64,000 nucleotides of DNA from an uncultured Chloroflexia bacterium (GTDB lineage Bacteria > Chloroflexota > Limnocylindria > Limnocylindrales > CSP1-4), in contig CAWJDE010000008.1 in NCBI GenBank assembly GCA_963841545.1, positions 59,957 to 123,956 of the forward strand. The letters are read 5' to 3'. Both the position numbers and the translations under genes were made by a program. Below the pieces are notes generated by a model. It was not told where the DNA came from, did not search any database, and saw nothing but the letters and a program-made list of their open reading frames with translations. The first letter of the stretch is position 1. The number at the start of each line of letters is the position of its first letter. Positions 1 through 64,000 of this stretch are shown piece by piece.

Positions 1-658
1 TCCGGCTCACGACCCCGGCCTTGAACTTGGGGTCGTCGAGGAGCATCGCGACCTGCGGGGTGTCCACGAAGGTGGGCGAGATCGCGTTGACGGTGATCCC
101 GTGCTTCGCCCACTCGGTCGCCCACTGGCGGGTGAGCGAGCTGATCGCCCCCTTCGCCGCGACGTACGCGGAGTAGCCGGCGTTGATGCCGAGCGACGCA
201 CGCACCGACGAGATGTTGAGCACGCGGCCGCCCTCGCCGCCGGCGATCATCGCCTTGACCGCCGCCTGGGTCGCCACCAGCGTGCTGCGCACGTTGAGCT
301 CGTAGATCCAGTCCCACGCGTCGCGGGGATACACCTCGGCATCGAACAGGACCTTGCCCGCTCCGCCGCCGACGGCGTTGACGATGATGTCGAGGCGCCC
401 GAAGGCATCCGTCGTCTGCTTGACGATCCGTGCGGCGTCAGCCTCGTCGGTCACGTCCGCATGGACGCCCATGCAGGTGCCGCCGGCGGCGCACACGCGG
501 TCGGCCGAGGCCAGCGCTCGCTCCTCGGACCGATCCACGACCACGACCCGGGCCCCGGCGCTCGCGAGCGCCGCACCGATCGCCGACCCGATGGCGCCGC
601 CGCCTCCCGAGATGAGCGCGACCCGGTCGTCGAGCCTGAACCTTTCCAGCAGCGGCAC
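1..658 (-). CDS. SDR family NAD(P)-dependent oxidoreductase (3' end outside window)
   Basis: Hand-translated, not in ORF track: GTG at 658 after GGAGG; MPLLERFRLDDRVALISGGGGAIG (GxxxGxG), NISS, YVAAK (YxxxK), GITVNAISPT. Confidence 0.9.
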   Translation of the reverse strand, partial: MPLLERFRLDDRVALISGGGGAIGSAIGAALASAGARVVVVDRSEERALASADRVCAAGGTCMGVHADVTDEADAARIVKQTTDAFGRLDIIVNAVGGGAGKVLFDAEVYPRDAWDWIYELNVRSTLVATQAAVKAMIAGGEGGRVLNISSVRASLGINAGYSAYVAAKGAISSLTRQWATEWAKHGITVNAISPTFVDTPQVAMLLDDPKFKAGVVSR

Positions 659-937
659 GCGCGTTCCTCCGTTGATCATCGATTATCGAGAATAGGTCAT
701 CCCTTGGAAAGGGTCAACGCGATCGGACGCTGAAGCGGCCGGGCTGGATGCCCCCCGAGGTCGGGGAGCGACGGCCGCCACCATCGTGCTCGTGCTCGCC
801 GGGTCTGAACGGTCCGGGCGGCCGGCACATCGCGGGTTCGGATCGCCACGCGCGCAAGCTCCCGGCCGCGGACGGCGGGGCGCGATGGCGCCCGCAGCGG
901 TCACCGCAACCTGCCGGGACGTGGCACGATCGGCGGC

Positions 938-1891
938 GTGGACGCCCAACCGTTTCGCACCGCGCTTGCCTCCGGGCAGCCCTTGATCCTCGACGGGGGC
1001 CTGGCCACGCAGCTCGAGGCCCAGGGCGAGGACCTGTCGGACCGGCTGTGGTCGGCCCGGCTGCTGCTCGAGAACCCGGACGCCATCGTCGAGGCGCACC
1101 TGGCCTACTACCGGTCCGGTGCACAGGTCGCGACCACGGCCAGCTACCAGGCCACCTTCGAGGGGCTGGCGGCAACCGGGCTCGGGCACGACGAGGCGGT
1201 CGCGATCCTGCGACGCAGCGTGGAGCTGGCGGCAACGGCGCGCCAGCGGTACCGGGCGGAGGTCGCCGCCGCCGGCGATCCGCCCGTGGACCCGCTGTTC
1301 GTGGCGGCGTCGATCGGGCCCTATGGCGCCATGCTCGCCGACGGCGCGGAGTTCCGGGGCGGGTACGGCCTGACGGCCACCGAGCTCGCGTCGTTCCACC
1401 GCGAGCGGCTCGAGGTGCTCGCGGCGACCGCCGCGGACGTGCTGGCGGTCGAGACCATCCCGGAGCTGGAGGAGGTCGCCGCCATCGCCGGTCTGCTCGA
1501 CGAGCTGCGCGGGGTCGCGGCCTGGATCAGCGTCTCGTGCGCCGACGGCCGCCGCCTCCGGAGCGGCGCTCCCATCGAGGAGGCCGCCGCTGCTGCGGCG
1601 GCCACGCCGGCCGTCGTGGCGATGGGCGTCAACTGCACGGCACCAGAGCATGTCGAGGAGCTCATCGGCCGGATCCGCGCGGTCACGAGGCTGCCGGTCG
1701 TGGCCTACCCCAACAGCGGCGAGGGCTGGGACGCCGCGACCCGGCGCTGGACCGGGCCCGACGGCAGCCGGGTCGACGGCGCGGCGGCGCTGCGATGGCG
1801 GGCTGACGGGGCCGCCCTGATCGGCGGCTGCTGCCGCGTGACCCCGGCCCAGATCGCCGAGATCGTCCGCGCCCTTGCCGCGCCCGCCTGA
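938..1891 (+). CDS. mmuM: Homocysteine S-methyltransferase
   Basis: ILDGGLATQLE, LWSARLL, SIGPYGA, GVNC, YPNSGE, IGGCC Zn-binding motifs. Confidence 0.93.
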   Translation: MDAQPFRTALASGQPLILDGGLATQLEAQGEDLSDRLWSARLLLENPDAIVEAHLAYYRSGAQVATTASYQATFEGLAATGLGHDEAVAILRRSVELAATARQRYRAEVAAAGDPPVDPLFVAASIGPYGAMLADGAEFRGGYGLTATELASFHRERLEVLAATAADVLAVETIPELEEVAAIAGLLDELRGVAAWISVSCADGRRLRSGAPIEEAAAAAAATPAVVAMGVNCTAPEHVEELIGRIRAVTRLPVVAYPNSGEGWDAATRRWTGPDGSRVDGAAALRWRADGAALIGGCCRVTPAQIAEIVRALAAPA

Positions 1892-1947
1892 GGCACGCAA
1901 CCACCCGCGCGGCGCACCCCGGCCAGCGGGCCGGAGCCGGAGCGATC

Positions 1948-3534
1948 TCAGTGGACGCGCGACTCGTAGCCCGTCCAGAACGGCTCGCGGAGCTCGGCCT
2001 TGAGGATCTTCCCCGTGCCGCCCTTGGGCAGCGAATCGCGGAAGTGGAACTCGCGCGGGACCTTGAACCGCGCCAGGTGCGCCCGGCAGTGCGCGCGCAG
2101 CTCGCCCACCGTCGCCACCGCCTCGGGCTTGAGCACCACCAGCGCCACCGGCGCCTCGCCGAACCGCTCGTCCGGGGCCGCCACCACGGCGACCTCGAGC
2201 ACCGCGGGGTGCGCGGCGATCACGTTCTCCACCTCGACCGACGACAGGTTCTCGCCGCCGCGAATGATGACGTCCTTCGCCCGGTCCTTGATCAGGACGT
2301 AGCCGGCGTCGTCGACGGTCGCCATGTCGCCCGTGTGGAGCCAGCCGTCGCGCAGCGCGACCGCCGTCGCATCGGGATCCCGGTAGTAGCCCTGCATCAC
2401 CGAGTGGCCGCGGACCAGGATCTCGCCGATCTGCTCGCCGTCGGGCCGGACGTCGCCTCCGTCGGCGGTCGCGACGCGGATCGTGCAGCCGGGGATCGGC
2501 CAGCCGGTGAGCGCCTGGCGCTCGATTCGGCGCTCGTTCGGCTCCGCGGACGTGACCACGGCGCGCGGCAGGGCCAGGGTCAGGATCGGTGACGTCTCGG
2601 ACAGCCCGTAGCCCGCGATCGTCTGGACGCCGAACGCCTCCTCGAGCCCGCGCACCAGCGACGGCGACGCGGGGGCGCCACCGATGATCAGCTGGCGCAG
2701 GCTGGACAGGTCGTGCTTCGTCCGCTCGCCGGAGTGGAGCATCGCGTTGAAGATCGCCGGGACGCCCAGCAGCCGAGTGACCCGGTAGCGCTCGACGTGC
2801 TGGATCAGGGCCGCGGGATCGAACCGCCGCAGCATGACGTGCTGTCCGCCGACCATGGTCAGGAAATGGGGCACGCCCCAGCCGTTGACGTGGAACATCG
2901 GCACGACGTGCAGCACCACGTCATCCTCGTCGAAGCGCAGCGCGATCTCGGCGTTGAGCGCGTGCAGGTACAGCTGGCGATGGGTCAGCGCAACGCCCTT
3001 GGGCAGCCCGGTCGTGCCGCTGGTGTAGAACAGCTCGGCCACGGCGGTCTCGTCCACCTGGGGGTGACGCGGCTCGGAGGAGCCACCGGCGACCAGCGAC
3101 TCGTAGTCGTCGCTGGCGATGCCGCCGGCCTCGCCTTCGATGATCACGAACCGCGGCCGCGACGAGAGCTGCGGCGCGATCAATTCGACCAGCGGCAGGA
3201 AGTCGCGCTGGAAGGCGACCACCCGCGAGCCTGCGTGGTCGAGGATGTAGGCGATCTCGTGCGGCGCCAGCCGGATGTTCACCGGGTTGAGCACGGCGCC
3301 GGCCTCGAGCACCCCGTAGTACGCCTCGAGCAGGTGATGGGTGTTGTAGGTCAGGAACGACACCCGGTCGCCCGGCTCGATGCCCAGCCCGACCAGCGCG
3401 TTGGCCAGCCGGTGTGTGCGCTCGGCCCAGGTGCGGTAGGTGAGCTGGACGTCCCCGTCAACGACGCCCACCCGGTCGCCGAAGAACGCGGCGGCACGAT
3501 CACGGAACTCGAGGACGGACATGGGGATGAACAC
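1948..3534 (-). CDS. Long-chain fatty acid-CoA ligase (AMP-binding)
   Basis: YTSGTTGLPKG, GYGLSET, GWLHTGD, DRAKDVIIRGGEN; GTG start after GAGGAGGAG. Confidence 0.92.
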   Translation of the reverse strand: MFIPMSVLEFRDRAAAFFGDRVGVVDGDVQLTYRTWAERTHRLANALVGLGIEPGDRVSFLTYNTHHLLEAYYGVLEAGAVLNPVNIRLAPHEIAYILDHAGSRVVAFQRDFLPLVELIAPQLSSRPRFVIIEGEAGGIASDDYESLVAGGSSEPRHPQVDETAVAELFYTSGTTGLPKGVALTHRQLYLHALNAEIALRFDEDDVVLHVVPMFHVNGWGVPHFLTMVGGQHVMLRRFDPAALIQHVERYRVTRLLGVPAIFNAMLHSGERTKHDLSSLRQLIIGGAPASPSLVRGLEEAFGVQTIAGYGLSETSPILTLALPRAVVTSAEPNERRIERQALTGWPIPGCTIRVATADGGDVRPDGEQIGEILVRGHSVMQGYYRDPDATAVALRDGWLHTGDMATVDDAGYVLIKDRAKDVIIRGGENLSSVEVENVIAAHPAVLEVAVVAAPDERFGEAPVALVVLKPEAVATVGELRAHCRAHLARFKVPREFHFRDSLPKGGTGKILKAELREPFWTGYESRVH

Positions 3535-3686
3535 GGCGCGCTCCTCCTCGGCGACAGTGATCCTGAGTGTGCACCCTGGGACGGGCGTGGGGCCGACCGC
3601 CGGCGCGCCTTCGATCAGCGGTCCGGCACCGCGGGCCACGGACGGGCACAATGCTTCCGCGTCCGAGAACCTGCTGAGGCACACCT

Positions 3687-4346
3687 GTGCTCCGACCCGC
3701 CCTCCTGCTCCTCGCCTCGACCGTGGCGCTCGCCGCGTGCGGGTTCGGCTCCAGCGAGAACGACAGCCCCCACGAGGCGCCATTGCCGGCCGGCACGCAC
3801 GCCTCGACGGTGTTCCAGCCTGCAGTGACCTTCACCGTTCCCGCCGGCTGGGTCCTTGCGGATGACACCGCGGGCTATCTCCAGCTCCGCCCGGCCGACC
3901 AGGACGTGCTCGGCATCCACGTCTTCCGGGGGGCGACGGCGGCGTCCCAGGACGCGTCGTGCCTGATCCAGCCGGCCGCCGGCGTGGGCACCTCGTCGGT
4001 CGCCCTGGTGACCTGGATCCGCGGGCTCGCCGGCCTGCTGGCGAGCAGCCCGGCCCTGGTCCAGATCGGCGGCCTGCGCGGCAGCTCGATCGACCTCGGG
4101 ATCGCCAACGGCTGGACCGCGTCCTGCCCATTCGCCAACGGCGTGCCCACCGTTCCGCTGCTGGTCGAGCAGGGGACGGGGCTGCGCTGGGTGCTCGCCG
4201 GCGGCGAGCGCCTGCGCCTCTACCTGCTCGACCTGCCCGGCGGCGAGACCGTCCTCGTCGACATCGACGACTTCGAGGGCAGCCAGCTCGACGCCTTCAT
4301 GGGCCAGGCGGTCCCGGTGGTGACGTCGATGTCGTTCGCACCCTGA
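3687..4346 (+). CDS. Hypothetical lipoprotein
   Basis: Hydrophobic signal with lipobox LAAC; coding-like codon usage. Confidence 0.75.
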   Translation: MLRPALLLLASTVALAACGFGSSENDSPHEAPLPAGTHASTVFQPAVTFTVPAGWVLADDTAGYLQLRPADQDVLGIHVFRGATAASQDASCLIQPAAGVGTSSVALVTWIRGLAGLLASSPALVQIGGLRGSSIDLGIANGWTASCPFANGVPTVPLLVEQGTGLRWVLAGGERLRLYLLDLPGGETVLVDIDDFEGSQLDAFMGQAVPVVTSMSFAP

Positions 4347-4483
4347 GGCGGGACGCGGGCCGGACGATGGATGCGAGCGTCGCGGCCCGGGACGTCCTGG
4401 CGCCGGGAGCGCGGGGCGGTCCGCCTGAGCTTCGTCGTGGCCATCGCGCCGGAGCTGGTGGGCTCCAGCGGCCCGGCGGGCCC

Positions 4484-5185
4484 GTGATCGCCCCGGCCCC
4501 ACGGCTCCTGGCGCTCATCCCCGGCCACCAGGAAGGCCCCCGGATCGGGGCGGTGGTCGCGCGGGCCAGGGTCCATCTCCCGGTGCTGGTGGTCGACGAT
4601 GGCTCGACCGACGACACCGCCGCACAGGCGGCGGCCGCCGGCGCCCGCGTGGTCCGCCGGCAGCCGAACCAGGGCAAGGGCGCCGCCCTCCGGGCCGGGT
4701 TCCGGGTGGCCCTCGACGAGGGCTGGGATGCCGTGGTCACGCTCGACGCCGACGGCCAGCACGACCCCGACGAGATCGACCGGTTCGTTGCCGCGTTCGC
4801 GGCTCCGGGGGCAACCGGCCCGCGCCCCGAGCTGATCATCGGGCGCCGCGACTTCAGCCGGATGCCGCCGATCCGCCGACTCTCGAATGCCCTGGGGAGC
4901 GCGGCGTTCTCGTGGGCCGTGGGCAGGCCGATCGCCGACAACCAGTCGGGCTACCGGCTGCTCGGTCGACGCATGCTGACGGCCATGCTCGAGAGCGCCG
5001 AGACCGGGTTCGAGCTCGAGGTCGAGATGATCGCCGTGTGCCTGCGAAGCGGCTGGACCCTCGGCTGGGTGCCCATCTCCACGATCTATGCCGGGGCACC
5101 GAGCCACGTGAAGCCGCTGGCCCACCTTCGGCACTTCGTCCGGGCGACCCGTGCCGCCCGCCGCCTGGTTCGGGAGGGTCGCTGA
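4484..5185 (+). CDS. Glycosyltransferase family 2 (polyprenol-P-mannose synthase-like)
   Basis: VVDDGSTD, NQGKGAAL, DADGQHDP, DNQSGYR; start trimmed from ORF 3959..5185. Confidence 0.9.
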   Translation: MIAPAPRLLALIPGHQEGPRIGAVVARARVHLPVLVVDDGSTDDTAAQAAAAGARVVRRQPNQGKGAALRAGFRVALDEGWDAVVTLDADGQHDPDEIDRFVAAFAAPGATGPRPELIIGRRDFSRMPPIRRLSNALGSAAFSWAVGRPIADNQSGYRLLGRRMLTAMLESAETGFELEVEMIAVCLRSGWTLGWVPISTIYAGAPSHVKPLAHLRHFVRATRAARRLVREGR

Positions 5186-5303
5186 GCGTCCTGCGGATCG
5201 CGGGCTAAGGCAACTTCACCGCGCGACTACCCGCGCTGAAGCGGAACGCGTCATGCTGGGCACCACGCTCCCTCGTCCCGGCGCGCCTGCAGCACTGAGG
5301 CCA

Positions 5304-6689
5304 ATGACCGAACCGACCAGCCCCGGCGGCACGACCGTGCCCGGGCCGACCAGCCCCCCCGCGGCCCCGTACGCGCCGATGCCGCTCCCCCCACCCGTTC
5401 CCCTGCTGCCGCCGGGTCCACCACTCGCTCCGCGTCCCGGATCCGGTCCGGCACGCCTGTGGCTCGCCGTGCTGGTGCCCGTGCTGGGCGTGATCCTGTT
5501 CGGCGGCGGCCTGGTCGTTGGCCGGTCGAGCGTCGCTCCCGGTGGGCCAGCGGCATCGGCGAGCCCCTCGCCCGCGGCGGTGGAGGAGCTGTCCCTGGTC
5601 GAGCAGGCATGGCGGCTGATCCAGGACAACTACGTCGATGCGGCGCATCTCGACGACCAGGCGATGGCGTACGCCGCGATCGAAGGCATGACGCAGGCGG
5701 TCGGCGACGAGGGGCACACCTCGTTCCTGACGGCCGACCAGGCGAAGGCGGTCGACCAGTCGCTGTCCGGGACGTTCGTCGGGATCGGGATCCAGGTCGA
5801 CGGCACCGGCACCGACGGCACCGTGATCACCTCGGTCATCCCCAACACCCCGGCCGAGGAGGCGGGCCTGAAGCGTGACGACCGGATCATCGCCGTCGAC
5901 GGGACGACGACGAGCGGCCAGACGGTCGACGAAGTCGTGGCGCGCGTGCGCGGTCCGGAGGGTGCACCGGTCACGCTGACGATCCAGCGCGCGGGCGTCC
6001 CCTCGTTCGACGTCACGATCGTGCGCCGCAAGTTCGATCTGCCGCTGGTCACCTGGACCATGGTGCCCGGCCGGACCATCGCCCTCATCCGGCTGGACGA
6101 GTTCGCCACCGGCGCGACGAAGGGCATCCAGGACGCGATCAAGGGTGCCGAGGCGCAGGGCGCCACGGCCGTGATCCTGGACCTCCGCAGCAATCCCGGC
6201 GGCTACGTCACCGAGGCGATCGGGGTCACCAGCCAGTTCGTCGGTGACGGCATCGTCTACCGCAGCGTCGACGCCAGCGGCGTGCAGAAGCAGGAGCCCG
6301 TCGAGCCCAACGGCGTGTGGACCACGGGGCCGCTCATCGTGCTGACCGATGGCAACACGGCGAGCTCGGCCGAGATCGTGACCGGGGCGATCCAGGATGC
6401 CGGGCGCGGCAAGGTCGTGGGGGAGAAGACGTTCGGGACCGGCACCGTGCTGGGCCGGTTCGACCTCGCCGACGGATCCTCGCTGCGGATCGGCGTCGAG
6501 CGCTGGCTGACGCGCGACGGGCGGCCGATCTGGCACGAGGGTCTCGAGCCGGACATCCCGGTCACCCTTGCGACCGGCGCCACACCGCTGCGCCCGGAAG
6601 ACGTCAAGGCGATGACGCCCGCGGAGCTGGCGTCGTCGACCGACAGTCAGCTGCTCAAGGCGCTCGAGGTGCTCAAGGGCGAGGGCTGA
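5304..6689 (+). CDS. ctpA: S41 family C-terminal processing peptidase (PDZ)
   Basis: TM anchor, GIGI PDZ, LDLRSNPGG, TASSAEI, GEKTFGTG; start uncertain (5253 or 5304). Confidence 0.9.
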   Translation: MTEPTSPGGTTVPGPTSPPAAPYAPMPLPPPVPLLPPGPPLAPRPGSGPARLWLAVLVPVLGVILFGGGLVVGRSSVAPGGPAASASPSPAAVEELSLVEQAWRLIQDNYVDAAHLDDQAMAYAAIEGMTQAVGDEGHTSFLTADQAKAVDQSLSGTFVGIGIQVDGTGTDGTVITSVIPNTPAEEAGLKRDDRIIAVDGTTTSGQTVDEVVARVRGPEGAPVTLTIQRAGVPSFDVTIVRRKFDLPLVTWTMVPGRTIALIRLDEFATGATKGIQDAIKGAEAQGATAVILDLRSNPGGYVTEAIGVTSQFVGDGIVYRSVDASGVQKQEPVEPNGVWTTGPLIVLTDGNTASSAEIVTGAIQDAGRGKVVGEKTFGTGTVLGRFDLADGSSLRIGVERWLTRDGRPIWHEGLEPDIPVTLATGATPLRPEDVKAMTPAELASSTDSQLLKALEVLKGEG

Positions 6690-6704
6690 CCGCCCCCCAC
6701 GGGG

Positions 6705-6908
6705 TCAGGCCGGCGTCTGGCGCATCGCGGCGACGTGGCGGCTCCAGTCGGAGGTCCGCCCGTCGGGCATCGCCGAGCTCCCCGTCCAGCCGCAGACGCA
6801 GATCACGGTCTGGGCGCGGTGACGGTACTCGGCGATGACGTGCTTGCGCCGATCGGGATCGGGTGCGGGTCGTCGCGGCGGGAGTCCGGGGCGTCGTTGT
6901 TCCGCCAC
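6705..6908 (-). CDS. Small hypothetical protein with H...CxCGW...H motif
   Basis: GTG 5 nt after the zinc-ribbon gene stop; MAEQRRPG...KHVIAEYRH...VICVCGWTG...DWSRH. Confidence 0.55.
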   Translation of the reverse strand: MAEQRRPGLPPRRPAPDPDRRKHVIAEYRHRAQTVICVCGWTGSSAMPDGRTSDWSRHVAAMRQTPA

Positions 6909-6913
6909 CCCGC

Positions 6914-7264
6914 TCAGGCCCGACGCTGTGCGAAGCAGGTGCTGCAGTACACCGGCTTGCCGGTCGTCGGACGGAAGGGGACCTCGGTGGCCTGCCCGCA
7001 GGACGAGCAGGTCGCGGGGAACATCTCGCGCGGTCCGCGCCGCGAGCCGTAGCCATCGGACGAGTAGCTGCCGCCCTCGCTGTAGCCACCCGAGCTGTAG
7101 CCGCCGCCACCGTCCGCGTTCCGTGCGGCCTTGCGGGCGGCCCGGCAGGACGGGCAGCGCCGCGGCTCGGTGAACCCGCGCTCGGCGTAGAAGTCCTGTT
7201 CGCTGGCCGTGAAGGTGAAGGTCTGGCCGCAGTCGGCGCAGGTCAGCGTCTTGTCGACGTTCAT
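6914..7264 (-). CDS. Zinc-ribbon plus CxxC-x17-CxxC domain protein
   Basis: DKTLTCADCG..F.F...EQ.FY..RGF..PRRCPSCR, Gly/Ser-rich linker, CSSCG...VPFRP..GKPVYCSTCF; AGGAG RBS. Confidence 0.9.
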   Translation of the reverse strand: MNVDKTLTCADCGQTFTFTASEQDFYAERGFTEPRRCPSCRAARKAARNADGGGGYSSGGYSEGGSYSSDGYGSRRGPREMFPATCSSCGQATEVPFRPTTGKPVYCSTCFAQRRA

Positions 7265-7453
7265 GTGGATCGATCCACTCCTGATAGTTGCGACGGTGTC
7301 CGCGACCTGCCTCTGCGGAGTCCGGGAGGGGGTGGATCGAGTCGGCCGTAACGGGGCTCGCCCGACGATGGGGCGTACCCCACAGCATAGGGCATCGGGC
7401 AAATGCCCCGCCAGGCCGTCTTGCGCACCGCCGAGCACCGGCGGGCGGTGCGC

Positions 7454-7810
7454 TCAGCCCTTGGCCGGAAGGGACCCAGCGAAGGCGAGCGCCCGCTCCA
7501 GCCAGCCGTCGAGCGCGGCGTCGTCGGCGATCACGTCCGGGGGCAGTGTCGCGTAGCCCGTCATCGTCCGGCCGGGCATCGGGGAGAACGGGCCGGCTCC
7601 GGGCATCGCCTCCAGGATCGCCAGGTCGTCGGCGCCGAGGCGCACCATCCACGTGTCGGCGAACAGGCCCGTGGCGAGGTTGCCACCGACGAACAGGGCC
7701 GGGTACCCGAACATCTGGCGCCGCTGCGCCTGCGGATGACGGCCCGCGGCCGCGTCGAACCGGGCGACCAGCTCCGGCGGCGACTTCTCGAACGACGGCA
7801 TCCTGGGCAT
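7454..7810 (-). CDS. TfoX/Sxy N-terminal domain protein
   Basis: RRQMFGYPALFVGGNL, PFSPMPGRTMTGY, W..RALAF. Confidence 0.85.
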   Translation of the reverse strand: MPRMPSFEKSPPELVARFDAAAGRHPQAQRRQMFGYPALFVGGNLATGLFADTWMVRLGADDLAILEAMPGAGPFSPMPGRTMTGYATLPPDVIADDAALDGWLERALAFAGSLPAKG

Positions 7811-7904
7811 TGGGGCCTCCCTCGCGATCGATGACGTGCGACGATGACGGCCGTTGCGGATCGGGTTGCGCGCCCCGCAGACCGACCTTCGGCCAGGCTC
7901 CTCC

Positions 7905-11645
<3,741 letters not shown>

Positions 11646-11894
11646 CGTGCCCCGATCCTACCGCCGGCCGGATCGGCGGGTCACCTCCGGGTCGCGCGTC
11701 GTCGCTTCGCAGCGGAGCGTCGCGGGCGCACGAGCGGTCAGCCGGCGTGTGCGCTGCCGGCCCACCTTCGCCACCATGCACGGCGGTCCGCCCACCCCGG
11801 CCGCCCCGCGTTCGTCCCGTCCACCCGCCTCGCCGCTCGGCGTTCCCGCCTGCGCAGATCCCCATCGAGCCGGCGAGGGCAGCGCGACGCCACC

Positions 11895-11997
11895 GGCGCA
11901 ACCCCCGGCGCGGGCGGCGCGACCCCCGGCGCGGGCGGCGCGACCGGCGGCCGGAACAGCGGCCCGCCGGCGCGACCGGCGGCCGGAACAGCGGCCC
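11895..11997. repeat. Two adjacent tandem duplications (21 bp x2; 29 bp x2 with 32-bp period)
   Basis: ggcgc[a/g]acccccggcgcgggc at 11895 and 11916; ggcgcgaccggcggccggaacagcggccc at 11937 and 11969. Confidence 0.85.
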
Positions 11998-12105
11998 ATG
12001 GCCGTCGATCCCCTGACATCATGGGCGTGTCCCGAGAGGGAGACCCCTTCCCTGCGCTCCAGCCGGCCGGCGTCGGCCGGCTCCCAACGTCCGAGGTAGA
12101 CGACA

Positions 12106-13332
12106 ATGCGGATCCTCGTCATCGGCGCCGGCGGCGTCGGCAGCGCGGCCGTGGGCATCGCGGCACGGCGCGGGTTCTTCGAGCACCTGGTGGTGGCCGA
12201 CTACGACCCGGCCCGGGTGCAGTACGCGCTCGGACAGGTGGCGGGCGACGCGCGTTTCACGGGCGCCGGCACCGACGCCTCCGACACCGGCGCGATGACG
12301 GCGCTCATCCGGGAGCACCGGATCACGCACGTCCTCAACGCGGTCGATCCCCGGTTCGTGATGCCCATCTTCGATGCGTGCCTGGCCGCGGGCGTGGACT
12401 ACATGGACATGGCGATGTCGCTCTCGCACCCGCACGCCGATCGGCCGTACGAGGAGAGTGGCGAGAAGCTGGGGGACGCCCAGTTCGCGAAAGCGGGCGC
12501 CTGGCAGGCGGCCGGCCGGCTGGCCTTCGTGGGCATGGGCGTCGAGCCCGGCCTGTCCGACGTGTTCGCCCGGTACGCGCAGGATCACCTGTTCGGCGAG
12601 ATCGACGAGGTGGGGGTCCGCGACGGTGCCAACCTCACGGTCGACGGCTACGAGTTCGCGCCCTCGTTCTCCATCTGGACCACGATCGAGGAATGCCTCA
12701 ACCCGCCGGTCATCTGGGAGTCCGGCCGCGGCTGGTACACGACGCCGCCGTTCAGCGAGCCCGAGACGTTCGAGTTCCCCGAGGGAATCGGCCCCGTCGA
12801 GTGCGTCAACGTGGAGCACGAGGAGGTGCTGCTCGTGCCGCGTTGGATCAAGGCGAAGCGCGTCACCTTCAAGTACGGGCTGGGCGACGAGTTCATCGGC
12901 GTGCTCAAGACGCTGCACCTGCTCGGGCTCGACCGCACCGGGAAGGTTCGCGTCGGTGGCGTGGAGGTGTCGCCGCGGGACGTGGTCGCCGCCTGCCTGC
13001 CGGACCCGGCGGGCCTGGGCGATCGGATGCACGGCAAGACCTGTGCCGGGACGTGGGTCACCGGCCGCGGCAAGGACGGCGCCCCGCGGGCCGTATACCT
13101 GTACCACGTCGTCGACAATGCCTGGTGCATGCGTGAGTACGGCGCCCAGGCGGTCGTGCTCCAGACGGCGGTCAACCCGATCGTCGCGCTCGAGCTGCTG
13201 GCCCGGGGAACCTGGTCGGGTGCCGGTGTCCTGGGGCCCGAGGCGTTCGACGCCGTGCCGTTCCTCGACCTGCTCAACGAGTACGGGATGCCGTGGGGGA
13301 TGCGGGAGGAGGCACCCGTCACCGTCCGCTGA
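12106..13332 (+). CDS. Saccharopine dehydrogenase / carboxy(nor)spermidine dehydrogenase-like reductase
   Basis: MRILVIGAGGVG, GMGVEPG, NVEHEEV, GVLGPEAFD. Confidence 0.85.
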   Translation: MRILVIGAGGVGSAAVGIAARRGFFEHLVVADYDPARVQYALGQVAGDARFTGAGTDASDTGAMTALIREHRITHVLNAVDPRFVMPIFDACLAAGVDYMDMAMSLSHPHADRPYEESGEKLGDAQFAKAGAWQAAGRLAFVGMGVEPGLSDVFARYAQDHLFGEIDEVGVRDGANLTVDGYEFAPSFSIWTTIEECLNPPVIWESGRGWYTTPPFSEPETFEFPEGIGPVECVNVEHEEVLLVPRWIKAKRVTFKYGLGDEFIGVLKTLHLLGLDRTGKVRVGGVEVSPRDVVAACLPDPAGLGDRMHGKTCAGTWVTGRGKDGAPRAVYLYHVVDNAWCMREYGAQAVVLQTAVNPIVALELLARGTWSGAGVLGPEAFDAVPFLDLLNEYGMPWGMREEAPVTVR

Positions 13333-13445
13333 TCGAGCGGAGCCCTGGCGGTCGTGCCCGGTGCCGCCCGGTCGGCACCGGTCCTATCCCGCATGGCCCG
13401 TTCTGGTGATATCCGGTCCGGAGCTCACCAGACACCATCCGGCCC

Positions 13446-13631
13446 ATGGAAACCCACTCGGACTCGATCGAAGAGCTCGTCTCCGCACTCGAGCGGCTCG
13501 GTCCGCCCCGGCCGCAGGTCCACCCGGATCCCGCCCGGCGGGTGGTGATCCGGATCCGGCTCGCACGCCTCGGCGGGGTCGCCCTTCGCCATCGGATCGG
13601 CGCTCGCCCGCAGGCCGCTCTCGCCCGCTGA
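13446..13631 (+). CDS. Small hypothetical protein
   Basis: 61-aa ATG ORF filling a gap; no family motif recognised. Confidence 0.4.
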   Translation: METHSDSIEELVSALERLGPPRPQVHPDPARRVVIRIRLARLGGVALRHRIGARPQAALAR

Positions 13632-13710
13632 CGGGCGCGGGACGCGTGCGCCTCGAGGCGGCAGCCGGCCGCTGACGGAGCCGACAGGCCGGCGTTCGCG
13701 ACCGCGGCGC

Positions 13711-14658
13711 TCAGATCCGGTCGATCCGACGCGTGGGCAGCCGCGGCCCGCGGCGCGCCGGCCCCATCCCTGCCAGCTCGAGCAGGCGCAGCACCCGGCC
13801 CCGCTGCCCCCGGTACGGCTCGAGCAGCTCGAGCATCCGCTCGTCGGTTCCGCGCGGCTCGCCCGCCAGCGCCCAGCAGACGACGCTCGGCAGGTGGTAG
13901 TCGCCGACGCTCACGGCGTCCGGGTCGCCGAAGGCGCGGATGCCGACCTCGGCCGCGGTCCACGGCCCGATCCCCGGGAAGGCTCGCAGCGCGGCATACG
14001 CGGCTGACGGGACGGCTCCGGGACCGCCGGCAGCCCCGGCCAGGCGTTCCAGCCGGGCGGCCTCACGTGCGACGGCCCGGATGAGATCGGCCCGGCGGCG
14101 CTCCAGGCCCAGCGGGTGGAATGCGTGGTAGGGCAGCGCTGCCAGCATGGCCGGCGCCGGAGGCAGGCGCAGCCCGGGGGGCCCGGGCGCGGGCTCGCCG
14201 TAGGTCCACACGAGTGCCCGGTAGGTGTGCCGTGCCTCCTCACCGGTGACCTTCTGCTCGAGGATCGCGGGGATCAGCGCCTCGAGGACGGCCCCGGTGC
14301 GGCCCAGCCGCATGCCGGTCAGGCGGCGGACGGCGGCCGCCACGGCGGGATGGCGGGGTTCGAGCGCCTCCGGCACGTCGTCGAGGCCGAGGAGCGGCTC
14401 CAGGTGGGCGATGGCCCAGTCGCTGCCGGGTCCCCATGCCCGGGCGCCGAGCGTGCCGTCGCGCGCTTCGACGAACAGGGTCGCGGCACCCGCCGGCGTC
14501 CGGGTGGCCCGCCAGGCCGAGCCGGAGGCCTCGAACCGGAGCGCGGGGTCGCCACGGCCCCGCCGGTGGATCCCCAGCGTCAGGCGAAGGTCGAGCGGCA
14601 CGCGCAGGGGGATGGTCAGCCGAGCGTCGGGAGGGCGCAGGTCGGGGGCGGCGGTCAT
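13711..14658 (-). CDS. DNA-3-methyladenine glycosylase II family (HhH-GPD)
   Basis: AILEQKV, HhH LRAFPGIGPWTA, DAVSVGDYHL. Confidence 0.88.
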   Translation of the reverse strand: MTAAPDLRPPDARLTIPLRVPLDLRLTLGIHRRGRGDPALRFEASGSAWRATRTPAGAATLFVEARDGTLGARAWGPGSDWAIAHLEPLLGLDDVPEALEPRHPAVAAAVRRLTGMRLGRTGAVLEALIPAILEQKVTGEEARHTYRALVWTYGEPAPGPPGLRLPPAPAMLAALPYHAFHPLGLERRRADLIRAVAREAARLERLAGAAGGPGAVPSAAYAALRAFPGIGPWTAAEVGIRAFGDPDAVSVGDYHLPSVVCWALAGEPRGTDERMLELLEPYRGQRGRVLRLLELAGMGPARRGPRLPTRRIDRI

Positions 14659-14794
14659 CGGGGATCAGCGTACGCGGACCGCGGCCCGATCGGCTGGGCC
14701 GGTGGCCCGGCGCCGACTGCAACGCGGTCGCAACGCTGACGCGGGAACGATGCAGCGCGTTCCTTGACAACCTCAGGTAGCCTGTCCGGGCATC

Positions 14795-15397
14795 GTGCGA
14801 ACCAGGCTCATCGTCGCGATCGCGGCTCTCATGGCCGTGAGCGCCCTGGTCGCCGTACCAGAACCCGCGGGCTCGCGTGCCCCGAGCTCCGCCCGGTCGG
14901 TCGACGCTGCGAACCTGCGTCCCGTGTCGATCGTGCTGCCCGCCGGTTCCCCGGCGATGACGATTCACTCACTCGACCCCGCATCGCGCTCGGCCGGCTG
15001 GCTCGGGCCCGACGCCGCATTCGTGGCGCGCGGGCAGGCGCCGGACGTGCCGGGGCGCCCGTCGGTCCGCCAGCCGGCCACGCGGGCGGGCACGTTCCGC
15101 AAGAACTACTGGCGGTTCGACAGCGACATCAGCTGGTACGGGCCCGGGTTCTACGGGAGCGGGACGGCGTGTGGCCAGACCTACACCAGGGCGATCATCG
15201 GCGTGGCCCACCGGAGCCTGCCGTGCGGCACGCTGGTCACCTTCCGAAACCCGGCCAACGGCCGGCAGATCACCGTGCCCGTGATCGACCGCGGCCCGTA
15301 CGTCACGGGTCGGACCTGGGACATGTCCAGGGGCCTGTGCGAGTACCTCGATCACTGCTACACGGGCTCGATCGAGTGGCGGTGGGGGAGCCGCTAG
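14795..15397 (+). CDS. RlpA-like (DPBB) lytic transglycosylase family protein
   Basis: Signal peptide; SWYGPGFYG..TACG, VAHRSLPCGT, VIDRGPY. Confidence 0.88.
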   Translation: MRTRLIVAIAALMAVSALVAVPEPAGSRAPSSARSVDAANLRPVSIVLPAGSPAMTIHSLDPASRSAGWLGPDAAFVARGQAPDVPGRPSVRQPATRAGTFRKNYWRFDSDISWYGPGFYGSGTACGQTYTRAIIGVAHRSLPCGTLVTFRNPANGRQITVPVIDRGPYVTGRTWDMSRGLCEYLDHCYTGSIEWRWGSR

Positions 15398-15453
15398 CCG
15401 GATCGTCGGGACGGCCGACGGCCGGGCCGGAGACCGGCGCTCTGCTGCCACGC

Positions 15454-16716
15454 GTGTCGCGACGCCGGCTGCTGCGCGGGGTCCTGGGCGCGGCCGCCGC
15501 CACGATCCTGGCAGCATGTGCCGCACCGGAGACGCCGACGCCCGCGCGTGGATCGCCGTCCGGCTCCCCGGCCCCGGCATCTGCCACGACGCCGACGCCG
15601 ACCACGTCGATCGAGCCCCCGTCACCGTCGCCGTCCGGATCGTCACCGTCGCCGTCCGGATCGTCACCGGCGCCGTCGGCCGCGCCGGACCTGCGCACCA
15701 GGATCGCGGGGCTGATCGTGGTGGGCTTCCGCGGGACGCGCCTGCGGGACGCGCCCTGGCTCGCGACCGCCCTGGCCGATCCGGGTCTCGGCGGCGTGAT
15801 CCTGTTCGACCGGGACCAGCAGACGGGGCAACGCCGGAATGTGGCCTCGCCGGCCCAGCTCGCCCGGCTGACCGCGGACCTCCGGGCGGCCGCGCAGGAT
15901 CGCGAGCTCATCGTCGCGGTCGACCAGGAGGGTGGCCTGGTCACCCGGCTGTCACCCGACCACGGGTTCCCGGCCGTCGTCTCCGAGGCCGAGATCGGCC
16001 GGGGCACCGCCGCGGCCGCCGGCCGGTGGGCGAGGACGATCGCGATCACCCTCGCGGATGCGGGCGTCGGGCTCAACCTCGCGCCCGTCGTCGACCTGGA
16101 CGTCGATCCCGACAGCCCGGCGATCGGCGCCCTCGATCGCTCGTTCTCGGCCGATCCGGACGTGGTGGTCGAGATGGCCGCGATCGAGATCCGTGCGCAC
16201 CGCAGGTTGGGGGTGCGGACGACCCTCAAGCACTTCCCCGGGATCGGCAGCGCGACGGGCAACACCGACGACGGGGTGGTCGACGTCACCGATACCTGGA
16301 CCCGCCGGGAGCTCGAGCCGTTTCGCCGGCTGATCGCCGACGGGCACGCCGACGTGGTGATGGCGGCGCACGTCATCAACCGCCGGCTGGATGCCGAGCG
16401 GCCCACCTCGCTGTCGCGCGCCGTCGTGACCGCGCTGCTGCGCCAGGAGCTGGGCTGGGACGGGCTGGTGATCACCGACGATCTCCAGGCTCGCGCGATC
16501 GCCGAGCAGTACGGCACGGAGCAGGCCGCGGTGCTCGCGCTCGATGCCGGCAACGATCTGCTGCTGATCGCGAACCAGCAGGACTACGACGAGCGGATCG
16601 TCGGGCGGGTGGTCGACGCGGTGGCGACGGCTGTGGAGGCGGGGGCGCTGGATGCGAGCCGGGTGGACGAGGCCTGGAACCGCGTCCGGCTCCTGTTCGG
16701 CGGAACGGTCGCCTGA
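15454..16716 (+). CDS. GH3 beta-N-acetylhexosaminidase-like Tat lipoprotein
   Basis: SRRRLL...LAAC signal; AVDQEGG, LAPVVD, KHFPG, VITDDL; start approximate. Confidence 0.88.
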   Translation: MSRRRLLRGVLGAAAATILAACAAPETPTPARGSPSGSPAPASATTPTPTTSIEPPSPSPSGSSPSPSGSSPAPSAAPDLRTRIAGLIVVGFRGTRLRDAPWLATALADPGLGGVILFDRDQQTGQRRNVASPAQLARLTADLRAAAQDRELIVAVDQEGGLVTRLSPDHGFPAVVSEAEIGRGTAAAAGRWARTIAITLADAGVGLNLAPVVDLDVDPDSPAIGALDRSFSADPDVVVEMAAIEIRAHRRLGVRTTLKHFPGIGSATGNTDDGVVDVTDTWTRRELEPFRRLIADGHADVVMAAHVINRRLDAERPTSLSRAVVTALLRQELGWDGLVITDDLQARAIAEQYGTEQAAVLALDAGNDLLLIANQQDYDERIVGRVVDAVATAVEAGALDASRVDEAWNRVRLLFGGTVA

Positions 16717-16877
16717 GGTCGCGCCCGGGGCCGCCCGGATGACCGGGCTCCCATGGCCCGGCCCCCGGCCGGATGGGAAACGTCCCGGCGCTCACGCACC
16801 GGTACGCGCGGAACCGCGCTGAGGCCGCCGGCGTCTGGCCAGCGTTCGCGGCGTTGCCGCCCATCCTGGAGCGATCC

Positions 16878-17852
16878 ATGTCCGTCCCCGGCCGTTCCCC
16901 CTGGCGCGTCCTGCTGATCTCGGCCGCCACCCTCGTCGCTGCCTGCTCGGCAGCGACGCCAACCGCCTCGCCGCCGGGCCCGACGGCGGCTCCCCCCACC
17001 CCGGTCGCCACCCCGGGCCCGTCCGACCCTGGACCGAGCGACCAACCTGCAGCCGGCCCGTCCCTGCTGATCGAGGTCACCAGCGAGGGGGGGTTCATCA
17101 ACCCCGTCGTGACCCTCGGCGCCGTGCCCCAGGTGGTGGTCGATGACGACGGACGCGTCTACACTCCCGCCCCGGACGCCATGCTCGATTCCGGCGATTC
17201 GCCGCTGATCCCGCACGTCGACGTCCGTGACCTGGGCTCGACCGGTGCGACGGCGATCGCCGACGCCATCCGTGCCGCCGGCCTCGATCATGAGCACGAC
17301 AACGTCGGGGTGGCGGCGGACGCGGGCGTGACCGTGTTCACGGTCGTCCTGAACGGCGTCGAGATCGTGAACCGCTTCACGCTCGGCGGCGGTCGTCCCG
17401 GGGGCCCGGGCCTGCCGGGGGGTCTTCCCGGCGTCCCGGGCGCCAACGGGCCCGCCGACCCGACACCGGACCCCACGGCCGCAGCCGCGTTTGCCCTGCT
17501 CGCCAGGCTGACCGATCCGTCCGAGACCTGGGGCGCCCCGGAAGCGGGGTCCACGACCTACGAGCCGGTGGCCTACCGGGTGTATGCGGCGCCGGGCGCC
17601 ACGCCGGCCGAGTCCGGATCAGCTGCGCCCGTCCCGGCCTGGCCGCTGGCGACGGGTCTCGACGCGTTCGGAACGGCGGCGGTGCCGGATCTCGGGCTGG
17701 CCGGGTTGCGAACCGGGATCGTCCAGGGCCCCGATGCGGCCGCGCTCGCGTCGCAGCTGGGGCCGCTCCCGGCCGGCAGCGTGGTGGCGTCCGGCGGTGG
17801 CCTGTGGCAGCTGTGGATCCGGCCGCTGCTGCCCGATGAGGTCGGCGCCTGA
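16878..17852 (+). CDS. Hypothetical lipoprotein
   Basis: Lipobox VAAC, Pro-rich linker, EGGF motif, C-terminal RPLLPDE. Confidence 0.8.
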   Translation: MSVPGRSPWRVLLISAATLVAACSAATPTASPPGPTAAPPTPVATPGPSDPGPSDQPAAGPSLLIEVTSEGGFINPVVTLGAVPQVVVDDDGRVYTPAPDAMLDSGDSPLIPHVDVRDLGSTGATAIADAIRAAGLDHEHDNVGVAADAGVTVFTVVLNGVEIVNRFTLGGGRPGGPGLPGGLPGVPGANGPADPTPDPTAAAAFALLARLTDPSETWGAPEAGSTTYEPVAYRVYAAPGATPAESGSAAPVPAWPLATGLDAFGTAAVPDLGLAGLRTGIVQGPDAAALASQLGPLPAGSVVASGGGLWQLWIRPLLPDEVGA

Positions 17853-18053
17853 TCTTCGCCGACGGCGGGCGTACGATCAGCCGCCCTGCCGTCGCGCGAT
17901 GACTGGAACGGCGGATGATGTGCAAATCCACATGATCGGCACACGTCCGGGCAACCCGGGCACGGCTAGCCTCTCCGATGGGTGCCCAAGTCCGGTTGGC
18001 GCCCCAAGGACGGAGGACCAGGTTGGCATGGCGAGACCCCCGATGGGACAGCG

Positions 18054-19340
18054 GTGAGCCGTCGACAGCGGGGATCTCGTCGCAGCCCAGCCCGGTTGCC
18101 TGGCAACGCCGATTCGGCGTACTGGTCGGGCCAAGCTCCGTCTGAGGATGCTCCCGGCCCCTCGCTCCGGGAGCAGCTGGAGCGCGCGAGCGTGCCCGCT
18201 CGCGCGCTCCTCCCCCTGCGCGTCTTCTTCGGCCTGACCTTCGTCTACGCAGGCTTCGACAAGCTCCTCGATCCGGCGTTCTTCGATGCCTCGAGCCCGG
18301 CCTCGATCTACGGCCAGCTCGCGGCGTTCGTCCAGGTCTCGCCGCTCTCGCCCCTGGTTCGGATCATGGAGCCGTTCGCCCTGCCGCTGGGGCTGCTGAT
18401 CGCGCTGGGCGAGATCGCGATCGGGCTCGGTGCGCTGACCGGTCTCGCCTTCCGTGCCGCCGCGGCTTCCGGCGCCGCCCTGTCGCTGCTGTTCTGGCTG
18501 ACCGCCTCGTGGACGACGACGCCCTACTTCTACGGCCCCGACCTCCCGTATGCGTTCGGCTGGATCGCCCTCGCGCTGGCGGGCGACGGCGGGCTGCTCG
18601 TCGCGCGCTCGGTGCGCGAGCTCGGTGCCTTCGTCACCGACGATTGGCCGGGCTCGGTGCGCTCGGGTGCCGCCTACCGCGTCCGGGGCCGGCGTGCCGC
18701 CGAGGTCGAGGCGTCACCCCTCCGGCGAACGATGATCCAGGCCGGTGCCCTCGGGGCGCTGGCCCTGGTTGCCGCCTCGTTCGCGGTCCCGTTGCGGATC
18801 CTCCGTCCCGCGTCGTCGGCGGGCGGCCTCGAAGGCCGGGGGCCCGACGCGTCCGGCGACGGCGTGGCCGGGTCCGGCACCGGCACCGGCTCCGGTGACG
18901 GCGGGCTCGGAGGCTCCGGGGCCGGCACGGGGGGGCAGACCGAAGGACCCACGGGCACGGGCGTTCCCGGAGCCGGCTCGACGCCCGGGCCGGCCCCGAA
19001 CGGCAAGCTGACCCTGGCCTCGATCGGGACGGTCGATCAGCGCGGGGCAGCGAGGACCAGGATCCCGCTCGACGCTCCGGCCCCGTACCCGGCCGGCGAC
19101 CCGGCGATCATCGTGCGGCTGTCCGACGGCAGCTACGTGGCCTACGACGCGAGCTGCACGCACCAGGGCTGCCCGGTCGGCTGGGACGCCCGCGACAGCG
19201 TGCTGCTGTGCCCCTGCCACGGGGCGGCATTCGACCCGGCCAACCACGGCGCCGTGCTCGGCGGACCCACCCGACAGCCGTTGCTCGAGCTGCCGCTGGC
19301 GATCGACAAGCAGGCCGGGACGATCAGCCTCCGCGCCTGA
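18054..19340 (+). CDS. DoxD/DoxX-family membrane domain fused to Rieske [2Fe-2S] domain
   Basis: LPLRVFFG.TF.YAG.DKL.DP.FF; internal RR-TM segment; CTHQGC and CPCHG; start uncertain (17982 or 18054). Confidence 0.85.
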   Translation: MSRRQRGSRRSPARLPGNADSAYWSGQAPSEDAPGPSLREQLERASVPARALLPLRVFFGLTFVYAGFDKLLDPAFFDASSPASIYGQLAAFVQVSPLSPLVRIMEPFALPLGLLIALGEIAIGLGALTGLAFRAAAASGAALSLLFWLTASWTTTPYFYGPDLPYAFGWIALALAGDGGLLVARSVRELGAFVTDDWPGSVRSGAAYRVRGRRAAEVEASPLRRTMIQAGALGALALVAASFAVPLRILRPASSAGGLEGRGPDASGDGVAGSGTGTGSGDGGLGGSGAGTGGQTEGPTGTGVPGAGSTPGPAPNGKLTLASIGTVDQRGAARTRIPLDAPAPYPAGDPAIIVRLSDGSYVAYDASCTHQGCPVGWDARDSVLLCPCHGAAFDPANHGAVLGGPTRQPLLELPLAIDKQAGTISLRA

Positions 19341-19342
19341 GG

Positions 19343-20722
19343 TCAGCGGTCCAGCGGCGCAAAGGTCGCGCCGAAGTGGCGAAGGGCGGCGGGCTCATGC
19401 TCGATGCGGTAGCCGCGCAGGGATGCCGCCCGCGACGCCACCTCCGTGACCACCTCGATCACGTAGTCGATGTGGCTCTGGGTGTACGTCCGGCGCGGGA
19501 TGGCGAGCCGGACCAGGTCCATCGCCGCGGGTGTCTCGGTGCCGTCCGGGTGGCGCCCGAACATCACCGTGCCGATCTCGCAGCCACGGATGCCACCGGT
19601 CCGGTACAGCTCGACCGCCAGCGCCTGCCCCGGGTACGCGAGCGGCGAGATCTGGGGCAGCAGGGCGCGGGCGTCGAGATACACGGCGTGACCACCGAAC
19701 GGCTTGACGAGCGGGATGCCGGCCGCGTCGAGCGCCTCGCCGAGGTACGCCGTCGACCGGATCCGGTAGCGCAGGTAGTCCTCGTCCACGACCTCGCGCA
19801 GCCCCTGCGCGATCGCCTCGAGGTCGCGACCGGCGAGGCCGCCGTAGGTGACGAAGCCCTCGGTCAGGATCAGCAGGTTGCGGCAGCGCTCCGCGAGACC
19901 GTCGTCGTTCATCGCCAGCCAGCCGCCGATGTTCGCGAGGCCGTCCTTCTTGGCCGACATCGTCATCCCGTCCGCCAGCGATCCGATCTCGCGCACGATG
20001 TCGACGACCGGCCGATCCGCCTGCCCGGGCTCGCGGGTCTTGATGAACCACGCGTTCTCGGCAAATCGGCAGCCGTCGAGGAACAGCGGCTTCCCGTATC
20101 GATCGCACGTCCCGCGCACCGCGCGCAGGTTGGCGAGGCTCACCGGCTGGCCGCCGCCCGAGTTGTTGGTGATCGTGACGAACACGACGGGAACGTCGGC
20201 GGCGCGGTCCGCCAGCAGCGCCTCGAGCGCCGCCACGTCCATGTTGCCCTTGAACGGGTGGATCGCCGCGGGCTCGCGACCCTCGGCGATCACGAGGTCG
20301 ACGGCCTCGGCCCCGGTGAACTCGACGTTGGCACGGGTGGTGTCGAAGTGGGTGTTGTTGGGGACGACCATCCCTGGCCCGCCGACGGCGCTGAACAGGA
20401 TCCTCTCGGCCGCCCGACCCTGGTGGGTGGGGATGACGTGGCGGAACGGGAACAGCGCCTGGACCGCCTCGAGGAACGCATACCACGACGGGCTGCCCGC
20501 GTAGCTCTCGTCGCCGCGCTGGATGGCCGCCCACTGGTCGCGGCTCATCGCGCCCGTACCCGAGTCGGTCAGCAGGTCGATCAGCACGTCGTCCGCGTGG
20601 AGGTTGAACAGGTTCCAGCCCGCGGCCTGGAGAGCCCGCTCGCGCTCGACGACCGTGGTGAGCCGGATGGGCTCGACGGCATGGATCCGGAACGGCTCGA
20701 TGATCGTGTGCCAGCGGTCCAT
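19343..20722 (-). CDS. tnaA: Tryptophanase (beta-eliminating lyase)
   Basis: IIEPFRI, DLLTDSGTGAMS, THQGRAAE, MSAKKDG, RLAIPRRTYTQSH. Confidence 0.92.
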   Translation of the reverse strand: MDRWHTIIEPFRIHAVEPIRLTTVVERERALQAAGWNLFNLHADDVLIDLLTDSGTGAMSRDQWAAIQRGDESYAGSPSWYAFLEAVQALFPFRHVIPTHQGRAAERILFSAVGGPGMVVPNNTHFDTTRANVEFTGAEAVDLVIAEGREPAAIHPFKGNMDVAALEALLADRAADVPVVFVTITNNSGGGQPVSLANLRAVRGTCDRYGKPLFLDGCRFAENAWFIKTREPGQADRPVVDIVREIGSLADGMTMSAKKDGLANIGGWLAMNDDGLAERCRNLLILTEGFVTYGGLAGRDLEAIAQGLREVVDEDYLRYRIRSTAYLGEALDAAGIPLVKPFGGHAVYLDARALLPQISPLAYPGQALAVELYRTGGIRGCEIGTVMFGRHPDGTETPAAMDLVRLAIPRRTYTQSHIDYVIEVVTEVASRAASLRGYRIEHEPAALRHFGATFAPLDR

Positions 20723-21117
20723 CGCCGCCGAGCATACCCGGACCCACGAGGGCGTCGGCGACCCGGCGGTCGTGCGATCGCCGACCCGGCGGAAGTCCGA
20801 TCGCCGATGGGATGCGGCCGCTCTCCCGGGCTGAGCCGGCTCCGGCGGCGAGCGGACGGACCTCGGCCCGGGCGACGCGGCGACGTCGGGGGCCGGGCAC
20901 GAGAAGAGACCGGATCCGAGTGGTCGGACCCGGTCTCGATGATTCCCCGGCCGCGATCCGGAAGACCCGGATGTCGACCTGATGACTCCCCGGCACCTGT
21001 GGCCACGTCGATGTTGCACCGTCAGCGGACGGGCGTCGATCCCTTCGGAGGCGCCCGCGCACCACTTTCTCCCGGGCGCTACCCTCGCCTTCCGTCCCGA
21101 ACTCGAAGGAGCACCCC

Positions 21118-21444
21118 ATGTGTCGCAGCATCCGCCAGCTTCGGCGCGGCGAGGACGCCGGCGCCGCCACCACGGGCGAGGCGCAGGCCGCCGCCCTCCA
21201 GTACGTGCGCAAGATCAGCGGGTACCGCGCGCCGGCGGCACGGAACGAGGAAGCGTTTCGGGTCGCCGTGGAGCAGATCGCGGCCGTGACCGAGCGGCTG
21301 CTCGAAGCGATCGGGACGCCCGTCGCCGACGGTCCCGACCCGTTCGCGGATCCCGTGACGAGACGCGCGATCCTGGCGGCCCGCGGGCCGCGGCGGGGCC
21401 GCGACGTCGCCGGTCCACGCACGCCGACCCGCGCGACCGCATGA
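21118..21444 (+). CDS. DUF2277 family protein
   Basis: MCRSI..LR...AAALQYVRKISGY. Confidence 0.85.
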   Translation: MCRSIRQLRRGEDAGAATTGEAQAAALQYVRKISGYRAPAARNEEAFRVAVEQIAAVTERLLEAIGTPVADGPDPFADPVTRRAILAARGPRRGRDVAGPRTPTRATA

Positions 21445-22706
21445 CCATCGACCTCGGGCCGCAGCCCGTCGCGGCGCCGACCTGGTGGCGACGGCCGGGT
21501 CTCGACGTCGTCGACGGCCGGCTCTCGGTCGATGGTGCCGATCTCGAGGCGCTGGCCCGGGCGCACGGGACGCCGCTGTTCGTCTACGACCTCGCCCGCC
21601 CGGTCGAGAACGCGCGCGCCCTCCAGGCCGCGCTCGTGCGGGCCGGCCTTCCGCACGTCGTCCGCTTCGCGCTCAAGGCCTGCCCGGACCCGCGGATCCT
21701 GGCCGTGCTCCGCGGCCTCGGCGGGCCGGGCACGCCGGGCAGCGTGGGGATCGACGCGTGCTCGCCGGGCGAGGTCGTCCATGCGCTCGCCAACGGCTGG
21801 CAGCCCGACGAGATCAGCCATACCGGCACCAACGTCTCGGAGCGCGACCTCGACGTCCTGCTCGCCCACCCGATCCGGATCAACCTCGACGGGATCAGCC
21901 AGCTCGAGCGGGTGGGCCGCCGGGCGCCGGGCCGGACGGTGGGCATCCGCGTCAACCCGGGTGCCGGCGCCGGCTATACGGAGCACCTCGCCTACGCCGG
22001 CGAGCGGCCCACCAAGTTCGGCGTGACGGAGGATCGTGTCGACGATGCGATCGCGGCCGTCCGCCGCCACCGCCTGGTCGTGGACACGCTCCACTTCCAT
22101 GCCGGCTCGGGCTGGCTGGGCGACCAGCTCGACGGGTTCGAGGCCGCGCTCCGGCGGTCGACGGTGTTCCTCGACCGGCTGCTGGCGGCAGGCTTCCCGA
22201 TCCGGGAGGTCAACGTCGGCGGCGGCCTGGGCAGGGTGGCGCGCCAGGGCGAGGTTCCGATCGACCTCGATGCCTACGCGGCGGTCGTCGGCCGCCATCT
22301 CGGGCCGTACGGGGTCACCGTCGCGTTCGAGCCGGGCGACTTCCTGATGAAGGATGCGGGCGTGCTCCTGGGCGAGATCGTGAGCATCGAGCGCCGCGGC
22401 GGGACGACCTTCGTGGGGCTCGATCTCGGCTGGAACGTGAACTGCGCCTGGTTCATCTACCGCTACGCGCAGGAGATCCTGCCGCTGACCGACCCGCTGC
22501 GCACCCGGACGCAGCGGGTGACGGTGGCCGGCCACATCAACGAGGCGGGCGACGTGTTCGCGGAGGACTACCCGTTCCCCGACGTCGCCGAGGGCGAGCT
22601 GGTGGCGATCCTCAACGCCGGCGGGTACCTCCAGGCGATGTCGACGACCCACTGCCTGCGGCCCACGGGCCAGGCCGTCTACCTCGAGCGCGCGGTGGCC
22701 GGGTGA
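21441..22706 (+). CDS. PLP-dependent group IV decarboxylase (LysA-like)
   Basis: GTPLFVYD, FALKA, KFG, HFHAGSG, NVGGG, EPG, NAGGY; ATGA overlap with DUF2277 gene. Confidence 0.85.
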   Translation: MTIDLGPQPVAAPTWWRRPGLDVVDGRLSVDGADLEALARAHGTPLFVYDLARPVENARALQAALVRAGLPHVVRFALKACPDPRILAVLRGLGGPGTPGSVGIDACSPGEVVHALANGWQPDEISHTGTNVSERDLDVLLAHPIRINLDGISQLERVGRRAPGRTVGIRVNPGAGAGYTEHLAYAGERPTKFGVTEDRVDDAIAAVRRHRLVVDTLHFHAGSGWLGDQLDGFEAALRRSTVFLDRLLAAGFPIREVNVGGGLGRVARQGEVPIDLDAYAAVVGRHLGPYGVTVAFEPGDFLMKDAGVLLGEIVSIERRGGTTFVGLDLGWNVNCAWFIYRYAQEILPLTDPLRTRTQRVTVAGHINEAGDVFAEDYPFPDVAEGELVAILNAGGYLQAMSTTHCLRPTGQAVYLERAVAG

Positions 22707-22854
22707 CCATCGTCGACGCCCGGGTGGCGGTCCCGGCAGGGCTCCCGGCGCGACCGCTCCAGGGTGACCCGCCGGGTTCGTCGCGGGGCTGTCCCGACCG
22801 TCGCGCGGGCCTCGGTGGCCCGGGGCTCCTGGCCAGGGGTCGCTCCCCGGCGCG

Positions 22855-22928
22855 CTGGGCGGGGACGGCCGCTACAGGACGTCCCGGCGCACTGGGCGGG
22901 GACGGCCGCTACAGGACGTCCCGGCGCA
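22855..22928. repeat. Perfect 37-bp tandem duplication spanning a stop codon
   Basis: ctgggcggggacggccgctacaggacgtcccggcgca at 22855 and 22892. Confidence 0.9.
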
Positions 22929-23280
22929 CGATGAGGCGCGACACGAGACCGTCCGCGTCCACCTCTGCCAGCACGGTCGCGCCGATGGACTGCTCCGCGG
23001 GGACCGTGCCCGGGAACAGGACCGTGCGCATGGCATGGGGTGACGGCCGCGCGGGCAGCCGGCGCGGCTGACCGAGCTCTGCGGCAAGGTCGTCGATCGT
23101 CAGCCGACGCACGGGTCGCACGGAGACGTGGTCGAGGGTCGCATCGCCCGGCACGGCGACGACCTGCGGAGCCTCGAACACCCCGCCTTCGAGGGCCTCC
23201 GGGATCCCTGCCGCGTCCGCCGCCCCGGCTGCGGCAACCGCGCCCCGCAGCGCGTCGAGGGCGGCGCCCAGGGCGCTCAT
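22909..23280 (-). CDS. Hypothetical protein, candidate immunity/partner protein
   Basis: ATG overlaps the upstream stop (ATGA); 123 aa MSALGAALD...LIVRRDVL. Confidence 0.65.
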   Translation of the reverse strand: MSALGAALDALRGAVAAAGAADAAGIPEALEGGVFEAPQVVAVPGDATLDHVSVRPVRRLTIDDLAAELGQPRRLPARPSPHAMRTVLFPGTVPAEQSIGATVLAEVDADGLVSRLIVRRDVL

Positions 23281-24677
23281 CCGCCACCGCCCGGCAGGTT
23301 GTCCTCGGGCATCACGTCGTGGGCCCGGCCGGTCGCGACGGGCGGCGCTCCGGCGGGCTCCCCGTCCGTTCCCGGCGAGGTCTCGGCCTCGGCCGCCGGG
23401 CCCGGTCCGGCTCCGCCACCGCCACCCGTCCCAGCCCCCGCCGGGGCCGGGGTCGCGCTGCCGCTGGTCACGCCCGCCGCGGCGGAGGGTCCGGTCGCCC
23501 AGGCATCGTTCTCCTCGGGGAGGTTGCGGTAGGCCGCGAAGGCGCGGTCGAAGCGCGCCTGGGCGCGCTCCAGGGCCGCCTGGTTGGCGGCAGTCGGGTT
23601 CGCCGTCGCGCGTTGCCGCGCCTGCTTGAGCGCGGTGTCGGCACGGTCGACCTCGGTCAGCACGGCGTCGCGCCGCTCCGCGCCCGCACCGTAGACGCTG
23701 TCCCACCAGCCCTGGGCGATGACCGCCAGCATCGAGCCGCGGACCAGGGGATCGGCCTTCGCCAGGGTCGCGATGCGGGCCGGGATCCCGAGCTCCGTGG
23801 TGATCGCCGCCGCCGACAGCCCCTGCGCGGCCCTGAGCTGGGCCATCCGGTACCACTGCTCGGTATGCCGCGCCTCGTGGTACACGGTGTCGGCGATCTC
23901 CTTCGCATCATGGAGGCTGATCGTGTCGCCGCCCAGCCTGCCGCGGCCGATGAGCATCCGCCAGGTCGGGAAGTCGAAGCTGCCGTCGTTGTTGGTGTTG
24001 GCGTCGAACGCGGGCGTGACGACGGGCACGCCGGCCGCCGCCAGCCGCTCGTTGACGAGGGCGACCAGCCGGTCGCGGCGCTGCTCCGCGGTCGACAGCT
24101 GCGCCCACTCGTCGATGACCTGGGACTGGACCTGCTCGCCGAACACCTGGCCCTGGCCCTCGACGTTGAGGCCGCTCCGGAAGATCCGCGGCAGGGTCCT
24201 CGGGCCCGCCTTCCCGTCGACGGCGAGGGCGGGATCGCCGGCACCCTCGGTCGTCTGCCATTGGGCGACCGCCAGGACGAGCGCGTCGTCGACGCCGCCC
24301 TCGGGGAGGTTCATCGCGGTCCGGAGCTGGTTGACGATGGCCGGCGTGTACAGCCACGGCTGGGAGGTGTAGTAGCGCCTGGCGTCGGCGACCTGGTCGT
24401 CGTCGAGGAGCGGCGCGGCGTCGCCCGTCGCGGGCGCGGCGCCGTCCGTCGCGTCGGCGAGGTCTCCGGTCGCCTGGTCGGCCGCCGGACCGCCACCTTC
24501 CTGTCGCTGGACCGGGCCCAGGATCGAGGACAGCGCGCGATTGCCCGCGGGTCGCAGCGGGCGCAGCCAGGGCAGGACCGCATCCGACGCGTGGTCGGGC
24601 CCGGTGCGTCGTCCGGCGGCCTGCGGGCCACGCCGGACCGGACCCGCCGGTTCGCGCGCCCCTCGGACCTGGTCCAT
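23277..24677 (-). CDS. Putative zincin metallopeptidase effector with peptidoglycan-binding-like domain
   Basis: AGNRAL...PVQRQ; AVAQWQ...LAVDGKAGPRTL; HEARH (HExxH) and PEENDA. Confidence 0.7.
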   Translation of the reverse strand: MDQVRGAREPAGPVRRGPQAAGRRTGPDHASDAVLPWLRPLRPAGNRALSSILGPVQRQEGGGPAADQATGDLADATDGAAPATGDAAPLLDDDQVADARRYYTSQPWLYTPAIVNQLRTAMNLPEGGVDDALVLAVAQWQTTEGAGDPALAVDGKAGPRTLPRIFRSGLNVEGQGQVFGEQVQSQVIDEWAQLSTAEQRRDRLVALVNERLAAAGVPVVTPAFDANTNNDGSFDFPTWRMLIGRGRLGGDTISLHDAKEIADTVYHEARHTEQWYRMAQLRAAQGLSAAAITTELGIPARIATLAKADPLVRGSMLAVIAQGWWDSVYGAGAERRDAVLTEVDRADTALKQARQRATANPTAANQAALERAQARFDRAFAAYRNLPEENDAWATGPSAAAGVTSGSATPAPAGAGTGGGGGAGPGPAAEAETSPGTDGEPAGAPPVATGRAHDVMPEDNLPGGGG

Positions 24678-24791
24678 GGCGAAGGATTGTAAGTTCCGCG
24701 ATGGCGGCGGCCGGGCAGTCGGCCTGCCCGATCGCGCACGTCGGGCCCGCGACCGCCGTCCCATCCAGGACCACCGTCCGGCCAGGTTCGC

Positions 24792-25271
24792 TCAGCCGGT
24801 CTCGAGGCGCCCCCAGCTGCGTGCCGCATCGATCGCCAGCCGGATCAGCGGCCGTTCGCCGAGCGCGTGCGCTCGATACTGCGGGTACTTCTCGCGGAGC
24901 GCCGCGATCGCGGTCGCGTGCTCCTCGCTCGCGGGCGGCACCGGCTCGAGCACGTCCGCCCGGCCGTCCAGCCGCACCCAGCCAAGGCGCGACCAGTCCT
25001 CGTCCCAGCGCTGGACGAGGAGCGTCGCGACCGGCAGCCGGAGCACGTCCCGGATGCGCGCCAGCCGGCGCGGATCCGCCGAGCGCTTTGGCTTCTCGTC
25101 GATCGGCGTCCACAGCACCGGCCGCGCGCGGAGGTCGAGGGTGGCGGAGAGCGCGAAGCAGACCGGAACCAGGCGCGGCCGGCCATCGGCCGCGACCGTT
25201 GCGAGCGTCGCCGTCCGGGCCGCGGCGACGAAGGCATGCTCCGTGGCGCTCAGGATCGGGGCGTGCGGCAT
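24792..25271 (-). CDS. PPOX-class (pyridoxamine 5'-phosphate oxidase family) oxidoreductase
   Basis: ATLATVAADGRPRLVPVCF, IDEKPK, WDEDWSRLGWV, KYPQY. Confidence 0.88.
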   Translation of the reverse strand: MPHAPILSATEHAFVAAARTATLATVAADGRPRLVPVCFALSATLDLRARPVLWTPIDEKPKRSADPRRLARIRDVLRLPVATLLVQRWDEDWSRLGWVRLDGRADVLEPVPPASEEHATAIAALREKYPQYRAHALGERPLIRLAIDAARSWGRLETG

Positions 25272-25326
25272 CGCCCAAGTATGGCCCCGGGCGTCGTGAC
25301 CGCGGGCGAGTAGCATCGGGCTCACC

Positions 25327-26208
25327 ATGACCGACGCGTCTCCCGGCTCCACCCCGCCCGCGCCCACGCCGACGCCCCGCGAGGCCACCCGTGTCCGCGT
25401 GACCGCCGTCCGCGCCGGACGGACCGAGATGCGCGACGACCGGCTGGCCGGCGAGGAGCCGATGGCGATCCGGGCCTGCGGCCCGGGCGAGCAGCCCGTG
25501 GATGTCGCGGTCACGATGCGGACCCCGGGTCACGAGGCCGAGCTCGCGGTCGGCTTCCTGCGCACCGAAGGGCTGTTCGACGATGGAACCCGGGTGGTCC
25601 GGGTCACGACGGGCGACCCGCGGGCGACCGCCCAGCCGGACGACGAGGTCACCGTCCATCTCGACCACCCCTTCGACGGCGGCCGGGTGGCCCGGCGCCA
25701 GTTCGTCGCGACGGCGTCATGCGGGATCTGCGGCAAGGCCACGCTCGACGAGATCGAGGTGCGATGCGCGCCCATCCCGGACGGGCCGCAGGTCTCCGCC
25801 GAGCTGCTCCTGGCGCTCCCCGCGGCGCTCCGCGATGCCCAGGCGGTGTTCGAGGCGACGGGCGGGCTCCACGCGGCCGGGTTGTTCGACGCCGCCGGGC
25901 GGTTGCTGGCGCTGCGCGAGGATGTCGGCCGCCACAACGCCCTGGACAAGCTCATCGGGAGCCAGGTGCTGGCGGGTGCCCTGCCGCTGCACGATCGGAT
26001 CGTGCTCGTGTCCGGCCGGGCCAGCTTCGAGCTGGTCCAGAAGGCGGCCGTGGCGGGCGTTCCGATCCTGGCCGCCGTCTCGGCGCCCAGCGACCTCGCG
26101 GTGGAGGCCGCCGCGCGCCTGGGGCTGACGCTGGTCGGGTTCCTGCGCGGTGACGGCTTCAACGTCTATGCCCGTCCGGACCGGGTGGCGGTCGGGCGGG
26201 ACGGCTGA
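25327..26208 (+). CDS. fdhD: Formate dehydrogenase accessory sulfurtransferase
   Basis: MRTPGH, SCGICG, TGGLHAA, EDVGRHNALDKLIG, VSAPS. Confidence 0.95.
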   Translation: MTDASPGSTPPAPTPTPREATRVRVTAVRAGRTEMRDDRLAGEEPMAIRACGPGEQPVDVAVTMRTPGHEAELAVGFLRTEGLFDDGTRVVRVTTGDPRATAQPDDEVTVHLDHPFDGGRVARRQFVATASCGICGKATLDEIEVRCAPIPDGPQVSAELLLALPAALRDAQAVFEATGGLHAAGLFDAAGRLLALREDVGRHNALDKLIGSQVLAGALPLHDRIVLVSGRASFELVQKAAVAGVPILAAVSAPSDLAVEAAARLGLTLVGFLRGDGFNVYARPDRVAVGRDG

Positions 26209-26219
26209 CGGACGACCCG

Positions 26220-27797
26220 TCAGCCCCGTTCGAGCTTTCGGTCCAGGCCTCGCTTGACCACGTACAGGAACGCGGCGTTGAAGGCGATGAACGCGAGCAC
26301 GATGATCATCGCCTGCCGGCGGAACATGCTCTCGTCAACCTTTGCCGTCGCCATCGCCTCGGCGGCCTCGGCCTTCGTCCGGGCATCCTGGGACAGGTCG
26401 GCCACCTTGGTCAGCTTCGTGGTATGGACGGCCGCCTGCGCCTGGATGAGGCTGGTCTTGGCATCTGCCAGCGCGACCTCCGCGTCCGAGGTGATCATGC
26501 CCAGCCGGGCGGCCTCCTCGATCCGACCGGCTGCCCCGTCGTAGGCTTCCTGGGCCGAGTTGACCGCGTTCGCGATCCCCTGGATCTGCGCGTAGATCTG
26601 CGAATCCGGATGATGGCAGGTGTCGCACCGCCGGTCCGACTCGTCCGCGAAGCGGCTGAGCTCGATGCGGAGGGTGTGCGTCTGGAGGTCGTGGCAGGTG
26701 TCGCACGTGTAGTCCGGTGTGTCCGGGTGGAAGAACAGCTGCGAGCCCGGCTGCGACACGTCGTGGGTGCCGTGACAGGTCCAGCACTTGGGTGCCGCGG
26801 CCTGGAGCTCGGAGTGCCGGCTCTCCTGGTACAGGTCCTGGGTGGCGGTATGACACTTGCCGCACACATCGACCACGGTCTCCGAGGTCGGCGGCTTGGC
26901 GTCGTGCGATCCATGGCATGAGGCGCAGCTCGGCGCCCGGACGTCCTTGTTGTCGAGGAGCGCGACGCCGTGAACGCTCTTCGAGTAGATCGCGAACTGG
27001 TCGGTCGGGATCCCGTACGGCTCCATGCGCTGGGCATCCGCGTGGCAGCTCGCACAGAGCTCCGGAACGTTGAGCACGAACACCTTCGCCGACGGATCGG
27101 ACACCTTCTTGATGTCGTGCGACCCGTGGCAGTCGATGCATGTCGCGACGCGGGTGTCGTTCTCGCCCGCCAGTCGCTGACCGTGAACGCTCGCCCAGTA
27201 TTTCGCGTACTGGTCGGTGGACAGGCCGGAGGCACGCATCCGCTCGATGTTGGCGTGGCAGCTGCCGCACAGGCCAACGGCCCCCATCCGGTCCGGCGCG
27301 CCGACGAACCCGTTGGCGGGATCCATGGCGACGGTGATCTGGTCCGATCCCGGGTCACCCCCGTGGCAGTCCGCGCAGCCCACACCCGCCTGGGCGTGGA
27401 CGCTGCCGCTCCAGGCCGCGGCGATCGTCGCCTGTTCGTCGTTGACGTCGCTGTGGCAGTCGTAGCAGCCGTTGGCGCCACCCCCGTCGGGGTGTGCGAT
27501 CGGGTCGGGCAGCGGGGGGGCCGATACGACCGGGATCTCGGGCGTCGGCACGGGTGTCGCGAACAGCCAGTCGAAGTTGGAGGCCGAGGGCGTGCTGACG
27601 GGTGTCGCCGCCGGCCGCGGGCTGGCCGACTCCGCGGCTCCGGCGCTCGGATCCTGGGCCGCCGCCGACCAGGCGAACAGCAGCCACGCGAGCCCCAGCA
27701 GCCCGAAGGTCGACGCGGCCCGCACCAGCCGGCGTTCCGGCACCTGACGGCGCGGCCACGCTCGAGCGCGTGCCGGGCGAACCGGGTCAGCTGACAT
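26220..27797 (-). CDS. Decaheme cytochrome c with C-terminal membrane anchor
   Basis: 10 CXXCH (CYDCH, CADCH, CGSCH, CIDCH, CASCH x2, CGKCH, CWTCH, CDTCH x2); N-terminal signal; Ala-rich helix plus C-terminal TM. Confidence 0.92.
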   Translation of the reverse strand: MSADPVRPARARAWPRRQVPERRLVRAASTFGLLGLAWLLFAWSAAAQDPSAGAAESASPRPAATPVSTPSASNFDWLFATPVPTPEIPVVSAPPLPDPIAHPDGGGANGCYDCHSDVNDEQATIAAAWSGSVHAQAGVGCADCHGGDPGSDQITVAMDPANGFVGAPDRMGAVGLCGSCHANIERMRASGLSTDQYAKYWASVHGQRLAGENDTRVATCIDCHGSHDIKKVSDPSAKVFVLNVPELCASCHADAQRMEPYGIPTDQFAIYSKSVHGVALLDNKDVRAPSCASCHGSHDAKPPTSETVVDVCGKCHTATQDLYQESRHSELQAAAPKCWTCHGTHDVSQPGSQLFFHPDTPDYTCDTCHDLQTHTLRIELSRFADESDRRCDTCHHPDSQIYAQIQGIANAVNSAQEAYDGAAGRIEEAARLGMITSDAEVALADAKTSLIQAQAAVHTTKLTKVADLSQDARTKAEAAEAMATAKVDESMFRRQAMIIVLAFIAFNAAFLYVVKRGLDRKLERG

Positions 27798-28860
27798 AGC
27801 CGTACACGGTGAGCACGATCATGGCCACCAGCACCAGGGTCGCGGCTCCCACCACCAGCTTGCGCCGTCGCGCGAGCACCTCCGGGCTGCGGTCGAGGAA
27901 CGGCCACACGAGGAGCACGCCGATGCCGATGATCGGGGCGAGCACGGCGGCCGTGCGGGGGATCACCTTGAGCAGCTGGTAGACGGCGAGGTAGTACCAC
28001 TCGGGCTTGATATGGGCCGGTGTCTGGAGCTGATTGGCCTGCTCCTCGAGGCCGGCAGGGAACAGCGACGCGAGCACGACCAGGATCGCGAGGATGACGT
28101 ACCAGGCCACGATCTCGTCCAACAGGTAGTTCGGGTAGAAGGGCCGCAGCGGCTCCGCGTCGTCCTCGGCGGTCCGCACCCGCGGCTCGGGTTTCCGGGG
28201 ATTGGCGAGGCCAAGCTGGTGCACCAGCACGAGGTGGGCGGCCATCAGGCTGGCCAGCGCCAGCGGCAGGACCAGCACGTGGATCCCGAAGAACCGGCTC
28301 ATCGTGTCGCCGGTCACGTCCGGACCGCCCCGCAGCAGCTGCAGCAGCGAGTCGCCGACCAGCGGAACCGAGCCCGCGATGTCGGTGCCCACCACCGTGG
28401 CCCAGTACGCGCGCTGGTCCCACGGCAGCAGGTAGCCGGTGAAGCCGAAGCCGAGGGTCACCAGCAGGAGACCACCGCCGATGACCCAGGTCAGCTCGCG
28501 CGGGTACTTGTAGGCCGCCTGGAAGAAGACCCGCAACAGGTGGAGGGCGACGAACAGGATCATCAGGTTCGCGGCCCAGTGGTGCAGGCTCCGGATGAGC
28601 CAGCCGAAGCTCACGTCGCTGGTGACGAACTGGACGCTCTCGTAGGCCGCATCGGGGGTCGGCTTGTAGTACAGGGTCAGGAGCGTGCCGGTGACCACCT
28701 GGATGCCGAACAGGAACAGCGCGATCCCGCCGAAGTACATCGTCCGGGCCGACATCGGGATCCGCACGTGGAGCAGCGCACCGATGACCGGGCCGAGGCC
28801 CGTCCGCTGCTCGACCCAGGTCGGTGTTCGGGCGCGTCCCGCGCCGGGACCTGCGGCCAT
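27787..28860 (-). CDS. Cytochrome b of a Rieske/cytb complex (b6 plus subunit IV fused)
   Basis: GWLIRSLHHW...LHLLRVF, GYLLPWDQ, H-x14-H, IKPEWY. Confidence 0.93.
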   Translation of the reverse strand: MAAGPGAGRARTPTWVEQRTGLGPVIGALLHVRIPMSARTMYFGGIALFLFGIQVVTGTLLTLYYKPTPDAAYESVQFVTSDVSFGWLIRSLHHWAANLMILFVALHLLRVFFQAAYKYPRELTWVIGGGLLLVTLGFGFTGYLLPWDQRAYWATVVGTDIAGSVPLVGDSLLQLLRGGPDVTGDTMSRFFGIHVLVLPLALASLMAAHLVLVHQLGLANPRKPEPRVRTAEDDAEPLRPFYPNYLLDEIVAWYVILAILVVLASLFPAGLEEQANQLQTPAHIKPEWYYLAVYQLLKVIPRTAAVLAPIIGIGVLLVWPFLDRSPEVLARRRKLVVGAATLVLVAMIVLTVYGYVS

Positions 28861-28861
28861 C

Positions 28862-29374
28862 TCAGGCCTCGCTCAGGAAGATCTGCTCGCCCTCGACCGA
28901 GACGGTGAGCGGCGACAGCGGCGCCGGCGGCGGCCCGGACACGACCGCGCCCGAGCCGGGATTGAACCGGCCGTCGTGGCATGGGCACTGGATGACGCCG
29001 GCGAGGTCGTTCCAGGCCACGACGCAGCCAAGGTGGGTGCAGATCGCCGAGTACGCCCGGATGCCCTGCTCGGTGTTGACGAGGATCGCGGGCTTGCCGC
29101 CCAGCGGCACCACCTTGCCGCCGCCCGGAGGGACGTCGGACGTGGTCGCGACCAGGACCTTGCCACCGCCGCCGGCCCGCCCGGTCGCCGGCGGCACGAG
29201 GAAGCCGAGGACGGGGGTGACCACCATGGCCAGGGTCGAGAACACGGTCAGGCCACCGAGCCAGCGCAGGAACCCGCGTCGCGTCTGCGTGTCAGCGGGA
29301 TCCGCAGCGACGGCTCCGGAGGGCGCGGGCCCACCCGGCACGGGCTCGGGCGCGCTCGCGGGGTCGTCGTCCAT
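28862..29374 (-). CDS. Rieske Fe-S subunit of Rieske/cytb complex
   Basis: Tat TRRGFL plus TM; CTHLGC, CPCHDG, GPPP; start approximate. Confidence 0.9.
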   Translation of the reverse strand: MDDDPASAPEPVPGGPAPSGAVAADPADTQTRRGFLRWLGGLTVFSTLAMVVTPVLGFLVPPATGRAGGGGKVLVATTSDVPPGGGKVVPLGGKPAILVNTEQGIRAYSAICTHLGCVVAWNDLAGVIQCPCHDGRFNPGSGAVVSGPPPAPLSPLTVSVEGEQIFLSEA

Positions 29375-29660
29375 GGCAGCCTCCGGCGGGGGCCGAATGG
29401 CCCGCCGCTCGCCTCCCTGATGGACCGACATTGTGCGAGCCACAGCCCGCCGGAGGAATGTGCGGATCGATAGAGAAGGCATATGCCTGGAGCGGCGCGA
29501 CGGGTTCCGCGGGTCCGACACCCCGTCGCCCGGGCCAGGGAGCCCGGGCGGCCGCGACGAGCCGCGTGCGGTGTTGGCCGCCGTTTCTCCTCCAAGCCTC
29601 GGGCCACCGGCGCTTGCCGGCGCGACGCGTGGCGTCGTGGGGTGGCGGCGCGGTTGCCCC

Positions 29661-31513
29661 TCAGCCGCCCGGGGCCAGCGGCCAGCTGAGACCGGACGGC
29701 TGGTCCGGGACCTGGCCGCTGGTGCCGATCGAGAACGGCGTGGTGACCGGCAGCACGGGGTCGGCGTGGCAGCGCGCGCAGTAGACCGGCTGATGGCAGT
29801 AGGCGCAGGCGGTGTTGCCCTGGTCGCGGATCACCTTGGCGTGGTTGGTCGCCATCTCGTCGTGGTCGACGGTGACCGCACCGGTCGAGTGGCAGTTCAC
29901 GCAGAAGTCGCGAGCGTGGCACTCGCCGCACGTTGTCCCGCCGGGGTCGAGGTTGGTGGCGACGGACTTGTGGTCGAACACCCACAGGTTGTCCTCGTGC
30001 GAGTCCGGCGGCTGGCCGAGCGGCAGGCTGGCCACGGCCGGCCCGAGCTGCGGGAAGGTGTGGCAGGTGTCGCACGTGGACGGGATCGTCTTGTTGGTCG
30101 CCACGCCGTTCTCGACCAGGAAATGGCCACCGTCGTGGCACCGGAAGCAGCCGGGGAAGTCGAGATGACCGAGATTGTCCGGATAGGTCTTCGCGGTGAC
30201 CTTCATCTCGGGTGTCGCCGCCGTCTGGTAGATGTCCTTGATCTGCGTGATCGCCGTCTGGATCTCGGCCGACTTCGTTGCCGAGACCGACGGGTAGTTG
30301 ACCGCGTAGAAGGTGGTCAGCTCGTCCACCGCGGCCTCGGCTGCGGCGTCGTCCGGATACGACCCCCACAGGATCCGCATGCCCTCGCGCTTGATGAACG
30401 GGAGCGAGGGGTCGATGGCGCCGGTCGAGAGCTCGTAGTCGAGCTCCGTCCGGGGGTTGGGGATCGGGTGGCCGACGCGGTTGTGGCAGTCGTAGCAGGA
30501 CATCGTGGTCGAGCTCTGGTCGGCCTGGATACGGGTGACGTCCGGGGCGACGTGACCGGAATCGCTGATGGCGGCCTGGCTGAGGTACTCGCGGACGACG
30601 CCGTCCTCGCCCGTCGCCTCGACCAGATCGATCCGGGAGCCGTTGGCGTCCGGCGACCAGTAGTTCACGGTCCGCAGCACGTGCCAGTGGACGCTCGTGT
30701 TGATGTCGAACACATCGCCGCCCGCGGGCCGGACGAGGAGCCCGACGAACTGGCGCGTGTTGGTCTCGTCCTCGGCGTACACGGTCGTCGTCTTGAGCAT
30801 GGTGACCACGTGCGACGCGACCGCATGGCAGCGCTGGCAGGTGACGGCCGCTCCGGGCAGATCGGAGTGTTCCGGTGGCGGGATCGGCGTCGGGAACGTC
30901 CCCAGGACCACCTCGACCAGCTGACGGGTGCCGTTGAGCTTGGCCTTGATCCAGCCGGCGATGCCGGGCTCCACATGGCACTCGGCGCACGCGACGTCAC
31001 GATGCGGGCCGGCCTCATAGGCCGCGAGCTCGGGCGCCATCGTGTGGCAGCGGCCGCAGAAGTCGGCGGTCTCGGTCCAGTTGAGCAGCGACACCGCGGA
31101 GAAGGTTGCGACGCCGCCCAGCCCGGTCAGGACCAGGATCAGGGCGAACAGCCCGCTCCTCGATGCGGGCAGCCGGAGGCGGCGACCGCGCAGGTAGAAC
31201 GGGTGGCGCCGGCGGCGTGGGGCGGTCGCGACCGGGGTGTCGGCGGTCGCCGCAACGGGTCCAGCCTCGCCCGGGTCGGCGCTCGCGGGCTGGTCGGCGC
31301 TCGCGGGCTGGTCGGCGCTCGCGGGCTGGACGTTGCGCTCGCGGGCTGGTCGGCGCTCGCGGGCTGGTCGGCGCTCGCGGGCTCGGTGCCCGTCGGGGTC
31401 GGTGCCGCGTCGATCTCCGACCCGCGGCCGGCCGACGATGCAGCGACCTCTGGCGCCGGCTCGACGTCGGGATCCGCCGGGAGCTGGTCGCCGGGCAGGG
31501 TGGGATCGGACAC
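29661..31513 (-). CDS. NapC/NirT-like membrane-anchored decaheme cytochrome c (apparent frameshift near 31332)
   Basis: GTG at 31513 is out of frame with TM plus WTET.DFCGRCH..M, H..V.CAECH; 10 CXXCH in 29661..31094. Confidence 0.85.
31279..31383. repeat. 18-bp coding tandem repeat (PASADQ), about 5.7 units, one aberrant 20-bp unit
   Basis: gcgctcgcgggctggtcg units; unit 31315-31334 reads gcgctcgcgggctggacgtt. Confidence 0.9.
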
Positions 31514-31520
31514 GGAAGGG

Positions 31521-32120
31521 CTACTGGACGATGGACGCGACGGCGCTGTCCATCTCCGACCTTGGCAGCGCGCCGATCCGGATGTCCTTGATCCGGCCGT
31601 CGGCGCCGATGAAGAAATGCGTCGGGATCCCGAGCGTGCGGTAGCTCGATGCGATCGTCTCGCTCTGGTCGACGGCGATGGGGAACGTCAGGCCGGCCCG
31701 CTGGGCATAGGCGCCGATGTCGGCGCTGCTCTCATCGATGAACACGGCCAGCACCACCAGGCCCTGGTCGCGGTAGGCCTCGTACGCGGCCTCCACGTCG
31801 GGCGCCTCGGTCCGGCAGTCGGGACACCACGACGCGCCGAACGTCAGCCATACGGGCTTGCCCGCGTAGTCGGCCAGCGAGACCGTCGTGCCGTCCCACG
31901 TCTTCGCGGTGAAGTCGGGCGGCATCGCCCCGACCGCCGGCGCGGCGCCGGCGACGTTGCCGGTGAGATTGACGGCGGTCACGCCGTCGTCCGTGCCGGG
32001 ACCCGAGATGACCCACGCCAGCGCCCCGATCACGATCGCCGTCACGCCGATGACCGCGATCGTCTGGACCCGGCTCGCCCCGCCGCGGGCGGGCCGCGCC
32101 GTCATGCCTGCAGCGCCCAT
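31521..32120 (-). CDS. resA: ResA/TlpA thiol-disulfide oxidoreductase
   Basis: TM anchor, GKPVWLTFGASWCPDC, GIPTHFFI. Confidence 0.9.
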   Translation of the reverse strand: MGAAGMTARPARGGASRVQTIAVIGVTAIVIGALAWVISGPGTDDGVTAVNLTGNVAGAAPAVGAMPPDFTAKTWDGTTVSLADYAGKPVWLTFGASWCPDCRTEAPDVEAAYEAYRDQGLVVLAVFIDESSADIGAYAQRAGLTFPIAVDQSETIASSYRTLGIPTHFFIGADGRIKDIRIGALPRSEMDSAVASIVQ

Positions 32121-32148
32121 CTCGATCGCTCCCGTCGTCAGCGGCAGC

Positions 32149-33222
32149 TCAGCCGAGGCCGGCGTAGCTGTGGAGCCCGCCGAAGAAGTAGTTGCCGAAG
32201 TAGGTGAAGAGGGTTGCCTCGAACCCCAGCACCAGCAGCCAGGCTGCCCGGCTGCCGCGCCACCCGCGCATCACGCGAGCGTGCAGGTAGGCCCCGTAGA
32301 TGAACCACGTCACCAGGGACGCCGTCTCCTTCGGATCCCAGCTCCAGTACGCGCCCCAGGCCACGTTGGCCCAGACCGCGCCGAGGATGATCGTGAGCGT
32401 CAGGAACGGGAAGCCGATGACGACGGCGTGGTAGCCGATCTCGTCGAGCACCTGCGGCTTGGGCAGGCCCCAGCGGGCCCCGCCGGACTCGAGCGCGGCC
32501 AACCCCGCGGCCGGACCATAGGCAACCCGGCGGAGGGCGGCCACCGCCACGCCCACGAGGATCGACACCGCGATCCCGGCCAGGACGGCGCTGCCCGCGC
32601 CGTCGGCGACCAGGAAGCCCGCGCCCACCACCAGCCCGGCGACGGCGCCCAGCAGGAAGGTCGGGGCCGACCCGGTCTGGACCAGGTACAGGGCCGAGGC
32701 GGCGAACGCGATCGCGAACGAGCCGTAGGCGACGATGGCGACGGCGACGTGGACGGTGAGCAGCAGGTTGTTCTGGAGGGCCGGCACGAGCGGCTCGATG
32801 TCGGCCGGGATGGTCGCGGCATAGACCATCATCGCGAGGCCCACGGGCAGCGCGACGAGGGCCAGGATGCGCTGGTGGTAGCGGCGCTCGAACCACATGT
32901 AGGCGGCCAGCACGCCGAACGCGAACGCCATCGAGAACTCGTACATGTTGGCGAACGGTCCGTGGCCGGTCGCGACGGTGCGGAACGCGAGGCTCGCCAG
33001 CAGGGCCAGCACCGCCAGCCACCCGACGATGGTCGCGTAGCGCCCGATCGCGGCCGTGCGCGGGCCGGAGACGAAGCCCATGGCTCCGGTCGTGACCTGG
33101 AGCCCGGCGGTCTGCATCCGCGCGGCCCGCAGCCCGGACACCGCGTACATCAGGTAGAGGAGCGTCGCCAGCCCGGTGCTGAGCATCGCCGCCACGAAGG
33201 CGTATTCGGACATCTTTGCCAT
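32149..33222 (-). CDS. ccsA: Cytochrome c biogenesis protein CcsA/ResC (System II heme lyase)
   Basis: GHGPFANMYE, PALQNN.L..H, GAVWA..AWG.YWSWDPKE, GLHSYA. Confidence 0.95.
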   Translation of the reverse strand: MAKMSEYAFVAAMLSTGLATLLYLMYAVSGLRAARMQTAGLQVTTGAMGFVSGPRTAAIGRYATIVGWLAVLALLASLAFRTVATGHGPFANMYEFSMAFAFGVLAAYMWFERRYHQRILALVALPVGLAMMVYAATIPADIEPLVPALQNNLLLTVHVAVAIVAYGSFAIAFAASALYLVQTGSAPTFLLGAVAGLVVGAGFLVADGAGSAVLAGIAVSILVGVAVAALRRVAYGPAAGLAALESGGARWGLPKPQVLDEIGYHAVVIGFPFLTLTIILGAVWANVAWGAYWSWDPKETASLVTWFIYGAYLHARVMRGWRGSRAAWLLVLGFEATLFTYFGNYFFGGLHSYAGLG

Positions 33223-33235
33223 GACCCGTACTCCC

Positions 33236-34705
33236 TCAGGCCCGCACGGGCGCCTGGAGCGCCGCGCGGACGTCACTGACCAGCTTGTCGAAATCGGTTC
33301 CCAGCGCCGCCTCGCGGCTGCCGAGGCTCGCCATCGCGAGCACCGCGCCGTCCCTGGCGCGTGGTGTGATCCGTGCCCACACGCGCTTGTGCGGGAGCAT
33401 GAAGCGGAGGGCGAAGCCACCGAACAGGAGGGCGCCACCCAGCCAGACCAGCAGCACGCCGGGATCACGTGCGACGTTGAGCCCGGTGAACTTGCTCTCA
33501 CGCTCGAAGGTGACCGTCAGGTCGCCGACGGTCGAGGCCGTGCCCTGGTCGAGCACCTGCTGCGCGACCTGCTGCCCCGAGTCCGCGGCGTACAGCTCGA
33601 GCTCCATCTGGCCGGGCTTGATCGTGGTGTCGCCGTTGCCGAGCGTTCCGACGACCCAGCCGACGTAGTTCGTGCCGGGGATGTTGAACGAGCCGATCGG
33701 CCGGTTGTCGTTGGTCGTGCGCCAGGCCAGCGGCACGCCCTCCGACACCAGCGTGTTGCCGCCGGCGTCGGCCACGGTCATCACCGCCGCCGAGCCGAAG
33801 AAGGCCTGGTAGAAGGTCGTGTCGCCGTACGTCAAGGGGTCGTTGACCCGGATCGTGTGGCGCGCCACCTCGGTGCCGTCCTTGTACAGGACGACCTGGC
33901 TTGCGTAGTCCTCGGGCGCCCCGGTGGTGGCGTAGTACGTGTCGGTGAAGTCGATCAGCTGGATCGACAGCCCGGGCTCGGACCCGACCGGGAGCGTGTT
34001 GCCCTCGGCGATGGTGAAGCTCGAGTTCCGGTAGCCGAAGGTCGCGCCGATGATGACGCCCGCCAGGATCACCACCAGCGCCACATGGCCGATGAGGCCG
34101 GCGAACAGCACCCAGCGGAACCGGTCGGCGTAGACGTGCACCGTCCCGTCGTCCGTCGACAGGGTGCGGTACCGGCGGTGACGAAGCACGCCCGCCACGA
34201 TCGCGAGCGTCTCGGCCGGGGTGTGCCGGACGACGATCGCCTCGTGCTGCGGGGCATGCTCGAAGAACGCGGATCCCACGTCGAGCCGGGGCTTGGTGAT
34301 CGTCCGCCAGACGCCCGGTGTGCGGTGGATGGAGCAGGCGATCAGGCTGATCGTGAGCGCCGCCATCAGGATCCGGAAGGCCACCGAGCTGAACACCTGG
34401 AACAGCTGGAGCGAGTCCAGGATCCCGGTGAAGGCGCCGTACTTGGGGCGGACCTCGGCCAGCCAGTCGGCCTTCGCCTGGGCGTCGTCGAGCACGCCGG
34501 CCGGCGCCTGGATGATCAGGGAGCCCGCAACGCCAAGGACGGCCAGGGCGAGGATCAGGACCATCGCCAGGCGCATCGACGTCAGGAAGTGCCAGAGGCC
34601 CTCGAGACCCTGGTCGACGCGATCCATCGGTCCCGGCTTGGCGGCCACCCGGGCGGCGGGGGCCGCCGCCGGGGACATCTGGCGGGAGCCAGCCTCGTGG
34701 GTCAT
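33236..34705 (-). CDS. resB: Cytochrome c biogenesis protein ResB/Ccs1
   Basis: FLTSMRLA, SLIACS..R, IGH, IRVNDPL...FYQ, ARDPG. Confidence 0.92.
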   Translation of the reverse strand: MTHEAGSRQMSPAAAPAARVAAKPGPMDRVDQGLEGLWHFLTSMRLAMVLILALAVLGVAGSLIIQAPAGVLDDAQAKADWLAEVRPKYGAFTGILDSLQLFQVFSSVAFRILMAALTISLIACSIHRTPGVWRTITKPRLDVGSAFFEHAPQHEAIVVRHTPAETLAIVAGVLRHRRYRTLSTDDGTVHVYADRFRWVLFAGLIGHVALVVILAGVIIGATFGYRNSSFTIAEGNTLPVGSEPGLSIQLIDFTDTYYATTGAPEDYASQVVLYKDGTEVARHTIRVNDPLTYGDTTFYQAFFGSAAVMTVADAGGNTLVSEGVPLAWRTTNDNRPIGSFNIPGTNYVGWVVGTLGNGDTTIKPGQMELELYAADSGQQVAQQVLDQGTASTVGDLTVTFERESKFTGLNVARDPGVLLVWLGGALLFGGFALRFMLPHKRVWARITPRARDGAVLAMASLGSREAALGTDFDKLVSDVRAALQAPVRA

Positions 34706-34718
34706 GTCCGACGACCTC

Positions 34719-35505
34719 CTACAGACCGAAGGGCGACCCGATCGTCGCCAGGCGGCCGAGCGTGTTGGTGAACATCAGCACGCCGACCGTCACGAGCAGG
34801 CTGCCCGTGGCCAGGGAGACGACGTGGTGGTGGCGGCCGACCCACGTCAGACGTCGTGAGACCCACGACGCCCCGAGGGCGACAGCCAGGAACGGAACGG
34901 CGAGGCCCGCCGCGTACGCGATCAGCAGCACGGTGCCCTGGACGACGCTCGCGGTGGCCGTGGCCAGCGCCAGGATCCCGCCCAGGATGGGTCCGATGCA
35001 CGGGCTCCAGCCGGCCGCGAACAGCGATCCGAACACGAGCGACCGGCCGTACGAGGGCGAGCCGCCGGGCGAGCCAACGATGCTGCTGCCTCGCGACAGG
35101 CCGCCCAGACCGGGTCCGCCGGCTGCGACGAGCGTGCCGCCCATGGCGGGCATCATCCGGGTGTCACGCCACAGCGCACGGACGTTGATCACGCCCGCGA
35201 CCTGGAGCCCGAGAAACACCAGCAGGGCGCCGCCGGCCATCGTCAGCAGCCGCTTGTGATCGGCGAGCACGTAGCCCACCGCCCCGATCGAGGCCCAGAA
35301 GGTCACGAACACGAGCGAGAACCCGATCGTGAACGCGAGGCCGTGGAGGAAGGCGGCGCGCCGGCCGGCCGCTGCCGTCGCCGGTCGCGCCGACCATGTA
35401 GCTCAGGTACGCCGGCACGAGCGGCAGGCAGCACGGGGACGCGAACGACACGACGCCGCCGGTGAAGGCGATGCCGAGGCCGAGCGCGCTGCCCAGGTCG
35501 CTCAT
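34719..35505 (-). CDS. ccdA: CcdA/DsbD transmembrane disulfide transporter (apparent frameshift about 35360-35385)
   Basis: SFASPCCLPLVPAYL in one frame, GWSPCIGPILG in another; length 787 nt = 3n+1. Confidence 0.85.
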
Positions 35506-36782
35506 GGCTGGACGCTCCCTGCCGGGGATGCGGCGGGCGCCGGGGACGCGACCGGGGATGCGGCGGGGGACGCGGCGGGGGACGCGGCCGGCGAGCCCGC
35601 GGGCGCGGCGCTCGCCGCAGCCGTGGCGGCAGGCGAGGTGGCCGGCAGCATCGAGGACGCGGCCAGCTGGTCGAGGTGCTGCTGGACGAGCTGAGCGAGG
35701 TTGGTGGTCGAGTCGATCTCGACGACCCTCGCCCATTCGCGCTGGACGCCGTCCCAGTCGGGCGTCGGCAGGCTCAGGTACAGGAAGCCGAGGTCGTAAT
35801 GGACCTCCTGGTTGTCCGGCTCGATGTCGACGACCTGCTTCCAGGTCGCCTCGGCCGACGTGTAGTCGTTGAGGTCGTAGCTGACCGCGCCACGGGCGAG
35901 CAGGGCCTGCACGTTGTTCGGATCGATCGCCAGCAGCTTGTCGAGCCAGCCGGCGGCGCTCTGGTACTCCTCGCCCGCGTAGAACTCGTTTGCGAGGGCG
36001 AGCAGGGTGGCGGTGTCGTTGGGGTCGGCCGCGTACTGCTGCATGAGGCTGTTGACCTTGTCCTGGTCGATCGCCGGCGCCGTGGCAGCGGCCTGGTCGG
36101 AGGTGCCGTCCGTCGCGGCCGCGTTGCCGTTGACGACCGTGTACCCGGCAAGCGCGATGCCGGCCACCGCGACCAGCCCGACCACGCCGAACGCGATCCG
36201 CTTCCAGATCGCGTCGCCGCTCCGGGTGGAGGCGGTCGCCGTTGCCGGAGCCGGCGCCGGGACGGCTGCCTTCGCGGCATGTCCGGTGGCTGCCGGCCTC
36301 GCCGTGCGCCGCCCCCGGGGGACGTCGGGTGCCATGTCCGCGTGGGCGCTGGGCGTCACGAGGGCGTACAGCGCGTCGAGGTCGGCGGCCGAGTCGTCGC
36401 TCTCGACCGCGGCGAGGACCACGTCCTCGTCGTCGTCGAGCGGCTCGATCGCATCGGTGATGGCTGCCGGGGCGTGATCCCGGCGGGCCGGAGGTGTCGC
36501 CGGCCCGCCGGGTACGACCGTCGGCGGCCTCGTCGGGCTCCTGAGGGCTGAGCCCTCGAGACCGACCGGGTCGGTAAGTTGGAGGTACGCCGCATCGAGC
36601 GACCTCGCCTGGGCGTGGGCCCAGCCTCGGAGGCTCGCGGGCGCAGCCGCGAGGTAGTCGCTCACGGCTTCGTGCAGATCGTCGATGTCCTCGGGCGAGG
36701 CGCTGGGGGGCAGGCCGAGCTGCGCGAGCAGCTCGTTCTCCACCGCGGCCCGGCCCGTGGAGGGGAGCACTCGCGCGTTCAT
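35502..36782 (-). CDS. Membrane-anchored TPR protein with J-domain-like N-terminus
   Basis: LGLPPSASPEDI...LDAAYLQLTDP; central TM; TPR-like repeats (DPNDT, DPNNV, EPDNQ); ASPA repeats. Confidence 0.8.
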   Translation of the reverse strand: MNARVLPSTGRAAVENELLAQLGLPPSASPEDIDDLHEAVSDYLAAAPASLRGWAHAQARSLDAAYLQLTDPVGLEGSALRSPTRPPTVVPGGPATPPARRDHAPAAITDAIEPLDDDEDVVLAAVESDDSAADLDALYALVTPSAHADMAPDVPRGRRTARPAATGHAAKAAVPAPAPATATASTRSGDAIWKRIAFGVVGLVAVAGIALAGYTVVNGNAAATDGTSDQAAATAPAIDQDKVNSLMQQYAADPNDTATLLALANEFYAGEEYQSAAGWLDKLLAIDPNNVQALLARGAVSYDLNDYTSAEATWKQVVDIEPDNQEVHYDLGFLYLSLPTPDWDGVQREWARVVEIDSTTNLAQLVQQHLDQLAASSMLPATSPAATAAASAAPAGSPAASPAASPAASPVASPAPAASPAGSVQP

Positions 36783-36984
36783 CCGCGGCCTCCCGTGGGA
36801 CGCGCGCGACGAGGGTCGCGCAGTGGCTGCCGGTTCATCGTGGATCCCTCATGTGATGCCGCGGAGCCCGCGGCCTGACACCTGAGGGCATTGTCCGGAG
36901 CGCCGGCCCTGCGGCCCATCCGTCATGCCGCACATTTCGGCCGGGACGGGGGAGGGCTGTTGGGTGGAGATCCGGCCGGCCCGG

Positions 36985-37000
36985 TGTATCGGCCGATACA
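36985..37000. promoter_or_regulatory. Perfect 16-bp palindrome TGTATCGGCCGATACA, candidate operator
   Basis: Intergenic, upstream of the TPR/ccs operon. Confidence 0.45.
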
Positions 37001-37060
37001 GACGGGCGCTCGCGGCAGCCGGTTCGGCGTGGTCACGCCGCGGCGCGCCCGGCGCTCCCC

Positions 37061-39520
37061 CTACGGAGCCGCCGCGTAGACGTAGCCGTTGTGCGGCTTG
37101 CCGTGGCAGGTCAGGGTGCAGGTCCCCAGGGTGGTCGAGGTCGCGGGCACGAACGACAGCGTTCCGTTGTAGGGCTGCACGTCGGGGGCGAAGTTGACCA
37201 GGCCCGGGGCGGGCGTCTGGCCGCCCACCGCCAGCACATCGCTGTGGATCCGGAAGTGGCACTCGGCACAGGTCGCATTGCCCTGGCCGTCGCCGGCAAC
37301 GTCGATGTCGCGGGCTCCGGTGCCGTTGTAGCCGATGTCGTTCAGGTGGAAGCCGTGCCAGTTGAAGTTGGTGTCGTACCGCGGGTCGCCGCTGTCGTCG
37401 ACCATCGGCGCCTCCGCGTGACACACGTAGCACAGCGAGAAGTCGGTCGCGGCATACGTCTCGTTCGCGGCCAGGAGGTCCCGGTCCCGGTACGGAGCGA
37501 TCAGGAGCCCGCGGTTCGGGCTGGCGTGGTCGTCGAGCGCGGCGTCGGCAGCGGGCGGGCTGGCGGGGTTGGCCAGGGCCGGGTTGCCATGGCAGTTGGT
37601 GCAGCGGATCGTGGATGTCGTGTCGAACGACCACAGCTTGGCGGGCGAGGTGCCCGACAGGCTGAGCGCCATCGCATTCGTCTGGTTCCGGCCCGCCGCC
37701 TCGATCGGGTGGTACGAGACGTTGGCAGGATTGAGCTCCACCGCCTTGTCCAGCGCCCATCCGCTCGGGTGGGCCGGGTCCTGCGCCGGCAGCTCCGTGA
37801 AGCTCGAGTGGCACTTGAAGCACAGCTGGTACTCCAGCGCCGAGGTCTTCTGGAGCGTGTACGTGGGCGCGGTTCCGGCCGCACCGTTGGTCACCGCCAC
37901 GCCCGGCGCTCCCGAGATCGCCCCCGAGGCCGTCCAGCCACCCGTCGTCTCGACCGGCCGGGTCGCGCTGCTCGCGTGCGGCTGGTGGCAGTCGGCACAT
38001 TGGGCGTGACGATTGAGCACCCCCTCGAACTCGTCGTCGCCGGACGAGGTATGCGAGGACGGCTCGGTGGCCGGGTGCTGGTAGTAGGCGGACGTCGCCG
38101 GGACGTTGGCGGGCGCGGACGTGAACTGCGCCTGGATGTTGCCGCTTGCGCCCGAGCCGTCGTGACACTTGAAGCACAGGGAGGCCATCGATGACTCGCC
38201 CAGCAGCAGCGGGCCCTGGGCCGCATGGGTCGTGTGGCAGGCCGCGCACGTGTCCGAGGTGATCGAGGTCGTCATGTGCGGGCTGGTGAAGGCGAGCGGC
38301 GACATCGTGGTGGCTGCCGTACCCGTGGTCACCCGGAGCCCGACGAGCGCCCCGCCGGTCGAGGTGGTCGTCGACGCGGTGCCGGTCACGCCGCCGCCCG
38401 CCGCCAGCGGGTAGAGCGGCAGGGCATCGGGCGTCTTCTTGCCTTGCCGCTGTCCGGGCGACAGCTCGACCAGCGGCTTCGCTCCCATCGTGATCAGCGC
38501 CGGACCCGTGTCCGGCAGCGCGGCGGTGCCGTCGACCAGGCGGAACCGGTAGCTCGCCCACCATGCGGCGTCGACCGTCGCACGCACGGCGAACTCGACC
38601 TCGGTGAAGCTGTGGGCCGGCAGGTCGATCGAGGCGACCGGGTTCTGGCCGGCACTGGACTCGCCGGGCACGGCCGCCGCCGTCGGATCGTCGCTGGCTG
38701 CGAGCCGCAGCCCGGCGGTGTCGATCGTGGCCCTGCGAGCCTTGAACACCTTGCCGTCATCAGCCGCGGCGTAGAAGGGCTCGCCGACGACCGGGTCGAC
38801 CTGCGGGACCGGGGCCCAGCTGCCGTCCGCGCCGGCAACCTGGAGCTCGGGCTTGACCGTCGCATCGGCATCCGCGTCGTTCACGAGCTGGAAGCGGACC
38901 TCGTACACCGTGAACCGCTGGGCGTCCTCGAGCGCCTGGTCGAGGTCGCCGCGGGCCACGACGGTGCCGTGGGTGTTGAGCGTCTCGACCCACGCATGAT
39001 CGACGTGCGGCCCGGCCGGCATCGGGCTGACGGAGGGCAAGGGCTCGGCCGACGGATCAGTCGACGGCTCGGCCGACGGATCAGTCGACGGCTCGGCCGA
39101 TGCGGACGGTTCGGGCGAAGCCGACGGTTCAGGCGACGTGCCCGGATCAGGGCTCGAGCCGGGGCCGGTGCTCTCGGTGGGCTCCGGCGTCGCGGGCGGG
39201 GACGACGGGGAAGGCGATGCGGGCTCGGCCGACGGCGACGGCGCGGGCGCGGGCGACGGGGAAGGCGATGCGGGCTCCGACGGGGCGGGCGTCGGCGGGG
39301 GCGCCGGTGTCGCCGTGGGCGCGGGCGTCGGCGGGGGCGGGGGCGTCGCCGTGGGCGCGGGCGTGGCGTCGGGGGACGGCTCGGCCGATTCCGACGGCGC
39401 GGCCGACGGGTCCAGCGCGCGCGCCGCCGGGATGACCGGCGAGACTGCGCCGAGCATGCCGGTCACGACCAGGACCACCCCGAAGAGGGGTCCGGCGCGG
39501 CGGGTGAAGGGCCGGTTCAT
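37061..39520 (-). CDS. Secreted octaheme cytochrome c with Pro/Ser/Thr-rich stalk
   Basis: Signal peptide; long P/S/T/A/E linker; CAACH, CFKCH, CADCH, CFKCH, CTNCH, CYVCH, CAECH, CTLTCH (CX3CH). Confidence 0.9.
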   Translation of the reverse strand: MNRPFTRRAGPLFGVVLVVTGMLGAVSPVIPAARALDPSAAPSESAEPSPDATPAPTATPPPPPTPAPTATPAPPPTPAPSEPASPSPSPAPAPSPSAEPASPSPSSPPATPEPTESTGPGSSPDPGTSPEPSASPEPSASAEPSTDPSAEPSTDPSAEPLPSVSPMPAGPHVDHAWVETLNTHGTVVARGDLDQALEDAQRFTVYEVRFQLVNDADADATVKPELQVAGADGSWAPVPQVDPVVGEPFYAAADDGKVFKARRATIDTAGLRLAASDDPTAAAVPGESSAGQNPVASIDLPAHSFTEVEFAVRATVDAAWWASYRFRLVDGTAALPDTGPALITMGAKPLVELSPGQRQGKKTPDALPLYPLAAGGGVTGTASTTTSTGGALVGLRVTTGTAATTMSPLAFTSPHMTTSITSDTCAACHTTHAAQGPLLLGESSMASLCFKCHDGSGASGNIQAQFTSAPANVPATSAYYQHPATEPSSHTSSGDDEFEGVLNRHAQCADCHQPHASSATRPVETTGGWTASGAISGAPGVAVTNGAAGTAPTYTLQKTSALEYQLCFKCHSSFTELPAQDPAHPSGWALDKAVELNPANVSYHPIEAAGRNQTNAMALSLSGTSPAKLWSFDTTSTIRCTNCHGNPALANPASPPAADAALDDHASPNRGLLIAPYRDRDLLAANETYAATDFSLCYVCHAEAPMVDDSGDPRYDTNFNWHGFHLNDIGYNGTGARDIDVAGDGQGNATCAECHFRIHSDVLAVGGQTPAPGLVNFAPDVQPYNGTLSFVPATSTTLGTCTLTCHGKPHNGYVYAAAP

Positions 39521-39572
39521 CGAGCCAAGGTTCCTGCGTGCTGGGGGCGCTGGGACGCCGGTGGATGGTGGG

Positions 39573-40853
39573 TCAGGGAGTGACCACGTTGGTGAACGGG
39601 ACCGTGCCCGTGGGGTCGTGACAGGCCTGGCAGGTGCCACGGTTGTCGATCTTGAGCAGGCGGCTGGACGCGGACGTCGTCCCGTCCGGGTAGGGGTAGT
39701 CGGCCGAGAACGACGTCGATCCATCGCCGGCCATCAAGGCGTTGGAGCCATGGGCCACGTGGCACTGCGTGCACTCGTTCTGGCCGACGTCGTGGCGGTA
39801 CCGGAAGATCGGGTCGCCGGTGTCGGTCTGCGCGCCGGTCACCTGGTCGTAGCGGGTGTGGCAGGCGCTGCACCAGGCCGTGATCTGGGCCCGGTAGGAG
39901 GTCAGGTTCGCACCGCCGGGCACGTACATCGGCTTGTCGCCGAACGAGCCCGAGGCCGGGGTGGCGGCGGTGCCGTTCCAGCCCGGGACGCCGTCCCAGG
40001 GCAGGTAGCGGCGCCAGTAGTCGCCCGCGGTGGGATCGGCCGTGCCACCCGTGTAGGTGCCGGCGAGGACATCGGCCAGGGTGCGGCCCCACTGCACCGT
40101 GTAGTTGCGGGTGCCGCTCGCGTCGCTGCCGGTGGGCAGCGCGGCGTCGGTGACGGTCGCGTCCGTTCCGGCCTCGACCATCGCGCCCGTCCCGTCACCC
40201 GGGATCGGGTTGAGGATGCGGTACTGGCCGTTGCCGTGCGGGTTGTGGCAGCTGGCGCAGGTGAGGTCGACGCTCGCGCCGACGCCCGAGCCCGTGCCGC
40301 CGTTGCCCCAGGCGATGCCCGGCGCGGCGGCGAACGTCGCGCCGTCGAGGTGCAGGTGCGCCGATGTCGTCGGCTGGCCCGTATCGAGCACGGGCACCTC
40401 GGCCGAGAACCAGGTCGCGTAAGCGCCGAAGAACAGGCGCGGATACGAGATCCGGCTCGGGTCGCTCGAGTCGATCCGCGCCTCGAGGAACCCACCCGAG
40501 CGCAGGGCACCGGCGAGGACCGCATCGTTGCGACCGCCACCCACGCCCAGCGCGTACTGGACGCCGTCCTCGACGTCGGTGGTGGCGCCGGTCCCGGCCG
40601 CACCGTGGCAGGCCAGGCAGAGCGCTTCCTCGTCGGGTTGGGCGAGCAGGTTCGAACCCTGCCCGGTATGCGCGCGGTGGCAGCCGGCACAGCCGTCGGC
40701 GGACAGCGAGGTCGCGCCCGAGTTGGCGCTGGCCACGTGCGGGCCGCCGTCGGCGAGGACGGGGGCCGCGGCGAGGAACAGCAGGGCGCCCACAGACAGC
40801 GAGACACCGATCGCCGCCCGGATGGCGGCGGGTCCGGTGGCAAGGCGAGTCAT
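39573..40853 (-). CDS. Secreted hexaheme cytochrome c, OmcS-like (paralog B)
   Basis: AGGAG RBS; signal ending VLA-DGGPH; CAGCH, CLACH, CASCH, CSACH, CTQCH, CQACH. Confidence 0.92.
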   Translation of the reverse strand: MTRLATGPAAIRAAIGVSLSVGALLFLAAAPVLADGGPHVASANSGATSLSADGCAGCHRAHTGQGSNLLAQPDEEALCLACHGAAGTGATTDVEDGVQYALGVGGGRNDAVLAGALRSGGFLEARIDSSDPSRISYPRLFFGAYATWFSAEVPVLDTGQPTTSAHLHLDGATFAAAPGIAWGNGGTGSGVGASVDLTCASCHNPHGNGQYRILNPIPGDGTGAMVEAGTDATVTDAALPTGSDASGTRNYTVQWGRTLADVLAGTYTGGTADPTAGDYWRRYLPWDGVPGWNGTAATPASGSFGDKPMYVPGGANLTSYRAQITAWCSACHTRYDQVTGAQTDTGDPIFRYRHDVGQNECTQCHVAHGSNALMAGDGSTSFSADYPYPDGTTSASSRLLKIDNRGTCQACHDPTGTVPFTNVVTP

Positions 40854-40918
40854 CAGCTCACTCCTGGGGCGCATCGTTGCGGTGCTTCGTCGGGGTCACG
40901 GTCATCGGCCTTTGGGGT

Positions 40919-40950
40919 GTGGTGGCCGGGACGAGGTCGCCGGCCACCAC
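40919..40950 (-). terminator. 11-bp perfect stem-loop just downstream of paralog A (terminator or mRNA-stabilising hairpin)
   Basis: GTGGTGGCCGG...CCGGCCACCAC; no U-tract on the coding strand. Confidence 0.55.
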
Positions 40951-40963
40951 GGTTGAGCCCTTG

Positions 40964-42232
40964 CTACGGCACGTACGGGGCCGGAACGGTCCCGGTCGCG
41001 TCGTTGGCAATGATGGTTCCCGTCGGGTCATGGCAGGCCTGGCAGGTTCCACGGTTGTCGATCTTGAGCAGCCGGCTCGAGGCCGACGTGCTCGCATCCG
41101 GATACGGGAAGTCGCTCGAGAACGTGCCGGTCATGGCGGCGTTCGAGCCGTGCGCGACGTGGCAGGTCGTGCAGGCCGTCCGGTTGGTGCCATGGCGGTA
41201 CGTGAAGATCGCGTCCCCGCTGTCCGTCTGCTGCGGGATCGGTGACGTCGTGTTCGCCAGGTAGCGGCTGTGGCACTGTGCGCACCAGGCCGTGATCTGG
41301 GCGTTGAACGTCTGGAGCCCGTTCGGAGCGTCGTTCGAGGTCACGCCGGCGGGCGGCGCGACCGTGTTGTCGACCTGCGGATCCCACGGCACGGTGCGAT
41401 GGAAGTAGTCGCCCATCGCATTCGAGTACCCAGCGAGGCCCTCGACATCGCTCGCGAGGAGCGTGCCGGTGCCGCCCTGGGTCTGGATGACCGTGTAGTT
41501 CCGCGTCTCGCCGGCACCAGGGAGGGCAGCGTCGGTGACGACGGTGTCCACGGTGGCCGCGGCGAAGGTGTCGCCAGTGGTCGTCTCGGGGGTCGGGATC
41601 GGGTTGAGGATGCGGTAGTTGCCGTTCCCATGCGGGTTGTGGCAGCTGGTGCAGGTCATCCCGCTGACCGTGCCGCCGGGGTTGTCGGTCGCGTCAAACG
41701 TCGCGCCCGGTGTCCCCGCGATGTTGCCCCAGGCAACGCCCGTGGCAACGACGCCGCCGGCGCCATCGAGGTCGAGATGGGCCGAGGTCACCGGCGCGCC
41801 GGAGGCGAGCACCGAGACCTTGGTATGGAACGAGACGGCGGTGGCACTGCGCATGTAGCCGATTCGGTACGGATCCGCGGAGTTGATCCGCGCATCCACG
41901 AAGCCGCCATCGCGGAGAGCACCGAGCACGGGCTGCGTGCCCGTCCCGTCATTGGCGAGGGTGTACTGCACGCCACTCTCGACGTCGGTGGTGGCACCGG
42001 TGCCGGCCGCGCCGTGGCACGACAGGCAGAGGGCCTCCTCGTCGGGGGCAGCGAGCAGGTTGGATCCCTGTGCGGTGTGGGCCCGGTGGCAGCCGGCGCA
42101 TCCGTCGGCCGTCAGGGTGCTGACGCCCGAGTTCGCCGAAGCCACGTGGGGTCCACCGTCCGCAAAGACAGGAATCGCGGCAAGGAACAGCCAGAGGCTA
42201 CCGGCTGCTACGAGCAGCATCAGCCTTCTCAA
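40964..42232 (-). CDS. Secreted hexaheme cytochrome c, OmcS-like (paralog A)
   Basis: TTG start after AAAGGAGGTG; signal ending VFA-DGGPH; CAGCH, CLSCH, CTSCH, CAQCH, CTTCH, CQACH. Confidence 0.92.
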   Translation of the reverse strand: MRRLMLLVAAGSLWLFLAAIPVFADGGPHVASANSGVSTLTADGCAGCHRAHTAQGSNLLAAPDEEALCLSCHGAAGTGATTDVESGVQYTLANDGTGTQPVLGALRDGGFVDARINSADPYRIGYMRSATAVSFHTKVSVLASGAPVTSAHLDLDGAGGVVATGVAWGNIAGTPGATFDATDNPGGTVSGMTCTSCHNPHGNGNYRILNPIPTPETTTGDTFAAATVDTVVTDAALPGAGETRNYTVIQTQGGTGTLLASDVEGLAGYSNAMGDYFHRTVPWDPQVDNTVAPPAGVTSNDAPNGLQTFNAQITAWCAQCHSRYLANTTSPIPQQTDSGDAIFTYRHGTNRTACTTCHVAHGSNAAMTGTFSSDFPYPDASTSASSRLLKIDNRGTCQACHDPTGTIIANDATGTVPAPYVP

Positions 42233-42340
42233 ACTGTCCTCACCTCCTTTCTTGCACTGCGGGTTGTGGAATGGGCCGCCCGTTGTCGGCGGCGACTGCA
42301 GGATTCGGGCCTCACCTCCCCTCTCGCTTCGTGTTGGGCT

Positions 42341-43426
42341 CTAGTAGCTCCAGACCTGGACCCGATCGTTCGCGGAGTCGGTCACGTAGATCCGCCCGCG
42401 GCCGTCGACGGCCAGGCCGTTGGGAAACTCGAACTGTCCGTTGCCGACGCCCTGCTCGCCGAACGAGCCGAGGAAGTCGATGTGGTCGGCGCCGGGCTCC
42501 AGGGTCGCGTAGACGAACACGGCCTGGCCGCTGGAGTCGGCGACGTACACCTGGTTGCGCCCGTCGACCACGATCCCGCGCGGGAGGCCGAGGTCGCCCT
42601 CGCCCACGCCGCGGCCGATCTGGGCGGCGATGTTGCCGTCGCCGTCGAACACGAGCAGCCGGCCGTTGTTGCCGTCGGTCACGTACACGTTGCCCGCGGC
42701 GTCGACGGCAACGCCGTTGGGGAACGACAGGCCGGCGTCGGCACCGATCGTCCGCACCAGCGCACCCGACGGGTCGAACTCGAGCACCTTCTGGGGGTTG
42801 GCCCCGACGTCGGTGACGAACAGGTCGCCCGTCGCGTCGAACGCGATGCCGAGCGGCTGCCAGCCCGGGACGCCGTCGGGGCTGAACTGGCGCAGGTAGC
42901 TGCCGTCGGCGTCGTACACGTAGATCGATCCGGTCGGCCGGTCGGTCACGAAGACCTCGGACGTCACCGGGTTGAAGGCGACGTAGACGGGCACGTGGTC
43001 GGTGCCGGTCGAGACCGGCGGCTGCATCTGGCCCAGCTCGTTGCCGGAGCCGTCCATCACGCGTGCGATCTTGTCGCCCTCGGTCTGGCCGACCCACAGC
43101 CGGTCGCCGGCACCGTTGACGGCGACGCCCATCGGGCGGTCGACGCCGTAGGCCGCCGTGACGTAGCCCGGCATCACGACCCGGCCCGGGACGGTGGGCA
43201 GGGGGATCGGCTGGCGGAACAGGAGGTACCAGATCGCGAGCGCGAACAGACCGAGCAGCGCCCCGAACAGCAGCAGGAGCAGGAGCACCTTGCGCCGGCG
43301 ACGATCGGGCGGCTGCTCCTCTTCGGTTCCCGTCGGGGGGACGGAGACGTCGGGCGGAAGCTCGTCCGCCTGGGGCCCGGGCTGCGTGCCGGGGATGGGC
43401 TGGGCAACGGCGGGGGACGCGCTCAT
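42341..43426 (-). CDS. Membrane-anchored NHL-repeat beta-propeller protein
   Basis: N-terminal TM; six repeats such as FPNGVAVD.AGNVYVTD..N.R. Confidence 0.9.
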   Translation of the reverse strand: MSASPAVAQPIPGTQPGPQADELPPDVSVPPTGTEEEQPPDRRRRKVLLLLLLFGALLGLFALAIWYLLFRQPIPLPTVPGRVVMPGYVTAAYGVDRPMGVAVNGAGDRLWVGQTEGDKIARVMDGSGNELGQMQPPVSTGTDHVPVYVAFNPVTSEVFVTDRPTGSIYVYDADGSYLRQFSPDGVPGWQPLGIAFDATGDLFVTDVGANPQKVLEFDPSGALVRTIGADAGLSFPNGVAVDAAGNVYVTDGNNGRLLVFDGDGNIAAQIGRGVGEGDLGLPRGIVVDGRNQVYVADSSGQAVFVYATLEPGADHIDFLGSFGEQGVGNGQFEFPNGLAVDGRGRIYVTDSANDRVQVWSY

Positions 43427-44406
43427 CAGTTGCTCCCTTCGGTCGGCACGGACGGAGCGGCGGACGATGCGGGTGCGCCGGTCCGGCTCAGGCCGAGCTT
43501 CGCGGACGTGCTGTCGGGATCGAGGGCGACGGCCTTCGCGTACCAGCTGCCGGCGGTCGCCGGGTCGCCGCGCGTCTCCGCCACCAGCCCGAGCCCGATG
43601 TCCACCTGGACCATCGCCGCGGTGTCGGTGGACTGGATCGCCTGCAGCCGGGCGTCGGCGCCGTCGACATCGCCGTCGGCGAGATCGCCCATCGCCGACG
43701 CCCATTCGGCGAGCGCCGGCTTGCCGGCCGCCGTGTAGGCCTCGGCCAGCGTGCGGTAGGGCTCGGCCCAGCCGATCGGGACGAACTCGACGGCGCGGCT
43801 CAGGGCCTCGATCGCCTTGTCGGTGTCACCGGTCTTGACGAACGCGGCGCCGATCAGGTTCATCGCATCGGCGTCGGTGCGGTTGATGCCCAGGGCCTTG
43901 GTCAGGTTGTCGATCGCATCCTGGGGCCGGTCCTGCTGGAGGGCGATCGAGCCCAGCCCGTAGTACGCGGCCTCGAGCGCGGGGTCGACGTTCGCCATCT
44001 CCGTGTCCACGAGCAGCCCGACGACCTTCTCGTAGTCGGCCTTGGCCGCGTCGAGCTGGCCGCTGAGCAGGTACGCCCGCCCGCGGCTCGCGTACCCCTC
44101 CTTGTCGGCCTTGCCGGTCCCGATGATCTCGGTGTACTGGGCGATCGCGTCGTCGTAGCGCTGGGCGGCCAGGTAGACGTCGGCCAGCCGGCCACGCGAG
44201 GCAACGTCGGACGGGTCGCTTCGGACGGCGTCCTCGAGGGCCGCCAGCTCGCGATCGACGATGGGGGCGGCCGGCGCGCGGAAGCGGTCGACGGCGTAGA
44301 ACGCGACGAATGCGATGACGCCCACCAGCAGCAGCAGCGCGACCCGCCGGATCCAGCGGTTGAGCTGTGCTTCGGGCATCTCGGCCAGGGACGTGACCCG
44401 GAACAT
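43426..44406 (-). CDS. Membrane-anchored TPR protein
   Basis: N-terminal TM followed by multiple TPR-like helix pairs; start approximate. Confidence 0.85.
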   Translation of the reverse strand: MFRVTSLAEMPEAQLNRWIRRVALLLLVGVIAFVAFYAVDRFRAPAAPIVDRELAALEDAVRSDPSDVASRGRLADVYLAAQRYDDAIAQYTEIIGTGKADKEGYASRGRAYLLSGQLDAAKADYEKVVGLLVDTEMANVDPALEAAYYGLGSIALQQDRPQDAIDNLTKALGINRTDADAMNLIGAAFVKTGDTDKAIEALSRAVEFVPIGWAEPYRTLAEAYTAAGKPALAEWASAMGDLADGDVDGADARLQAIQSTDTAAMVQVDIGLGLVAETRGDPATAGSWYAKAVALDPDSTSAKLGLSRTGAPASSAAPSVPTEGSN

Positions 44407-44510
44407 GGATGGCACCTTCACTCCACGGTCGGCGGAATTGGACGAACCGACCTGTGGCAATGCTCACGCGCGCGTAGGGGTGGTGCCCATCCGTCGGGGG
44501 ATAGAGTTGC

Positions 44511-44550
44511 GATACAGGCGCGGTGCGCGCGAGCGCCGGGCGCCTGTATC
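44511..44550. promoter_or_regulatory. 11-bp perfect inverted repeat (hairpin or operator)
   Basis: GATACAGGCGC...GCGCCTGTATC between the Rieske and TPR genes. Confidence 0.45.
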
Positions 44551-44642
44551 GACCGGCCCAGCCGTGCGGGCGACAGGCTCGCGCCGGGCAAGGCTCGCGC
44601 GCCACGTCCGACGTCCGCCGCGAGGCCGCGCGTCGGCTCGGT

Positions 44643-45134
44643 CTAGGGCACCGACTCCCGCGGCGTGGCGAAGTTGGACGGGACGTCCACCTCGATCCCG
44701 TTGCCCACCAGCCGCAGCGGCAGGCGGTCGAGCGCCCGGGGAGGAGGGCCGTGCAGCACGGATCCGTCGAGCGCGAAGGCGCCGTCGTGGCAGTGGCACG
44801 TGAACTGACCGTCGGCCGCGGACCACGAGTAGGCGCACAGCGCGTGGGTGCAGCGCGGATCGAAGGCCACGATGTCACCGTTGTCCTGGCGGACGAGCCA
44901 CGTCGATCCCGCGACCGTGGTGCTCCCCTCGGTCAGCGTGAACGGGACCTCGGTCGGGATCCCGACCTCGAGCGTGGTCGGGTCGACGTCGAGCCGGACG
45001 GGGATCGGCGGGCCCGCGCACCCCTGGAGGAGCGCCCCGAGGCCGCCACCCGCGGCCAGCGCGCCGGCACCCATCAGGATCAGCACGCGGCGGCGAGGCA
45101 CGGGCGCGGCGAGCGGGTCGGAGCGATCGGCCAT
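44643..45134 (-). CDS. Rieske [2Fe-2S] protein, Tat lipoprotein-like
   Basis: PRRRVL...LLQGC; CTHALC, CHCHDG, GPPP. Confidence 0.88.
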   Translation of the reverse strand: MADRSDPLAAPVPRRRVLILMGAGALAAGGGLGALLQGCAGPPIPVRLDVDPTTLEVGIPTEVPFTLTEGSTTVAGSTWLVRQDNGDIVAFDPRCTHALCAYSWSAADGQFTCHCHDGAFALDGSVLHGPPPRALDRLPLRLVGNGIEVDVPSNFATPRESVP

Positions 45135-45147
45135 GGTGGGCCGAAGC

Positions 45148-45648
45148 CTAGCCCGGAATGACCACCGGCTGCAGGCGCTCCACGTCCGGACGGCCATCCT
45201 CGTTCGTGCGGGCGCCGACCGCGGCGCGGATCGCCGCCAGGAACTCGTCGGGCCGGGACGAGAGCGTCTCGCGTCGAAGCGTCCAGGCGCTGGACGTCGT
45301 GATGTCCACGTCGAGCACGAGCGCGCAGCGTGATCGCCGGACGATATCGGCGGCATCGATGGCGCCGCCCTCCTCGACCACGATCACGGCCGGCTCGCGG
45401 GCGAGCGCGGCCGCCACGGCCTCCGGCTGGGTGATGTCGACGGCGTCCACGACCACGCCCGGCTCGTCCGCGAGCATGCGGCCCAGCCCCTCGCCCAGCA
45501 GGGCGTGGCTGTACAGCACCAGGATCTGTGCCGGCTGCGATGACACCAGGAAGGCTCCCACCCCACGACGCACGACGGGCGGCATCGGGGCGCCCGTGCG
45601 GCCGATGCTAGGGGCCGGGGGCGGTGCGTCCAATCCGTCGCCCGGCAC
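45148..45648 (-). CDS. Hypothetical protein, degenerate receiver-like domain
   Basis: ILVLYSHALLGEGLGRML...PAVIVVE...EFLAAIR resembles a REC fold; start uncertain. Confidence 0.6.
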   Translation of the reverse strand: MPGDGLDAPPPAPSIGRTGAPMPPVVRRGVGAFLVSSQPAQILVLYSHALLGEGLGRMLADEPGVVVDAVDITQPEAVAAALAREPAVIVVEEGGAIDAADIVRRSRCALVLDVDITTSSAWTLRRETLSSRPDEFLAAIRAAVGARTNEDGRPDVERLQPVVIPG

Positions 45649-45692
45649 AGCCGGCGACCTCGTCGCTGTATCCGACGGGATAGCCGCGAAGG

Positions 45693-46385
45693 TCAGTCGG
45701 TCGCTGCCTCGGGCGCCCTCAGGCCCTTTCGCACGGCGTAGGCGGCGGCCTGGACGCGGTTCGTCAGGTGGAGCTTCTCGAGCGAGTTGTGGACGTGGTT
45801 CTTCACGGTGCCCTCGGTGATCGACAGCTCGTTCGCGATCTCCTTGTTGGACAGCCCGTTCGCCACCAGCTCGAGGATCTCCGATTCGCGCCGGGTCAGG
45901 GTGTTGTCCTCGGCGGGCATCGCGCCCGGACCACGTCCCGGAAACCCGCCGGTTCGGAGCGCATTCAGGAGCTTGGACGCGACGGCCGGCGAGATCGGTG
46001 CCTCGCCACGCATCACCCCCCGAAGGTCCTCGAACAGCTGCTCCGGCCGGACGTTCTTGAGGAGATACCCGTTCGCGCCGGCCTTGATCGACTCGAACAG
46101 GTCATCGTCGTCCTCGGACACGGTGAGCATCACGATCGGCGTCGCGAAGCCGGCGGCACGAATGGCCGATACGCCGTCCACCCCCGTCGCGCCCGGCATG
46201 TTGACGTCCATCACGACCAGGTCCGGCTGGAGGGCGCGCACCTTGTCCAGCGCGTCACGCCCGTTCTCCCCCTCACCCACGACGACCATGTCGAACTGGT
46301 TGCCGATCAGCGTCGCCAGCGCCCTGCGGAACAGTGGCTGGTCATCGACGAGCAGCACCCGGAGCTTGGGTGGAAGGTGTCCCAC
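45693..46385 (-). CDS. NarL/LuxR family response regulator
   Basis: VLLVDD, DLVVMDVNMP, GANGYLLK, LTRRE...GLSNKEIA...TVKNH. Confidence 0.93.
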   Translation of the reverse strand: MGHLPPKLRVLLVDDQPLFRRALATLIGNQFDMVVVGEGENGRDALDKVRALQPDLVVMDVNMPGATGVDGVSAIRAAGFATPIVMLTVSEDDDDLFESIKAGANGYLLKNVRPEQLFEDLRGVMRGEAPISPAVASKLLNALRTGGFPGRGPGAMPAEDNTLTRRESEILELVANGLSNKEIANELSITEGTVKNHVHNSLEKLHLTNRVQAAAYAVRKGLRAPEAATD

Positions 46386-48153
46386 GCGTCTCCTCAGCCT
46401 CGAGCCGGACGACGATCTTCGTCCCGTCTCCCGGGGCAGTATGCACGGAGATCGTGCCACCGACCTGTTCCACCCGCTCGCGCATCGAGGCGAGCCCGAA
46501 GCCACCCTCCATCGACCCCGCGACGGTCGCCGGGTCGAAGCCGACGCCGTTGTCCTCGATCGTGAGCGTGGTCACCGGACCGTCGCACTCGATCCGCACG
46601 GACGCGCGGGTGGCGCGCGAGTGCTTGCGGGTGTTGGTGAGCGCTTCCTGGACCACCCGCAGCAGCTGGACCTCCGCGCGCGGCGTCAGCCCGCGGCGCG
46701 TGTCGCCGTCGCACGTGAACGCGGCGGCGATCCCGGTCTGGCGGCTGTACTTGCGCAGGTACTCGCGCAGCGAGCCCTCCAGCCCGCCGTCCTCGCGGAC
46801 GGTCTCCCGGAGGCCGAGGATCGCCTCGCGCACGTCCTGGTACGCCTCGTCCGCCGTCTCGGCGAGCTTCGAGAGCTCGCCCGCCATCGTGTGGCTCGCC
46901 TCGTCCACGGCGCGGGACTCGAGCGCCCGGAGCTGGAGGTGGATGACGCCCAGGACCTGGGCGAGGCTGTCGTGGAGCTCGCGCGCGATCCGGTCGCGCT
47001 CGGCATGGATCGTCCACTGCTCCTCGGCCTCGTGCAGCCGGGCCGTCCGCACGGCGATCGCGGCCATGTCGGCGAGGGCGCCCAGGAGGTGGCGCTCGGC
47101 GGGGCTGAACGGGTGCCCCGAGCGCACGACGCACAGCTCGCCCAGGACGCCGTCGGGGCCGCGCAGCGGCCGCGATGCCCAGCTCGCGGTCTCGTGGCCG
47201 GTCACCAGCGGGCACGTGGGGTTCGGGGCGTGGTGGGCACCCCTGGCAGCATGGGCCACGTGGCACACGCTGCCGTCGTCGGCCATCGCCAGCCGGTCGC
47301 GCACCGCCGATGCCTTGCCCTCGGCCTCCCTCGGATCGGACAGGCAGGCGACCGCCCGCTCCGCGCCCAGCAGGTCCCGTGCATGCCCCGTGATCGTGTC
47401 CAGCACGTCGCCCAGGTCGCCGCGACCGGTGAGCTGCAGCGCGACCTCGTACAGCGCCTCCCGCTCCCGCTCCCGGCGGTGCAGGTCGGCGAGCGTCCGG
47501 CCGAGCTGGGCGGCACCCGCGATCTCGCCCGCGATGTCGACGAACGCGGCGTCCGAGATGTCGGGCTCGACCGGCGGGTGGAAGACGAGGCGCACGTGGC
47601 CGAGCCGCTCGAGGCCGCGGATGAGGGCGAGATCGAGGATGCCGGTGTCGACCCCCATCCGGCGGCTGTAGCGCGGCGCGTCGAGCGCGGGGTCGGCGGG
47701 CTCGGCGAGGATCGGGCCCAGCCAGCCGAGGCCCGGCGCCAGCACGGCCGGCCGCCGGATGGTGAGCGGTGCTCCGTCGGCGGTCGAGATCGAGACCACG
47801 CCGGCGAGGGCGCCGGTCTGGGTGATCACGCGATCGAGCGCCTGCTCCAGCAGGTCGGGCAGCGACAGGCCCCCGCGGACCGCCGAGCTCACCGCGTGGG
47901 TGACGGTCAGGTCCTTGTTCTGGGCGACGAGCTGCTTCTGCGTCCGGTCGAGGTAGACCGAGACCACCGTGGCAAACGCCACGATCGCCGCACCCATGAT
48001 CATCGCCGAGGCGACGTGCCCTTCGTCGCCGGTGAGGCGCGGATCGAGCACCAGGAAGCGGACCAGCTCGAACACCCAGACGAAGACGACGGGCAGCACC
48101 ATCGTCGCCCACTTGAGCCGGTTGAGATCACGGACTTGCTGGGGACCGCTCAT
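46342..48153 (-). CDS. NarX-type (HisKA_3) sensor kinase with GAF domains
   Basis: Two N-terminal TMs; ERDRIARELHDSLAQ, QEALTNTRKH, DNGVGF, GFGLASMRER. Confidence 0.92.
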   Translation of the reverse strand: MSGPQQVRDLNRLKWATMVLPVVFVWVFELVRFLVLDPRLTGDEGHVASAMIMGAAIVAFATVVSVYLDRTQKQLVAQNKDLTVTHAVSSAVRGGLSLPDLLEQALDRVITQTGALAGVVSISTADGAPLTIRRPAVLAPGLGWLGPILAEPADPALDAPRYSRRMGVDTGILDLALIRGLERLGHVRLVFHPPVEPDISDAAFVDIAGEIAGAAQLGRTLADLHRREREREALYEVALQLTGRGDLGDVLDTITGHARDLLGAERAVACLSDPREAEGKASAVRDRLAMADDGSVCHVAHAARGAHHAPNPTCPLVTGHETASWASRPLRGPDGVLGELCVVRSGHPFSPAERHLLGALADMAAIAVRTARLHEAEEQWTIHAERDRIARELHDSLAQVLGVIHLQLRALESRAVDEASHTMAGELSKLAETADEAYQDVREAILGLRETVREDGGLEGSLREYLRKYSRQTGIAAAFTCDGDTRRGLTPRAEVQLLRVVQEALTNTRKHSRATRASVRIECDGPVTTLTIEDNGVGFDPATVAGSMEGGFGLASMRERVEQVGGTISVHTAPGDGTKIVVRLEAEETRGTPSTQAPGAARR

Positions 48154-48314
48154 GCCTACGACTGTGCCGTTCGATACATGCGCGCGCGAAGGGCCGATCG
48201 GCCCGTGCAGCGGGGGACCGACCGGCCTGCATCCGGGCCTCGTTCCATGCGGAGCGTCCAGCGACCGAGCCGTCAAGCGCGCGATCGCACGATCGACGCT
48301 CGGGGCGGGGACGC

Positions 48315-49385
48315 TCAGCCCGAGGCGGCGTGGGACCCGGCGGCCTCCGGACCGGGCCGCTGGGAGCCCTTCGGGCGGAGCTGGACGAACTCGAACCCGA
48401 ACCGACCCTTGACGCACAGGTGGCCGTGGGTGACCGAGGACTCCGAGGGCGAGGTCACCTTCACGATCTCGTCGTCCTGCGTGTGGAGCGTCAGCGTGCA
48501 GCCGACGCCGCAGTAGGGGCAGATCGTGTCGGTGGTCTGCTGCGTCTCGGGCCGCCACCCGCCGGATGCCCGCAGCTCGTGCTCGGAGCGGAACATGAGG
48601 GCGCCGGTGGGGCATACGCCGATGCAGTTGCCGCAGAACACGCAGGCCGATTCGGGCAACGGGGTGTCGAACTCGGTCGAGATCCGGGCGTCGAAGCCCC
48701 GGCCGGCGACCGCGATCGCGAACGTGTTCTGGGCGTCCTCGCCACACGCCTCGACGCACTTGTAGCAGAGGATGCAGCGCGCGTAGTCACGGACGTAGAG
48801 GTCGTTGTCGACCTTGACCGGCTGGGCCACCGTCTCGGCTGCGGCGCCCGGATCAGCGGCCGGCTCGCGGTGCTCGCCCGGCGTCCGGGCATCCCGCTCG
48901 CCGGCGGCGGCCCCGCGGGCGGCGGGCCCGAACCGGGCGGGGGTGGCGCCATACTGCGCCGCGTACCTCGCCAGGTCACCGTCGGGCACCGTCGGTCCGG
49001 CCAGCGACAGGTCCACCGACGACCCCAGCAGCTCGAGCACGAGCCGCCGCGAGTGCCGCACGCGCTCGCTGTCGGTCCGGACCTCCATGCCCGCCTCGAC
49101 CCGCCGCGAGCAGGCGGGCGCCAGGGCACGCGACCCGGCCACCTCGACCACGCACACGCGACAGACGTTGACCGGGGTCAGGCCCTCGAGGTAGCAAAGG
49201 GTCGGCGTGTCGATCCCCGCCGAGCGCGCCGCCTCGAGGATCGTGGACCCGGCGGGAACGGTGACGGCGGCGCCGTCGATGCTCAGGGTGACCGGCTCCA
49301 CCACCGGCGCCGGTGGGGCGCTGGGCGGGCGGCTCGGTCGCGCCGGCGGCTCGGTGAGGATCCGGCCGATGTCGGGAGCGGTCAT
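48315..49385 (-). CDS. Formate dehydrogenase Fe-S subunit (NuoG/FdsA N-terminal module)
   Basis: 2Fe-2S PTLC...CRVCVV...C; CILCYKC..AC; CVFCGNC..VCP; TICPYCGVGC...LCVKGRFG. Confidence 0.9.
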   Translation of the reverse strand: MTAPDIGRILTEPPARPSRPPSAPPAPVVEPVTLSIDGAAVTVPAGSTILEAARSAGIDTPTLCYLEGLTPVNVCRVCVVEVAGSRALAPACSRRVEAGMEVRTDSERVRHSRRLVLELLGSSVDLSLAGPTVPDGDLARYAAQYGATPARFGPAARGAAAGERDARTPGEHREPAADPGAAAETVAQPVKVDNDLYVRDYARCILCYKCVEACGEDAQNTFAIAVAGRGFDARISTEFDTPLPESACVFCGNCIGVCPTGALMFRSEHELRASGGWRPETQQTTDTICPYCGVGCTLTLHTQDDEIVKVTSPSESSVTHGHLCVKGRFGFEFVQLRPKGSQRPGPEAAGSHAASG

Positions 49386-51352
49386 GCGCCGGCTCCGGCG
49401 ACGGCCGGCGGCAGCGACCCGTCGGGCTCGTCGTACCGCACCAGGCCGGTCGCGAGCGCGCTCTCGATGGCCGTCGACGCCGTCTGGCCCAGACCGCAGA
49501 TCGACGCATCGCGCATCGCCCGCGCGAGGTCGGCGAGCAGCGCGAGCTCGCTCCCGACCGATCCCAGGGGGCGACCGGCGGCCAGGCGGGCGAGCAGCTC
49601 CTCCTGGCGGACGGTGCCGACCCGACACGGGACGCACTGGCCGCACGACTCGTCGCGGAAGAAGCCCGCGATCCGGCGGAGCGCGTCGCGCAGGTCGGCG
49701 GTCTCGTCGAACACCATGACCACACCCGAGCCCAGCGACGCACCGGCGGCGCGCGTCCCCTCGAACGTCAGCGGCAGGTCCAGCCCGTCGGGTGCCACGA
49801 ACGTGCCTGCGGCCCCGCCCAGCAGGACGGCCTGCAGCGCCCGGCCGTCCGCGACGCCGCCGGCGCGCTCGATCAGGTCCCGGAGCGTGGCGCCGAACGC
49901 CAGCTCGTAGACGCCCGGCCGCACGACGTGGCCGGAGACGCAGAACAGCTTGGGCCCGGTCGACCCCTCGGTCCCGATCGCCGCGTACGCGGCGCCGCCC
50001 AGCCGGAGGATGAGCGGGACGTTGGCCAGGGTCTCGACGTTGTTGATGGCCGTCGGCTTGCCGAACAGCCCGGCCTCGACCGGGAACGGCGGCTTGTTGC
50101 GTGGCTCGGGGCGCCCGCCCTCGATCGACTCGAACAGCGCCGTCTCCTCGCCGGCGATGTAGGCCCCGGCCCCGATCCGAAGCTCGAGGTCGAACGACCA
50201 GCCGCTGCCGTCGACGTCGCCGCCCAGCAGGCCCGCCGCGCGCGCCTGCGTGATCGCGCCCGCCAGGCGCTCCCGCGCGACGGGGTACTCGCCGCGCAGG
50301 TACAGGTAGCCGCGTTCGGCACCCACCGCGAACCCCGCGATGGTCATCGCCTCGACCAGCGCGAACGGGTCCTCCTCGAGGATCGCACGGTCCTTGAACG
50401 TGCCGGGCTCCGACTCGTCCGCGTTGCACACGAGGTAACGGGTTGACGCCGGCTGCGCCGCGACCGCCGCCCATTTGCGACCGGTCGGGAACGCAGCGCC
50501 GCCGCGGCCGACCAGCCTGGCCGCCGTGACCTCCGCGATGACCGCCGCCGGCCCGATCTCGATCGCGCGCCCGAGCGCCGCATAGCCGCCCGATGCGCGG
50601 TATGCGGCGAGCGAGGTGGGGTCCACCCGTCCGACCCTGGCCAGCAGCCGGAGCTCGTCGGAGCCCGCCTGCGGCACCAGGCTGCGGACCCATTCGATGG
50701 GGTCCGGCCCGCCCGCGGACAGCTCCGCCCGGATGGCCTCGGGCTCGGACGCTGCCAGCTCCACCGCCCAGTCGAGCGTCTCGACCAGGCCACCGCCGTC
50801 GGTGACCTCGCCGACGACCAGGGCGCCCGGCGCCTCGCCGGCAATCGTCACCAGGCAGGCCGTGGGCCGCTCGCACTGGCCGAGGCACGGAGTCCGCAGC
50901 CACGTCGCCGTCCCGTCCCGGATCGGTGTCCCGGCCGGACCGACCAGCCGCTCGAGGTCGGCGCAGACCCGCTCTGCGCCGGCCAGGCGGCAGGCGAGGT
51001 CGTCGCACACGTGGGCGACCACCGGTGGCCGCTCGGTCAGCGGCACCAGCGCGTAGAACGAAGCCACGCCGTGGGCGTCGGCGGGCGGGACCGAGAGCCG
51101 CCGGCACGCATGGTTGAGGGCACCCCGGCTCAGCCAGCCGGATCTGGCGACGGCCGCCTCGAACGCCGGCAGCAGCAGGTCACGCCGGGAGCGCGCCCGG
51201 TGTCCGCCATGCGCCACGTGGCCGTCGCGCCCGGGGTCACGGCGCCCCCCGTCCCAGCCGGCCAGGGCCGGACCGGTCAACGGGTCCAGGACGGCGTCGA
51301 TCGCGGCCCGCTCCTCGGGCGTCGCGGCGGGACCGACCACGTGGAGGTCCAT
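49382..51352 (-). CDS. NuoE-NuoF fusion, NADH/FMN-binding subunit
   Basis: VCDDLAC, CLGQC; GRGGAAFPTG.KW, NADESEPGTFKDR, GEETAL, ESCGQCVPCR..C. Confidence 0.92.
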   Translation of the reverse strand: MDLHVVGPAATPEERAAIDAVLDPLTGPALAGWDGGRRDPGRDGHVAHGGHRARSRRDLLLPAFEAAVARSGWLSRGALNHACRRLSVPPADAHGVASFYALVPLTERPPVVAHVCDDLACRLAGAERVCADLERLVGPAGTPIRDGTATWLRTPCLGQCERPTACLVTIAGEAPGALVVGEVTDGGGLVETLDWAVELAASEPEAIRAELSAGGPDPIEWVRSLVPQAGSDELRLLARVGRVDPTSLAAYRASGGYAALGRAIEIGPAAVIAEVTAARLVGRGGAAFPTGRKWAAVAAQPASTRYLVCNADESEPGTFKDRAILEEDPFALVEAMTIAGFAVGAERGYLYLRGEYPVARERLAGAITQARAAGLLGGDVDGSGWSFDLELRIGAGAYIAGEETALFESIEGGRPEPRNKPPFPVEAGLFGKPTAINNVETLANVPLILRLGGAAYAAIGTEGSTGPKLFCVSGHVVRPGVYELAFGATLRDLIERAGGVADGRALQAVLLGGAAGTFVAPDGLDLPLTFEGTRAAGASLGSGVVMVFDETADLRDALRRIAGFFRDESCGQCVPCRVGTVRQEELLARLAAGRPLGSVGSELALLADLARAMRDASICGLGQTASTAIESALATGLVRYDEPDGSLPPAVAGAGA

Positions 51353-51409
51353 GGCACCCGAGTGTAGGCGCTTGGCGCGACAAGGTGCAGATCGCGCCGG
51401 GCGAGCGGG

Positions 51410-52516
51410 TCACCGCGTCAGCGCGGGGCCGTACCAGACCGACGCGGCGATGATCGCGTACAGGCCGAGCAGCATCAGCCCCTCGAGCCAGGTCGACTCG
51501 CCGTCGAACACCACCATGGCGCCCAGCACGGCGGTCAGCGACAGCCCGACCAGGAGCGTGGGGGCGAGGACCAGGGTCATCGGCGTCGGCGAGAGCGCCA
51601 GGCTCGCCAGCACCAGCACCGGGGTCAGGGCGATCGCGACCTGGAGGCTCGAGTTCTGGATCAGGCTGATCGCGAGGTCCGTCCGGTTGCGCATCGCCTG
51701 CTGGATTCCGACCACGTTCTCGACCGCGTTGCCGGCGATGGCGACCACGACGAGGCCGACGAACGCCTCGGACAGCCCCAGCGACGCCATGGCCGGCCGG
51801 AGCGCCTCCACGAACCAGTCCGATACGACCGCCGCGCCGAGACCGGACGCCGCCAGCAGACCCAGGGTCACCTCCATCGGCCAGCGTCGCTCCACGCCGT
51901 GCTCGAGCCGCGACGCGCCCTGCCCGCCGCCCAGCGAGTAGGGGATCGAGGCCGCGAACACGATCAGCAGGACCACCGAGACGAACACCGAGATCTCGAC
52001 GGCGTGCCCCTGGTCGGGGCCGCCGGGGGCGGTGGACACCGTCGGGATCGCCAGCGCCGCGACCGCGAGGACGAGCACGACCGCGATCGTGCGCACCGGG
52101 GCCGCGTCGAAGCGCTGGGTTCCGTGGCGCAGCCCGCCGGCGAGGAACGCGAGCCCGAGCACGAGCAGGCTGTTGCCCAGGATCGAGCCGACGAGCGCGG
52201 TCTGGACGAGCACCACCAGTCCCTCGCGGAGGGCGAACAGCGAGATGAACAGCTCGGGCAGGTTGCCGAGCGCCGACTGGAGCACGCCGGTGGCTCCAGG
52301 ACCGAAGCGGCCGCCCAGCTGGTCGGTCCCCTCGCCGACGAGGCCGGCCAGCGCCGCAAGCGTCACCGCCGCGGCGACGAACACCGTCACCTCGCTGCCG
52401 TCCGTGACCTTCACGGCCAGCGTGACCACGACGCCGATCGCTGCCACCACGCCCAGCGCCAGAACCTTGCGACCGAGCACGGCCACGATCCCCTCGCCGG
52501 TCTGGGTGCTCGACAT
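51410..52516 (-). CDS. Ca2+/H+ antiporter (CaCA family)
   Basis: GNLPEL, GSILGNSLL, IAGNAVE, STWLEG. Confidence 0.9.
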   Translation of the reverse strand: MSSTQTGEGIVAVLGRKVLALGVVAAIGVVVTLAVKVTDGSEVTVFVAAAVTLAALAGLVGEGTDQLGGRFGPGATGVLQSALGNLPELFISLFALREGLVVLVQTALVGSILGNSLLVLGLAFLAGGLRHGTQRFDAAPVRTIAVVLVLAVAALAIPTVSTAPGGPDQGHAVEISVFVSVVLLIVFAASIPYSLGGGQGASRLEHGVERRWPMEVTLGLLAASGLGAAVVSDWFVEALRPAMASLGLSEAFVGLVVVAIAGNAVENVVGIQQAMRNRTDLAISLIQNSSLQVAIALTPVLVLASLALSPTPMTLVLAPTLLVGLSLTAVLGAMVVFDGESTWLEGLMLLGLYAIIAASVWYGPALTR

Positions 52517-52597
52517 GCCGGCAACTCTACGACGACCCCAGCTCGGCGGCCGATCGCCCGTCCCGTAGCACGGAGCCAGCACATCGAGAGCTGGCGT

Positions 52598-53260
52598 TCA
52601 GGTGGGCGGCAGCTCCAGCCAGCCCTCGCGCAGCGCCCGCGTGGCGAGCTCGGTGCGCGAGGCGAGGTCGAACCGCTCGAACACGCGCGCCAGGTGGGTC
52701 TCGACCGTCTTCGCGCCGATGCCGAGCGCCGCACCGATCTCGTCGTTGGTGTGTCCCTCGACGACCAGTCGCACGACCTCGAGCTCGCGGGGGGAGAGCC
52801 GCAGCATCGTCCCGTGTCGCGGCCGGACGGAGAACGCCAACCCGCCCGCCGCCGCCCGCTCGATCGCGTCCCGCAGCTCGCGGACGGGCGCCGTCTTGAG
52901 CACGAAGCCGGCGGCGCCGAGCCGCAGGGCTGCCTCGGCGTACTGCGGGTAGTCGTAGGCAGTGAGCACGACGATGGCGGGCGGCGGCGGCGATCCCGGG
53001 GCTGGCGCGCCAGTGGCCACCGCCGCTCCCGACGGCGCCGCCGCCAGGAGATTGAGGCCGCTTTCGGTACCCAGGCGGATGTCGAGCAGCAGGACGTCGA
53101 TGCCGCCTCGAGCGGTCAGCTGCCGCGCCTCCTCCAGCGTGCCGGCGGTACCCACCACCGCCAGCCCGGGCTCGGCCGCCAGCAGCGCCGCCGTGCCGTC
53201 GCGGACCACGGGGTGATCGTCGACGATCGCGACCCGGATCGGGTGCCGGGGCGGGCTCAA
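52598..53260 (-). CDS. NarL/LuxR family response regulator
   Basis: VAIVDDHP, LLLDIRL, LSPRE...TN.EI...TVETH. Confidence 0.9.
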   Translation of the reverse strand: MSPPRHPIRVAIVDDHPVVRDGTAALLAAEPGLAVVGTAGTLEEARQLTARGGIDVLLLDIRLGTESGLNLLAAAPSGAAVATGAPAPGSPPPPAIVVLTAYDYPQYAEAALRLGAAGFVLKTAPVRELRDAIERAAAGGLAFSVRPRHGTMLRLSPRELEVVRLVVEGHTNDEIGAALGIGAKTVETHLARVFERFDLASRTELATRALREGWLELPPT

Positions 53261-53320
53261 GGCACCGGCGTCCGGCTCATCGGGCGCGACGGATCTCCGG
53301 CCCGGGCCGCCCGGCGGTCG

Positions 53321-55045
53321 TCACCGGGGGCGCCAGTCGAGCTGGACGTGGGTCCCACCGGCCGGCCAGCGACGGACGTCGAGGATCGCCCCGATCCCCT
53401 CGGCGCGCTGCTGCATGTTGAGCAGCCCGAAGTGGCCTTCCCGCTCCGCCCGGTCGCCGGCGTCCGCGCCGATCCCCGGGCCGGCATCGTCCACGGCGAG
53501 CATCGCGCCGTCGGGCGTGGCGCGATAGTGCACGACGATCGGGGGCCGCCCGTGCTTCACGGCGTTGGCCAGGGCTTCCTGGGCAACCCGGAAGAAGGCC
53601 AGCTCCACGTCGGGCGGTGGCCGGGTGCCGTCCGTGCGTTCGAGGCGGACCTCGCCGCCGGCCAGCCGCTCGATGCGGAGCACCAGCCAGTCCAGCGCCG
53701 GCCCGACGCCCAGGTCGTCGAGGATCGGCAGCCGCAGGTCGCCGCAGATGGCCCGCAGCCGATCCGACACGCCGCGGGCGACCTCGGCACCCTCGGCGTC
53801 GCCGGCCGCGTCGAGCCGGCGAACGAGCATGGTCAGCTCCTGGAGCGCGTCGTCGTGGATGTCCGCCGCGACCCTCGCCCGCTCGGCCTCGGTGGCGGCG
53901 ACGATGAGGTCGCGCTGGAGCGCGGCCCGGCTGGCCAGCCGGGCCAGCGGTCGGACCGTGAACCGATCGGCCAGCAGGATGGCGACGATCCAGAGCAGGA
54001 ACACGATGAGCAGCGACGAGGAGGCCGTGGCCAGCGCGAGGGCCGGCGTCAGGCCAGCGACGGCGAGCTCGGTCGAGGTCAGGAGCCGCCCGCTCGCGGT
54101 GGCCTCGGCGCCCGGGGTCGCAGCGGACGGGTGCGCCCCGGGGATGACGGGGCCGGCCGCGATGACGCCCGGGATGACCACCATGCCGTCCACCAGCGCC
54201 GTCGTCGCGAACTCGACATCGCCCACCCCGGTGCTGAGCGCGTCGGCGATCCCGAGCACCACGGCGACCACTCCGCAGGTGGCGGCGGCAACCAGCGCCA
54301 GCTCACGATCGCGACCTCCTTCGATGCGGTTGACCAGCGCAGCCGTGAGCGGGAGCATCGCGAGCGGCAGGACCACGGCCAGGATCAGCCCCGCGAGCGG
54401 GGCCCACACGTGCGTCAGCGGCTGGACCAGGAACGGCGCGGCGGTGGCCACCGCGAGCGGCAACCCGAGGTCGCGAAGGGACTCGCCGGCACGCCCGGTC
54501 GTCAGCCACCACGCCGTCGCGAACAGCACGCCGATGCCGAACACGACGAGGACGATCGATGCCCGCAGCGAGTTGGTGCCGTCATCGCCGATGGACACTC
54601 CACCGCGAGGGTTCTCAGCCGAGTAGGACGCGAGGTCGCTGGGCCGCATCGCGAACAGGTCGGTCACGGGCTGGGCGACGAGCGCGTCCAGCTCCTCCTG
54701 ACCGATGGAGACCGGCGTCGGGACGGCCGGATCGATGATCGGCACCGCGGCGGGCTGCTCGCCGGTGACCGGATCGGGCGTCGGCTCCTGCTCTGGATAG
54801 ATCGCCTGGGGCAGCCGGATCAGCTCCCGGCCGTTGACGTCGATGACCACCATCCCGGCTTCGACGCCGTACCGCGCGGCGGGGCCGTACGGGTCCACCC
54901 ACCAGACCACGACACGGCCGCTGTCCACGCCGAGCCCGACACCGGGACCGTTCCTTGCCAGGACCGGGGTGAGCACGCCGATGGCGATCGCCAGCAGCCC
55001 GATGACGCTGGCGACACGCTCGATCCGCCACCGGCTGATGACCAT
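53321..55045 (-). CDS. Multi-TM sensor histidine kinase with PDZ-like domain
   Basis: VDPYGPAARYGVEAGMVVIDVNG; ERARVAADIHDDALQ; QEALANAVKH; GHFGL. Confidence 0.85.
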   Translation of the reverse strand: MVISRWRIERVASVIGLLAIAIGVLTPVLARNGPGVGLGVDSGRVVVWWVDPYGPAARYGVEAGMVVIDVNGRELIRLPQAIYPEQEPTPDPVTGEQPAAVPIIDPAVPTPVSIGQEELDALVAQPVTDLFAMRPSDLASYSAENPRGGVSIGDDGTNSLRASIVLVVFGIGVLFATAWWLTTGRAGESLRDLGLPLAVATAAPFLVQPLTHVWAPLAGLILAVVLPLAMLPLTAALVNRIEGGRDRELALVAAATCGVVAVVLGIADALSTGVGDVEFATTALVDGMVVIPGVIAAGPVIPGAHPSAATPGAEATASGRLLTSTELAVAGLTPALALATASSSLLIVFLLWIVAILLADRFTVRPLARLASRAALQRDLIVAATEAERARVAADIHDDALQELTMLVRRLDAAGDAEGAEVARGVSDRLRAICGDLRLPILDDLGVGPALDWLVLRIERLAGGEVRLERTDGTRPPPDVELAFFRVAQEALANAVKHGRPPIVVHYRATPDGAMLAVDDAGPGIGADAGDRAEREGHFGLLNMQQRAEGIGAILDVRRWPAGGTHVQLDWRPR

Positions 55046-55171
55046 GGCCGGACGGTAGCAGAGCACCACCCGGCCGGCGATCATGGAAATCCCGGATGCC
55101 CGCCCATGCCATGCCGGACCCTGCCCGGAACCGGCACGGGCTACCGTGGGGCGCAACCGGACGGAGGGGTC

Positions 55172-56071
55172 ATGGCAGCCACGGTCTTGCTCGAGGGACA
55201 CGGCGTCGGCAAGCGGTATCGGCGCCGTCGTCCGTGGGCCCTGCGTGACGTCGACTTCGCGATCCCCGCCGGCTCGATCACGGCGCTCGTCGGACCCAAC
55301 GGCTCGGGCAAGTCGACCCTGATCAAAGGCTGCATCGGGTTCGAGCGGCCCACGACCGGCCGGCTCGTCGTCGACGGCGTCGACCCGTGGCGCGATCGGG
55401 GCGGCGCGGTCCGCCACGCGGGCTACGTGCCGCAGGCGCCGTCCCTGTATCGCGAGCTCAGCGTCGAGGACCATCTCGCCCTCGCCGCCAGCAGCCGACC
55501 CGGCTTCGATCGTGCCCACGCGCGGCTGCGTCTCCGCCAGCTCGACATCCCGCTCACCGCGCGCGCCGACGAGCTGTCGGGCGGCCAGCAGGCGCAGGTC
55601 GGCCTCGCGCTGGCGCTCGGGACGCGCGCGCGGGTGCTCCTCCTCGACGAGCCGCTGGCCAGCCTCGACCCGCTCGCCCGCCGCGAGTTCCTCCACATCC
55701 TCGCGGAGGGCGTCCACGCCGACGGGTCGACCGCGCTGCTCAGCTCGCACGTCATCGCCGACATCGAGCAGGCGTGCGATCGGCTGCTCGTCCTCGGCGG
55801 CGGGCGCAAGCTCCTCGACGTCTCCATCGCCGAGGCCCGGGCAACGCATCGGGTGGTCGAGGGCGAGCCGACCCCCGGCTCGGGCCGCCTGGTGGGCCGC
55901 TTCCCGGGTCCGCTGGGTGAGCCGCTCGCGCTGGTCGAGGATCCGGGTCCCGCCGGCCGGTCCCCGACGCTCGAGGAGGTCGTGCTCGGTCACCTCGCTG
56001 CGGGCCGCGCGGCGCGTCCGACGGTCGTGGGGGAGACTCGATCGGCCGTGGCCGGGGAGGCCGTGGCATGA
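55172..56071 (+). CDS. ABC transporter ATP-binding protein
   Basis: GPNGSGKST, LSGGQ, LLLDEP, SSH. Confidence 0.92.
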   Translation: MAATVLLEGHGVGKRYRRRRPWALRDVDFAIPAGSITALVGPNGSGKSTLIKGCIGFERPTTGRLVVDGVDPWRDRGGAVRHAGYVPQAPSLYRELSVEDHLALAASSRPGFDRAHARLRLRQLDIPLTARADELSGGQQAQVGLALALGTRARVLLLDEPLASLDPLARREFLHILAEGVHADGSTALLSSHVIADIEQACDRLLVLGGGRKLLDVSIAEARATHRVVEGEPTPGSGRLVGRFPGPLGEPLALVEDPGPAGRSPTLEEVVLGHLAAGRAARPTVVGETRSAVAGEAVA

Positions 56072-57015
56072 CCGCGACGACCATCCGCCTCTCGCTCCGC
56101 CTGCAGGCGTTCGAGCTCCTCACGATGACCGTGCTCACGGGAACGGCGCTCGTGCTGACCGCGCTCGCGGTCACGTGGATCGACGCCGCCGGGTTCGGGC
56201 CCGCGTGCGTCGCGCAGATGCGGACCGGCGCCCTCGACGCCACGTGCGAGGTGGCGCAGGAGGCCTTCTACCGCGCGAGCTCGACGCCGGCCGACCGGCT
56301 CGCCCAGGCCCTCGTCCTGGTCGTGCCGTTCCTGTTCGCGGCGGTGGCCGGGGTCGCCGTGGTCGGACGCGAGCTCGAGCGAGGGACGACGCGGCTGGCC
56401 TGGGCGCTGTCGCCGTCACGCACGCGCTGGTTCCTCGGTCGCGTCGTGCCCGTGGGGGTCGTCGTCATCGTGCTCGCGTTCGCCCTGGGGGTGGCGGCGG
56501 ACCGCCTCGTGGCCGCATCGATGCCGGAGGTCGATACCGCCAACGGCTTCCCCCTGTTCGGGTTCCGCGGCATCGTGCTCGCGGCGCGGGCCACGTTCAC
56601 GTTCGCGGTCGCCGTGCTGATCGGCGCGGCCATCGGGCGCACGCTGCCGGCCCTGCTGGTGACGGCCGTCGTCGTGTTCATCGGGATCGCCGGGGGCACC
56701 GAGGTTCATCAGCAGATCCTCGAGCGCGAGGCCATCGTCCTGCCGGGCGAGGAGTACCACGCTGAGAACCTGTACTTCAGCTCCGGGTTCGTGCTCCCGG
56801 ACGGGCGGTTCGCCGGCTGGCAGGAGATCGAGGCCATCGACCCGCCACCCACCGACGGGTCGGAGTGGGTGCCGAAGTACCCGCAGGCGAGCCTCGTGGT
56901 GCCCGGCTCGCGGTACCGGTTCGTCGAGGCTCGGGAGACAGCGGCTCTCAGCGCGGGCAGCCTGCTCGCGCTGCTGCTGAGCGCGCTCGTCGTCCGCCGC
57001 TCGCGGCCCGGCTGA
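56068..57015 (+). CDS. ABC-2 type permease
   Basis: RELERGT motif, multiple TMs, coupled to the ATPase. Confidence 0.85.
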   Translation: MTATTIRLSLRLQAFELLTMTVLTGTALVLTALAVTWIDAAGFGPACVAQMRTGALDATCEVAQEAFYRASSTPADRLAQALVLVVPFLFAAVAGVAVVGRELERGTTRLAWALSPSRTRWFLGRVVPVGVVVIVLAFALGVAADRLVAASMPEVDTANGFPLFGFRGIVLAARATFTFAVAVLIGAAIGRTLPALLVTAVVVFIGIAGGTEVHQQILEREAIVLPGEEYHAENLYFSSGFVLPDGRFAGWQEIEAIDPPPTDGSEWVPKYPQASLVVPGSRYRFVEARETAALSAGSLLALLLSALVVRRSRPG

Positions 57016-57126
57016 CCCGGCCGGCCGGACGGATGGCGGGAACGTCCTCGGCGGCACGGATCGCGACCGGCCCCATGGTTCGGCCTCGGACCGGGACGCC
57101 GGTCGCGGCGTCGCGCCGGTCCGGGA

Positions 57127-57483
57127 TCAGCCTCGCTCGCCGGACGTTCCCCAGCCCACGTACTCGCCCCCGTGCTCGGCCGCAAACGCGCCCAGCTGGT
57201 CACGGATGGCGGTCAGCCGCTCCAGCGTCACGACCATCGGGAACGTGACCCTGACCGTCCAGCGACTGCCCAGCAGGGGCGGGCTCATGGCGACCGAGCC
57301 ACCGGTGCTCGCCAGCTGGGCCGTGACCCGGCGGGCCGCGCGCTCGTCTCGCATCGCGAGCAGGTGCTCCACCACGATCGGGCTGGACAGGTCGACGCCG
57401 GCACGCTCGAGCTTGGCGAGCAGCCGGGCGTCCGCCTGGCCGCCATCGTCCGGCACCCCCAGCAGCCGCCGGATGAGGCTCAT
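57127..57483 (-). CDS. RraB-like domain protein
   Basis: L..AGVDLS.P..VEH; GGEYVGWG. Confidence 0.7.
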   Translation of the reverse strand: MSLIRRLLGVPDDGGQADARLLAKLERAGVDLSSPIVVEHLLAMRDERAARRVTAQLASTGGSVAMSPPLLGSRWTVRVTFPMVVTLERLTAIRDQLGAFAAEHGGEYVGWGTSGERG

Positions 57484-59441
57484 GCGCGCACCCCCGTGTG
57501 GGTCCGGGCCCGGCCCGGTGGCTGGGCCGCGTCGCCGGTGGCCAGCCGCTCGACGCGGATCGCGGTCGCCTTGAACTCGGCCGTGCCCGCCTTCGGGTCC
57601 GTGGCGTCGATGGTCAGCACATTGGTCGCGACGTCGTCCTGGAAATGGAAGGTCATGAACGCCAGCCCGGGTCGCAGCCCTTCGTCCGCGCGAACCGGCG
57701 CCTCGACCTCGCCCCGCCGCGACACCACGCGCACGCGCTCGCCCTCTGCCAGCCCCAGCCGCTCGACGTCCTCCGGCGACAGGTCGATCGTCTCGCCCTT
57801 CCGGCGCGGATAGACGTAGCGGTTCGACTGGACGCCCGTGTTGTACGAGTCGAGGCGGCGACCCGTGGTGAGCCGGATCGGAAAGTCGTCCGTCAGCCGG
57901 TCGACGGGCGGGTCGTGCTCGACGGGCACGAACGGCGCCCGGTTGCCGGGGACCGGGTCCTCCCACAGCCGCGAGTGGAGGAACAGCTCGCCCGGGTGCG
58001 TCTCGTCGTAGCACGGCCACTGGAGCCCGCCCTCGGCCTCGAGCCGCGCATAGCTCATGCCGGCGAACGCGGGCGCGAGCCGCCGAACCTCGTCCCAGGT
58101 GGCCTCGGGATCCGCCTCGCCCCAGTCGTGGCCCATCCGTCGCGCGAGCTCGTACACGATCCACAGGTCGTCGCGGGCCTCGCCCGGCGGCGCGAGCGCC
58201 TTGTGCACGCGCTGCACCCGGCGCTCCGAGTTGGTGACGGTGCCCTCGCTCTCCGCCCAGGCCGCGGCCGCGGGCAGCACCACGTCGGCGATCTGTGCGG
58301 TCGCCGTCAGGAAGATGTCCTGGACGACCACGAAGTCCAGGCCACGAAGCAGTCGCTCGGTGCGATGGCGATCTGCCTCGGACTGCAGCGGGTTCTCGCC
58401 GATCACGTACAGCGCCGTCAGCTCGCCCCGCTCCATGGCATCGAACATGCCCGACAGGTGCCAGCCACGCTTCGGCGGGACGGGGACGCCCCAGGCGGCG
58501 TCGAACTTCGAGCGCAGCGCGTCGTTCTCCACGTGCTGGAAGCCGGGCAGCCGGTCGGGAAGCGCGCCCATGTCGCCGCCGCCCTGGACGTTGTTCTGGC
58601 CCCGGAGCGGGTTGAGGCCGCTGCCGTACCGCCCGACGTGACCGGTGAGCAGCGACAGGTCGATCAGCGCGAGCACGTTGTCGACCGCGTTGTGATGCTC
58701 GGTGATGCCCAGCGTCCAGCACAGCAGCGCGCGATCGGCCCTGGCATACGCGTGGGCTGCCTCGCGGATCGCCGCGGCCGGCACCCCCGTCTCGCGCTCG
58801 GCGTACTCGAGCGTGTAGGGCTCGACGGCGTCCCGATAGGCCTCGAAGCTGGTGGTGGCGCGGGTGATGAACGCGTCGTTCGCGAGGCCGGCGTGGATGA
58901 TCTCGCGGCCCATCGCATTGGCCAGCGCGATGTCCGAGCCTACGTCGAGGCCCAGCCAGAGATCCGCCCACTGGGCGCTGCTGCTGCGGCGTGGGTCGAT
59001 CGCGATCAGGCGCGCCCCACGGTGAAGCCCCTTGAGCAGGTGGTGGAAGAAGATCGGGTGCGTCTCCCGGGCGTTGCTGCCCCACAGGAGCACGAGATCC
59101 GTCTCCTCGGCTTCACGATATGAGCTGGTTCCGCCACCAGCGCCGAACACGGTCGCCAGACCGGCGACAGAGGGGGCGTGTCAGGTGCGGTTGCAGCTGT
59201 CGATGTTGTTGCTGCCCAGGACGACGCGGGAGAGCTTCTGGGCCGCGAAGTTGACCTCGTTGGTCGACTTGCTGCAGCTGAAGATCCCGTAGGTCCGGGA
59301 GCCGTGCGCCGCGCCCGCCGCCCGGAGCCCGGTGACCACCCGATCCAGCGCCTCGTCCCAGGTCGCGGGACGCAGGTTGCCGGTCAGGCGGTCGCCGTCG
59401 CGCACGAGCGGCGTGGTCAGGCGGACGTACTCCTTCGGCAC
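57480..59441 (-). CDS. fdhF: Selenocysteine-containing Mo/W-bisPGD formate dehydrogenase catalytic subunit
   Basis: ORFs 59181..59675 and 57480..59150 are in frame across TGA 59181-59183: NNIDSCNRT-U-HAPSVAGL; LRGQNNVQG; GTAEFKA. Confidence 0.93.
59152..59168 (-). promoter_or_regulatory. Bacterial SECIS hairpin
   Basis: GUCGCC-GGUCU-GGCGAC begins 12 nt after the UGA, resembling the E. coli fdhF SECIS. Confidence 0.8.
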
Positions 59442-59541
59442 AGGCGTACCTCGGGTGCGATGGTCCAACTCCGCGAGTGTAGATCCGTCGGCAACCGGCG
59501 TCCGCCTCCCGGTCCGCCTCCCGATCCTCGAATCGACGCGC

Positions 59542-60324
59542 TCAGCTCCGCGCCGACCGCAGCAGTCCGAACATCGCACCCTGTGGATCGTTGACGATCG
59601 CGAAGCGCCCCCCGGGGAAGTCGGTCGGTGCGACCATCTCGGCGGCACCGGTCTCGACGGCCCGTCGGAAGGCATCGTCCACGTCGGCCACGTTGAAGTA
59701 GATCATCCAGTAGCTGGGGACCCGGGCCGGGATGTTGGGCATCATCTCGAGCCCGCCGAGGATGCTCTCGCCGTTCAGCTGGAACTCCGTGTACTCGCCC
59801 CCGCCCTCGCCCATCGGGCTGGCCGTGGTGGTCCAGCCGAAGACGTCGCCGTAGAAGGCCCGGGCACGGTCGATGCCGCGGGCGTTCAGCTCGGCCCATC
59901 CGAACGTGCCCACCTCGCCCGCGCGGAAGCTGCCCATGCCGGCCGGCTGCCAGGCCGAGATGAAGGCGCCGACGGCGTCCTGGAAGACGGCCATGCGACC
60001 CATCGCGCCAACCTCGAACGCGGGCATGACCACGGTGCCGCCGGCCGACGCCACCGCATCGCCGAGCGCGGCGGCGTCATCGGTGCCGATGTACAGGCTC
60101 CAGACCGTGGGCGCCTCGGCCATCATCTTGGGGCCGATCCCGGCGACGTCCTCGCCGCCATCGGGGAGGCGGGCGATCCCGTAGCCGCCGTACTGGGGGT
60201 CCGGTGAGACCTCCACGTGCCAACCGAACAGCCGCTCGTAGAACGCGCGAGACGCGGCCGGATCGGGGCTGGACAGGTCGATCCAGGCGGGCCTGCGAGT
60301 TCGAGCGGTAGCGCCGTCAGCCAT
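59542..60324 (-). CDS. VOC/glyoxalase family protein (two domains)
   Basis: PAWIDL...AFY..LFGW; GRMAVFQD; GRFAIVNDPQGAMFGL. Confidence 0.9.
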   Translation of the reverse strand: MADGATARTRRPAWIDLSSPDPAASRAFYERLFGWHVEVSPDPQYGGYGIARLPDGGEDVAGIGPKMMAEAPTVWSLYIGTDDAAALGDAVASAGGTVVMPAFEVGAMGRMAVFQDAVGAFISAWQPAGMGSFRAGEVGTFGWAELNARGIDRARAFYGDVFGWTTTASPMGEGGGEYTEFQLNGESILGGLEMMPNIPARVPSYWMIYFNVADVDDAFRRAVETGAAEMVAPTDFPGGRFAIVNDPQGAMFGLLRSARS

Positions 60325-60544
60325 CGGGGGTCTCCTGTCGATGTCCCTGGGGAGCGCCTGCGGAGGCGGGGAGCGCCCAGCGTACGGCGGCCCGCCCGGC
60401 CGGTCCAGACTCGATCTCGCGGTCACGCCCGGCACCCCGACCACGGCATCGGAGTGCATCCAGATGGTGTCCGGCGCCCGGCCGGCACCGCGCGCAGGAG
60501 CATGGCAGCCATGCCGGCGGCCGCAACCGTGCCGCAGCCATCGG

Positions 60545-61618
60545 CTATCGGAGCGCGACCGTCCCGCTGCCCGTCTCGACGGCGCCGACCCGCCAGGTGC
60601 CCACGCCGGCGGCCGCCAGGTCCGTCTCCAGCGTGTCAAGGTCGGTCGCCGGCACGGCGGCCAAGAGGCCGCCCGAGGTCTGCGGGTCGTGCGCGAGGGC
60701 CACCCGCTCGGGCGCCACGTCCGGCCCGACCTCGAGATCGGCGGCCGTGAACCGCCGGTTGTGGGCGGCGCCACCCGTCTCCACGCCGGCCCGGGCCGCC
60801 TCGAGCGCGCCGTCGAGCGCCGGCAGGGCGGCGGCCTCGAACACGAGCCGCACCCCCGATGCACGGGCCATCTCGAGCCCGTGGCCCAGCAGGCCGAACC
60901 CGGTGACGTCGGTCCCGCCCCGGACCCCGTGGGCCACGAGGACGTCGGCGGCCGCCCGGTTGAGCGTCCGCATCTGCCCGATCGCCGCGGCCAGGGCGGC
61001 GTCGCCGGTCCGGCCCGCCCGCCGCCCGCTCACCAGGAGCCCGGTGCCCAGCGGCTTGGTCAGCAGGAGCACGTCTCCGGGCCGCGCGCCACCCTTGCGC
61101 AGCAGCCGGTCCGGGTGGGCGGCGCCGATGACGGCCAGCCCGAACTTGGGCTCCCGGTCGCGGATCGTGTGGCCGCCCGCCAGCACCCCACCGGCCTCTC
61201 GGACCTTCGCGGCGGCGCCCCCGAGCACGGCGGCCAGGGCGTCACCGGGGAAGTCCTCGGGGAACGCCGCGATCGACAGCGCGAACAGGACGCGCCCACC
61301 CATTGCGAAGATGTCGGACAGGGCGTTGGCGGCGGCGATCTCGCCGTAGGTGGCGGGGTCGTCGACGAGCGGCGGGAAGAAGTCGAGCGTGCCGAGGATG
61401 GCGAGCTCGTCGGAGACCCGCCACGCTGCGGCATCGTCGGGCGGGTCGAGGCCGGCGATCAAGGCGGCATCCGGGGTCGTCTGCCCCGCGGCGGTCAGCC
61501 CGGCCAGCGCGCCGGCCAGCAGGTCCGCCCCGAGCTTGGCCGCGCAGCCGCCGCAGTCCGTGAGATCGGTGAGCCGGACGGCCGGGGGATCGGACGCATG
61601 GGTTGAGGTCGACGGCAC
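60545..61618 (-). CDS. selD: Selenide, water dikinase
   Basis: CGGCAAKL, DDAA, DFFPP, NALSD, GGHT, TDVTGFGLLGH, DPQTSGGLL. Confidence 0.95.
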   Translation of the reverse strand: MPSTSTHASDPPAVRLTDLTDCGGCAAKLGADLLAGALAGLTAAGQTTPDAALIAGLDPPDDAAAWRVSDELAILGTLDFFPPLVDDPATYGEIAAANALSDIFAMGGRVLFALSIAAFPEDFPGDALAAVLGGAAAKVREAGGVLAGGHTIRDREPKFGLAVIGAAHPDRLLRKGGARPGDVLLLTKPLGTGLLVSGRRAGRTGDAALAAAIGQMRTLNRAAADVLVAHGVRGGTDVTGFGLLGHGLEMARASGVRLVFEAAALPALDGALEAARAGVETGGAAHNRRFTAADLEVGPDVAPERVALAHDPQTSGGLLAAVPATDLDTLETDLAAAGVGTWRVGAVETGSGTVALR

Positions 61619-61657
61619 GGCGCGATCATACCCGTGCGCGACGGGGACCTCGCCCTC

Positions 61658-61673
61658 ACATTCACGTGAACGT
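61658..61673. promoter_or_regulatory. Dyad ACATTCACGTGAACGT, candidate operator between selD and the MFS gene
   Basis: Near-perfect 16-bp palindrome in an AT-richer spot; TAGACT at 61686. Confidence 0.45.
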
Positions 61674-61699
61674 CAAGGTTGCTGCTAGACTGATCCGTC

Positions 61700-63235
61700 G
61701 TGACGCGTTCAGCCACCCGGCCACTCCTGCCGGGCATCGTCCACCTCGACCCCTCGAGCGAGCGGTTCCGCTGGTCCGTGCTCGGGGTCACCAGCCTCGG
61801 CGCCCTGCTCTCCGCGCTCACCTCGGGCACGCTCGTGATCGCGCTGCCCGACATCCTCCGGGACCTGCACACCGACCTGTTCGCGCTGCTGTGGATCGTC
61901 GTCGGCTACACGCTGGTGGCGACGGTGCTGGTCCTCAACGCCGGGCGCCTGGCCGACATGACCGGCCGGTCGCGCGCCTATGTCGCCGGCCTGGGCGTGT
62001 TCACGGCGGCGTCCGTGCTGTGCGGGCTTGCCCCCGACGCCAGGCTGCTGATCGCCGCCCGCATCGTCCAGGGGGTCGGCGGGGCGCTGTTGATGGCGAC
62101 CTCGACCGCGATCGTGACCGACGTGTTCCCACGCCGCGAGCTGGGACGGGCGCTGGGGATCAACGCGATGGTCATCGGCGCCGGCCTGATGCTCGGACCG
62201 ATCCTGGGCGGCTTCCTGACCGAGTTCGGCTGGCGGACCGTGTTCTGGTTCAACGTCCCGCTGGGGATCGTCGGCGCGCTCCTGGCGGCGGCGATCCTGA
62301 TGGACGTGCACGAGCCGACGGGCCGTCGCTCGTTCGACATCGCCGGCTCCGCCCTGTACCTCGTGGGCCTGCTGGCGTTGATGACGGCGCTGGCATTCGG
62401 GGGGCTGTATGGCTGGACGACGCCGTGGGTGCTGGGCGGGTTCGCCACCTTCGTCCTCGCCGCCCCCGTGTTCGTGTGGGTCGAGTGGCGCACCGCCGAG
62501 CCGCTGCTCGATCTCGATCTCTTCCGCAACCGGCTGTTCGCGATGGGCAACCTGACCGGGCTGCTCAACGGGATCGCCCGCAACGGCGTGCTGTTCCTGC
62601 TGGTGTTCTACCTGCAGGGCGCGAAGGGCGACGATCCGGTGACCGCCGGGATCCTGCTCGCGCCGCTGGCCGCGGGCCTGCTGGTCCTGTCGCCCATCAG
62701 CGGTGCGCTCGCCGACCGCTTCGGGTCGCGCGAGCTGGCCACGCTCGGGATGGTGGTGACCGGGATCGGGCTGGCCGGGCTGATGACGCTCCAGGTGGAC
62801 ACGCCGTACTGGCAGCTCGCGGTGTGGCAGCTGGTCATCGGCGCGGGCTCGGGCCTGTTCAACAGCCCCAACACGAGCGCCGTCATGGGCGTGGTGCCAC
62901 CGGCGCAGCGCGGCGTCGGCGCGGGCGCCCGCATGATGCTCACCCAGAGCGGGTTCGTGATCAGCATCGCGCTCGCGATCGGTCTCGTCACCACCGCGAT
63001 GGATCCCAAGGTGCTGCTGGCCGTGTTCTCCGGCACGCAGGTGGGTGCGCAGGGCATCGACCTCGGCCCGTTCATCTCCGCGCTCCACGTGGCGTTCGCG
63101 GCGGGTGTCGTGGCGAGCGCGATCGGCGCGGTGGCGTCGCTCATGCGCGGCGGGCACCAGAGCTGGGAGCCGGAGCCGGCTCGCGAGGCGGTCAGGATCG
63201 GCACGAGTGGCGGGCACGGAGCGCCCGACCGGTAG
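61700..63235 (+). CDS. DHA2-family MFS transporter
   Basis: GRLADMTGR, ARIVQGVGG, GPILGG, WRTVFWFNVPLG, PLLDL.LF. Confidence 0.92.
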   Translation: MTRSATRPLLPGIVHLDPSSERFRWSVLGVTSLGALLSALTSGTLVIALPDILRDLHTDLFALLWIVVGYTLVATVLVLNAGRLADMTGRSRAYVAGLGVFTAASVLCGLAPDARLLIAARIVQGVGGALLMATSTAIVTDVFPRRELGRALGINAMVIGAGLMLGPILGGFLTEFGWRTVFWFNVPLGIVGALLAAAILMDVHEPTGRRSFDIAGSALYLVGLLALMTALAFGGLYGWTTPWVLGGFATFVLAAPVFVWVEWRTAEPLLDLDLFRNRLFAMGNLTGLLNGIARNGVLFLLVFYLQGAKGDDPVTAGILLAPLAAGLLVLSPISGALADRFGSRELATLGMVVTGIGLAGLMTLQVDTPYWQLAVWQLVIGAGSGLFNSPNTSAVMGVVPPAQRGVGAGARMMLTQSGFVISIALAIGLVTTAMDPKVLLAVFSGTQVGAQGIDLGPFISALHVAFAAGVVASAIGAVASLMRGGHQSWEPEPAREAVRIGTSGGHGAPDR

Positions 63236-63240
63236 CTCCG

Positions 63241-63338
63241 CCCCGCCTGCCGCCGGGTCCGCCGCCGCGTACCATCGCCGTCGGGTCCGCCGCCCCCGCC
63301 TGCCGCCGGGTCCGCCGCCGCGTACCATCGCCGTCGGG
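63241..63338. repeat. 45-bp direct repeat (53-bp period) containing the tRNA promoter
   Basis: ccccgcctgccgccgggtccgccgccgcgtaccatcgccgtcggg at 63241 and 63294. Confidence 0.9.
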
Positions 63339-63432
63339 AGCGGAGGGGCCCCGGTGGGCTCCCCGGTCTTCAAAACCGGTGGCGCGGCGCCCGGCGTCGC
63401 GCGGTGGGTTCGACTCCCATGCGCTCCCGCCA
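63336..63432 (+). tRNA. selC: tRNA-Sec (anticodon UCA)
   Basis: GGGAGCG/CGCTCCC acceptor, CCGGT-CTTCAAA-ACCGG anticodon arm, long variable arm, GTTCGAC T-loop, GCCA end. Confidence 0.95.
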
Positions 63433-63551
63433 GCTGACACCGCAGCGCCTCGGCTCGCGTGCCCGCGCGGGCGGCCACCCGGCCACCGACCCCTGTGCGC
63501 ACCCGCACGGGTATCGGCCGCGTGGTGAGCAGCCGCGCGTAGCATGCTGCC

Positions 63552-64000
63552 GTGGCCGACACCCCGATCGATCGCGCCGCCGTCGAGGCCTACCTCCACG
63601 AGCACATCCCGATCTCGTCCGCGATGGGCATCGGCGTCGCCCGGGCCGGGCTGGTCGAGGTGGCCCTCACCGCGCCACTCGAACCGAACGTCAATCACCG
63701 CAGCACGGTGTTCGGCGGGAGCTGCGCGTCGGTGGCGATCCTGGCGGCCTGGACGCTCGTCCATCTGCGCGTTGCGGCAGCCGTGCCGGCACGGGTGGTG
63801 ATCCAGCACGGCGAGATGGGGTACCTGCGGCCGGTCGTGGGCGAGTTCACCGCGACGGCCCGCCTCGACGACGAGGCGGCATGGTCGCGGTTCGGCCGCA
63901 CCCTGGCCGGGCGCGGCCGGGCTCGGATCGAGCTCGATGCCGAGGTGACCAGTCGCGGCGCCGTGGTGGCCTCGTTCCACGGCCGCTACGTCGCGATCGG
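63552..64000 (+). CDS. YiiD C-terminal-like thioesterase (runs off window)
   Basis: Hand-translated: YLHEHIPISSAMGI, APLEPNVNHRSTVFGGS, GRARIEL, FHGRYVA. Confidence 0.88.
   Translation, partial: MADTPIDRAAVEAYLHEHIPISSAMGIGVARAGLVEVALTAPLEPNVNHRSTVFGGSCASVAILAAWTLVHLRVAAAVPARVVIQHGEMGYLRPVVGEFTATARLDDEAAWSRFGRTLAGRGRARIELDAEVTSRGAVVASFHGRYVAI

What the first reader, a model, noticed from the sequence alone, without database searches (positions are those of the whole stretch)
26220..48153. Self-contained, porin-less cytochrome-nanowire/EET island outside Geobacter
Seen: 18 co-oriented genes. They encode five multiheme cytochromes (10+10+8+6+6 = 40 heme motifs), two candidate quinol-oxidising entry points (NapC/NirT-like; Rieske/cyt b), ResA-ResB-CcsA-CcdA, two TPR and one NHL protein, a second Rieske and a two-component system. 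No beta-barrel gene is recognisable. Established: these families move electrons from menaquinol to the cell exterior. Inference: a complete quinol-to-filament pathway adapted to a monoderm envelope, flanked by formate dehydrogenase genes (fdhD left, FDH right). This is the best candidate for an undescribed system; novelty itself is unverified.
Basis: partly seen in the sequence, partly recalled or inferred. Interest (0 to 1): 0.92.

Follow-up and report, generated by a model that had tools for sequence, protein, structure and literature searches.

The report
Wall-crossing cytochrome chain in soil Chloroflexota
An uncultured bacterium of the Limnocylindria group, which appears to lack an outer membrane, carries a conserved 22-kb gene block that looks built to pass respiratory electrons from the membrane through the cell wall, using relatives of the Geobacter nanowire protein OmcS.

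Summary
There are 18 co-oriented minus-strand genes (26220-48153) with five multiheme cytochromes: 39 CXXCH motifs plus one conserved CX3CH.

- **Host:** a Limnocylindrales-type Chloroflexota MAG. It has no BamA, LpxC or LptD (92% complete), two heme-copper oxidases and a separate housekeeping bc complex.
- **Conservation:** the block is variable at its site; a same-genus genome lacks it there. Its gene order is collinear in 42 of 42 testable related loci.
- **Core and option:** the core is a NapC/NirT-type decaheme, dedicated System II maturation genes, two TPR proteins, a tethered 8-heme protein, tandem hexahemes, an NHL propeller, a Rieske lipoprotein, a small ORF and a two-component system. 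The Rieske/cyt b/anchored-decaheme trio is an optional add-on.
- **OmcS link:** a 65-sequence profile of the hexahemes has OmcS as best PDB match (E = 1.4e-7). A two-copy prediction gives a head-to-tail interface (0.61; best control 0.00). Foldseek gave no support.
- **Catalytic families:** no cytochrome reaches a catalytic-family cutoff.

Best reading: a wall-spanning extracellular electron transfer conduit. Direction and filament formation are unproven. The closest precedent is Thermincola's ImdcA/PdcA/CwcA/OcwA, so this is a new variant of a known kind.

The parts
26220..27797 (-). MHC10a: decaheme c-type cytochrome with an N-terminal signal/anchor, a C-terminal coiled-coil stretch and a C-terminal TM helix. 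Candidate c1/f-equivalent subunit of the adjacent Rieske/cyt b complex. Belongs to the optional module.
   Evidence: 10 CXXCH. Pfam Cytochrom_c3_2, Cytochrome_C7 and Paired_CXXCH_1. Weak MtrA (6R2Q) match, E = 0.0043. C-terminal hydrophobic helix read from the sequence. Present in 18 of 151 family genomes.
27787..28860 (-). Cytochrome b (b6 plus subunit-IV-like part fused), with a PEWY motif.
   Evidence: Pfam Cytochrome_B 2.7e-52 and Cytochrom_B_C 3.7e-17. PEWY read from the sequence. Two other cyt b paralogs lie elsewhere in the genome.
28862..29521 (-). Rieske 1: bc/b6f-type Rieske iron-sulfur subunit with a twin-arginine leader. Start uncertain; a likely ATG is at 29374.
   Evidence: Pfam Rieske 5.9e-15. 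NCBIfam b6-f Rieske 1e-21, below its cutoff. CTHLGC...CPCHDG boxes read from the sequence.
29661..31513 (-). NapC10: NapC/NirT/NrfH-type membrane-anchored quinol dehydrogenase module extended to 10 hemes. It has an acidic cytoplasmic tail, RR and a TM helix. In this assembly the tail (from GTG 31513) is out of frame because one copy of an 18-bp repeat is 20 nt long (array 31274-31383).
   Evidence: Pfam Cytochrom_NNT 2.3e-8. NrfH (2J7A) E = 0.0017. Frames and repeat. All 22 orthologs printed have tail, TM helix and hemes in one frame. The CXXCHxM at heme 1 was read from the sequence; its meaning is recalled.
31521..32120 (-). ResA-like membrane-anchored thiol-disulfide oxidoreductase (System II accessory).
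   Evidence: Pfam AhpC-TSA 2e-27 and Redoxin. Paralogs elsewhere in the genome.
32149..33222 (-). CcsA (ResC): System II heme handling/ligation subunit, dedicated copy.
   Evidence: Pfam Cytochrom_C_asm 3.1e-45. A second copy lies on contig C1.
33236..34705 (-). ResB (CcsB): System II subunit, dedicated copy.
   Evidence: Pfam ResB 3e-72. A second copy lies on contig C12.
34719..35505 (-). CcdA: thiol-reductant transporter. The assembly has a 1-nt frame break near 35372, probably a consensus error.
   Evidence: Pfam DsbD_TM. The N-terminus lies in another frame. One short-read contig (run X1, 151 nt, depth 2) lacks one base at 35372. A second CcdA lies on C4.
35502..36782 (-). TPR1: single-pass membrane protein with an extracytoplasmic TPR domain. 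Candidate chaperone for multiheme apocytochromes.
   Evidence: Pfam TPR_11, TPR_19 and a sub-cutoff TPR_CcmH_CycH hit. Present in 38 of 46 full-flank loci.
37061..39520 (-). MHC8: signal/anchor, about 170 aa of P/S/T/A/E-rich repeats, an unexplained ~240-aa domain and a ~410-aa domain with 8 hemes (7 CXXCH + CX3CH). Candidate wall-spanning tether with a surface-exposed terminal cytochrome.
   Evidence: Sequence. Tandem repeats at 39042-39384. Pfam Paired_CXXCH_1 and Mtrc-MtrF_II-IV_dom. Motif set conserved in 42 of 43 orthologs. Its profile matched the PDB only through the paired-CXXCH part. The middle domain is unexplained.
39573..40874 (-). MHC6b: secreted hexaheme, OmcS-like family, paralog of MHC6a.
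   Evidence: 6 CXXCH. 56% identical to MHC6a. Member of alignments A1 and A3.
40964..42232 (-). MHC6a: secreted hexaheme, OmcS-like. The mature N-terminus starts with a conserved DGGPH. Predicted to associate head-to-tail.
   Evidence: Family size: >=1665 hits and 1695 representatives. Profile A3 against OmcS 6EF8: E = 1.4e-7. AF2 model pLDDT 81.4. Two-copy model score 0.61 against a best control of 0.00. Non-motif His 29, 152 and 201 are invariant and His 52, 347 and 361 nearly invariant.
42341..43426 (-). NHL: membrane-anchored six-bladed-type NHL beta-propeller. Candidate scaffold or assembly factor.
   Evidence: Pfam NHL 8.5e-28. Present in 46 of 46 full-flank loci.
43426..44406 (-). TPR2: single-pass membrane TPR protein.
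   Evidence: Pfam TPR_1, TPR_2 and others. Present in 46 of 46 full-flank loci with the in-frame query. The figure came from an out-of-frame query and is void.
44643..45134 (-). Rieske 2: bc-type Rieske domain with a twin-arginine leader and a lipobox-like LLQGC, with no cyt b partner beside it. Role unknown; candidate tethered high-potential carrier.
   Evidence: Pfam Rieske 1.1e-10. CTHALC...CHCHDG read from the sequence. Present in 42 of 46 full-flank loci.
45148..45648 (-). Small conserved ORF (166 aa) of no known family. The 18th gene.
   Evidence: No Pfam hit at E <= 0.1. Present in 43 of 46 full-flank loci. Forms a 48-locus family in the clustering.
45693..46385 (-). NarL/LuxR-type response regulator (start uncertain).
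   Evidence: Pfam Response_reg 6.5e-28 and GerE 1.6e-20. Present in 44 of 46 full-flank loci.
46342..48153 (-). Membrane sensor histidine kinase (GAF + HisKA_3 + HATPase).
   Evidence: Pfam. PDB matches cover only the DHp and ATPase parts: DesK, VraS, and the ATPase domains of DevS and DosT. Present in 41 of 46 full-flank loci.

Best explanation
The block is a variable, strongly syntenic gene island of an uncultured, aerobic, outer-membrane-less Limnocylindrales (Chloroflexota) bacterium. It most likely builds a cytochrome conduit that carries electrons from the menaquinol pool across the cell wall to acceptors outside the cell.

Proposed path; every step is inferred from families and anatomy:
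1. Menaquinol is oxidised at the membrane by a NapC/NirT/NrfH-type module extended to ten hemes (NapC10, the core entry). In genomes that carry the optional trio, it is also oxidised by a dedicated Rieske/cytochrome b complex. That complex's c1/f-like subunit is a C-terminally anchored decaheme (MHC10a), which would allow Q-cycle energy conservation when the acceptor potential is high enough.
2. Electrons pass to two secreted OmcS-like hexahemes (MHC6a and MHC6b). These are predicted to stack head-to-tail, with the N-terminal arm of one subunit docking on the heme 4-6 end of the next. That would form a heme wire through the wall, as proposed for Thermincola CwcA.
3. An 8-heme domain held on a long P/S/T/A-rich tether (MHC8) acts as the outer or terminal cytochrome.
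4. A dedicated System II set (ResA, CcsA, ResB, CcdA) plus TPR1 matures this heavy heme load.
5. The membrane-anchored NHL propeller and TPR2 scaffold or assemble the extracytoplasmic parts.
6. The Rieske lipoprotein and the 166-aa ORF have no assigned step.
7. A GAF histidine kinase with a NarL-type regulator switches the island on, plausibly when oxygen is limiting.

I favour outward flow: respiration of Fe(III)/Mn(IV) minerals, humics or partner cells by an otherwise aerobic heterotroph.
For: Shown by tools:
- Gene content and heme motifs.
- 5 of the genome's 7 multi-CXXCH ORFs lie here.
- No BamA, LpxC or LptD at 91.8% completeness, with positive diderm controls.
- Two COX1 genes and a separate diheme-c/Rieske/cyt b/COX1 locus, so the island is an accessory branch.
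- A second System II gene set elsewhere, so the island's set is dedicated.
- Island borders: fdhD and the FeS-only FDH subunit are about 1 kb apart in same-genus G137 and about 22 kb apart here. G278 has the island at the same site without the trio.
- Conservation in the 46 loci with both 10-kb flanks: NHL 46, TPR2 46, RR 44, small ORF 43, Rieske2 42, ResB 42, NapC10 41, MHC8 37. Order and orientation are identical in 42 of the 42 loci that have >=6 of the 11 markers.
- MHC10a occurs in 18 of 151 family genomes. Among genomes named in both searches it is seen only where the hexaheme is also present, mostly 7-12 kb away.

OmcS link:
- The single sequence found nothing.
- The 33-sequence profile gave OmcS as top hit at E = 0.021.
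- The 65-sequence profile gave OmcS 6EF8 as top hit at E = 1.4e-7 and 34.2 bits. It is collinear over hemes 3-5 and weakly over hemes 1-2.
- Six non-motif His are invariant or nearly invariant, enough for six bis-His hemes.

Self-association: complex prediction with two copies scored 0.61, with the best of 3 controls at 0.00.
- The mark was reached by 20 of 30 proteins solved as pairs of one chain and by 1 of 23 solved as single chains. These counts hold only roughly here because my own alignment was used.
- The runs agree in >=94% of contacts, and the partner's pLDDT is >=84.
- The interface is asymmetric: residues 119-123, 168-169 and 323-414 of one copy touch residues 28-60 and 201-203 of the other.

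No catalytic cytochrome family reached its cutoff.

Precedent: the Thermincola pathway, with an OmcS-modelled hexaheme proposed to cross the peptidoglycan (PMC7911101, passages). NHL, TPR(NrfG-like) and CcsAB genes also accompany EET cytochromes in the Tenderia uet cluster (preprint 10.1101/2022.05.06.490989, passages).
Against: - No experiment and no expression data exist for this island.
- Foldseek of the good AF2 model (pLDDT 81.4, pTM 0.83) against the PDB gave 0 matches at E <= 0.001, and OmcS was not among the rows shown. Fold-level support is therefore absent. Loop-rich multihemes modelled without heme may simply defeat that search.
- The OmcS alignment is significant only for the heme 3-5 region. 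The family has a beta-rich insert between hemes 2 and 3.
- The N-terminal CxxCHxxH...CxxCH is a generic paired-CXXCH module also matched in MtrA and OmcE.
- The two-copy pass may reflect the model's memory of the solved OmcS filament. It was computed without hemes and shows likeness, not binding.
- Rieske centres are usually high-potential. The host is an aerobe, and related Rieske/cyt b complexes run 'uphill' in iron oxidisers (PMC8280799, passages). Inward flow is therefore a serious alternative.
- In this assembly NapC10 is out of frame, and that site was not covered by the laid contigs.
- The island was found in only 25 of 301 sampled genomes of the class.
Confidence: 0.55

Rival explanations
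1. Same hardware, opposite direction. The conduit takes electrons up from extracellular donors such as Fe(II) or Mn(II) minerals, reduced humics or partner cells. It feeds them downhill to the heme-copper oxidases and, through the dedicated Rieske/cyt b complex running in reverse, uphill into the quinone pool.
For: - The host has two COX1 genes and a full aerobic chain.
- The island holds two bc-type Rieske proteins, a centre type that is usually high-potential.
- A second, dedicated bc complex beside the housekeeping one recalls the separate 'uphill' bc complexes proposed for iron oxidisers (PMC8280799, passages).
- The accessory gene set (NHL, TPR/NrfG-like, CcsAB) matches the Tenderia uet cluster, which is proposed for electron uptake.
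- One related locus (L038) comes from a MAG whose record title contains 'Mn'. This is a lead only.
Against: - No RuBisCO large subunit was found in the 91.8%-complete genome, so there is no sign of CBB lithoautotrophy.
- The core entry module, present in far more loci than the bc trio, is of the NapC/NirT/NrfH type. That family is known as quinol dehydrogenases.
- The closest homologous and analogous systems (OmcS, Thermincola) export electrons.
- Multicopper oxidases exist in the genome but are not linked to the island.
Confidence: 0.22
2. An envelope-confined respiratory branch. The cytochromes stay between membrane and wall and deliver electrons to a soluble acceptor, with MHC8 (with its unusual CX3CH heme) or another member acting as a catalytic reductase rather than a wire.
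For: - The conserved atypical CX3CH motif in MHC8, in 42 of 43 orthologs.
- The unexplained ~240-aa domain in MHC8.
- Octaheme enzymes with one odd heme motif exist (recalled).
- There is no direct evidence that any of these proteins reaches the cell surface.
Against: - No match to NrfA, HAO, Otr or MccA-type families over cutoff in Pfam or NCBIfam.
- The MHC8 profile matches the PDB only through the paired-CXXCH part; NrfA scores E = 0.19.
- Ten invariant non-motif His in the 8-heme domain are enough for all-bis-His ligation.
- The long P/S/T/A-rich tether, the OmcS-like hexahemes and the head-to-tail model fit a spanning structure better.
Confidence: 0.1
3. In this particular genome the island is decaying and no longer works. 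Two of its genes are frame-shifted, and the island is dispensable within the genus.
For: - Frame breaks in NapC10 (irregular 20-nt copy in an 18-bp repeat array) and in ccdA.
- Same-genus genomes G137, G002 and G299 gave no hexaheme match.
- Several relatives show hexaheme matches split into pieces.
Against: - An independent short-read contig lacks one base exactly at the ccdA break. That restores the frame and points to a consensus error, though only at depth 2.
- The other 16 genes are intact, with coding-type GC3.
- A second CcdA exists elsewhere.
- All the parts of the NapC10 N-terminus are present and resemble intact orthologs.
Confidence: 0.06

Closest known systems
Thermincola potens / T. 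ferriacetica monoderm EET pathway (ImdcA, PdcA, CwcA, OcwA)
   Same: A porin-less chain of multiheme cytochromes in a bacterium without an outer membrane. The layout is similar: a membrane-associated decaheme, a second decaheme, a hexaheme with distant OmcS homology proposed to polymerise through the wall, and a larger surface cytochrome (PMC7911101, passages). Here the heme counts are 10, 10, 6+6 and 8.
   Different: - Different phylum (Chloroflexota, Limnocylindrales-type) and an aerobic host.
- One decaheme here is the anchored subunit of a Rieske/cyt b complex, not a soluble carrier.
- Everything is in one conserved operon-like block with its own System II genes, NHL, two TPR proteins, a Rieske lipoprotein and a two-component system.
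- The terminal protein is an 8-heme domain on a low-complexity tether, not detectably related to OcwA.
- Direct homology to the Thermincola proteins was not tested, because no sequences were at hand.
Geobacter sulfurreducens OmcS nanowire and its osc (omcS companion) operon
   Same: - Hexaheme of about 400 aa.
- Best PDB match of the family profile, E = 1.4e-7, collinear over hemes 3-5.
- Tandem paralogs, like omcS/omcT.
- Predicted head-to-tail contact using the N-terminal arm.
- Neighbouring genes proposed to fold, secrete and shape the filament. This is known to me only through PMC13194489 (passages), which cites Shen et al. 2025, a paper I did not see.
   Different: - No outer membrane and no porin-type secretion genes.
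- A beta-rich insert between hemes 2 and 3.
- Single-sequence searches do not find OmcS, and Foldseek did not find it.
- The quinol-oxidising modules and maturation genes sit in the same block.
- Whether any island gene is homologous to an Osc protein was not tested.
Candidatus Tenderia electrophaga uet cluster
   Same: Multiheme cytochromes are encoded together with NHL-repeat proteins, a dedicated CcsA/CcsB pair and a TPR (NrfG-like) protein, and the block is conserved across a lineage (preprint 10.1101/2022.05.06.490989, passages).
   Different: That host is a diderm gammaproteobacterium with a beta-barrel (UetC), an undecaheme and triheme c7-type cytochromes, proposed for electron uptake. 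It has no Rieske/cyt b and no OmcS-like hexaheme.
Rieske/cytochrome b complexes with multiheme c subunits (anammox bacteria, 'Ca. Methanoperedens')
   Same: A Rieske/cyt b core is combined with multiheme c-type cytochromes in place of a monoheme c1/f. For ANME-2d it is discussed as a menaquinol:cytochrome c oxidoreductase (PMC5244752, passages). The anammox examples are recalled.
   Different: Those complexes are proposed to feed nitrogen-cycle enzymes. Here the partner genes are OmcS-like and tethered cytochromes. The decaheme subunit with a C-terminal anchor was not found in any paper I searched.
Geobacter inner-membrane quinol oxidases ImcH / CbcL / CbcBA
   Same: The concept of parallel, alternative quinol-oxidising entry points to one extracellular chain, one of them NapC/NirT-related (recalled; PMC6295460 was seen only as a search listing).
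   Different: None of those contains a Rieske protein or a PEWY-type cyt b. Homology was not tested here.

Membership tests
OmcS-like hexaheme cytochromes | Six CXXCH motifs in a ~400-aa secreted protein | tested here: met
   MHC6a is 422 aa and MHC6b 433 aa, each with 6 CXXCH and a cleavable-looking signal peptide. All six motif columns are invariant or nearly invariant across 65 sequences.
OmcS-like hexaheme cytochromes | Detectable sequence homology to OmcS | tested here: met
   The 65-sequence profile has OmcS (6EF8/6NEF) as best PDB match: E = 1.4e-7, 34.2 bits, profile 175-333 against OmcS 127-339. The 33-sequence profile gave E = 0.021. The single sequence gave no hit. The match is significant for the heme 3-5 region only.
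OmcS-like hexaheme cytochromes | Same fold and heme arrangement as OmcS | tested here: inconclusive
   The AF2 model is good (pLDDT 81.4), but Foldseek against the PDB gave 0 matches at E <= 0.001 and OmcS was not in the rows shown. The model has no hemes, and no direct superposition tool was available.
OmcS-like hexaheme cytochromes | All hemes bis-His, with one ligand donated by the neighbouring subunit | tested here: inconclusive
   Six non-motif His (29, 52, 152, 201, 347, 361) are invariant or nearly invariant. His52 aligns with the His of OmcS's CEGCHTMH in a weak HMMER sub-alignment. That this OmcS His is the inter-subunit ligand is recalled. In the two-copy model, residues 52-53 of one copy touch 342-347 and 376-378 of the other. 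The motif is generic to paired-CXXCH modules.
OmcS-like hexaheme cytochromes | Polymerises into a filament | not testable with these tools
   Only a prediction is available: a head-to-tail two-copy model with score 0.61 against a best control of 0.00, possibly from memory of the solved OmcS filament.
NapC/NirT/NrfH quinol dehydrogenases | N-terminal TM anchor followed by a tetraheme module matching the family profile | tested here: met
   Pfam Cytochrom_NNT at 34.4 bits, over the 24.1 cutoff. NrfH 2J7A E = 0.0017. The TM helix is in frame with the hemes. NCBIfam NrfH, TorC and NapC equivalog cutoffs are not reached, so this is a family member, not an ortholog of any of them. Six extra hemes follow.
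Rieske/cytochrome b (bc1/b6f-type) complex | Cyt b with N- and C-terminal domains and a Qo-site PEWY, a bc-type Rieske with CTHxxC...CxCH boxes, and a membrane-anchored c-type subunit | tested here: met
   Pfam Cytochrome_B, Cytochrom_B_C and Rieske. PEWY and the Rieske boxes were read from the sequence. The third subunit is a decaheme with a C-terminal TM helix instead of c1/f. Assembly into one complex is inferred from adjacency and co-occurrence.
System II cytochrome c maturation (ResB/CcsB + CcsA with CcdA/ResA) | All four components present | tested here: met
   Pfam ResB, Cytochrom_C_asm, DsbD_TM and AhpC/Redoxin. ccdA has a frame break in the assembly that is probably a consensus error. 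A second full set lies elsewhere.
Porin-cytochrome complexes (MtrCAB / Pcc type) | An outer-membrane beta-barrel encoded with the cytochromes, in a diderm host | tested here: not met
   All 18 genes are assigned and none is a barrel. No Omp85/BamA, LpxC or LptD was found in the genome, while the controls were positive.
Catalytic multiheme reductases (NrfA, HAO/ONR, Otr, MccA) | Match to the family profile and an open-coordination or specially ligated active-site heme | tested here: not met
   No such family reaches its cutoff in Pfam or NCBIfam for any of the five cytochromes. The MHC8 profile against NrfA gives E = 0.19. There is no CXXCK motif. The role of the conserved CX3CH in MHC8 is unknown.

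The most novel reading that the evidence does not exclude
A globally common, uncultured and nominally aerobic soil and freshwater lineage (Limnocylindria) respires through its cell wall with a polymer of OmcS-like hexahemes. In the genomes that carry the trio, it drives this with a dedicated Rieske/cyt b complex whose c1 subunit is a membrane-anchored decaheme. That would be extracellular electron transfer coupled to a Q-cycle, an energy-conserving entry point not known from Geobacter, Shewanella or Thermincola. The island has also moved into soil Actinomycetota.
Probability: 0.3. Interest if true: 0.85.

Novelty: new variant of a known kind. Interest (0 to 1): 0.7.

Why it matters
Cytochrome-based electron export without an outer membrane is documented for only a few thermophilic Firmicutes. 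OmcS-type wires are studied almost only in Geobacter.

Here the same building block sits in a compact, regulated and highly syntenic island.
- The hexaheme has at least 403 places in species-representative genomes.
- It occurs in 25 of 301 sampled genomes of the host's class and in 9 of the 12 other sampled genomes of its genus.
- All of these are uncultured Chloroflexota that carry aerobic respiratory chains.

If the island is functional, several things follow.
- Part of the metal and humic redox activity of soils could belong to organisms never counted as electroactive.
- It would give a simple, porin-free set of genes for testing how a cytochrome wire is matured, secreted and assembled across peptidoglycan.
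- It would offer a natural experiment on whether EET can be coupled to a Rieske/cyt b Q-cycle, because islands exist with and without the bc trio.

Tried and rejected
- **WhiB as an Actinomycetota marker.** None was found. Together with the named relatives, this moved the host from 'maybe Actinomycetota' to Chloroflexota.
- **First AF2 model.** The 33-row model was unusable (pLDDT 42.1). It was replaced by the 65-row model.
- **CAGCHRAH / N-terminal His as an OmcS-specific signature.** Rejected as a specific signature. A profile of the N-terminal ~95 residues hits MtrA best (E = 5.4e-7), and OmcS only at E = 5.7 in a different place.
- **The island truncating an FDH alpha gene on insertion.** Rejected. 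Same-genus G137, which lacks the island, matches the same ~347 residues and then has a different ORF at the site. The FeS-only subunit is therefore native. The '1177-aa frame with one TGA' in G137 probably reads through from the upstream gene.
- **A DevS/DosT-like heme-GAF oxygen sensor.** Not supported. PDB matches to DevS and DosT cover only the ATPase domain.
- **MHC8 middle domain.** The ESM Atlas gave only 0.87-score unnamed clusters, and there was no Pfam hit.
- **Expression.** No RNA holder was listed for 31000-35600. This is no evidence either way.
- **Runs X2-X5.** They held small shares (0.06-0.12). X2-X4 were laid and X5 was not. No habitat claim is made from any of them. The best DNA holder, X1 (share 0.30, labelled soil metagenome), may be the sample the window was assembled from.
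- **NapC10 repeat site.** Its bin (31154-31307) had no cover in any laid run, so that frame break stays unresolved.
- **TPR2 counts.** They came from a query I cut out of frame (start 44408 instead of 44406) and are void. One search replaces them.
- **Hexaheme copy-number tally at the end.** It used crude binning and is not used.
- **Literature.** Searches found no paper that describes this cluster in Limnocylindria, Ellin6529 or CSP1-4. Shen et al. 2025 on the osc operon is not in the library and was not seen. Two sets of supplements may bear on novelty: those of PMC7399161 (its OmcS homolog list) and of preprint 10.1101/2021.08.23.457424 (its multiheme tables).

Full report
**What is in the sequence.**
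The window has 72-75% G+C, so I called genes by third-position GC and checked them against Pfam and NCBIfam. Between 26220 and 48153 there are 18 genes, all on the minus strand. In the order of transcription they are:
- a GAF/HisKA_3 histidine kinase (46342-48153);
- a NarL-type regulator (45693-~46385);
- a 166-aa ORF of no known family (45148-45648);
- a Rieske lipoprotein-like protein (44643-45134);
- a membrane TPR protein (43426-44406);
- a membrane-anchored NHL propeller (42341-43426);
- two paralogous hexahemes, 56% identical (40964-42232 and 39573-40874);
- an 819-aa protein with a signal/anchor, a long P/S/T/A-rich repeat region, an unexplained domain and 7 CXXCH + 1 CX3CH (37061-39520);
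- a second membrane TPR protein (35502-36782);
- CcdA, ResB, CcsA and ResA (34719-35505, 33236-34705, 32149-33222, 31521-32120);
- a NapC/NirT-type decaheme (29661-31513);
- Rieske (28862-29521), cytochrome b (27787-28860) and a decaheme with a C-terminal transmembrane helix (26220-27797).

That motif is present in 42 of the 43 orthologous domains listed. Only 7 coding-like ORFs in the whole 4.04-Mb assembly have two or more CXXCH, and five of them are here.

**Two blemishes in the assembly.**
The N-terminal acidic tail of the NapC-like gene is out of frame with its TM helix and hemes. One copy of an 18-bp repeat (array 31274-31383) is 20 nt long. All 22 orthologs printed have tail, TM helix and hemes in one frame.

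ccdA changes frame near 35372. One short-read contig of a public run (151 nt, depth 2, otherwise identical) lacks one base exactly there. That break is therefore probably a consensus error. The evidence is thin, and the run may be the window's own sample. The repeat site was not covered.

**Who carries it.**
- The assembly (13 contigs, 91.8% complete) gave no match to Omp85/BamA, LpxC or LptD, while the diderm control genomes did. It also gave no WhiB.
- Every named relative of the hexaheme is a Chloroflexota MAG, many labelled Candidatus Limnocylindrales. The exceptions are five loci whose records are labelled Actinomycetota lineages (L010, L074, L076, L077, L078).
- The genome has two COX1 genes. 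One sits beside a diheme cytochrome c, a Rieske protein and a cytochrome b, which makes an ordinary aerobic chain.
- It has a second CcsA, ResB, CcdA and ResA elsewhere.
- No RuBisCO large subunit was found.

So the host looks like an outer-membrane-less aerobic heterotroph, and the island is an accessory branch with its own maturation genes.

**Is it a unit?**
A pattern search with the hexaheme alignment found at least 403 places in species-representative genomes, and 77 distinct loci were kept.

In the 46 loci that have both 10-kb flanks, the window's proteins are found as follows:

| Protein | Loci (of 46) |
|---|---|
| NHL | 46 |
| TPR2 | 46 |
| RR | 44 |
| small ORF | 43 |
| Rieske2 | 42 |
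| ResB | 42 |
| CcsA | 42 |
| ResA | 42 |
| NapC10 | 41 |
| HK | 41 |
| CcdA | 38 |
| TPR1 | 38 |
| MHC8 | 37 |

These counts come; the TPR2 figure was from an out-of-frame query and is void. Order and orientation are the same in all 42 loci that have at least 6 of the 11 markers.

The Rieske1/cyt b/MHC10a trio mostly lies beyond the 10-kb flank. It is nevertheless a separable module. Same-genus G278 has the island at the same site without it. MHC10a is present in 18 of 151 sampled genomes of the family. Among the genomes named in both searches it is seen only where the hexaheme is also present, usually 7-12 kb away. One hexaheme-positive genome (G185) gave no MHC10a match.

**Is it an island?**
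The hexaheme was found in 25 of 301 sampled genomes of the class. It occurs in 21 of 91 other genomes of the family and in 9 of 12 other genomes of the genus.

In same-genus G137, fdhD and the FeS-only FDH subunit are about 1 kb apart, with a different ORF between them and no remnant of island genes. In the window they are about 22 kb apart.

G+C is slightly lower inside the island (0.70-0.73) than in the flanks (0.74-0.75), and GC skew is positive across it.

The FdsB and FeS-subunit genes adjoin the island's kinase in 23 of 77 loci. The FDH neighbourhood is therefore a conserved position in one clade, not a demonstrated functional link.

**What the parts are.**
- *Cytochrome b and Rieske 1.* Cytochrome b has both Pfam domains and a PEWY motif. 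Rieske 1 has bc-type boxes.
- *MHC10a.* It has 10 hemes and a C-terminal anchor, the topology of c1/f. It weakly resembles MtrA (E = 0.0043).
- *NapC10.* It passes the Pfam NapC/NirT cutoff and matches NrfH. It reaches no NCBIfam equivalog cutoff.
- *Catalytic families.* None of the five cytochromes reaches a catalytic-family cutoff. The MHC8 heme-domain profile matches the PDB only through the generic paired-CXXCH part: OmcE 0.0032, MtrA 0.011, NrfA 0.19.

**The OmcS question.**
- The single hexaheme sequence finds nothing in the PDB.
- A 33-sequence profile puts OmcS first at E = 0.021.
- The exhaustive search found 1695 representatives at E <= 0.001, 939 at <= 1e-10 and 389 at <= 1e-30.
- A 65-sequence profile built from those representatives puts OmcS first at E = 1.4e-7 (34.2 bits). 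It is collinear over hemes 3-5, with weak collinear sub-alignments for hemes 1-2.
- Six non-motif histidines are invariant or nearly invariant.
- AF2 with that alignment gives a confident model (pLDDT 81.4, pTM 0.83) whose only poorly defined part is residues 19-55, the N-terminal arm.
- Against this, Foldseek found no PDB match at E <= 0.001, and OmcS was not among the rows shown. The N-terminal CxxCHxxH...CxxCH is a generic module.

**Self-association.**
Two copies of the mature protein passed the complex test.
- The score was 0.61, with the best of 3 controls at 0.00.
- The mark was reached by 20 of 30 proteins solved as pairs of one chain and by 1 of 23 solved as single chains. This holds only roughly here, because my own alignment was used.
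- The runs agree in >=94% of contacts, and the partner's pLDDT is >=84.
- The interface is asymmetric. The N-terminal arm (28-60) and residues 201-203 of one copy lie on residues 323-414 (the heme 4-6 end), 119-123 and 168-169 of the other. That is what an open-ended polymer needs.
- The OmcS filament is a solved structure, so the pass may be recall. It shows likeness to that assembly, not binding.

**Mechanism, and what is inferred.**
Shown: the gene content, its conservation and modularity, the host's lack of outer-membrane markers, the accessory status of the island, and distant homology of the hexahemes to OmcS.

Inferred:
- quinol oxidation by NapC10, and optionally by a Rieske/cyt b/decaheme complex;
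- transfer to a head-to-tail hexaheme stack through the wall;
- a tethered 8-heme terminal protein;
- maturation by the dedicated System II genes plus TPR1;
- scaffolding by NHL and TPR2.

Direction is open. I favour export (0.55) because the core entry module belongs to a quinol-dehydrogenase family, the nearest systems export electrons, and no RuBisCO was found. Uptake (0.22) is favoured by the Rieske centres, the aerobic host and the 'uphill' bc complexes of iron oxidisers (PMC8280799, passages).

**Comparison and novelty.**
- The nearest described system is Thermincola's ImdcA-PdcA-CwcA-OcwA, in which CwcA was modelled on OmcS at 18% identity and proposed to polymerise through peptidoglycan (PMC7911101, passages).
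- An OmcS homolog at 28% identity was reported from a Coriobacteriales MAG (PMC7399161, passages).
- The osc operon of OmcS is known to me only through PMC13194489 (passages).
- A survey of the Chloroflexi supergroup counted only cytochromes with more than 20 hemes and did not describe this cluster (preprint 10.1101/2021.08.23.457424, passages).
- My searches found no description of it. Unseen supplements and Shen et al. 2025 could change that.

I therefore rate it a new variant of a known kind. The principle is the same as in Thermincola and OmcS. What is new is the lineage, the packaging, the link to a Rieske/cyt b complex and the accessory set.

Noticed in passing
window 48318-49385 (-), 49382-51352 (-), 57480-59675 (-), 25327-26208 (+): The NAD-type formate dehydrogenase genes are scattered. 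There is an FdsB-like NuoE/F fusion and a 356-aa FeS-only alpha-type subunit that ends just after the CPYCGVGC...HGHLCVKGRFG region. A separate molybdopterin-domain frame of about 740 aa with one in-frame TGA (possible selenocysteine) lies about 9 kb away, and fdhD sits on the far side of the island. The same split is seen in same-genus G137.
   Followed up: partly
window 31274-31383: An 18-bp tandem repeat (6 copies, encoding PASADQ-like units) lies in the cytoplasmic tail of the NapC-like decaheme. One copy is 20 nt long and breaks the frame. This could be an assembly error or natural repeat slippage.
   Followed up: partly
G137:C2, about 621350-622440 (locus L091, local 15350-16500): At the site where the window has the island, the same-genus genome G137 has a single ~340-aa membrane ORF that looks like an endonuclease/exonuclease/phosphatase-type protein (judged by eye, not searched).
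   Followed up: no
G000:C7:42004-42798 (L095 4005-4799, -): The only other sizeable multiheme cytochrome in the genome. It is 264 aa with 7 CXXCH, an N-terminal TM anchor and a P/S/G/A-rich tail. Its link to the island is unknown.
   Followed up: partly
window 52598-55993 (-): A second NarL-type response regulator and a large histidine kinase lie between the FDH-related genes. This stretch is absent from the corresponding place in G137 (window 52381 to 57540 against about 1.3 kb there).
   Followed up: no
window 39042-39384: Several overlapping 12- to 36-bp tandem repeat arrays encode the P/S/T/A/E-rich tether of the 8-heme protein. The linker is the least conserved part among orthologs; many tblastn matches start after it.
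   Followed up: partly
loci L027 9581-10231 and 10 other loci: Eleven related loci carry a ~216-aa PCYCGC-motif protein in the cluster neighbourhood. It has no counterpart in the window.
   Followed up: no
G164, G185, G062, G029, G245, G179, G053 (one search places): In several relatives the hexaheme match is split into two or three adjacent pieces. These could be consensus frameshifts, real pseudogenes or insertions; I did not examine them.
   Followed up: no
window 23277-24764 (-): A 495-aa ORF with coding-type GC3 has no Pfam family at E <= 1e-5. Its only hit is a 0.022 match to a menaquinone-biosynthesis family.
   Followed up: no

Follow-up and report, generated by a model that had tools for sequence, protein, structure and literature searches.

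To our knowledge, OmcS-type nanowires are known experimentally from Geobacter only, and for bacteria without an outer membrane we know of a homology model only, that of CwcA. The genes omcS and omcT are presumably adjacent in Geobacter. OmcS relies on a histidine of the adjacent subunit to complete one of its haems (PMC9473688). Furthermore, the gene of the NHL-repeat protein GSU2505 adjoins omcS, and this protein was suggested to be needed for the assembly or the expression of OmcS (PMC9070056). The physiological role of the Geobacter cytochrome filaments is disputed (PMC11077965). CwcA of Thermincola (TherJR_1122 / Tfer_0075), which has 18% identity to OmcS, was modelled as a polymer that spans the peptidoglycan, with OmcS as the template; the insolubility of the recombinant protein was interpreted by the authors as a sign that it tends to polymerise (PMC7911101). 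No description of OmcS/CwcA-type hexahaems in Limnocylindria or Actinomycetota was found in a literature search of openly accessible main texts.

Two genes of this type are located next to each other in the window, the 64,000-nucleotide stretch of DNA that was analysed here:

40964..42232, minus strand: OmcS/CwcA-like hexahaem c-type cytochrome, paralogue 1 (422 aa, TTG start)
39573..40874, minus strand: OmcS/CwcA-like hexahaem c-type cytochrome, paralogue 2 (433 aa, ATG start)

The two proteins share 56% identity over 418 columns (E 1e-141), and the GC3 values of their genes (0.87 for paralogue 1 and 0.92 for paralogue 2) match those of the neighbouring real genes. Both start with a hydrophobic, Sec-type N-terminal leader ending in ...A-DGGPH, which comprises residues 1-24 of paralogue 1. 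Exactly six CXXCH motifs are present in each, starting at residues 45, 69, 194, 317, 354 and 397 of paralogue 1 and at residues 62, 86, 206, 335, 368 and 415 of paralogue 2. In addition, paralogue 1 contains six candidates for distal histidine ligands, namely H29 (GPH), H52 (RAH), H152 (SAH), H201 (NPH), H347 (YRH) and H361 (VAH), all of which are also present in paralogue 2 and invariant across 30 close homologues. In this way, open reading frames, motifs and alignments agree with the original prediction of two paralogues of about 420 aa with Sec signals, six CXXCH and six shared extra histidines. The further claim that these histidines are enough for all-bis-His coordination is borne out at the level of conservation, since the twelve histidines (six of the CXXCH motifs and six extra) are 0.99-1.00 conserved in an alignment of 119 rows covering several phyla. 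Neither CXXCK nor a Lys- or Tyr-ligand motif was found in the pair by motif scan and homologue alignments, and every haem of both paralogues could be bis-His ligated. The family is large, with 1665 matches at E ≤ 0.001 among 8000 scored candidates and 1734 cluster representatives (50% identity) at the same threshold, so that the pattern lies far above chance.

The relation to OmcS becomes visible at the profile level. A single-sequence phmmer search against the PDB did not find OmcS at E ≤ 10, and NCBIfam, which is without an OmcS-type model, gave sub-threshold partial matches only for the window proteins. With profile A1, the OmcS chain 6ef8_A was the top of 5 matches in the PDB (E 0.0027), and with the wider profile A2 it was the top of 17 (E 2e-6). 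The sole match of A2 to 7tfs_A, which we take to be OmcE, lies at the paired-CXXCH motif (E 0.0018, 36 profile positions). The original prediction had proposed an alignment or HHpred-type check against OmcS, and hhalign was used for it. The reference was alignment A3, which comprises the family of a diderm-type protein (L076) matching OmcS with E 1e-27; A3 itself matches OmcS with E 1.9e-52 and represents the bona fide OmcS family. A2 aligned to A3 with a probability of 99.83% (E 5.5e-30) over 280 columns at about 25% identity, with the haem motifs 1-6 pairing one to one in collinear order. A3 contains 12 invariant histidines, whose order is the same as in the window family. The motif order that the original prediction had given for OmcS was found in the sequence of 6ef8_A (CEGCHTMH, CLNCH, CSSCHDPHG, WCANCH, CLSCHRAHAS, CNKCH). 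The same is true for the histidine of the CxxCHxxH motif: the conserved H52 aligns to the last histidine of the A3 motif CxxCHtmH. In the OmcS chain this histidine is residue 16 and, as we assume, a ligand of haem 5 in the next subunit. Judged by these alignments, both proteins are true but remote homologues of OmcS.

Directly upstream of the hexahaem genes, two further genes are located on the same strand:

42341..43426, minus strand: membrane-anchored NHL-repeat beta-propeller, conserved upstream partner of the hexahaem gene
43426..44460, minus strand: TPR protein with an N-terminal anchor, weakly similar to the CcmH/CycH TPR domain

The NHL protein has one hydrophobic helix (residues 138-164 of the long ORF), and its true start is probably the ATG at 43426, which overlaps the TGA of the TPR gene by one base. 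A total of 78 related loci, mostly from MAGs of Chloroflexota, Actinomycetota and Bacillota, were compared. A TPR homologue is present in 62 of them and an NHL homologue in 65, or in 55 of the 59 loci for which at least 4 kb of upstream sequence were available; in 58 of these 65 loci, the NHL gene precedes the hexahaem gene on its strand, at a median distance of 264 nt. The TPR-NHL-hexahaem cassette is conserved, and one of its cultured carriers is an Intrasporangium isolate (locus L016).

The window proteins sit, by sequence, in a large clade found mainly in phyla which are usually taken as monoderm. Within the class the family is patchy (10 of 121 genomes). In a BLASTP search, paralogue 1 matched the hexahaem protein of a Thermincola ferriacetica MAG (L079) over haems 1-6 (E 5e-12, 23% identity) and the diderm-type L076 protein over haems 3-6 (E 2e-13). 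The L079 protein is probably CwcA, and its locus contains NHL and TPR homologues, whereas NHL was undetected in L076 and L077. The pair thus appears to fit a CwcA-like clade, being nearer to the Thermincola and other monoderm-type relatives than to the diderm OmcS type and carrying the TPR-NHL cassette. Its closest described relative is probably the Thermincola cell-wall hexahaem CwcA rather than OmcS or OmcT. The partner cytochromes differ, as tblastn of the window's two ten-CXXCH proteins gave no match in L079. Because CwcA has already been proposed as an OmcS-like polymer (PMC7911101), the idea of such polymers in this kind of host is not new. The lineage, which had been called unexpected, is less so in view of this precedent and of the occurrence of the family in Chloroflexota, Actinomycetota and Bacillota MAGs.

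The original prediction had also likened the tandem arrangement to that of omcS and omcT. Tandem copies are common in the clade (26 of the 78 loci hold 2-4 copies), and hexahaem pairs were found in 4 further genomes of the class. The tandem layout is therefore not specific for omcS/omcT, and the duplication in the window, one of several that arose repeatedly in the clade, is probably independent of them.

Structure prediction with AF2 was performed for paralogue 1. A first run based on 30 close homologues reached a pLDDT of 41.3 and was set aside; a second one with 119 diverse rows reached 90.7. About 71% of the mature chain in this model is non-regular structure, which is ill suited to Foldseek, and a Foldseek search of the model against the PDB gave 0 matches at E ≤ 0.001 (best E 1.6), with OmcS absent among the chains listed.

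In addition, a homodimer with haems was predicted. The ipSAE was 0.64 (0.64, 0.63 and 0.64 in the individual runs) compared to 0.00 for the best of 3 controls, for a prediction that contains 4 of the 12 haems and uses a custom alignment; a pass stands for likeness and not for binding. For calibration, 20 of 30 proteins with a solved structure of two identical chains came up to the ipSAE mark, compared to 1 of 23 with a solved single-chain structure. At least 94% of the contacts are common to the runs, and the partner pLDDT is at least 87. The predicted interface is asymmetric, comprising residues 118-123, 324-347, 369-378 and 391-407 of copy 1 and residues 28-60 and 201-203 of copy 2, and many of the residue pairs with the lowest error include H52. 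The residues of the haem-5 motif (354-358) are located outside this interface. The model suggests a head-to-tail contact centred on H52, as anticipated by the original prediction for a homo-oligomer with haems. The mean conservation is 0.546 at the 63 interface positions and 0.412 at the 297 positions elsewhere, a difference reached by none of 10000 permutations. The interface regions are close to the haem motifs, which are conserved in any case.

Long forms of the family were scanned for natural tandem fusions, as two hexahaem modules in one chain would have argued for head-to-tail stacking. No such tandem fusion was present among the 34 long forms. In 31 of them, a single module is extended by large loop insertions, and the remaining 3 consist of one hexahaem module plus other haem domains. 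Fusions of the module to more multihaem domains, with 12-15 CXXCH, are found, e.g., in L025, L035 and L057.

The cassette is part of an electron-transfer island of about 22 kb, which comprises System II maturation genes, Rieske and cytochrome b genes, two ten-CXXCH proteins, a protein with eight haem motifs and a two-component regulator. Its remaining features are:

44643..48759, minus strand: regulator/Rieske block, consisting of the following four entries
46342-48759: GAF/HisKA_3 histidine kinase
45693-46505: LuxR-type response regulator
45148-45648: small ORF
44643-45356: second Rieske protein
37061..39520, minus strand: multihaem cytochrome with 7 CXXCH and 1 CX3CH, a leader and an MtrC/MtrF domain II/IV-like match
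35502..36782, minus strand: second membrane-anchored TPR protein, CcmH/CycH-like TPR (E 1.1e-5)
31521..35312, minus strand: System II cytochrome c maturation set, consisting of the following four genes
34719-35312, minus strand: CcdA-like
33236-34705, minus strand: ResB
32149-33501, minus strand: ResC/CcsA
31521-32120, minus strand: thioredoxin-like ResA
26220..31094, minus strand: membrane electron-input module, consisting of the following four genes
29661-31094, minus strand: NapC/NirT-like protein with 10 CXXCH
28862-29521, minus strand: Rieske protein
27787-28860, minus strand: cytochrome b
26220-27797, minus strand: 10-CXXCH cytochrome with a C-terminal hydrophobic helix

The multihaem cytochrome at 37061-39520 probably starts with the ATG at 39520, 52 nt past the stop codon of paralogue 2. 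It contains a Pro/Thr/Ser/Ala-rich linker of about 150 aa and is a candidate for a surface-exposed terminal cytochrome. The LuxR-type regulator and the GAF/HisKA_3 kinase, with homologues in 36 and 32 of the 78 related loci, respectively, are probable regulators of the island.

The host is probably without an outer membrane. In its genome (91.8% complete), Omp85 and LpxC gave 0 matches, with positive controls in 7 of 14 and 4 of 14 cases, respectively. As neither was found, the term "outer-membrane cytochrome" cannot be applied literally. Identical pieces of the DNA were found in soil metagenome runs. Two sediment RNA-library runs of one study contained contigs that match portions of the two hexahaem genes with 90-95% similarity, e.g., one of 659 nt with 33 differences over 41593-42251; these are sequences of relatives, may be carried-over DNA, give no transcription level and represent a hint only, and stretches lacking coverage carry no meaning.

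Based on these data, the two proteins are best explained, with a probability of about 60%, as secreted, all-bis-His hexahaems of the OmcS superfamily which stack head-to-tail and form a continuous haem chain through the cell wall. They are credible candidates for subunits of a filament or a cell-wall wire. The subunits would be exported by the Sec system, receive their haems by ResBC/CcdA and then stack head-to-tail, with the N-terminal arm (haem 1 and H52) docking to the next subunit at its haem 4/5/6 face. There, H52 would give the missing axial ligand to haem 5, and haem 6 would abut haem 1 of the neighbour. Along the resulting chain, electrons from quinol-oxidising cytochromes of the membrane could cross the cell wall and reach either the surface multihaem protein or, without this step, minerals or humics. 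The TPR and NHL proteins, both anchored in the membrane, may act as assembly or anchoring factors.

A different function of the same family and island is possible, if rather doubtful, in which the proteins do not polymerise, serve as monomeric or small-oligomeric relays in the wall zone and use H52 to ligate a haem of their own chain. The identity of about 25% to OmcS-type proteins is consistent with this, as is the fact that Foldseek, with a largely non-regular model, did not retrieve the OmcS filament subunit. Furthermore, the four-haem dimer prediction could reflect memory of the solved OmcS filament, and the fused forms with 12-15 CXXCH suit a relay equally well. No experimental filament is known for any member of the clade, CwcA being insoluble and modelled only (PMC7911101); the same insolubility was read by the authors as a tendency to polymerise and in this sense argues for stacking. 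Polymerisation is further favoured by the twelve conserved histidines for six haems in the order of the OmcS family, by the predicted asymmetric interface on H52, which beats all 3 controls, and by the higher conservation of the interface positions. The haem of OmcS that is completed by the adjacent subunit (PMC9473688) points in the same direction.

Reversed electron flow, a lithotrophic uptake in which extracellular Fe(II), Mn(II) or reduced humics would donate electrons to Rieske/cytochrome b via the hexahaems, is unlikely; it concerns the direction only and is compatible with polymerisation. It would fit the two Rieske proteins and the cytochrome b of the island, as bc-type complexes are typical of uphill/downhill electron entry from high-potential donors. 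Soils, in whose metagenomes identical DNA occurs, can be oxic. Against it stands the NapC/NirT-like cytochrome of the island, a family whose members are usually quinol dehydrogenases feeding outward chains; moreover, OmcS and CwcA, the relatives that have been characterised, belong to metal-reducing bacteria. Neighbours of the NHL/TPR/CcsAB type are also present in an electron-uptake cluster of Tenderiales, as described in bioRxiv 10.1101/2022.05.06.490989, and count in favour of uptake. A catalytic multihaem enzyme resembling nitrite, hydroxylamine or sulfite reductases is highly improbable and was rejected, because all six haems have a conserved distal histidine and leave no open coordination site, because OmcS ranks first among the PDB matches of the profiles and the neighbours are electron-transfer and maturation genes instead of genes for substrate handling, and this despite weak partial matches to NrfH, DmsE and HmcA models far under the cut-offs and a match of the Thermincola relative to an octahaem nitrite reductase chain (E 0.012) at one haem motif only.

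Returning to the stacked haem chain, the locus combines the OmcS architecture and intact ligand histidines with a complete and tidy electron-transfer island of a soil Chloroflexota-type genome. It offers a compact, testable set of TPR, NHL, two hexahaems, one surface multihaem protein and System II maturation, with which one can ask how cytochrome wires assemble and whether Gram-positive-type walls are crossed, and it singles out the NHL propeller as a candidate for a conserved assembly partner. In abundant soil phyla, the frequency of extracellular electron transfer may be underestimated. More tentatively, and more likely wrong than right, the TPR-NHL-hexahaem cassette might be a dedicated, ancient builder of cytochrome wires, common to OmcS of diderm metal reducers and to a much larger radiation in Chloroflexota, Actinomycetota and Bacillota that has yet to be described. 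In this case, a polymeric haem wire would be threaded through the wall of many uncultured members of these phyla in soils and sediments, the Limnocylindria-like host of the window among them, and the long search for the factor that assembles or anchors OmcS-type filaments would end with the NHL propeller.

Compared with the known systems, OmcE and the archaeal tetrahaem filaments are functional analogues, being cytochrome polymers whose subunits contribute a histidine to complete a haem of their neighbour (PMC9473688), but their haem number is unlike that of the window proteins. OmcT (GSU2503) resembles the locus in the tandem layout of two similar hexahaems. OmcS (PDB 6EF8 / 6NEF) shares a mature length of about 400 aa, the order of the six CXXCH, the flanking motifs CxxCHxxH, CLxCH, CxSCHxPHG..YR(I/M)L, WCxxCH, CxxCHxAHxS and a C-terminal CxxCH, the twelve conserved histidines, a neighbouring NHL-repeat gene and, according to the model, the head-to-tail self-contact via the N-terminal arm. 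It differs by an identity of just about 25% at the profile level, which single-sequence search missed, by a stretch between haems 4 and 5 that is much shorter in the window protein, by the beta-rich insert between haems 2 and 3 of the latter and by the window host being probably without an outer membrane. The L079 protein, the probable CwcA, has an extra N-terminal stretch of about 90 aa, and the window proteins come from a high-GC, Chloroflexota-type genome; with CwcA they share the hexahaem design and, probably, a host without an outer membrane.

The two hexahaem cytochrome genes are located next to each other in the window, which has a G+C content of 70-75%:

40964-42232, minus strand, paralogue 1, ORF of 422 aa with a TTG start
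39573-40874, minus strand, paralogue 2, ORF of 433 aa

The ORFs are separated by 89 nt, and their third-position GC (0.87 and 0.92, respectively) is similar to that of the adjoining real genes. The proteins are 56% identical (E 1e-141), and both carry a hydrophobic leader ending in A before DGGPH. Each contains exactly six CXXCH motifs; the Pfam matches on both are generic multihaem models only (Paired_CXXCH_1, cytochrome c3, c7). Six extra histidines are common to both paralogues (H29, H52, H152, H201, H347, and H361 in paralogue 1). Together with those of the CXXCH motifs, these 12 histidines are invariant across 30 close homologues and 0.99-1.00 conserved in a 119-row alignment including sequences from Actinomycetota and Bacillota. 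The tandem pair with leaders, six CXXCH and six further histidines, as given in the original prediction, is therefore confirmed in full by ORFs, motif counts and alignments.

The proteins had also been read as relatives of OmcS, the hexahaem nanowire subunit of Geobacter sulfurreducens. A single-sequence phmmer search against all PDB chains did not find OmcS at E<=10. With a profile of the 30 close homologues, OmcS (6ef8_A) was the top of five PDB matches (E 0.0027), and with a profile of 34 more diverse members it was the top of 17 (E 2e-6; domain E 2e-6 across haems 3-4). Scanning one genome per species with the latter profile yielded 78 related loci, the weakest matches of which include proteins of diderm-type lineages with OmcS-reading N-termini. 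The protein of one related locus, L076, matches OmcS with E 1e-27. The alignment of its family (A3, 21 rows) matches OmcS with E 1.9e-52 over nearly the whole chain and therefore represents the OmcS family proper. Profile-profile comparison of A3 with a diverse alignment of the window family (A2) gave a probability of 99.83% (E 5.5e-30, 280 aligned columns, 25% identity), and paralogue 1 matches the L076 protein directly by BLASTP (E 2e-13). Haem motifs 1-6 pair one to one between A2 and A3, with flanking signatures in common.

Paired signatures in the A2-A3 alignment
CAGCHRAH in the window family, CxxCHTMH in A3
CTSCHNPHGNGNYRIL in the window family, CTSCHDPHGNxNFRML in A3
WCxxCH in the window family, WCxNCH in A3
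CxTCHVAHGS in the window family, CxTCHRAHAS in A3

Twelve invariant histidines are present in A3 in the same order as in the window family. H52 pairs with the second histidine of CxxCHtmH in A3, corresponding to position 16 in OmcS; we take this His16 to be the inter-subunit ligand of OmcS. Judged from these sequence comparisons, homology with OmcS is established, but remote, and the OmcS-like reading was correct.

Close OmcS-type hexahaems outside Desulfuromonadales are encoded at L076 (7575-8717, an alphaproteobacterial MAG) and at two further related loci, L077 and L081. Of 5537 candidates for the L076 protein family, 1701 match at E<=0.001; Calditrichaeota, KSB1, and Acidobacteriota are among the source names.

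The AF2 model built from 119 diverse rows has a pLDDT of 90.7 and a pTM of 0.90 (pLDDT 41 with the 30 close homologues as input). By a count of the DSSP string, its mature chain is about 14% helix and 15% strand; a Foldseek search of this model, in which about 71% of the mature chain is neither, gave no PDB match at E<=0.001 (lowest E 1.6), with OmcS missing from the chains listed. This outcome tells, if tentatively, against the structural side of the OmcS reading.

Polymerisation is indirectly supported by ligand arithmetic, homodimer prediction and interface conservation. The arithmetic is that of OmcS-family proteins, in which twelve conserved histidines, identically ordered, serve six haems, and in OmcS one haem receives a histidine from the adjacent subunit, as stated in excerpts of PMC9473688 and PMC7911101. 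The homodimer was predicted from two copies of residues 25-410 with alignment A4 and four of the 12 haems. The ipSAE values were 0.64, 0.63, and 0.64 vs. 0.00 for the best of three controls, a pass that could stem from the prediction's memory of a solved relative; 20 of 30 proteins solved as one-chain pairs attain the mark applied, compared with 1 of 23 whose solved form is a single chain. Contact agreement between runs was at least 94% and partner pLDDT at least 87. The predicted interface is asymmetric, with the C-terminal face of copy 1 (residues 118-123, 324-347, 369-378, and 391-407, including the haem-6 motif) packed against the N-terminal arm of copy 2 (residues 28-60, which contain the haem-1 motif and H52, and residues 201-203). 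This contact joins two different faces, which is what open-ended stacking requires. With Cys and His excluded, conservation is higher at the interface than elsewhere in the mature chain (0.546 vs. 0.412, reached by none of 10,000 permutations), although the interface lies close to the haem motifs, which are conserved regardless. The homo-oligomer with haems, proposed as a check for head-to-tail ligation, gave a predicted head-to-tail interface centred on H52, which is in many of the lowest-error contacts, whereas the haem-5 motif lies outside the named interface. The two genes are credible candidates for haem-wire subunits.

Between about 48.8 kb and 26.2 kb every gene is located on the minus strand, in an arrangement that resembles one or a few operons.

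Genes of the island in order, all on the minus strand
1, GAF/HisKA_3 kinase
2, LuxR-type regulator
3, small ORF
4, 44643-45356, Rieske protein, 15 kb from the other Rieske and beside the TPR gene
5, membrane-anchored TPR protein
6, membrane-anchored NHL beta-propeller, likely ATG start at 43426
7-8, 39573-42232, the two hexahaems
9, 37061-39520, cytochrome with a leader, 7 CXXCH and 1 CX3CH, and about 150 aa of low-complexity linker rich in Pro/Thr/Ser/Ala
10, second anchored TPR protein
11-14, CcdA, ResB, ResC and ResA-like thioredoxin (System II maturation)
15-18, 26220-31094, ten-CXXCH NapC/NirT-like protein, Rieske, cytochrome b, and ten-CXXCH cytochrome with a C-terminal hydrophobic helix

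The TPR stop and the NHL start overlap by one base (TGATG, 43424-43428, minus strand) with GGGAG just upstream. The ATG is most likely the start of the NHL gene, and the longer ORF call (to 43705) is probably an over-extension. The overlap suggests translational coupling of these two putative assembly factors. For the multihaem gene at 37061-39520, the most likely start is at 39520, 52 nt past the paralogue 2 stop; its product matches MtrC/MtrF domains II/IV (E 3.6e-10) and resembles a terminal cytochrome displayed at the surface on a stalk. The unusual membrane module at 26220-31094, together with the second Rieske gene, may form a bc-type complex wired to multihaem cytochromes. Just beyond the island lie genes for a NuoF-like flavoprotein with a fused 2Fe-2S thioredoxin-like domain (49382-51352) and for a molybdopterin oxidoreductase (57480-59150), both on the minus strand, which may provide electron input of the formate dehydrogenase or hydrogenase type.

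An NHL homologue was found in 65 of the 78 related loci (55 of the 59 with at least 4 kb upstream), located upstream on the same strand in 58 of the 65 with a median gap of 264 nt; tblastn detected none in L076 or L077. TPR proteins are present in 62 loci, large multihaem proteins in 36 and ResB in 23. Hexahaem copies number one in 51 loci, two in 17, three in 8, four in one and zero in one. In Geobacter, the NHL-repeat protein GSU2505 adjoins omcS and was suggested to be required for OmcS assembly or expression (PMC9070056, in excerpt), and a multihaem electron-uptake cluster of Tenderiales is accompanied by NHL, TPR, and CcsAB genes (bioRxiv 10.1101/2022.05.06.490989, in excerpt). Based on the locus counts and these neighbourhoods, the TPR-NHL-hexahaem cassette is the conserved core.

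Most of the 78 loci belong to Chloroflexota (Limnocylindrales, Anaerolineae, Dehalococcoidia, Ardenticatenaceae) and Actinomycetota (an Intrasporangium isolate, Solirubrobacterales, Micrococcales, Coriobacteriia), with a few from Bacillota, including a Thermincola ferriacetica MAG. A protein-atlas look-up gave the same taxonomic spread, and the close homologues carry the source names Candidatus Limnocylindrales, Chloroflexi RBG-16, and Chloroflexota. Within the class of the window the protein family is patchily distributed, occurring in 10 of 121 genomes sampled (G000 included) and in 8 of 35 of the same taxonomic family, and adjacent pairs occur in four other genomes of the class. The window's own genome (4.04 Mb, 13 contigs, 91.8% complete) holds no copies other than the two paralogues, apart from a weak match in the gene that follows. 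Omp85 and LpxC had no match in this 91.8% complete genome, while diderm controls matched; a classical outer membrane is probably absent from the host cell.

In two soil DNA runs of one study, short pieces identical to the locus were found. Two sediment RNA-library runs of another study contained contigs 90-95% similar to stretches of both hexahaem genes, e.g., one of 659 nt with 33 differences over 41593-42251; since these sequences derive from relatives, and contigs are no proof of transcription, they carry little weight as an expression clue. Very short contigs of the sediment RNA libraries X4 and X7 on 39573-42252 reach a word depth of up to about 518 and fall on the most conserved bits (leader/DGGPH region, haem-3 motif), probably pooling many related organisms.

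Among the family proteins, 31 long forms of 560-870 aa carry a single hexahaem-type module, with six CXXCH in 27 and fewer (2-5) in four. Their insertions of 100-250 aa are located at two fixed sites, between haems 3-4 and haems 4-5, as would be expected of loops that decorate a conserved haem core externally. Three loci encode the OmcS/CwcA-like module with further multihaem domains fused to its C-terminus:

L025, 7923-9986, 12 CXXCH in all
L035, 7893-10202, 15 CXXCH in all
L057, 8001-11135, 13 CXXCH in all

A direct precedent is CwcA (TherJR_1122/Tfer_0075) of the Gram-positive Thermincola. Excerpts of PMC7911101 propose a peptidoglycan location for it, give 18% identity to OmcS, model it on 6EF8 as a stacked polymer in which a histidine of the next subunit completes haem 5, and report that the recombinant protein was obtainable only in insoluble form. 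The hexahaem of the Thermincola MAG (L079), which is probably CwcA, can be aligned with paralogue 1 across all of haems 1-6 (23% identity, E 5e-12). Based on this alignment and the CwcA precedent, the window proteins are best placed in a CwcA-like clade of the OmcS superfamily.

The finding is real, and its most useful new points are how large the clade is and which phyla it spans, the near-universal partnership with TPR and NHL proteins, which ties it to the Geobacter omcS neighbourhood, and the predicted head-to-tail dimer with the conserved CXXCHxxH histidine at its centre. It does not represent a new category, since this kind has already been proposed, with CwcA, for organisms without an outer membrane; here the OmcS/CwcA kind is found in Chloroflexota, with a clean and complete gene island.
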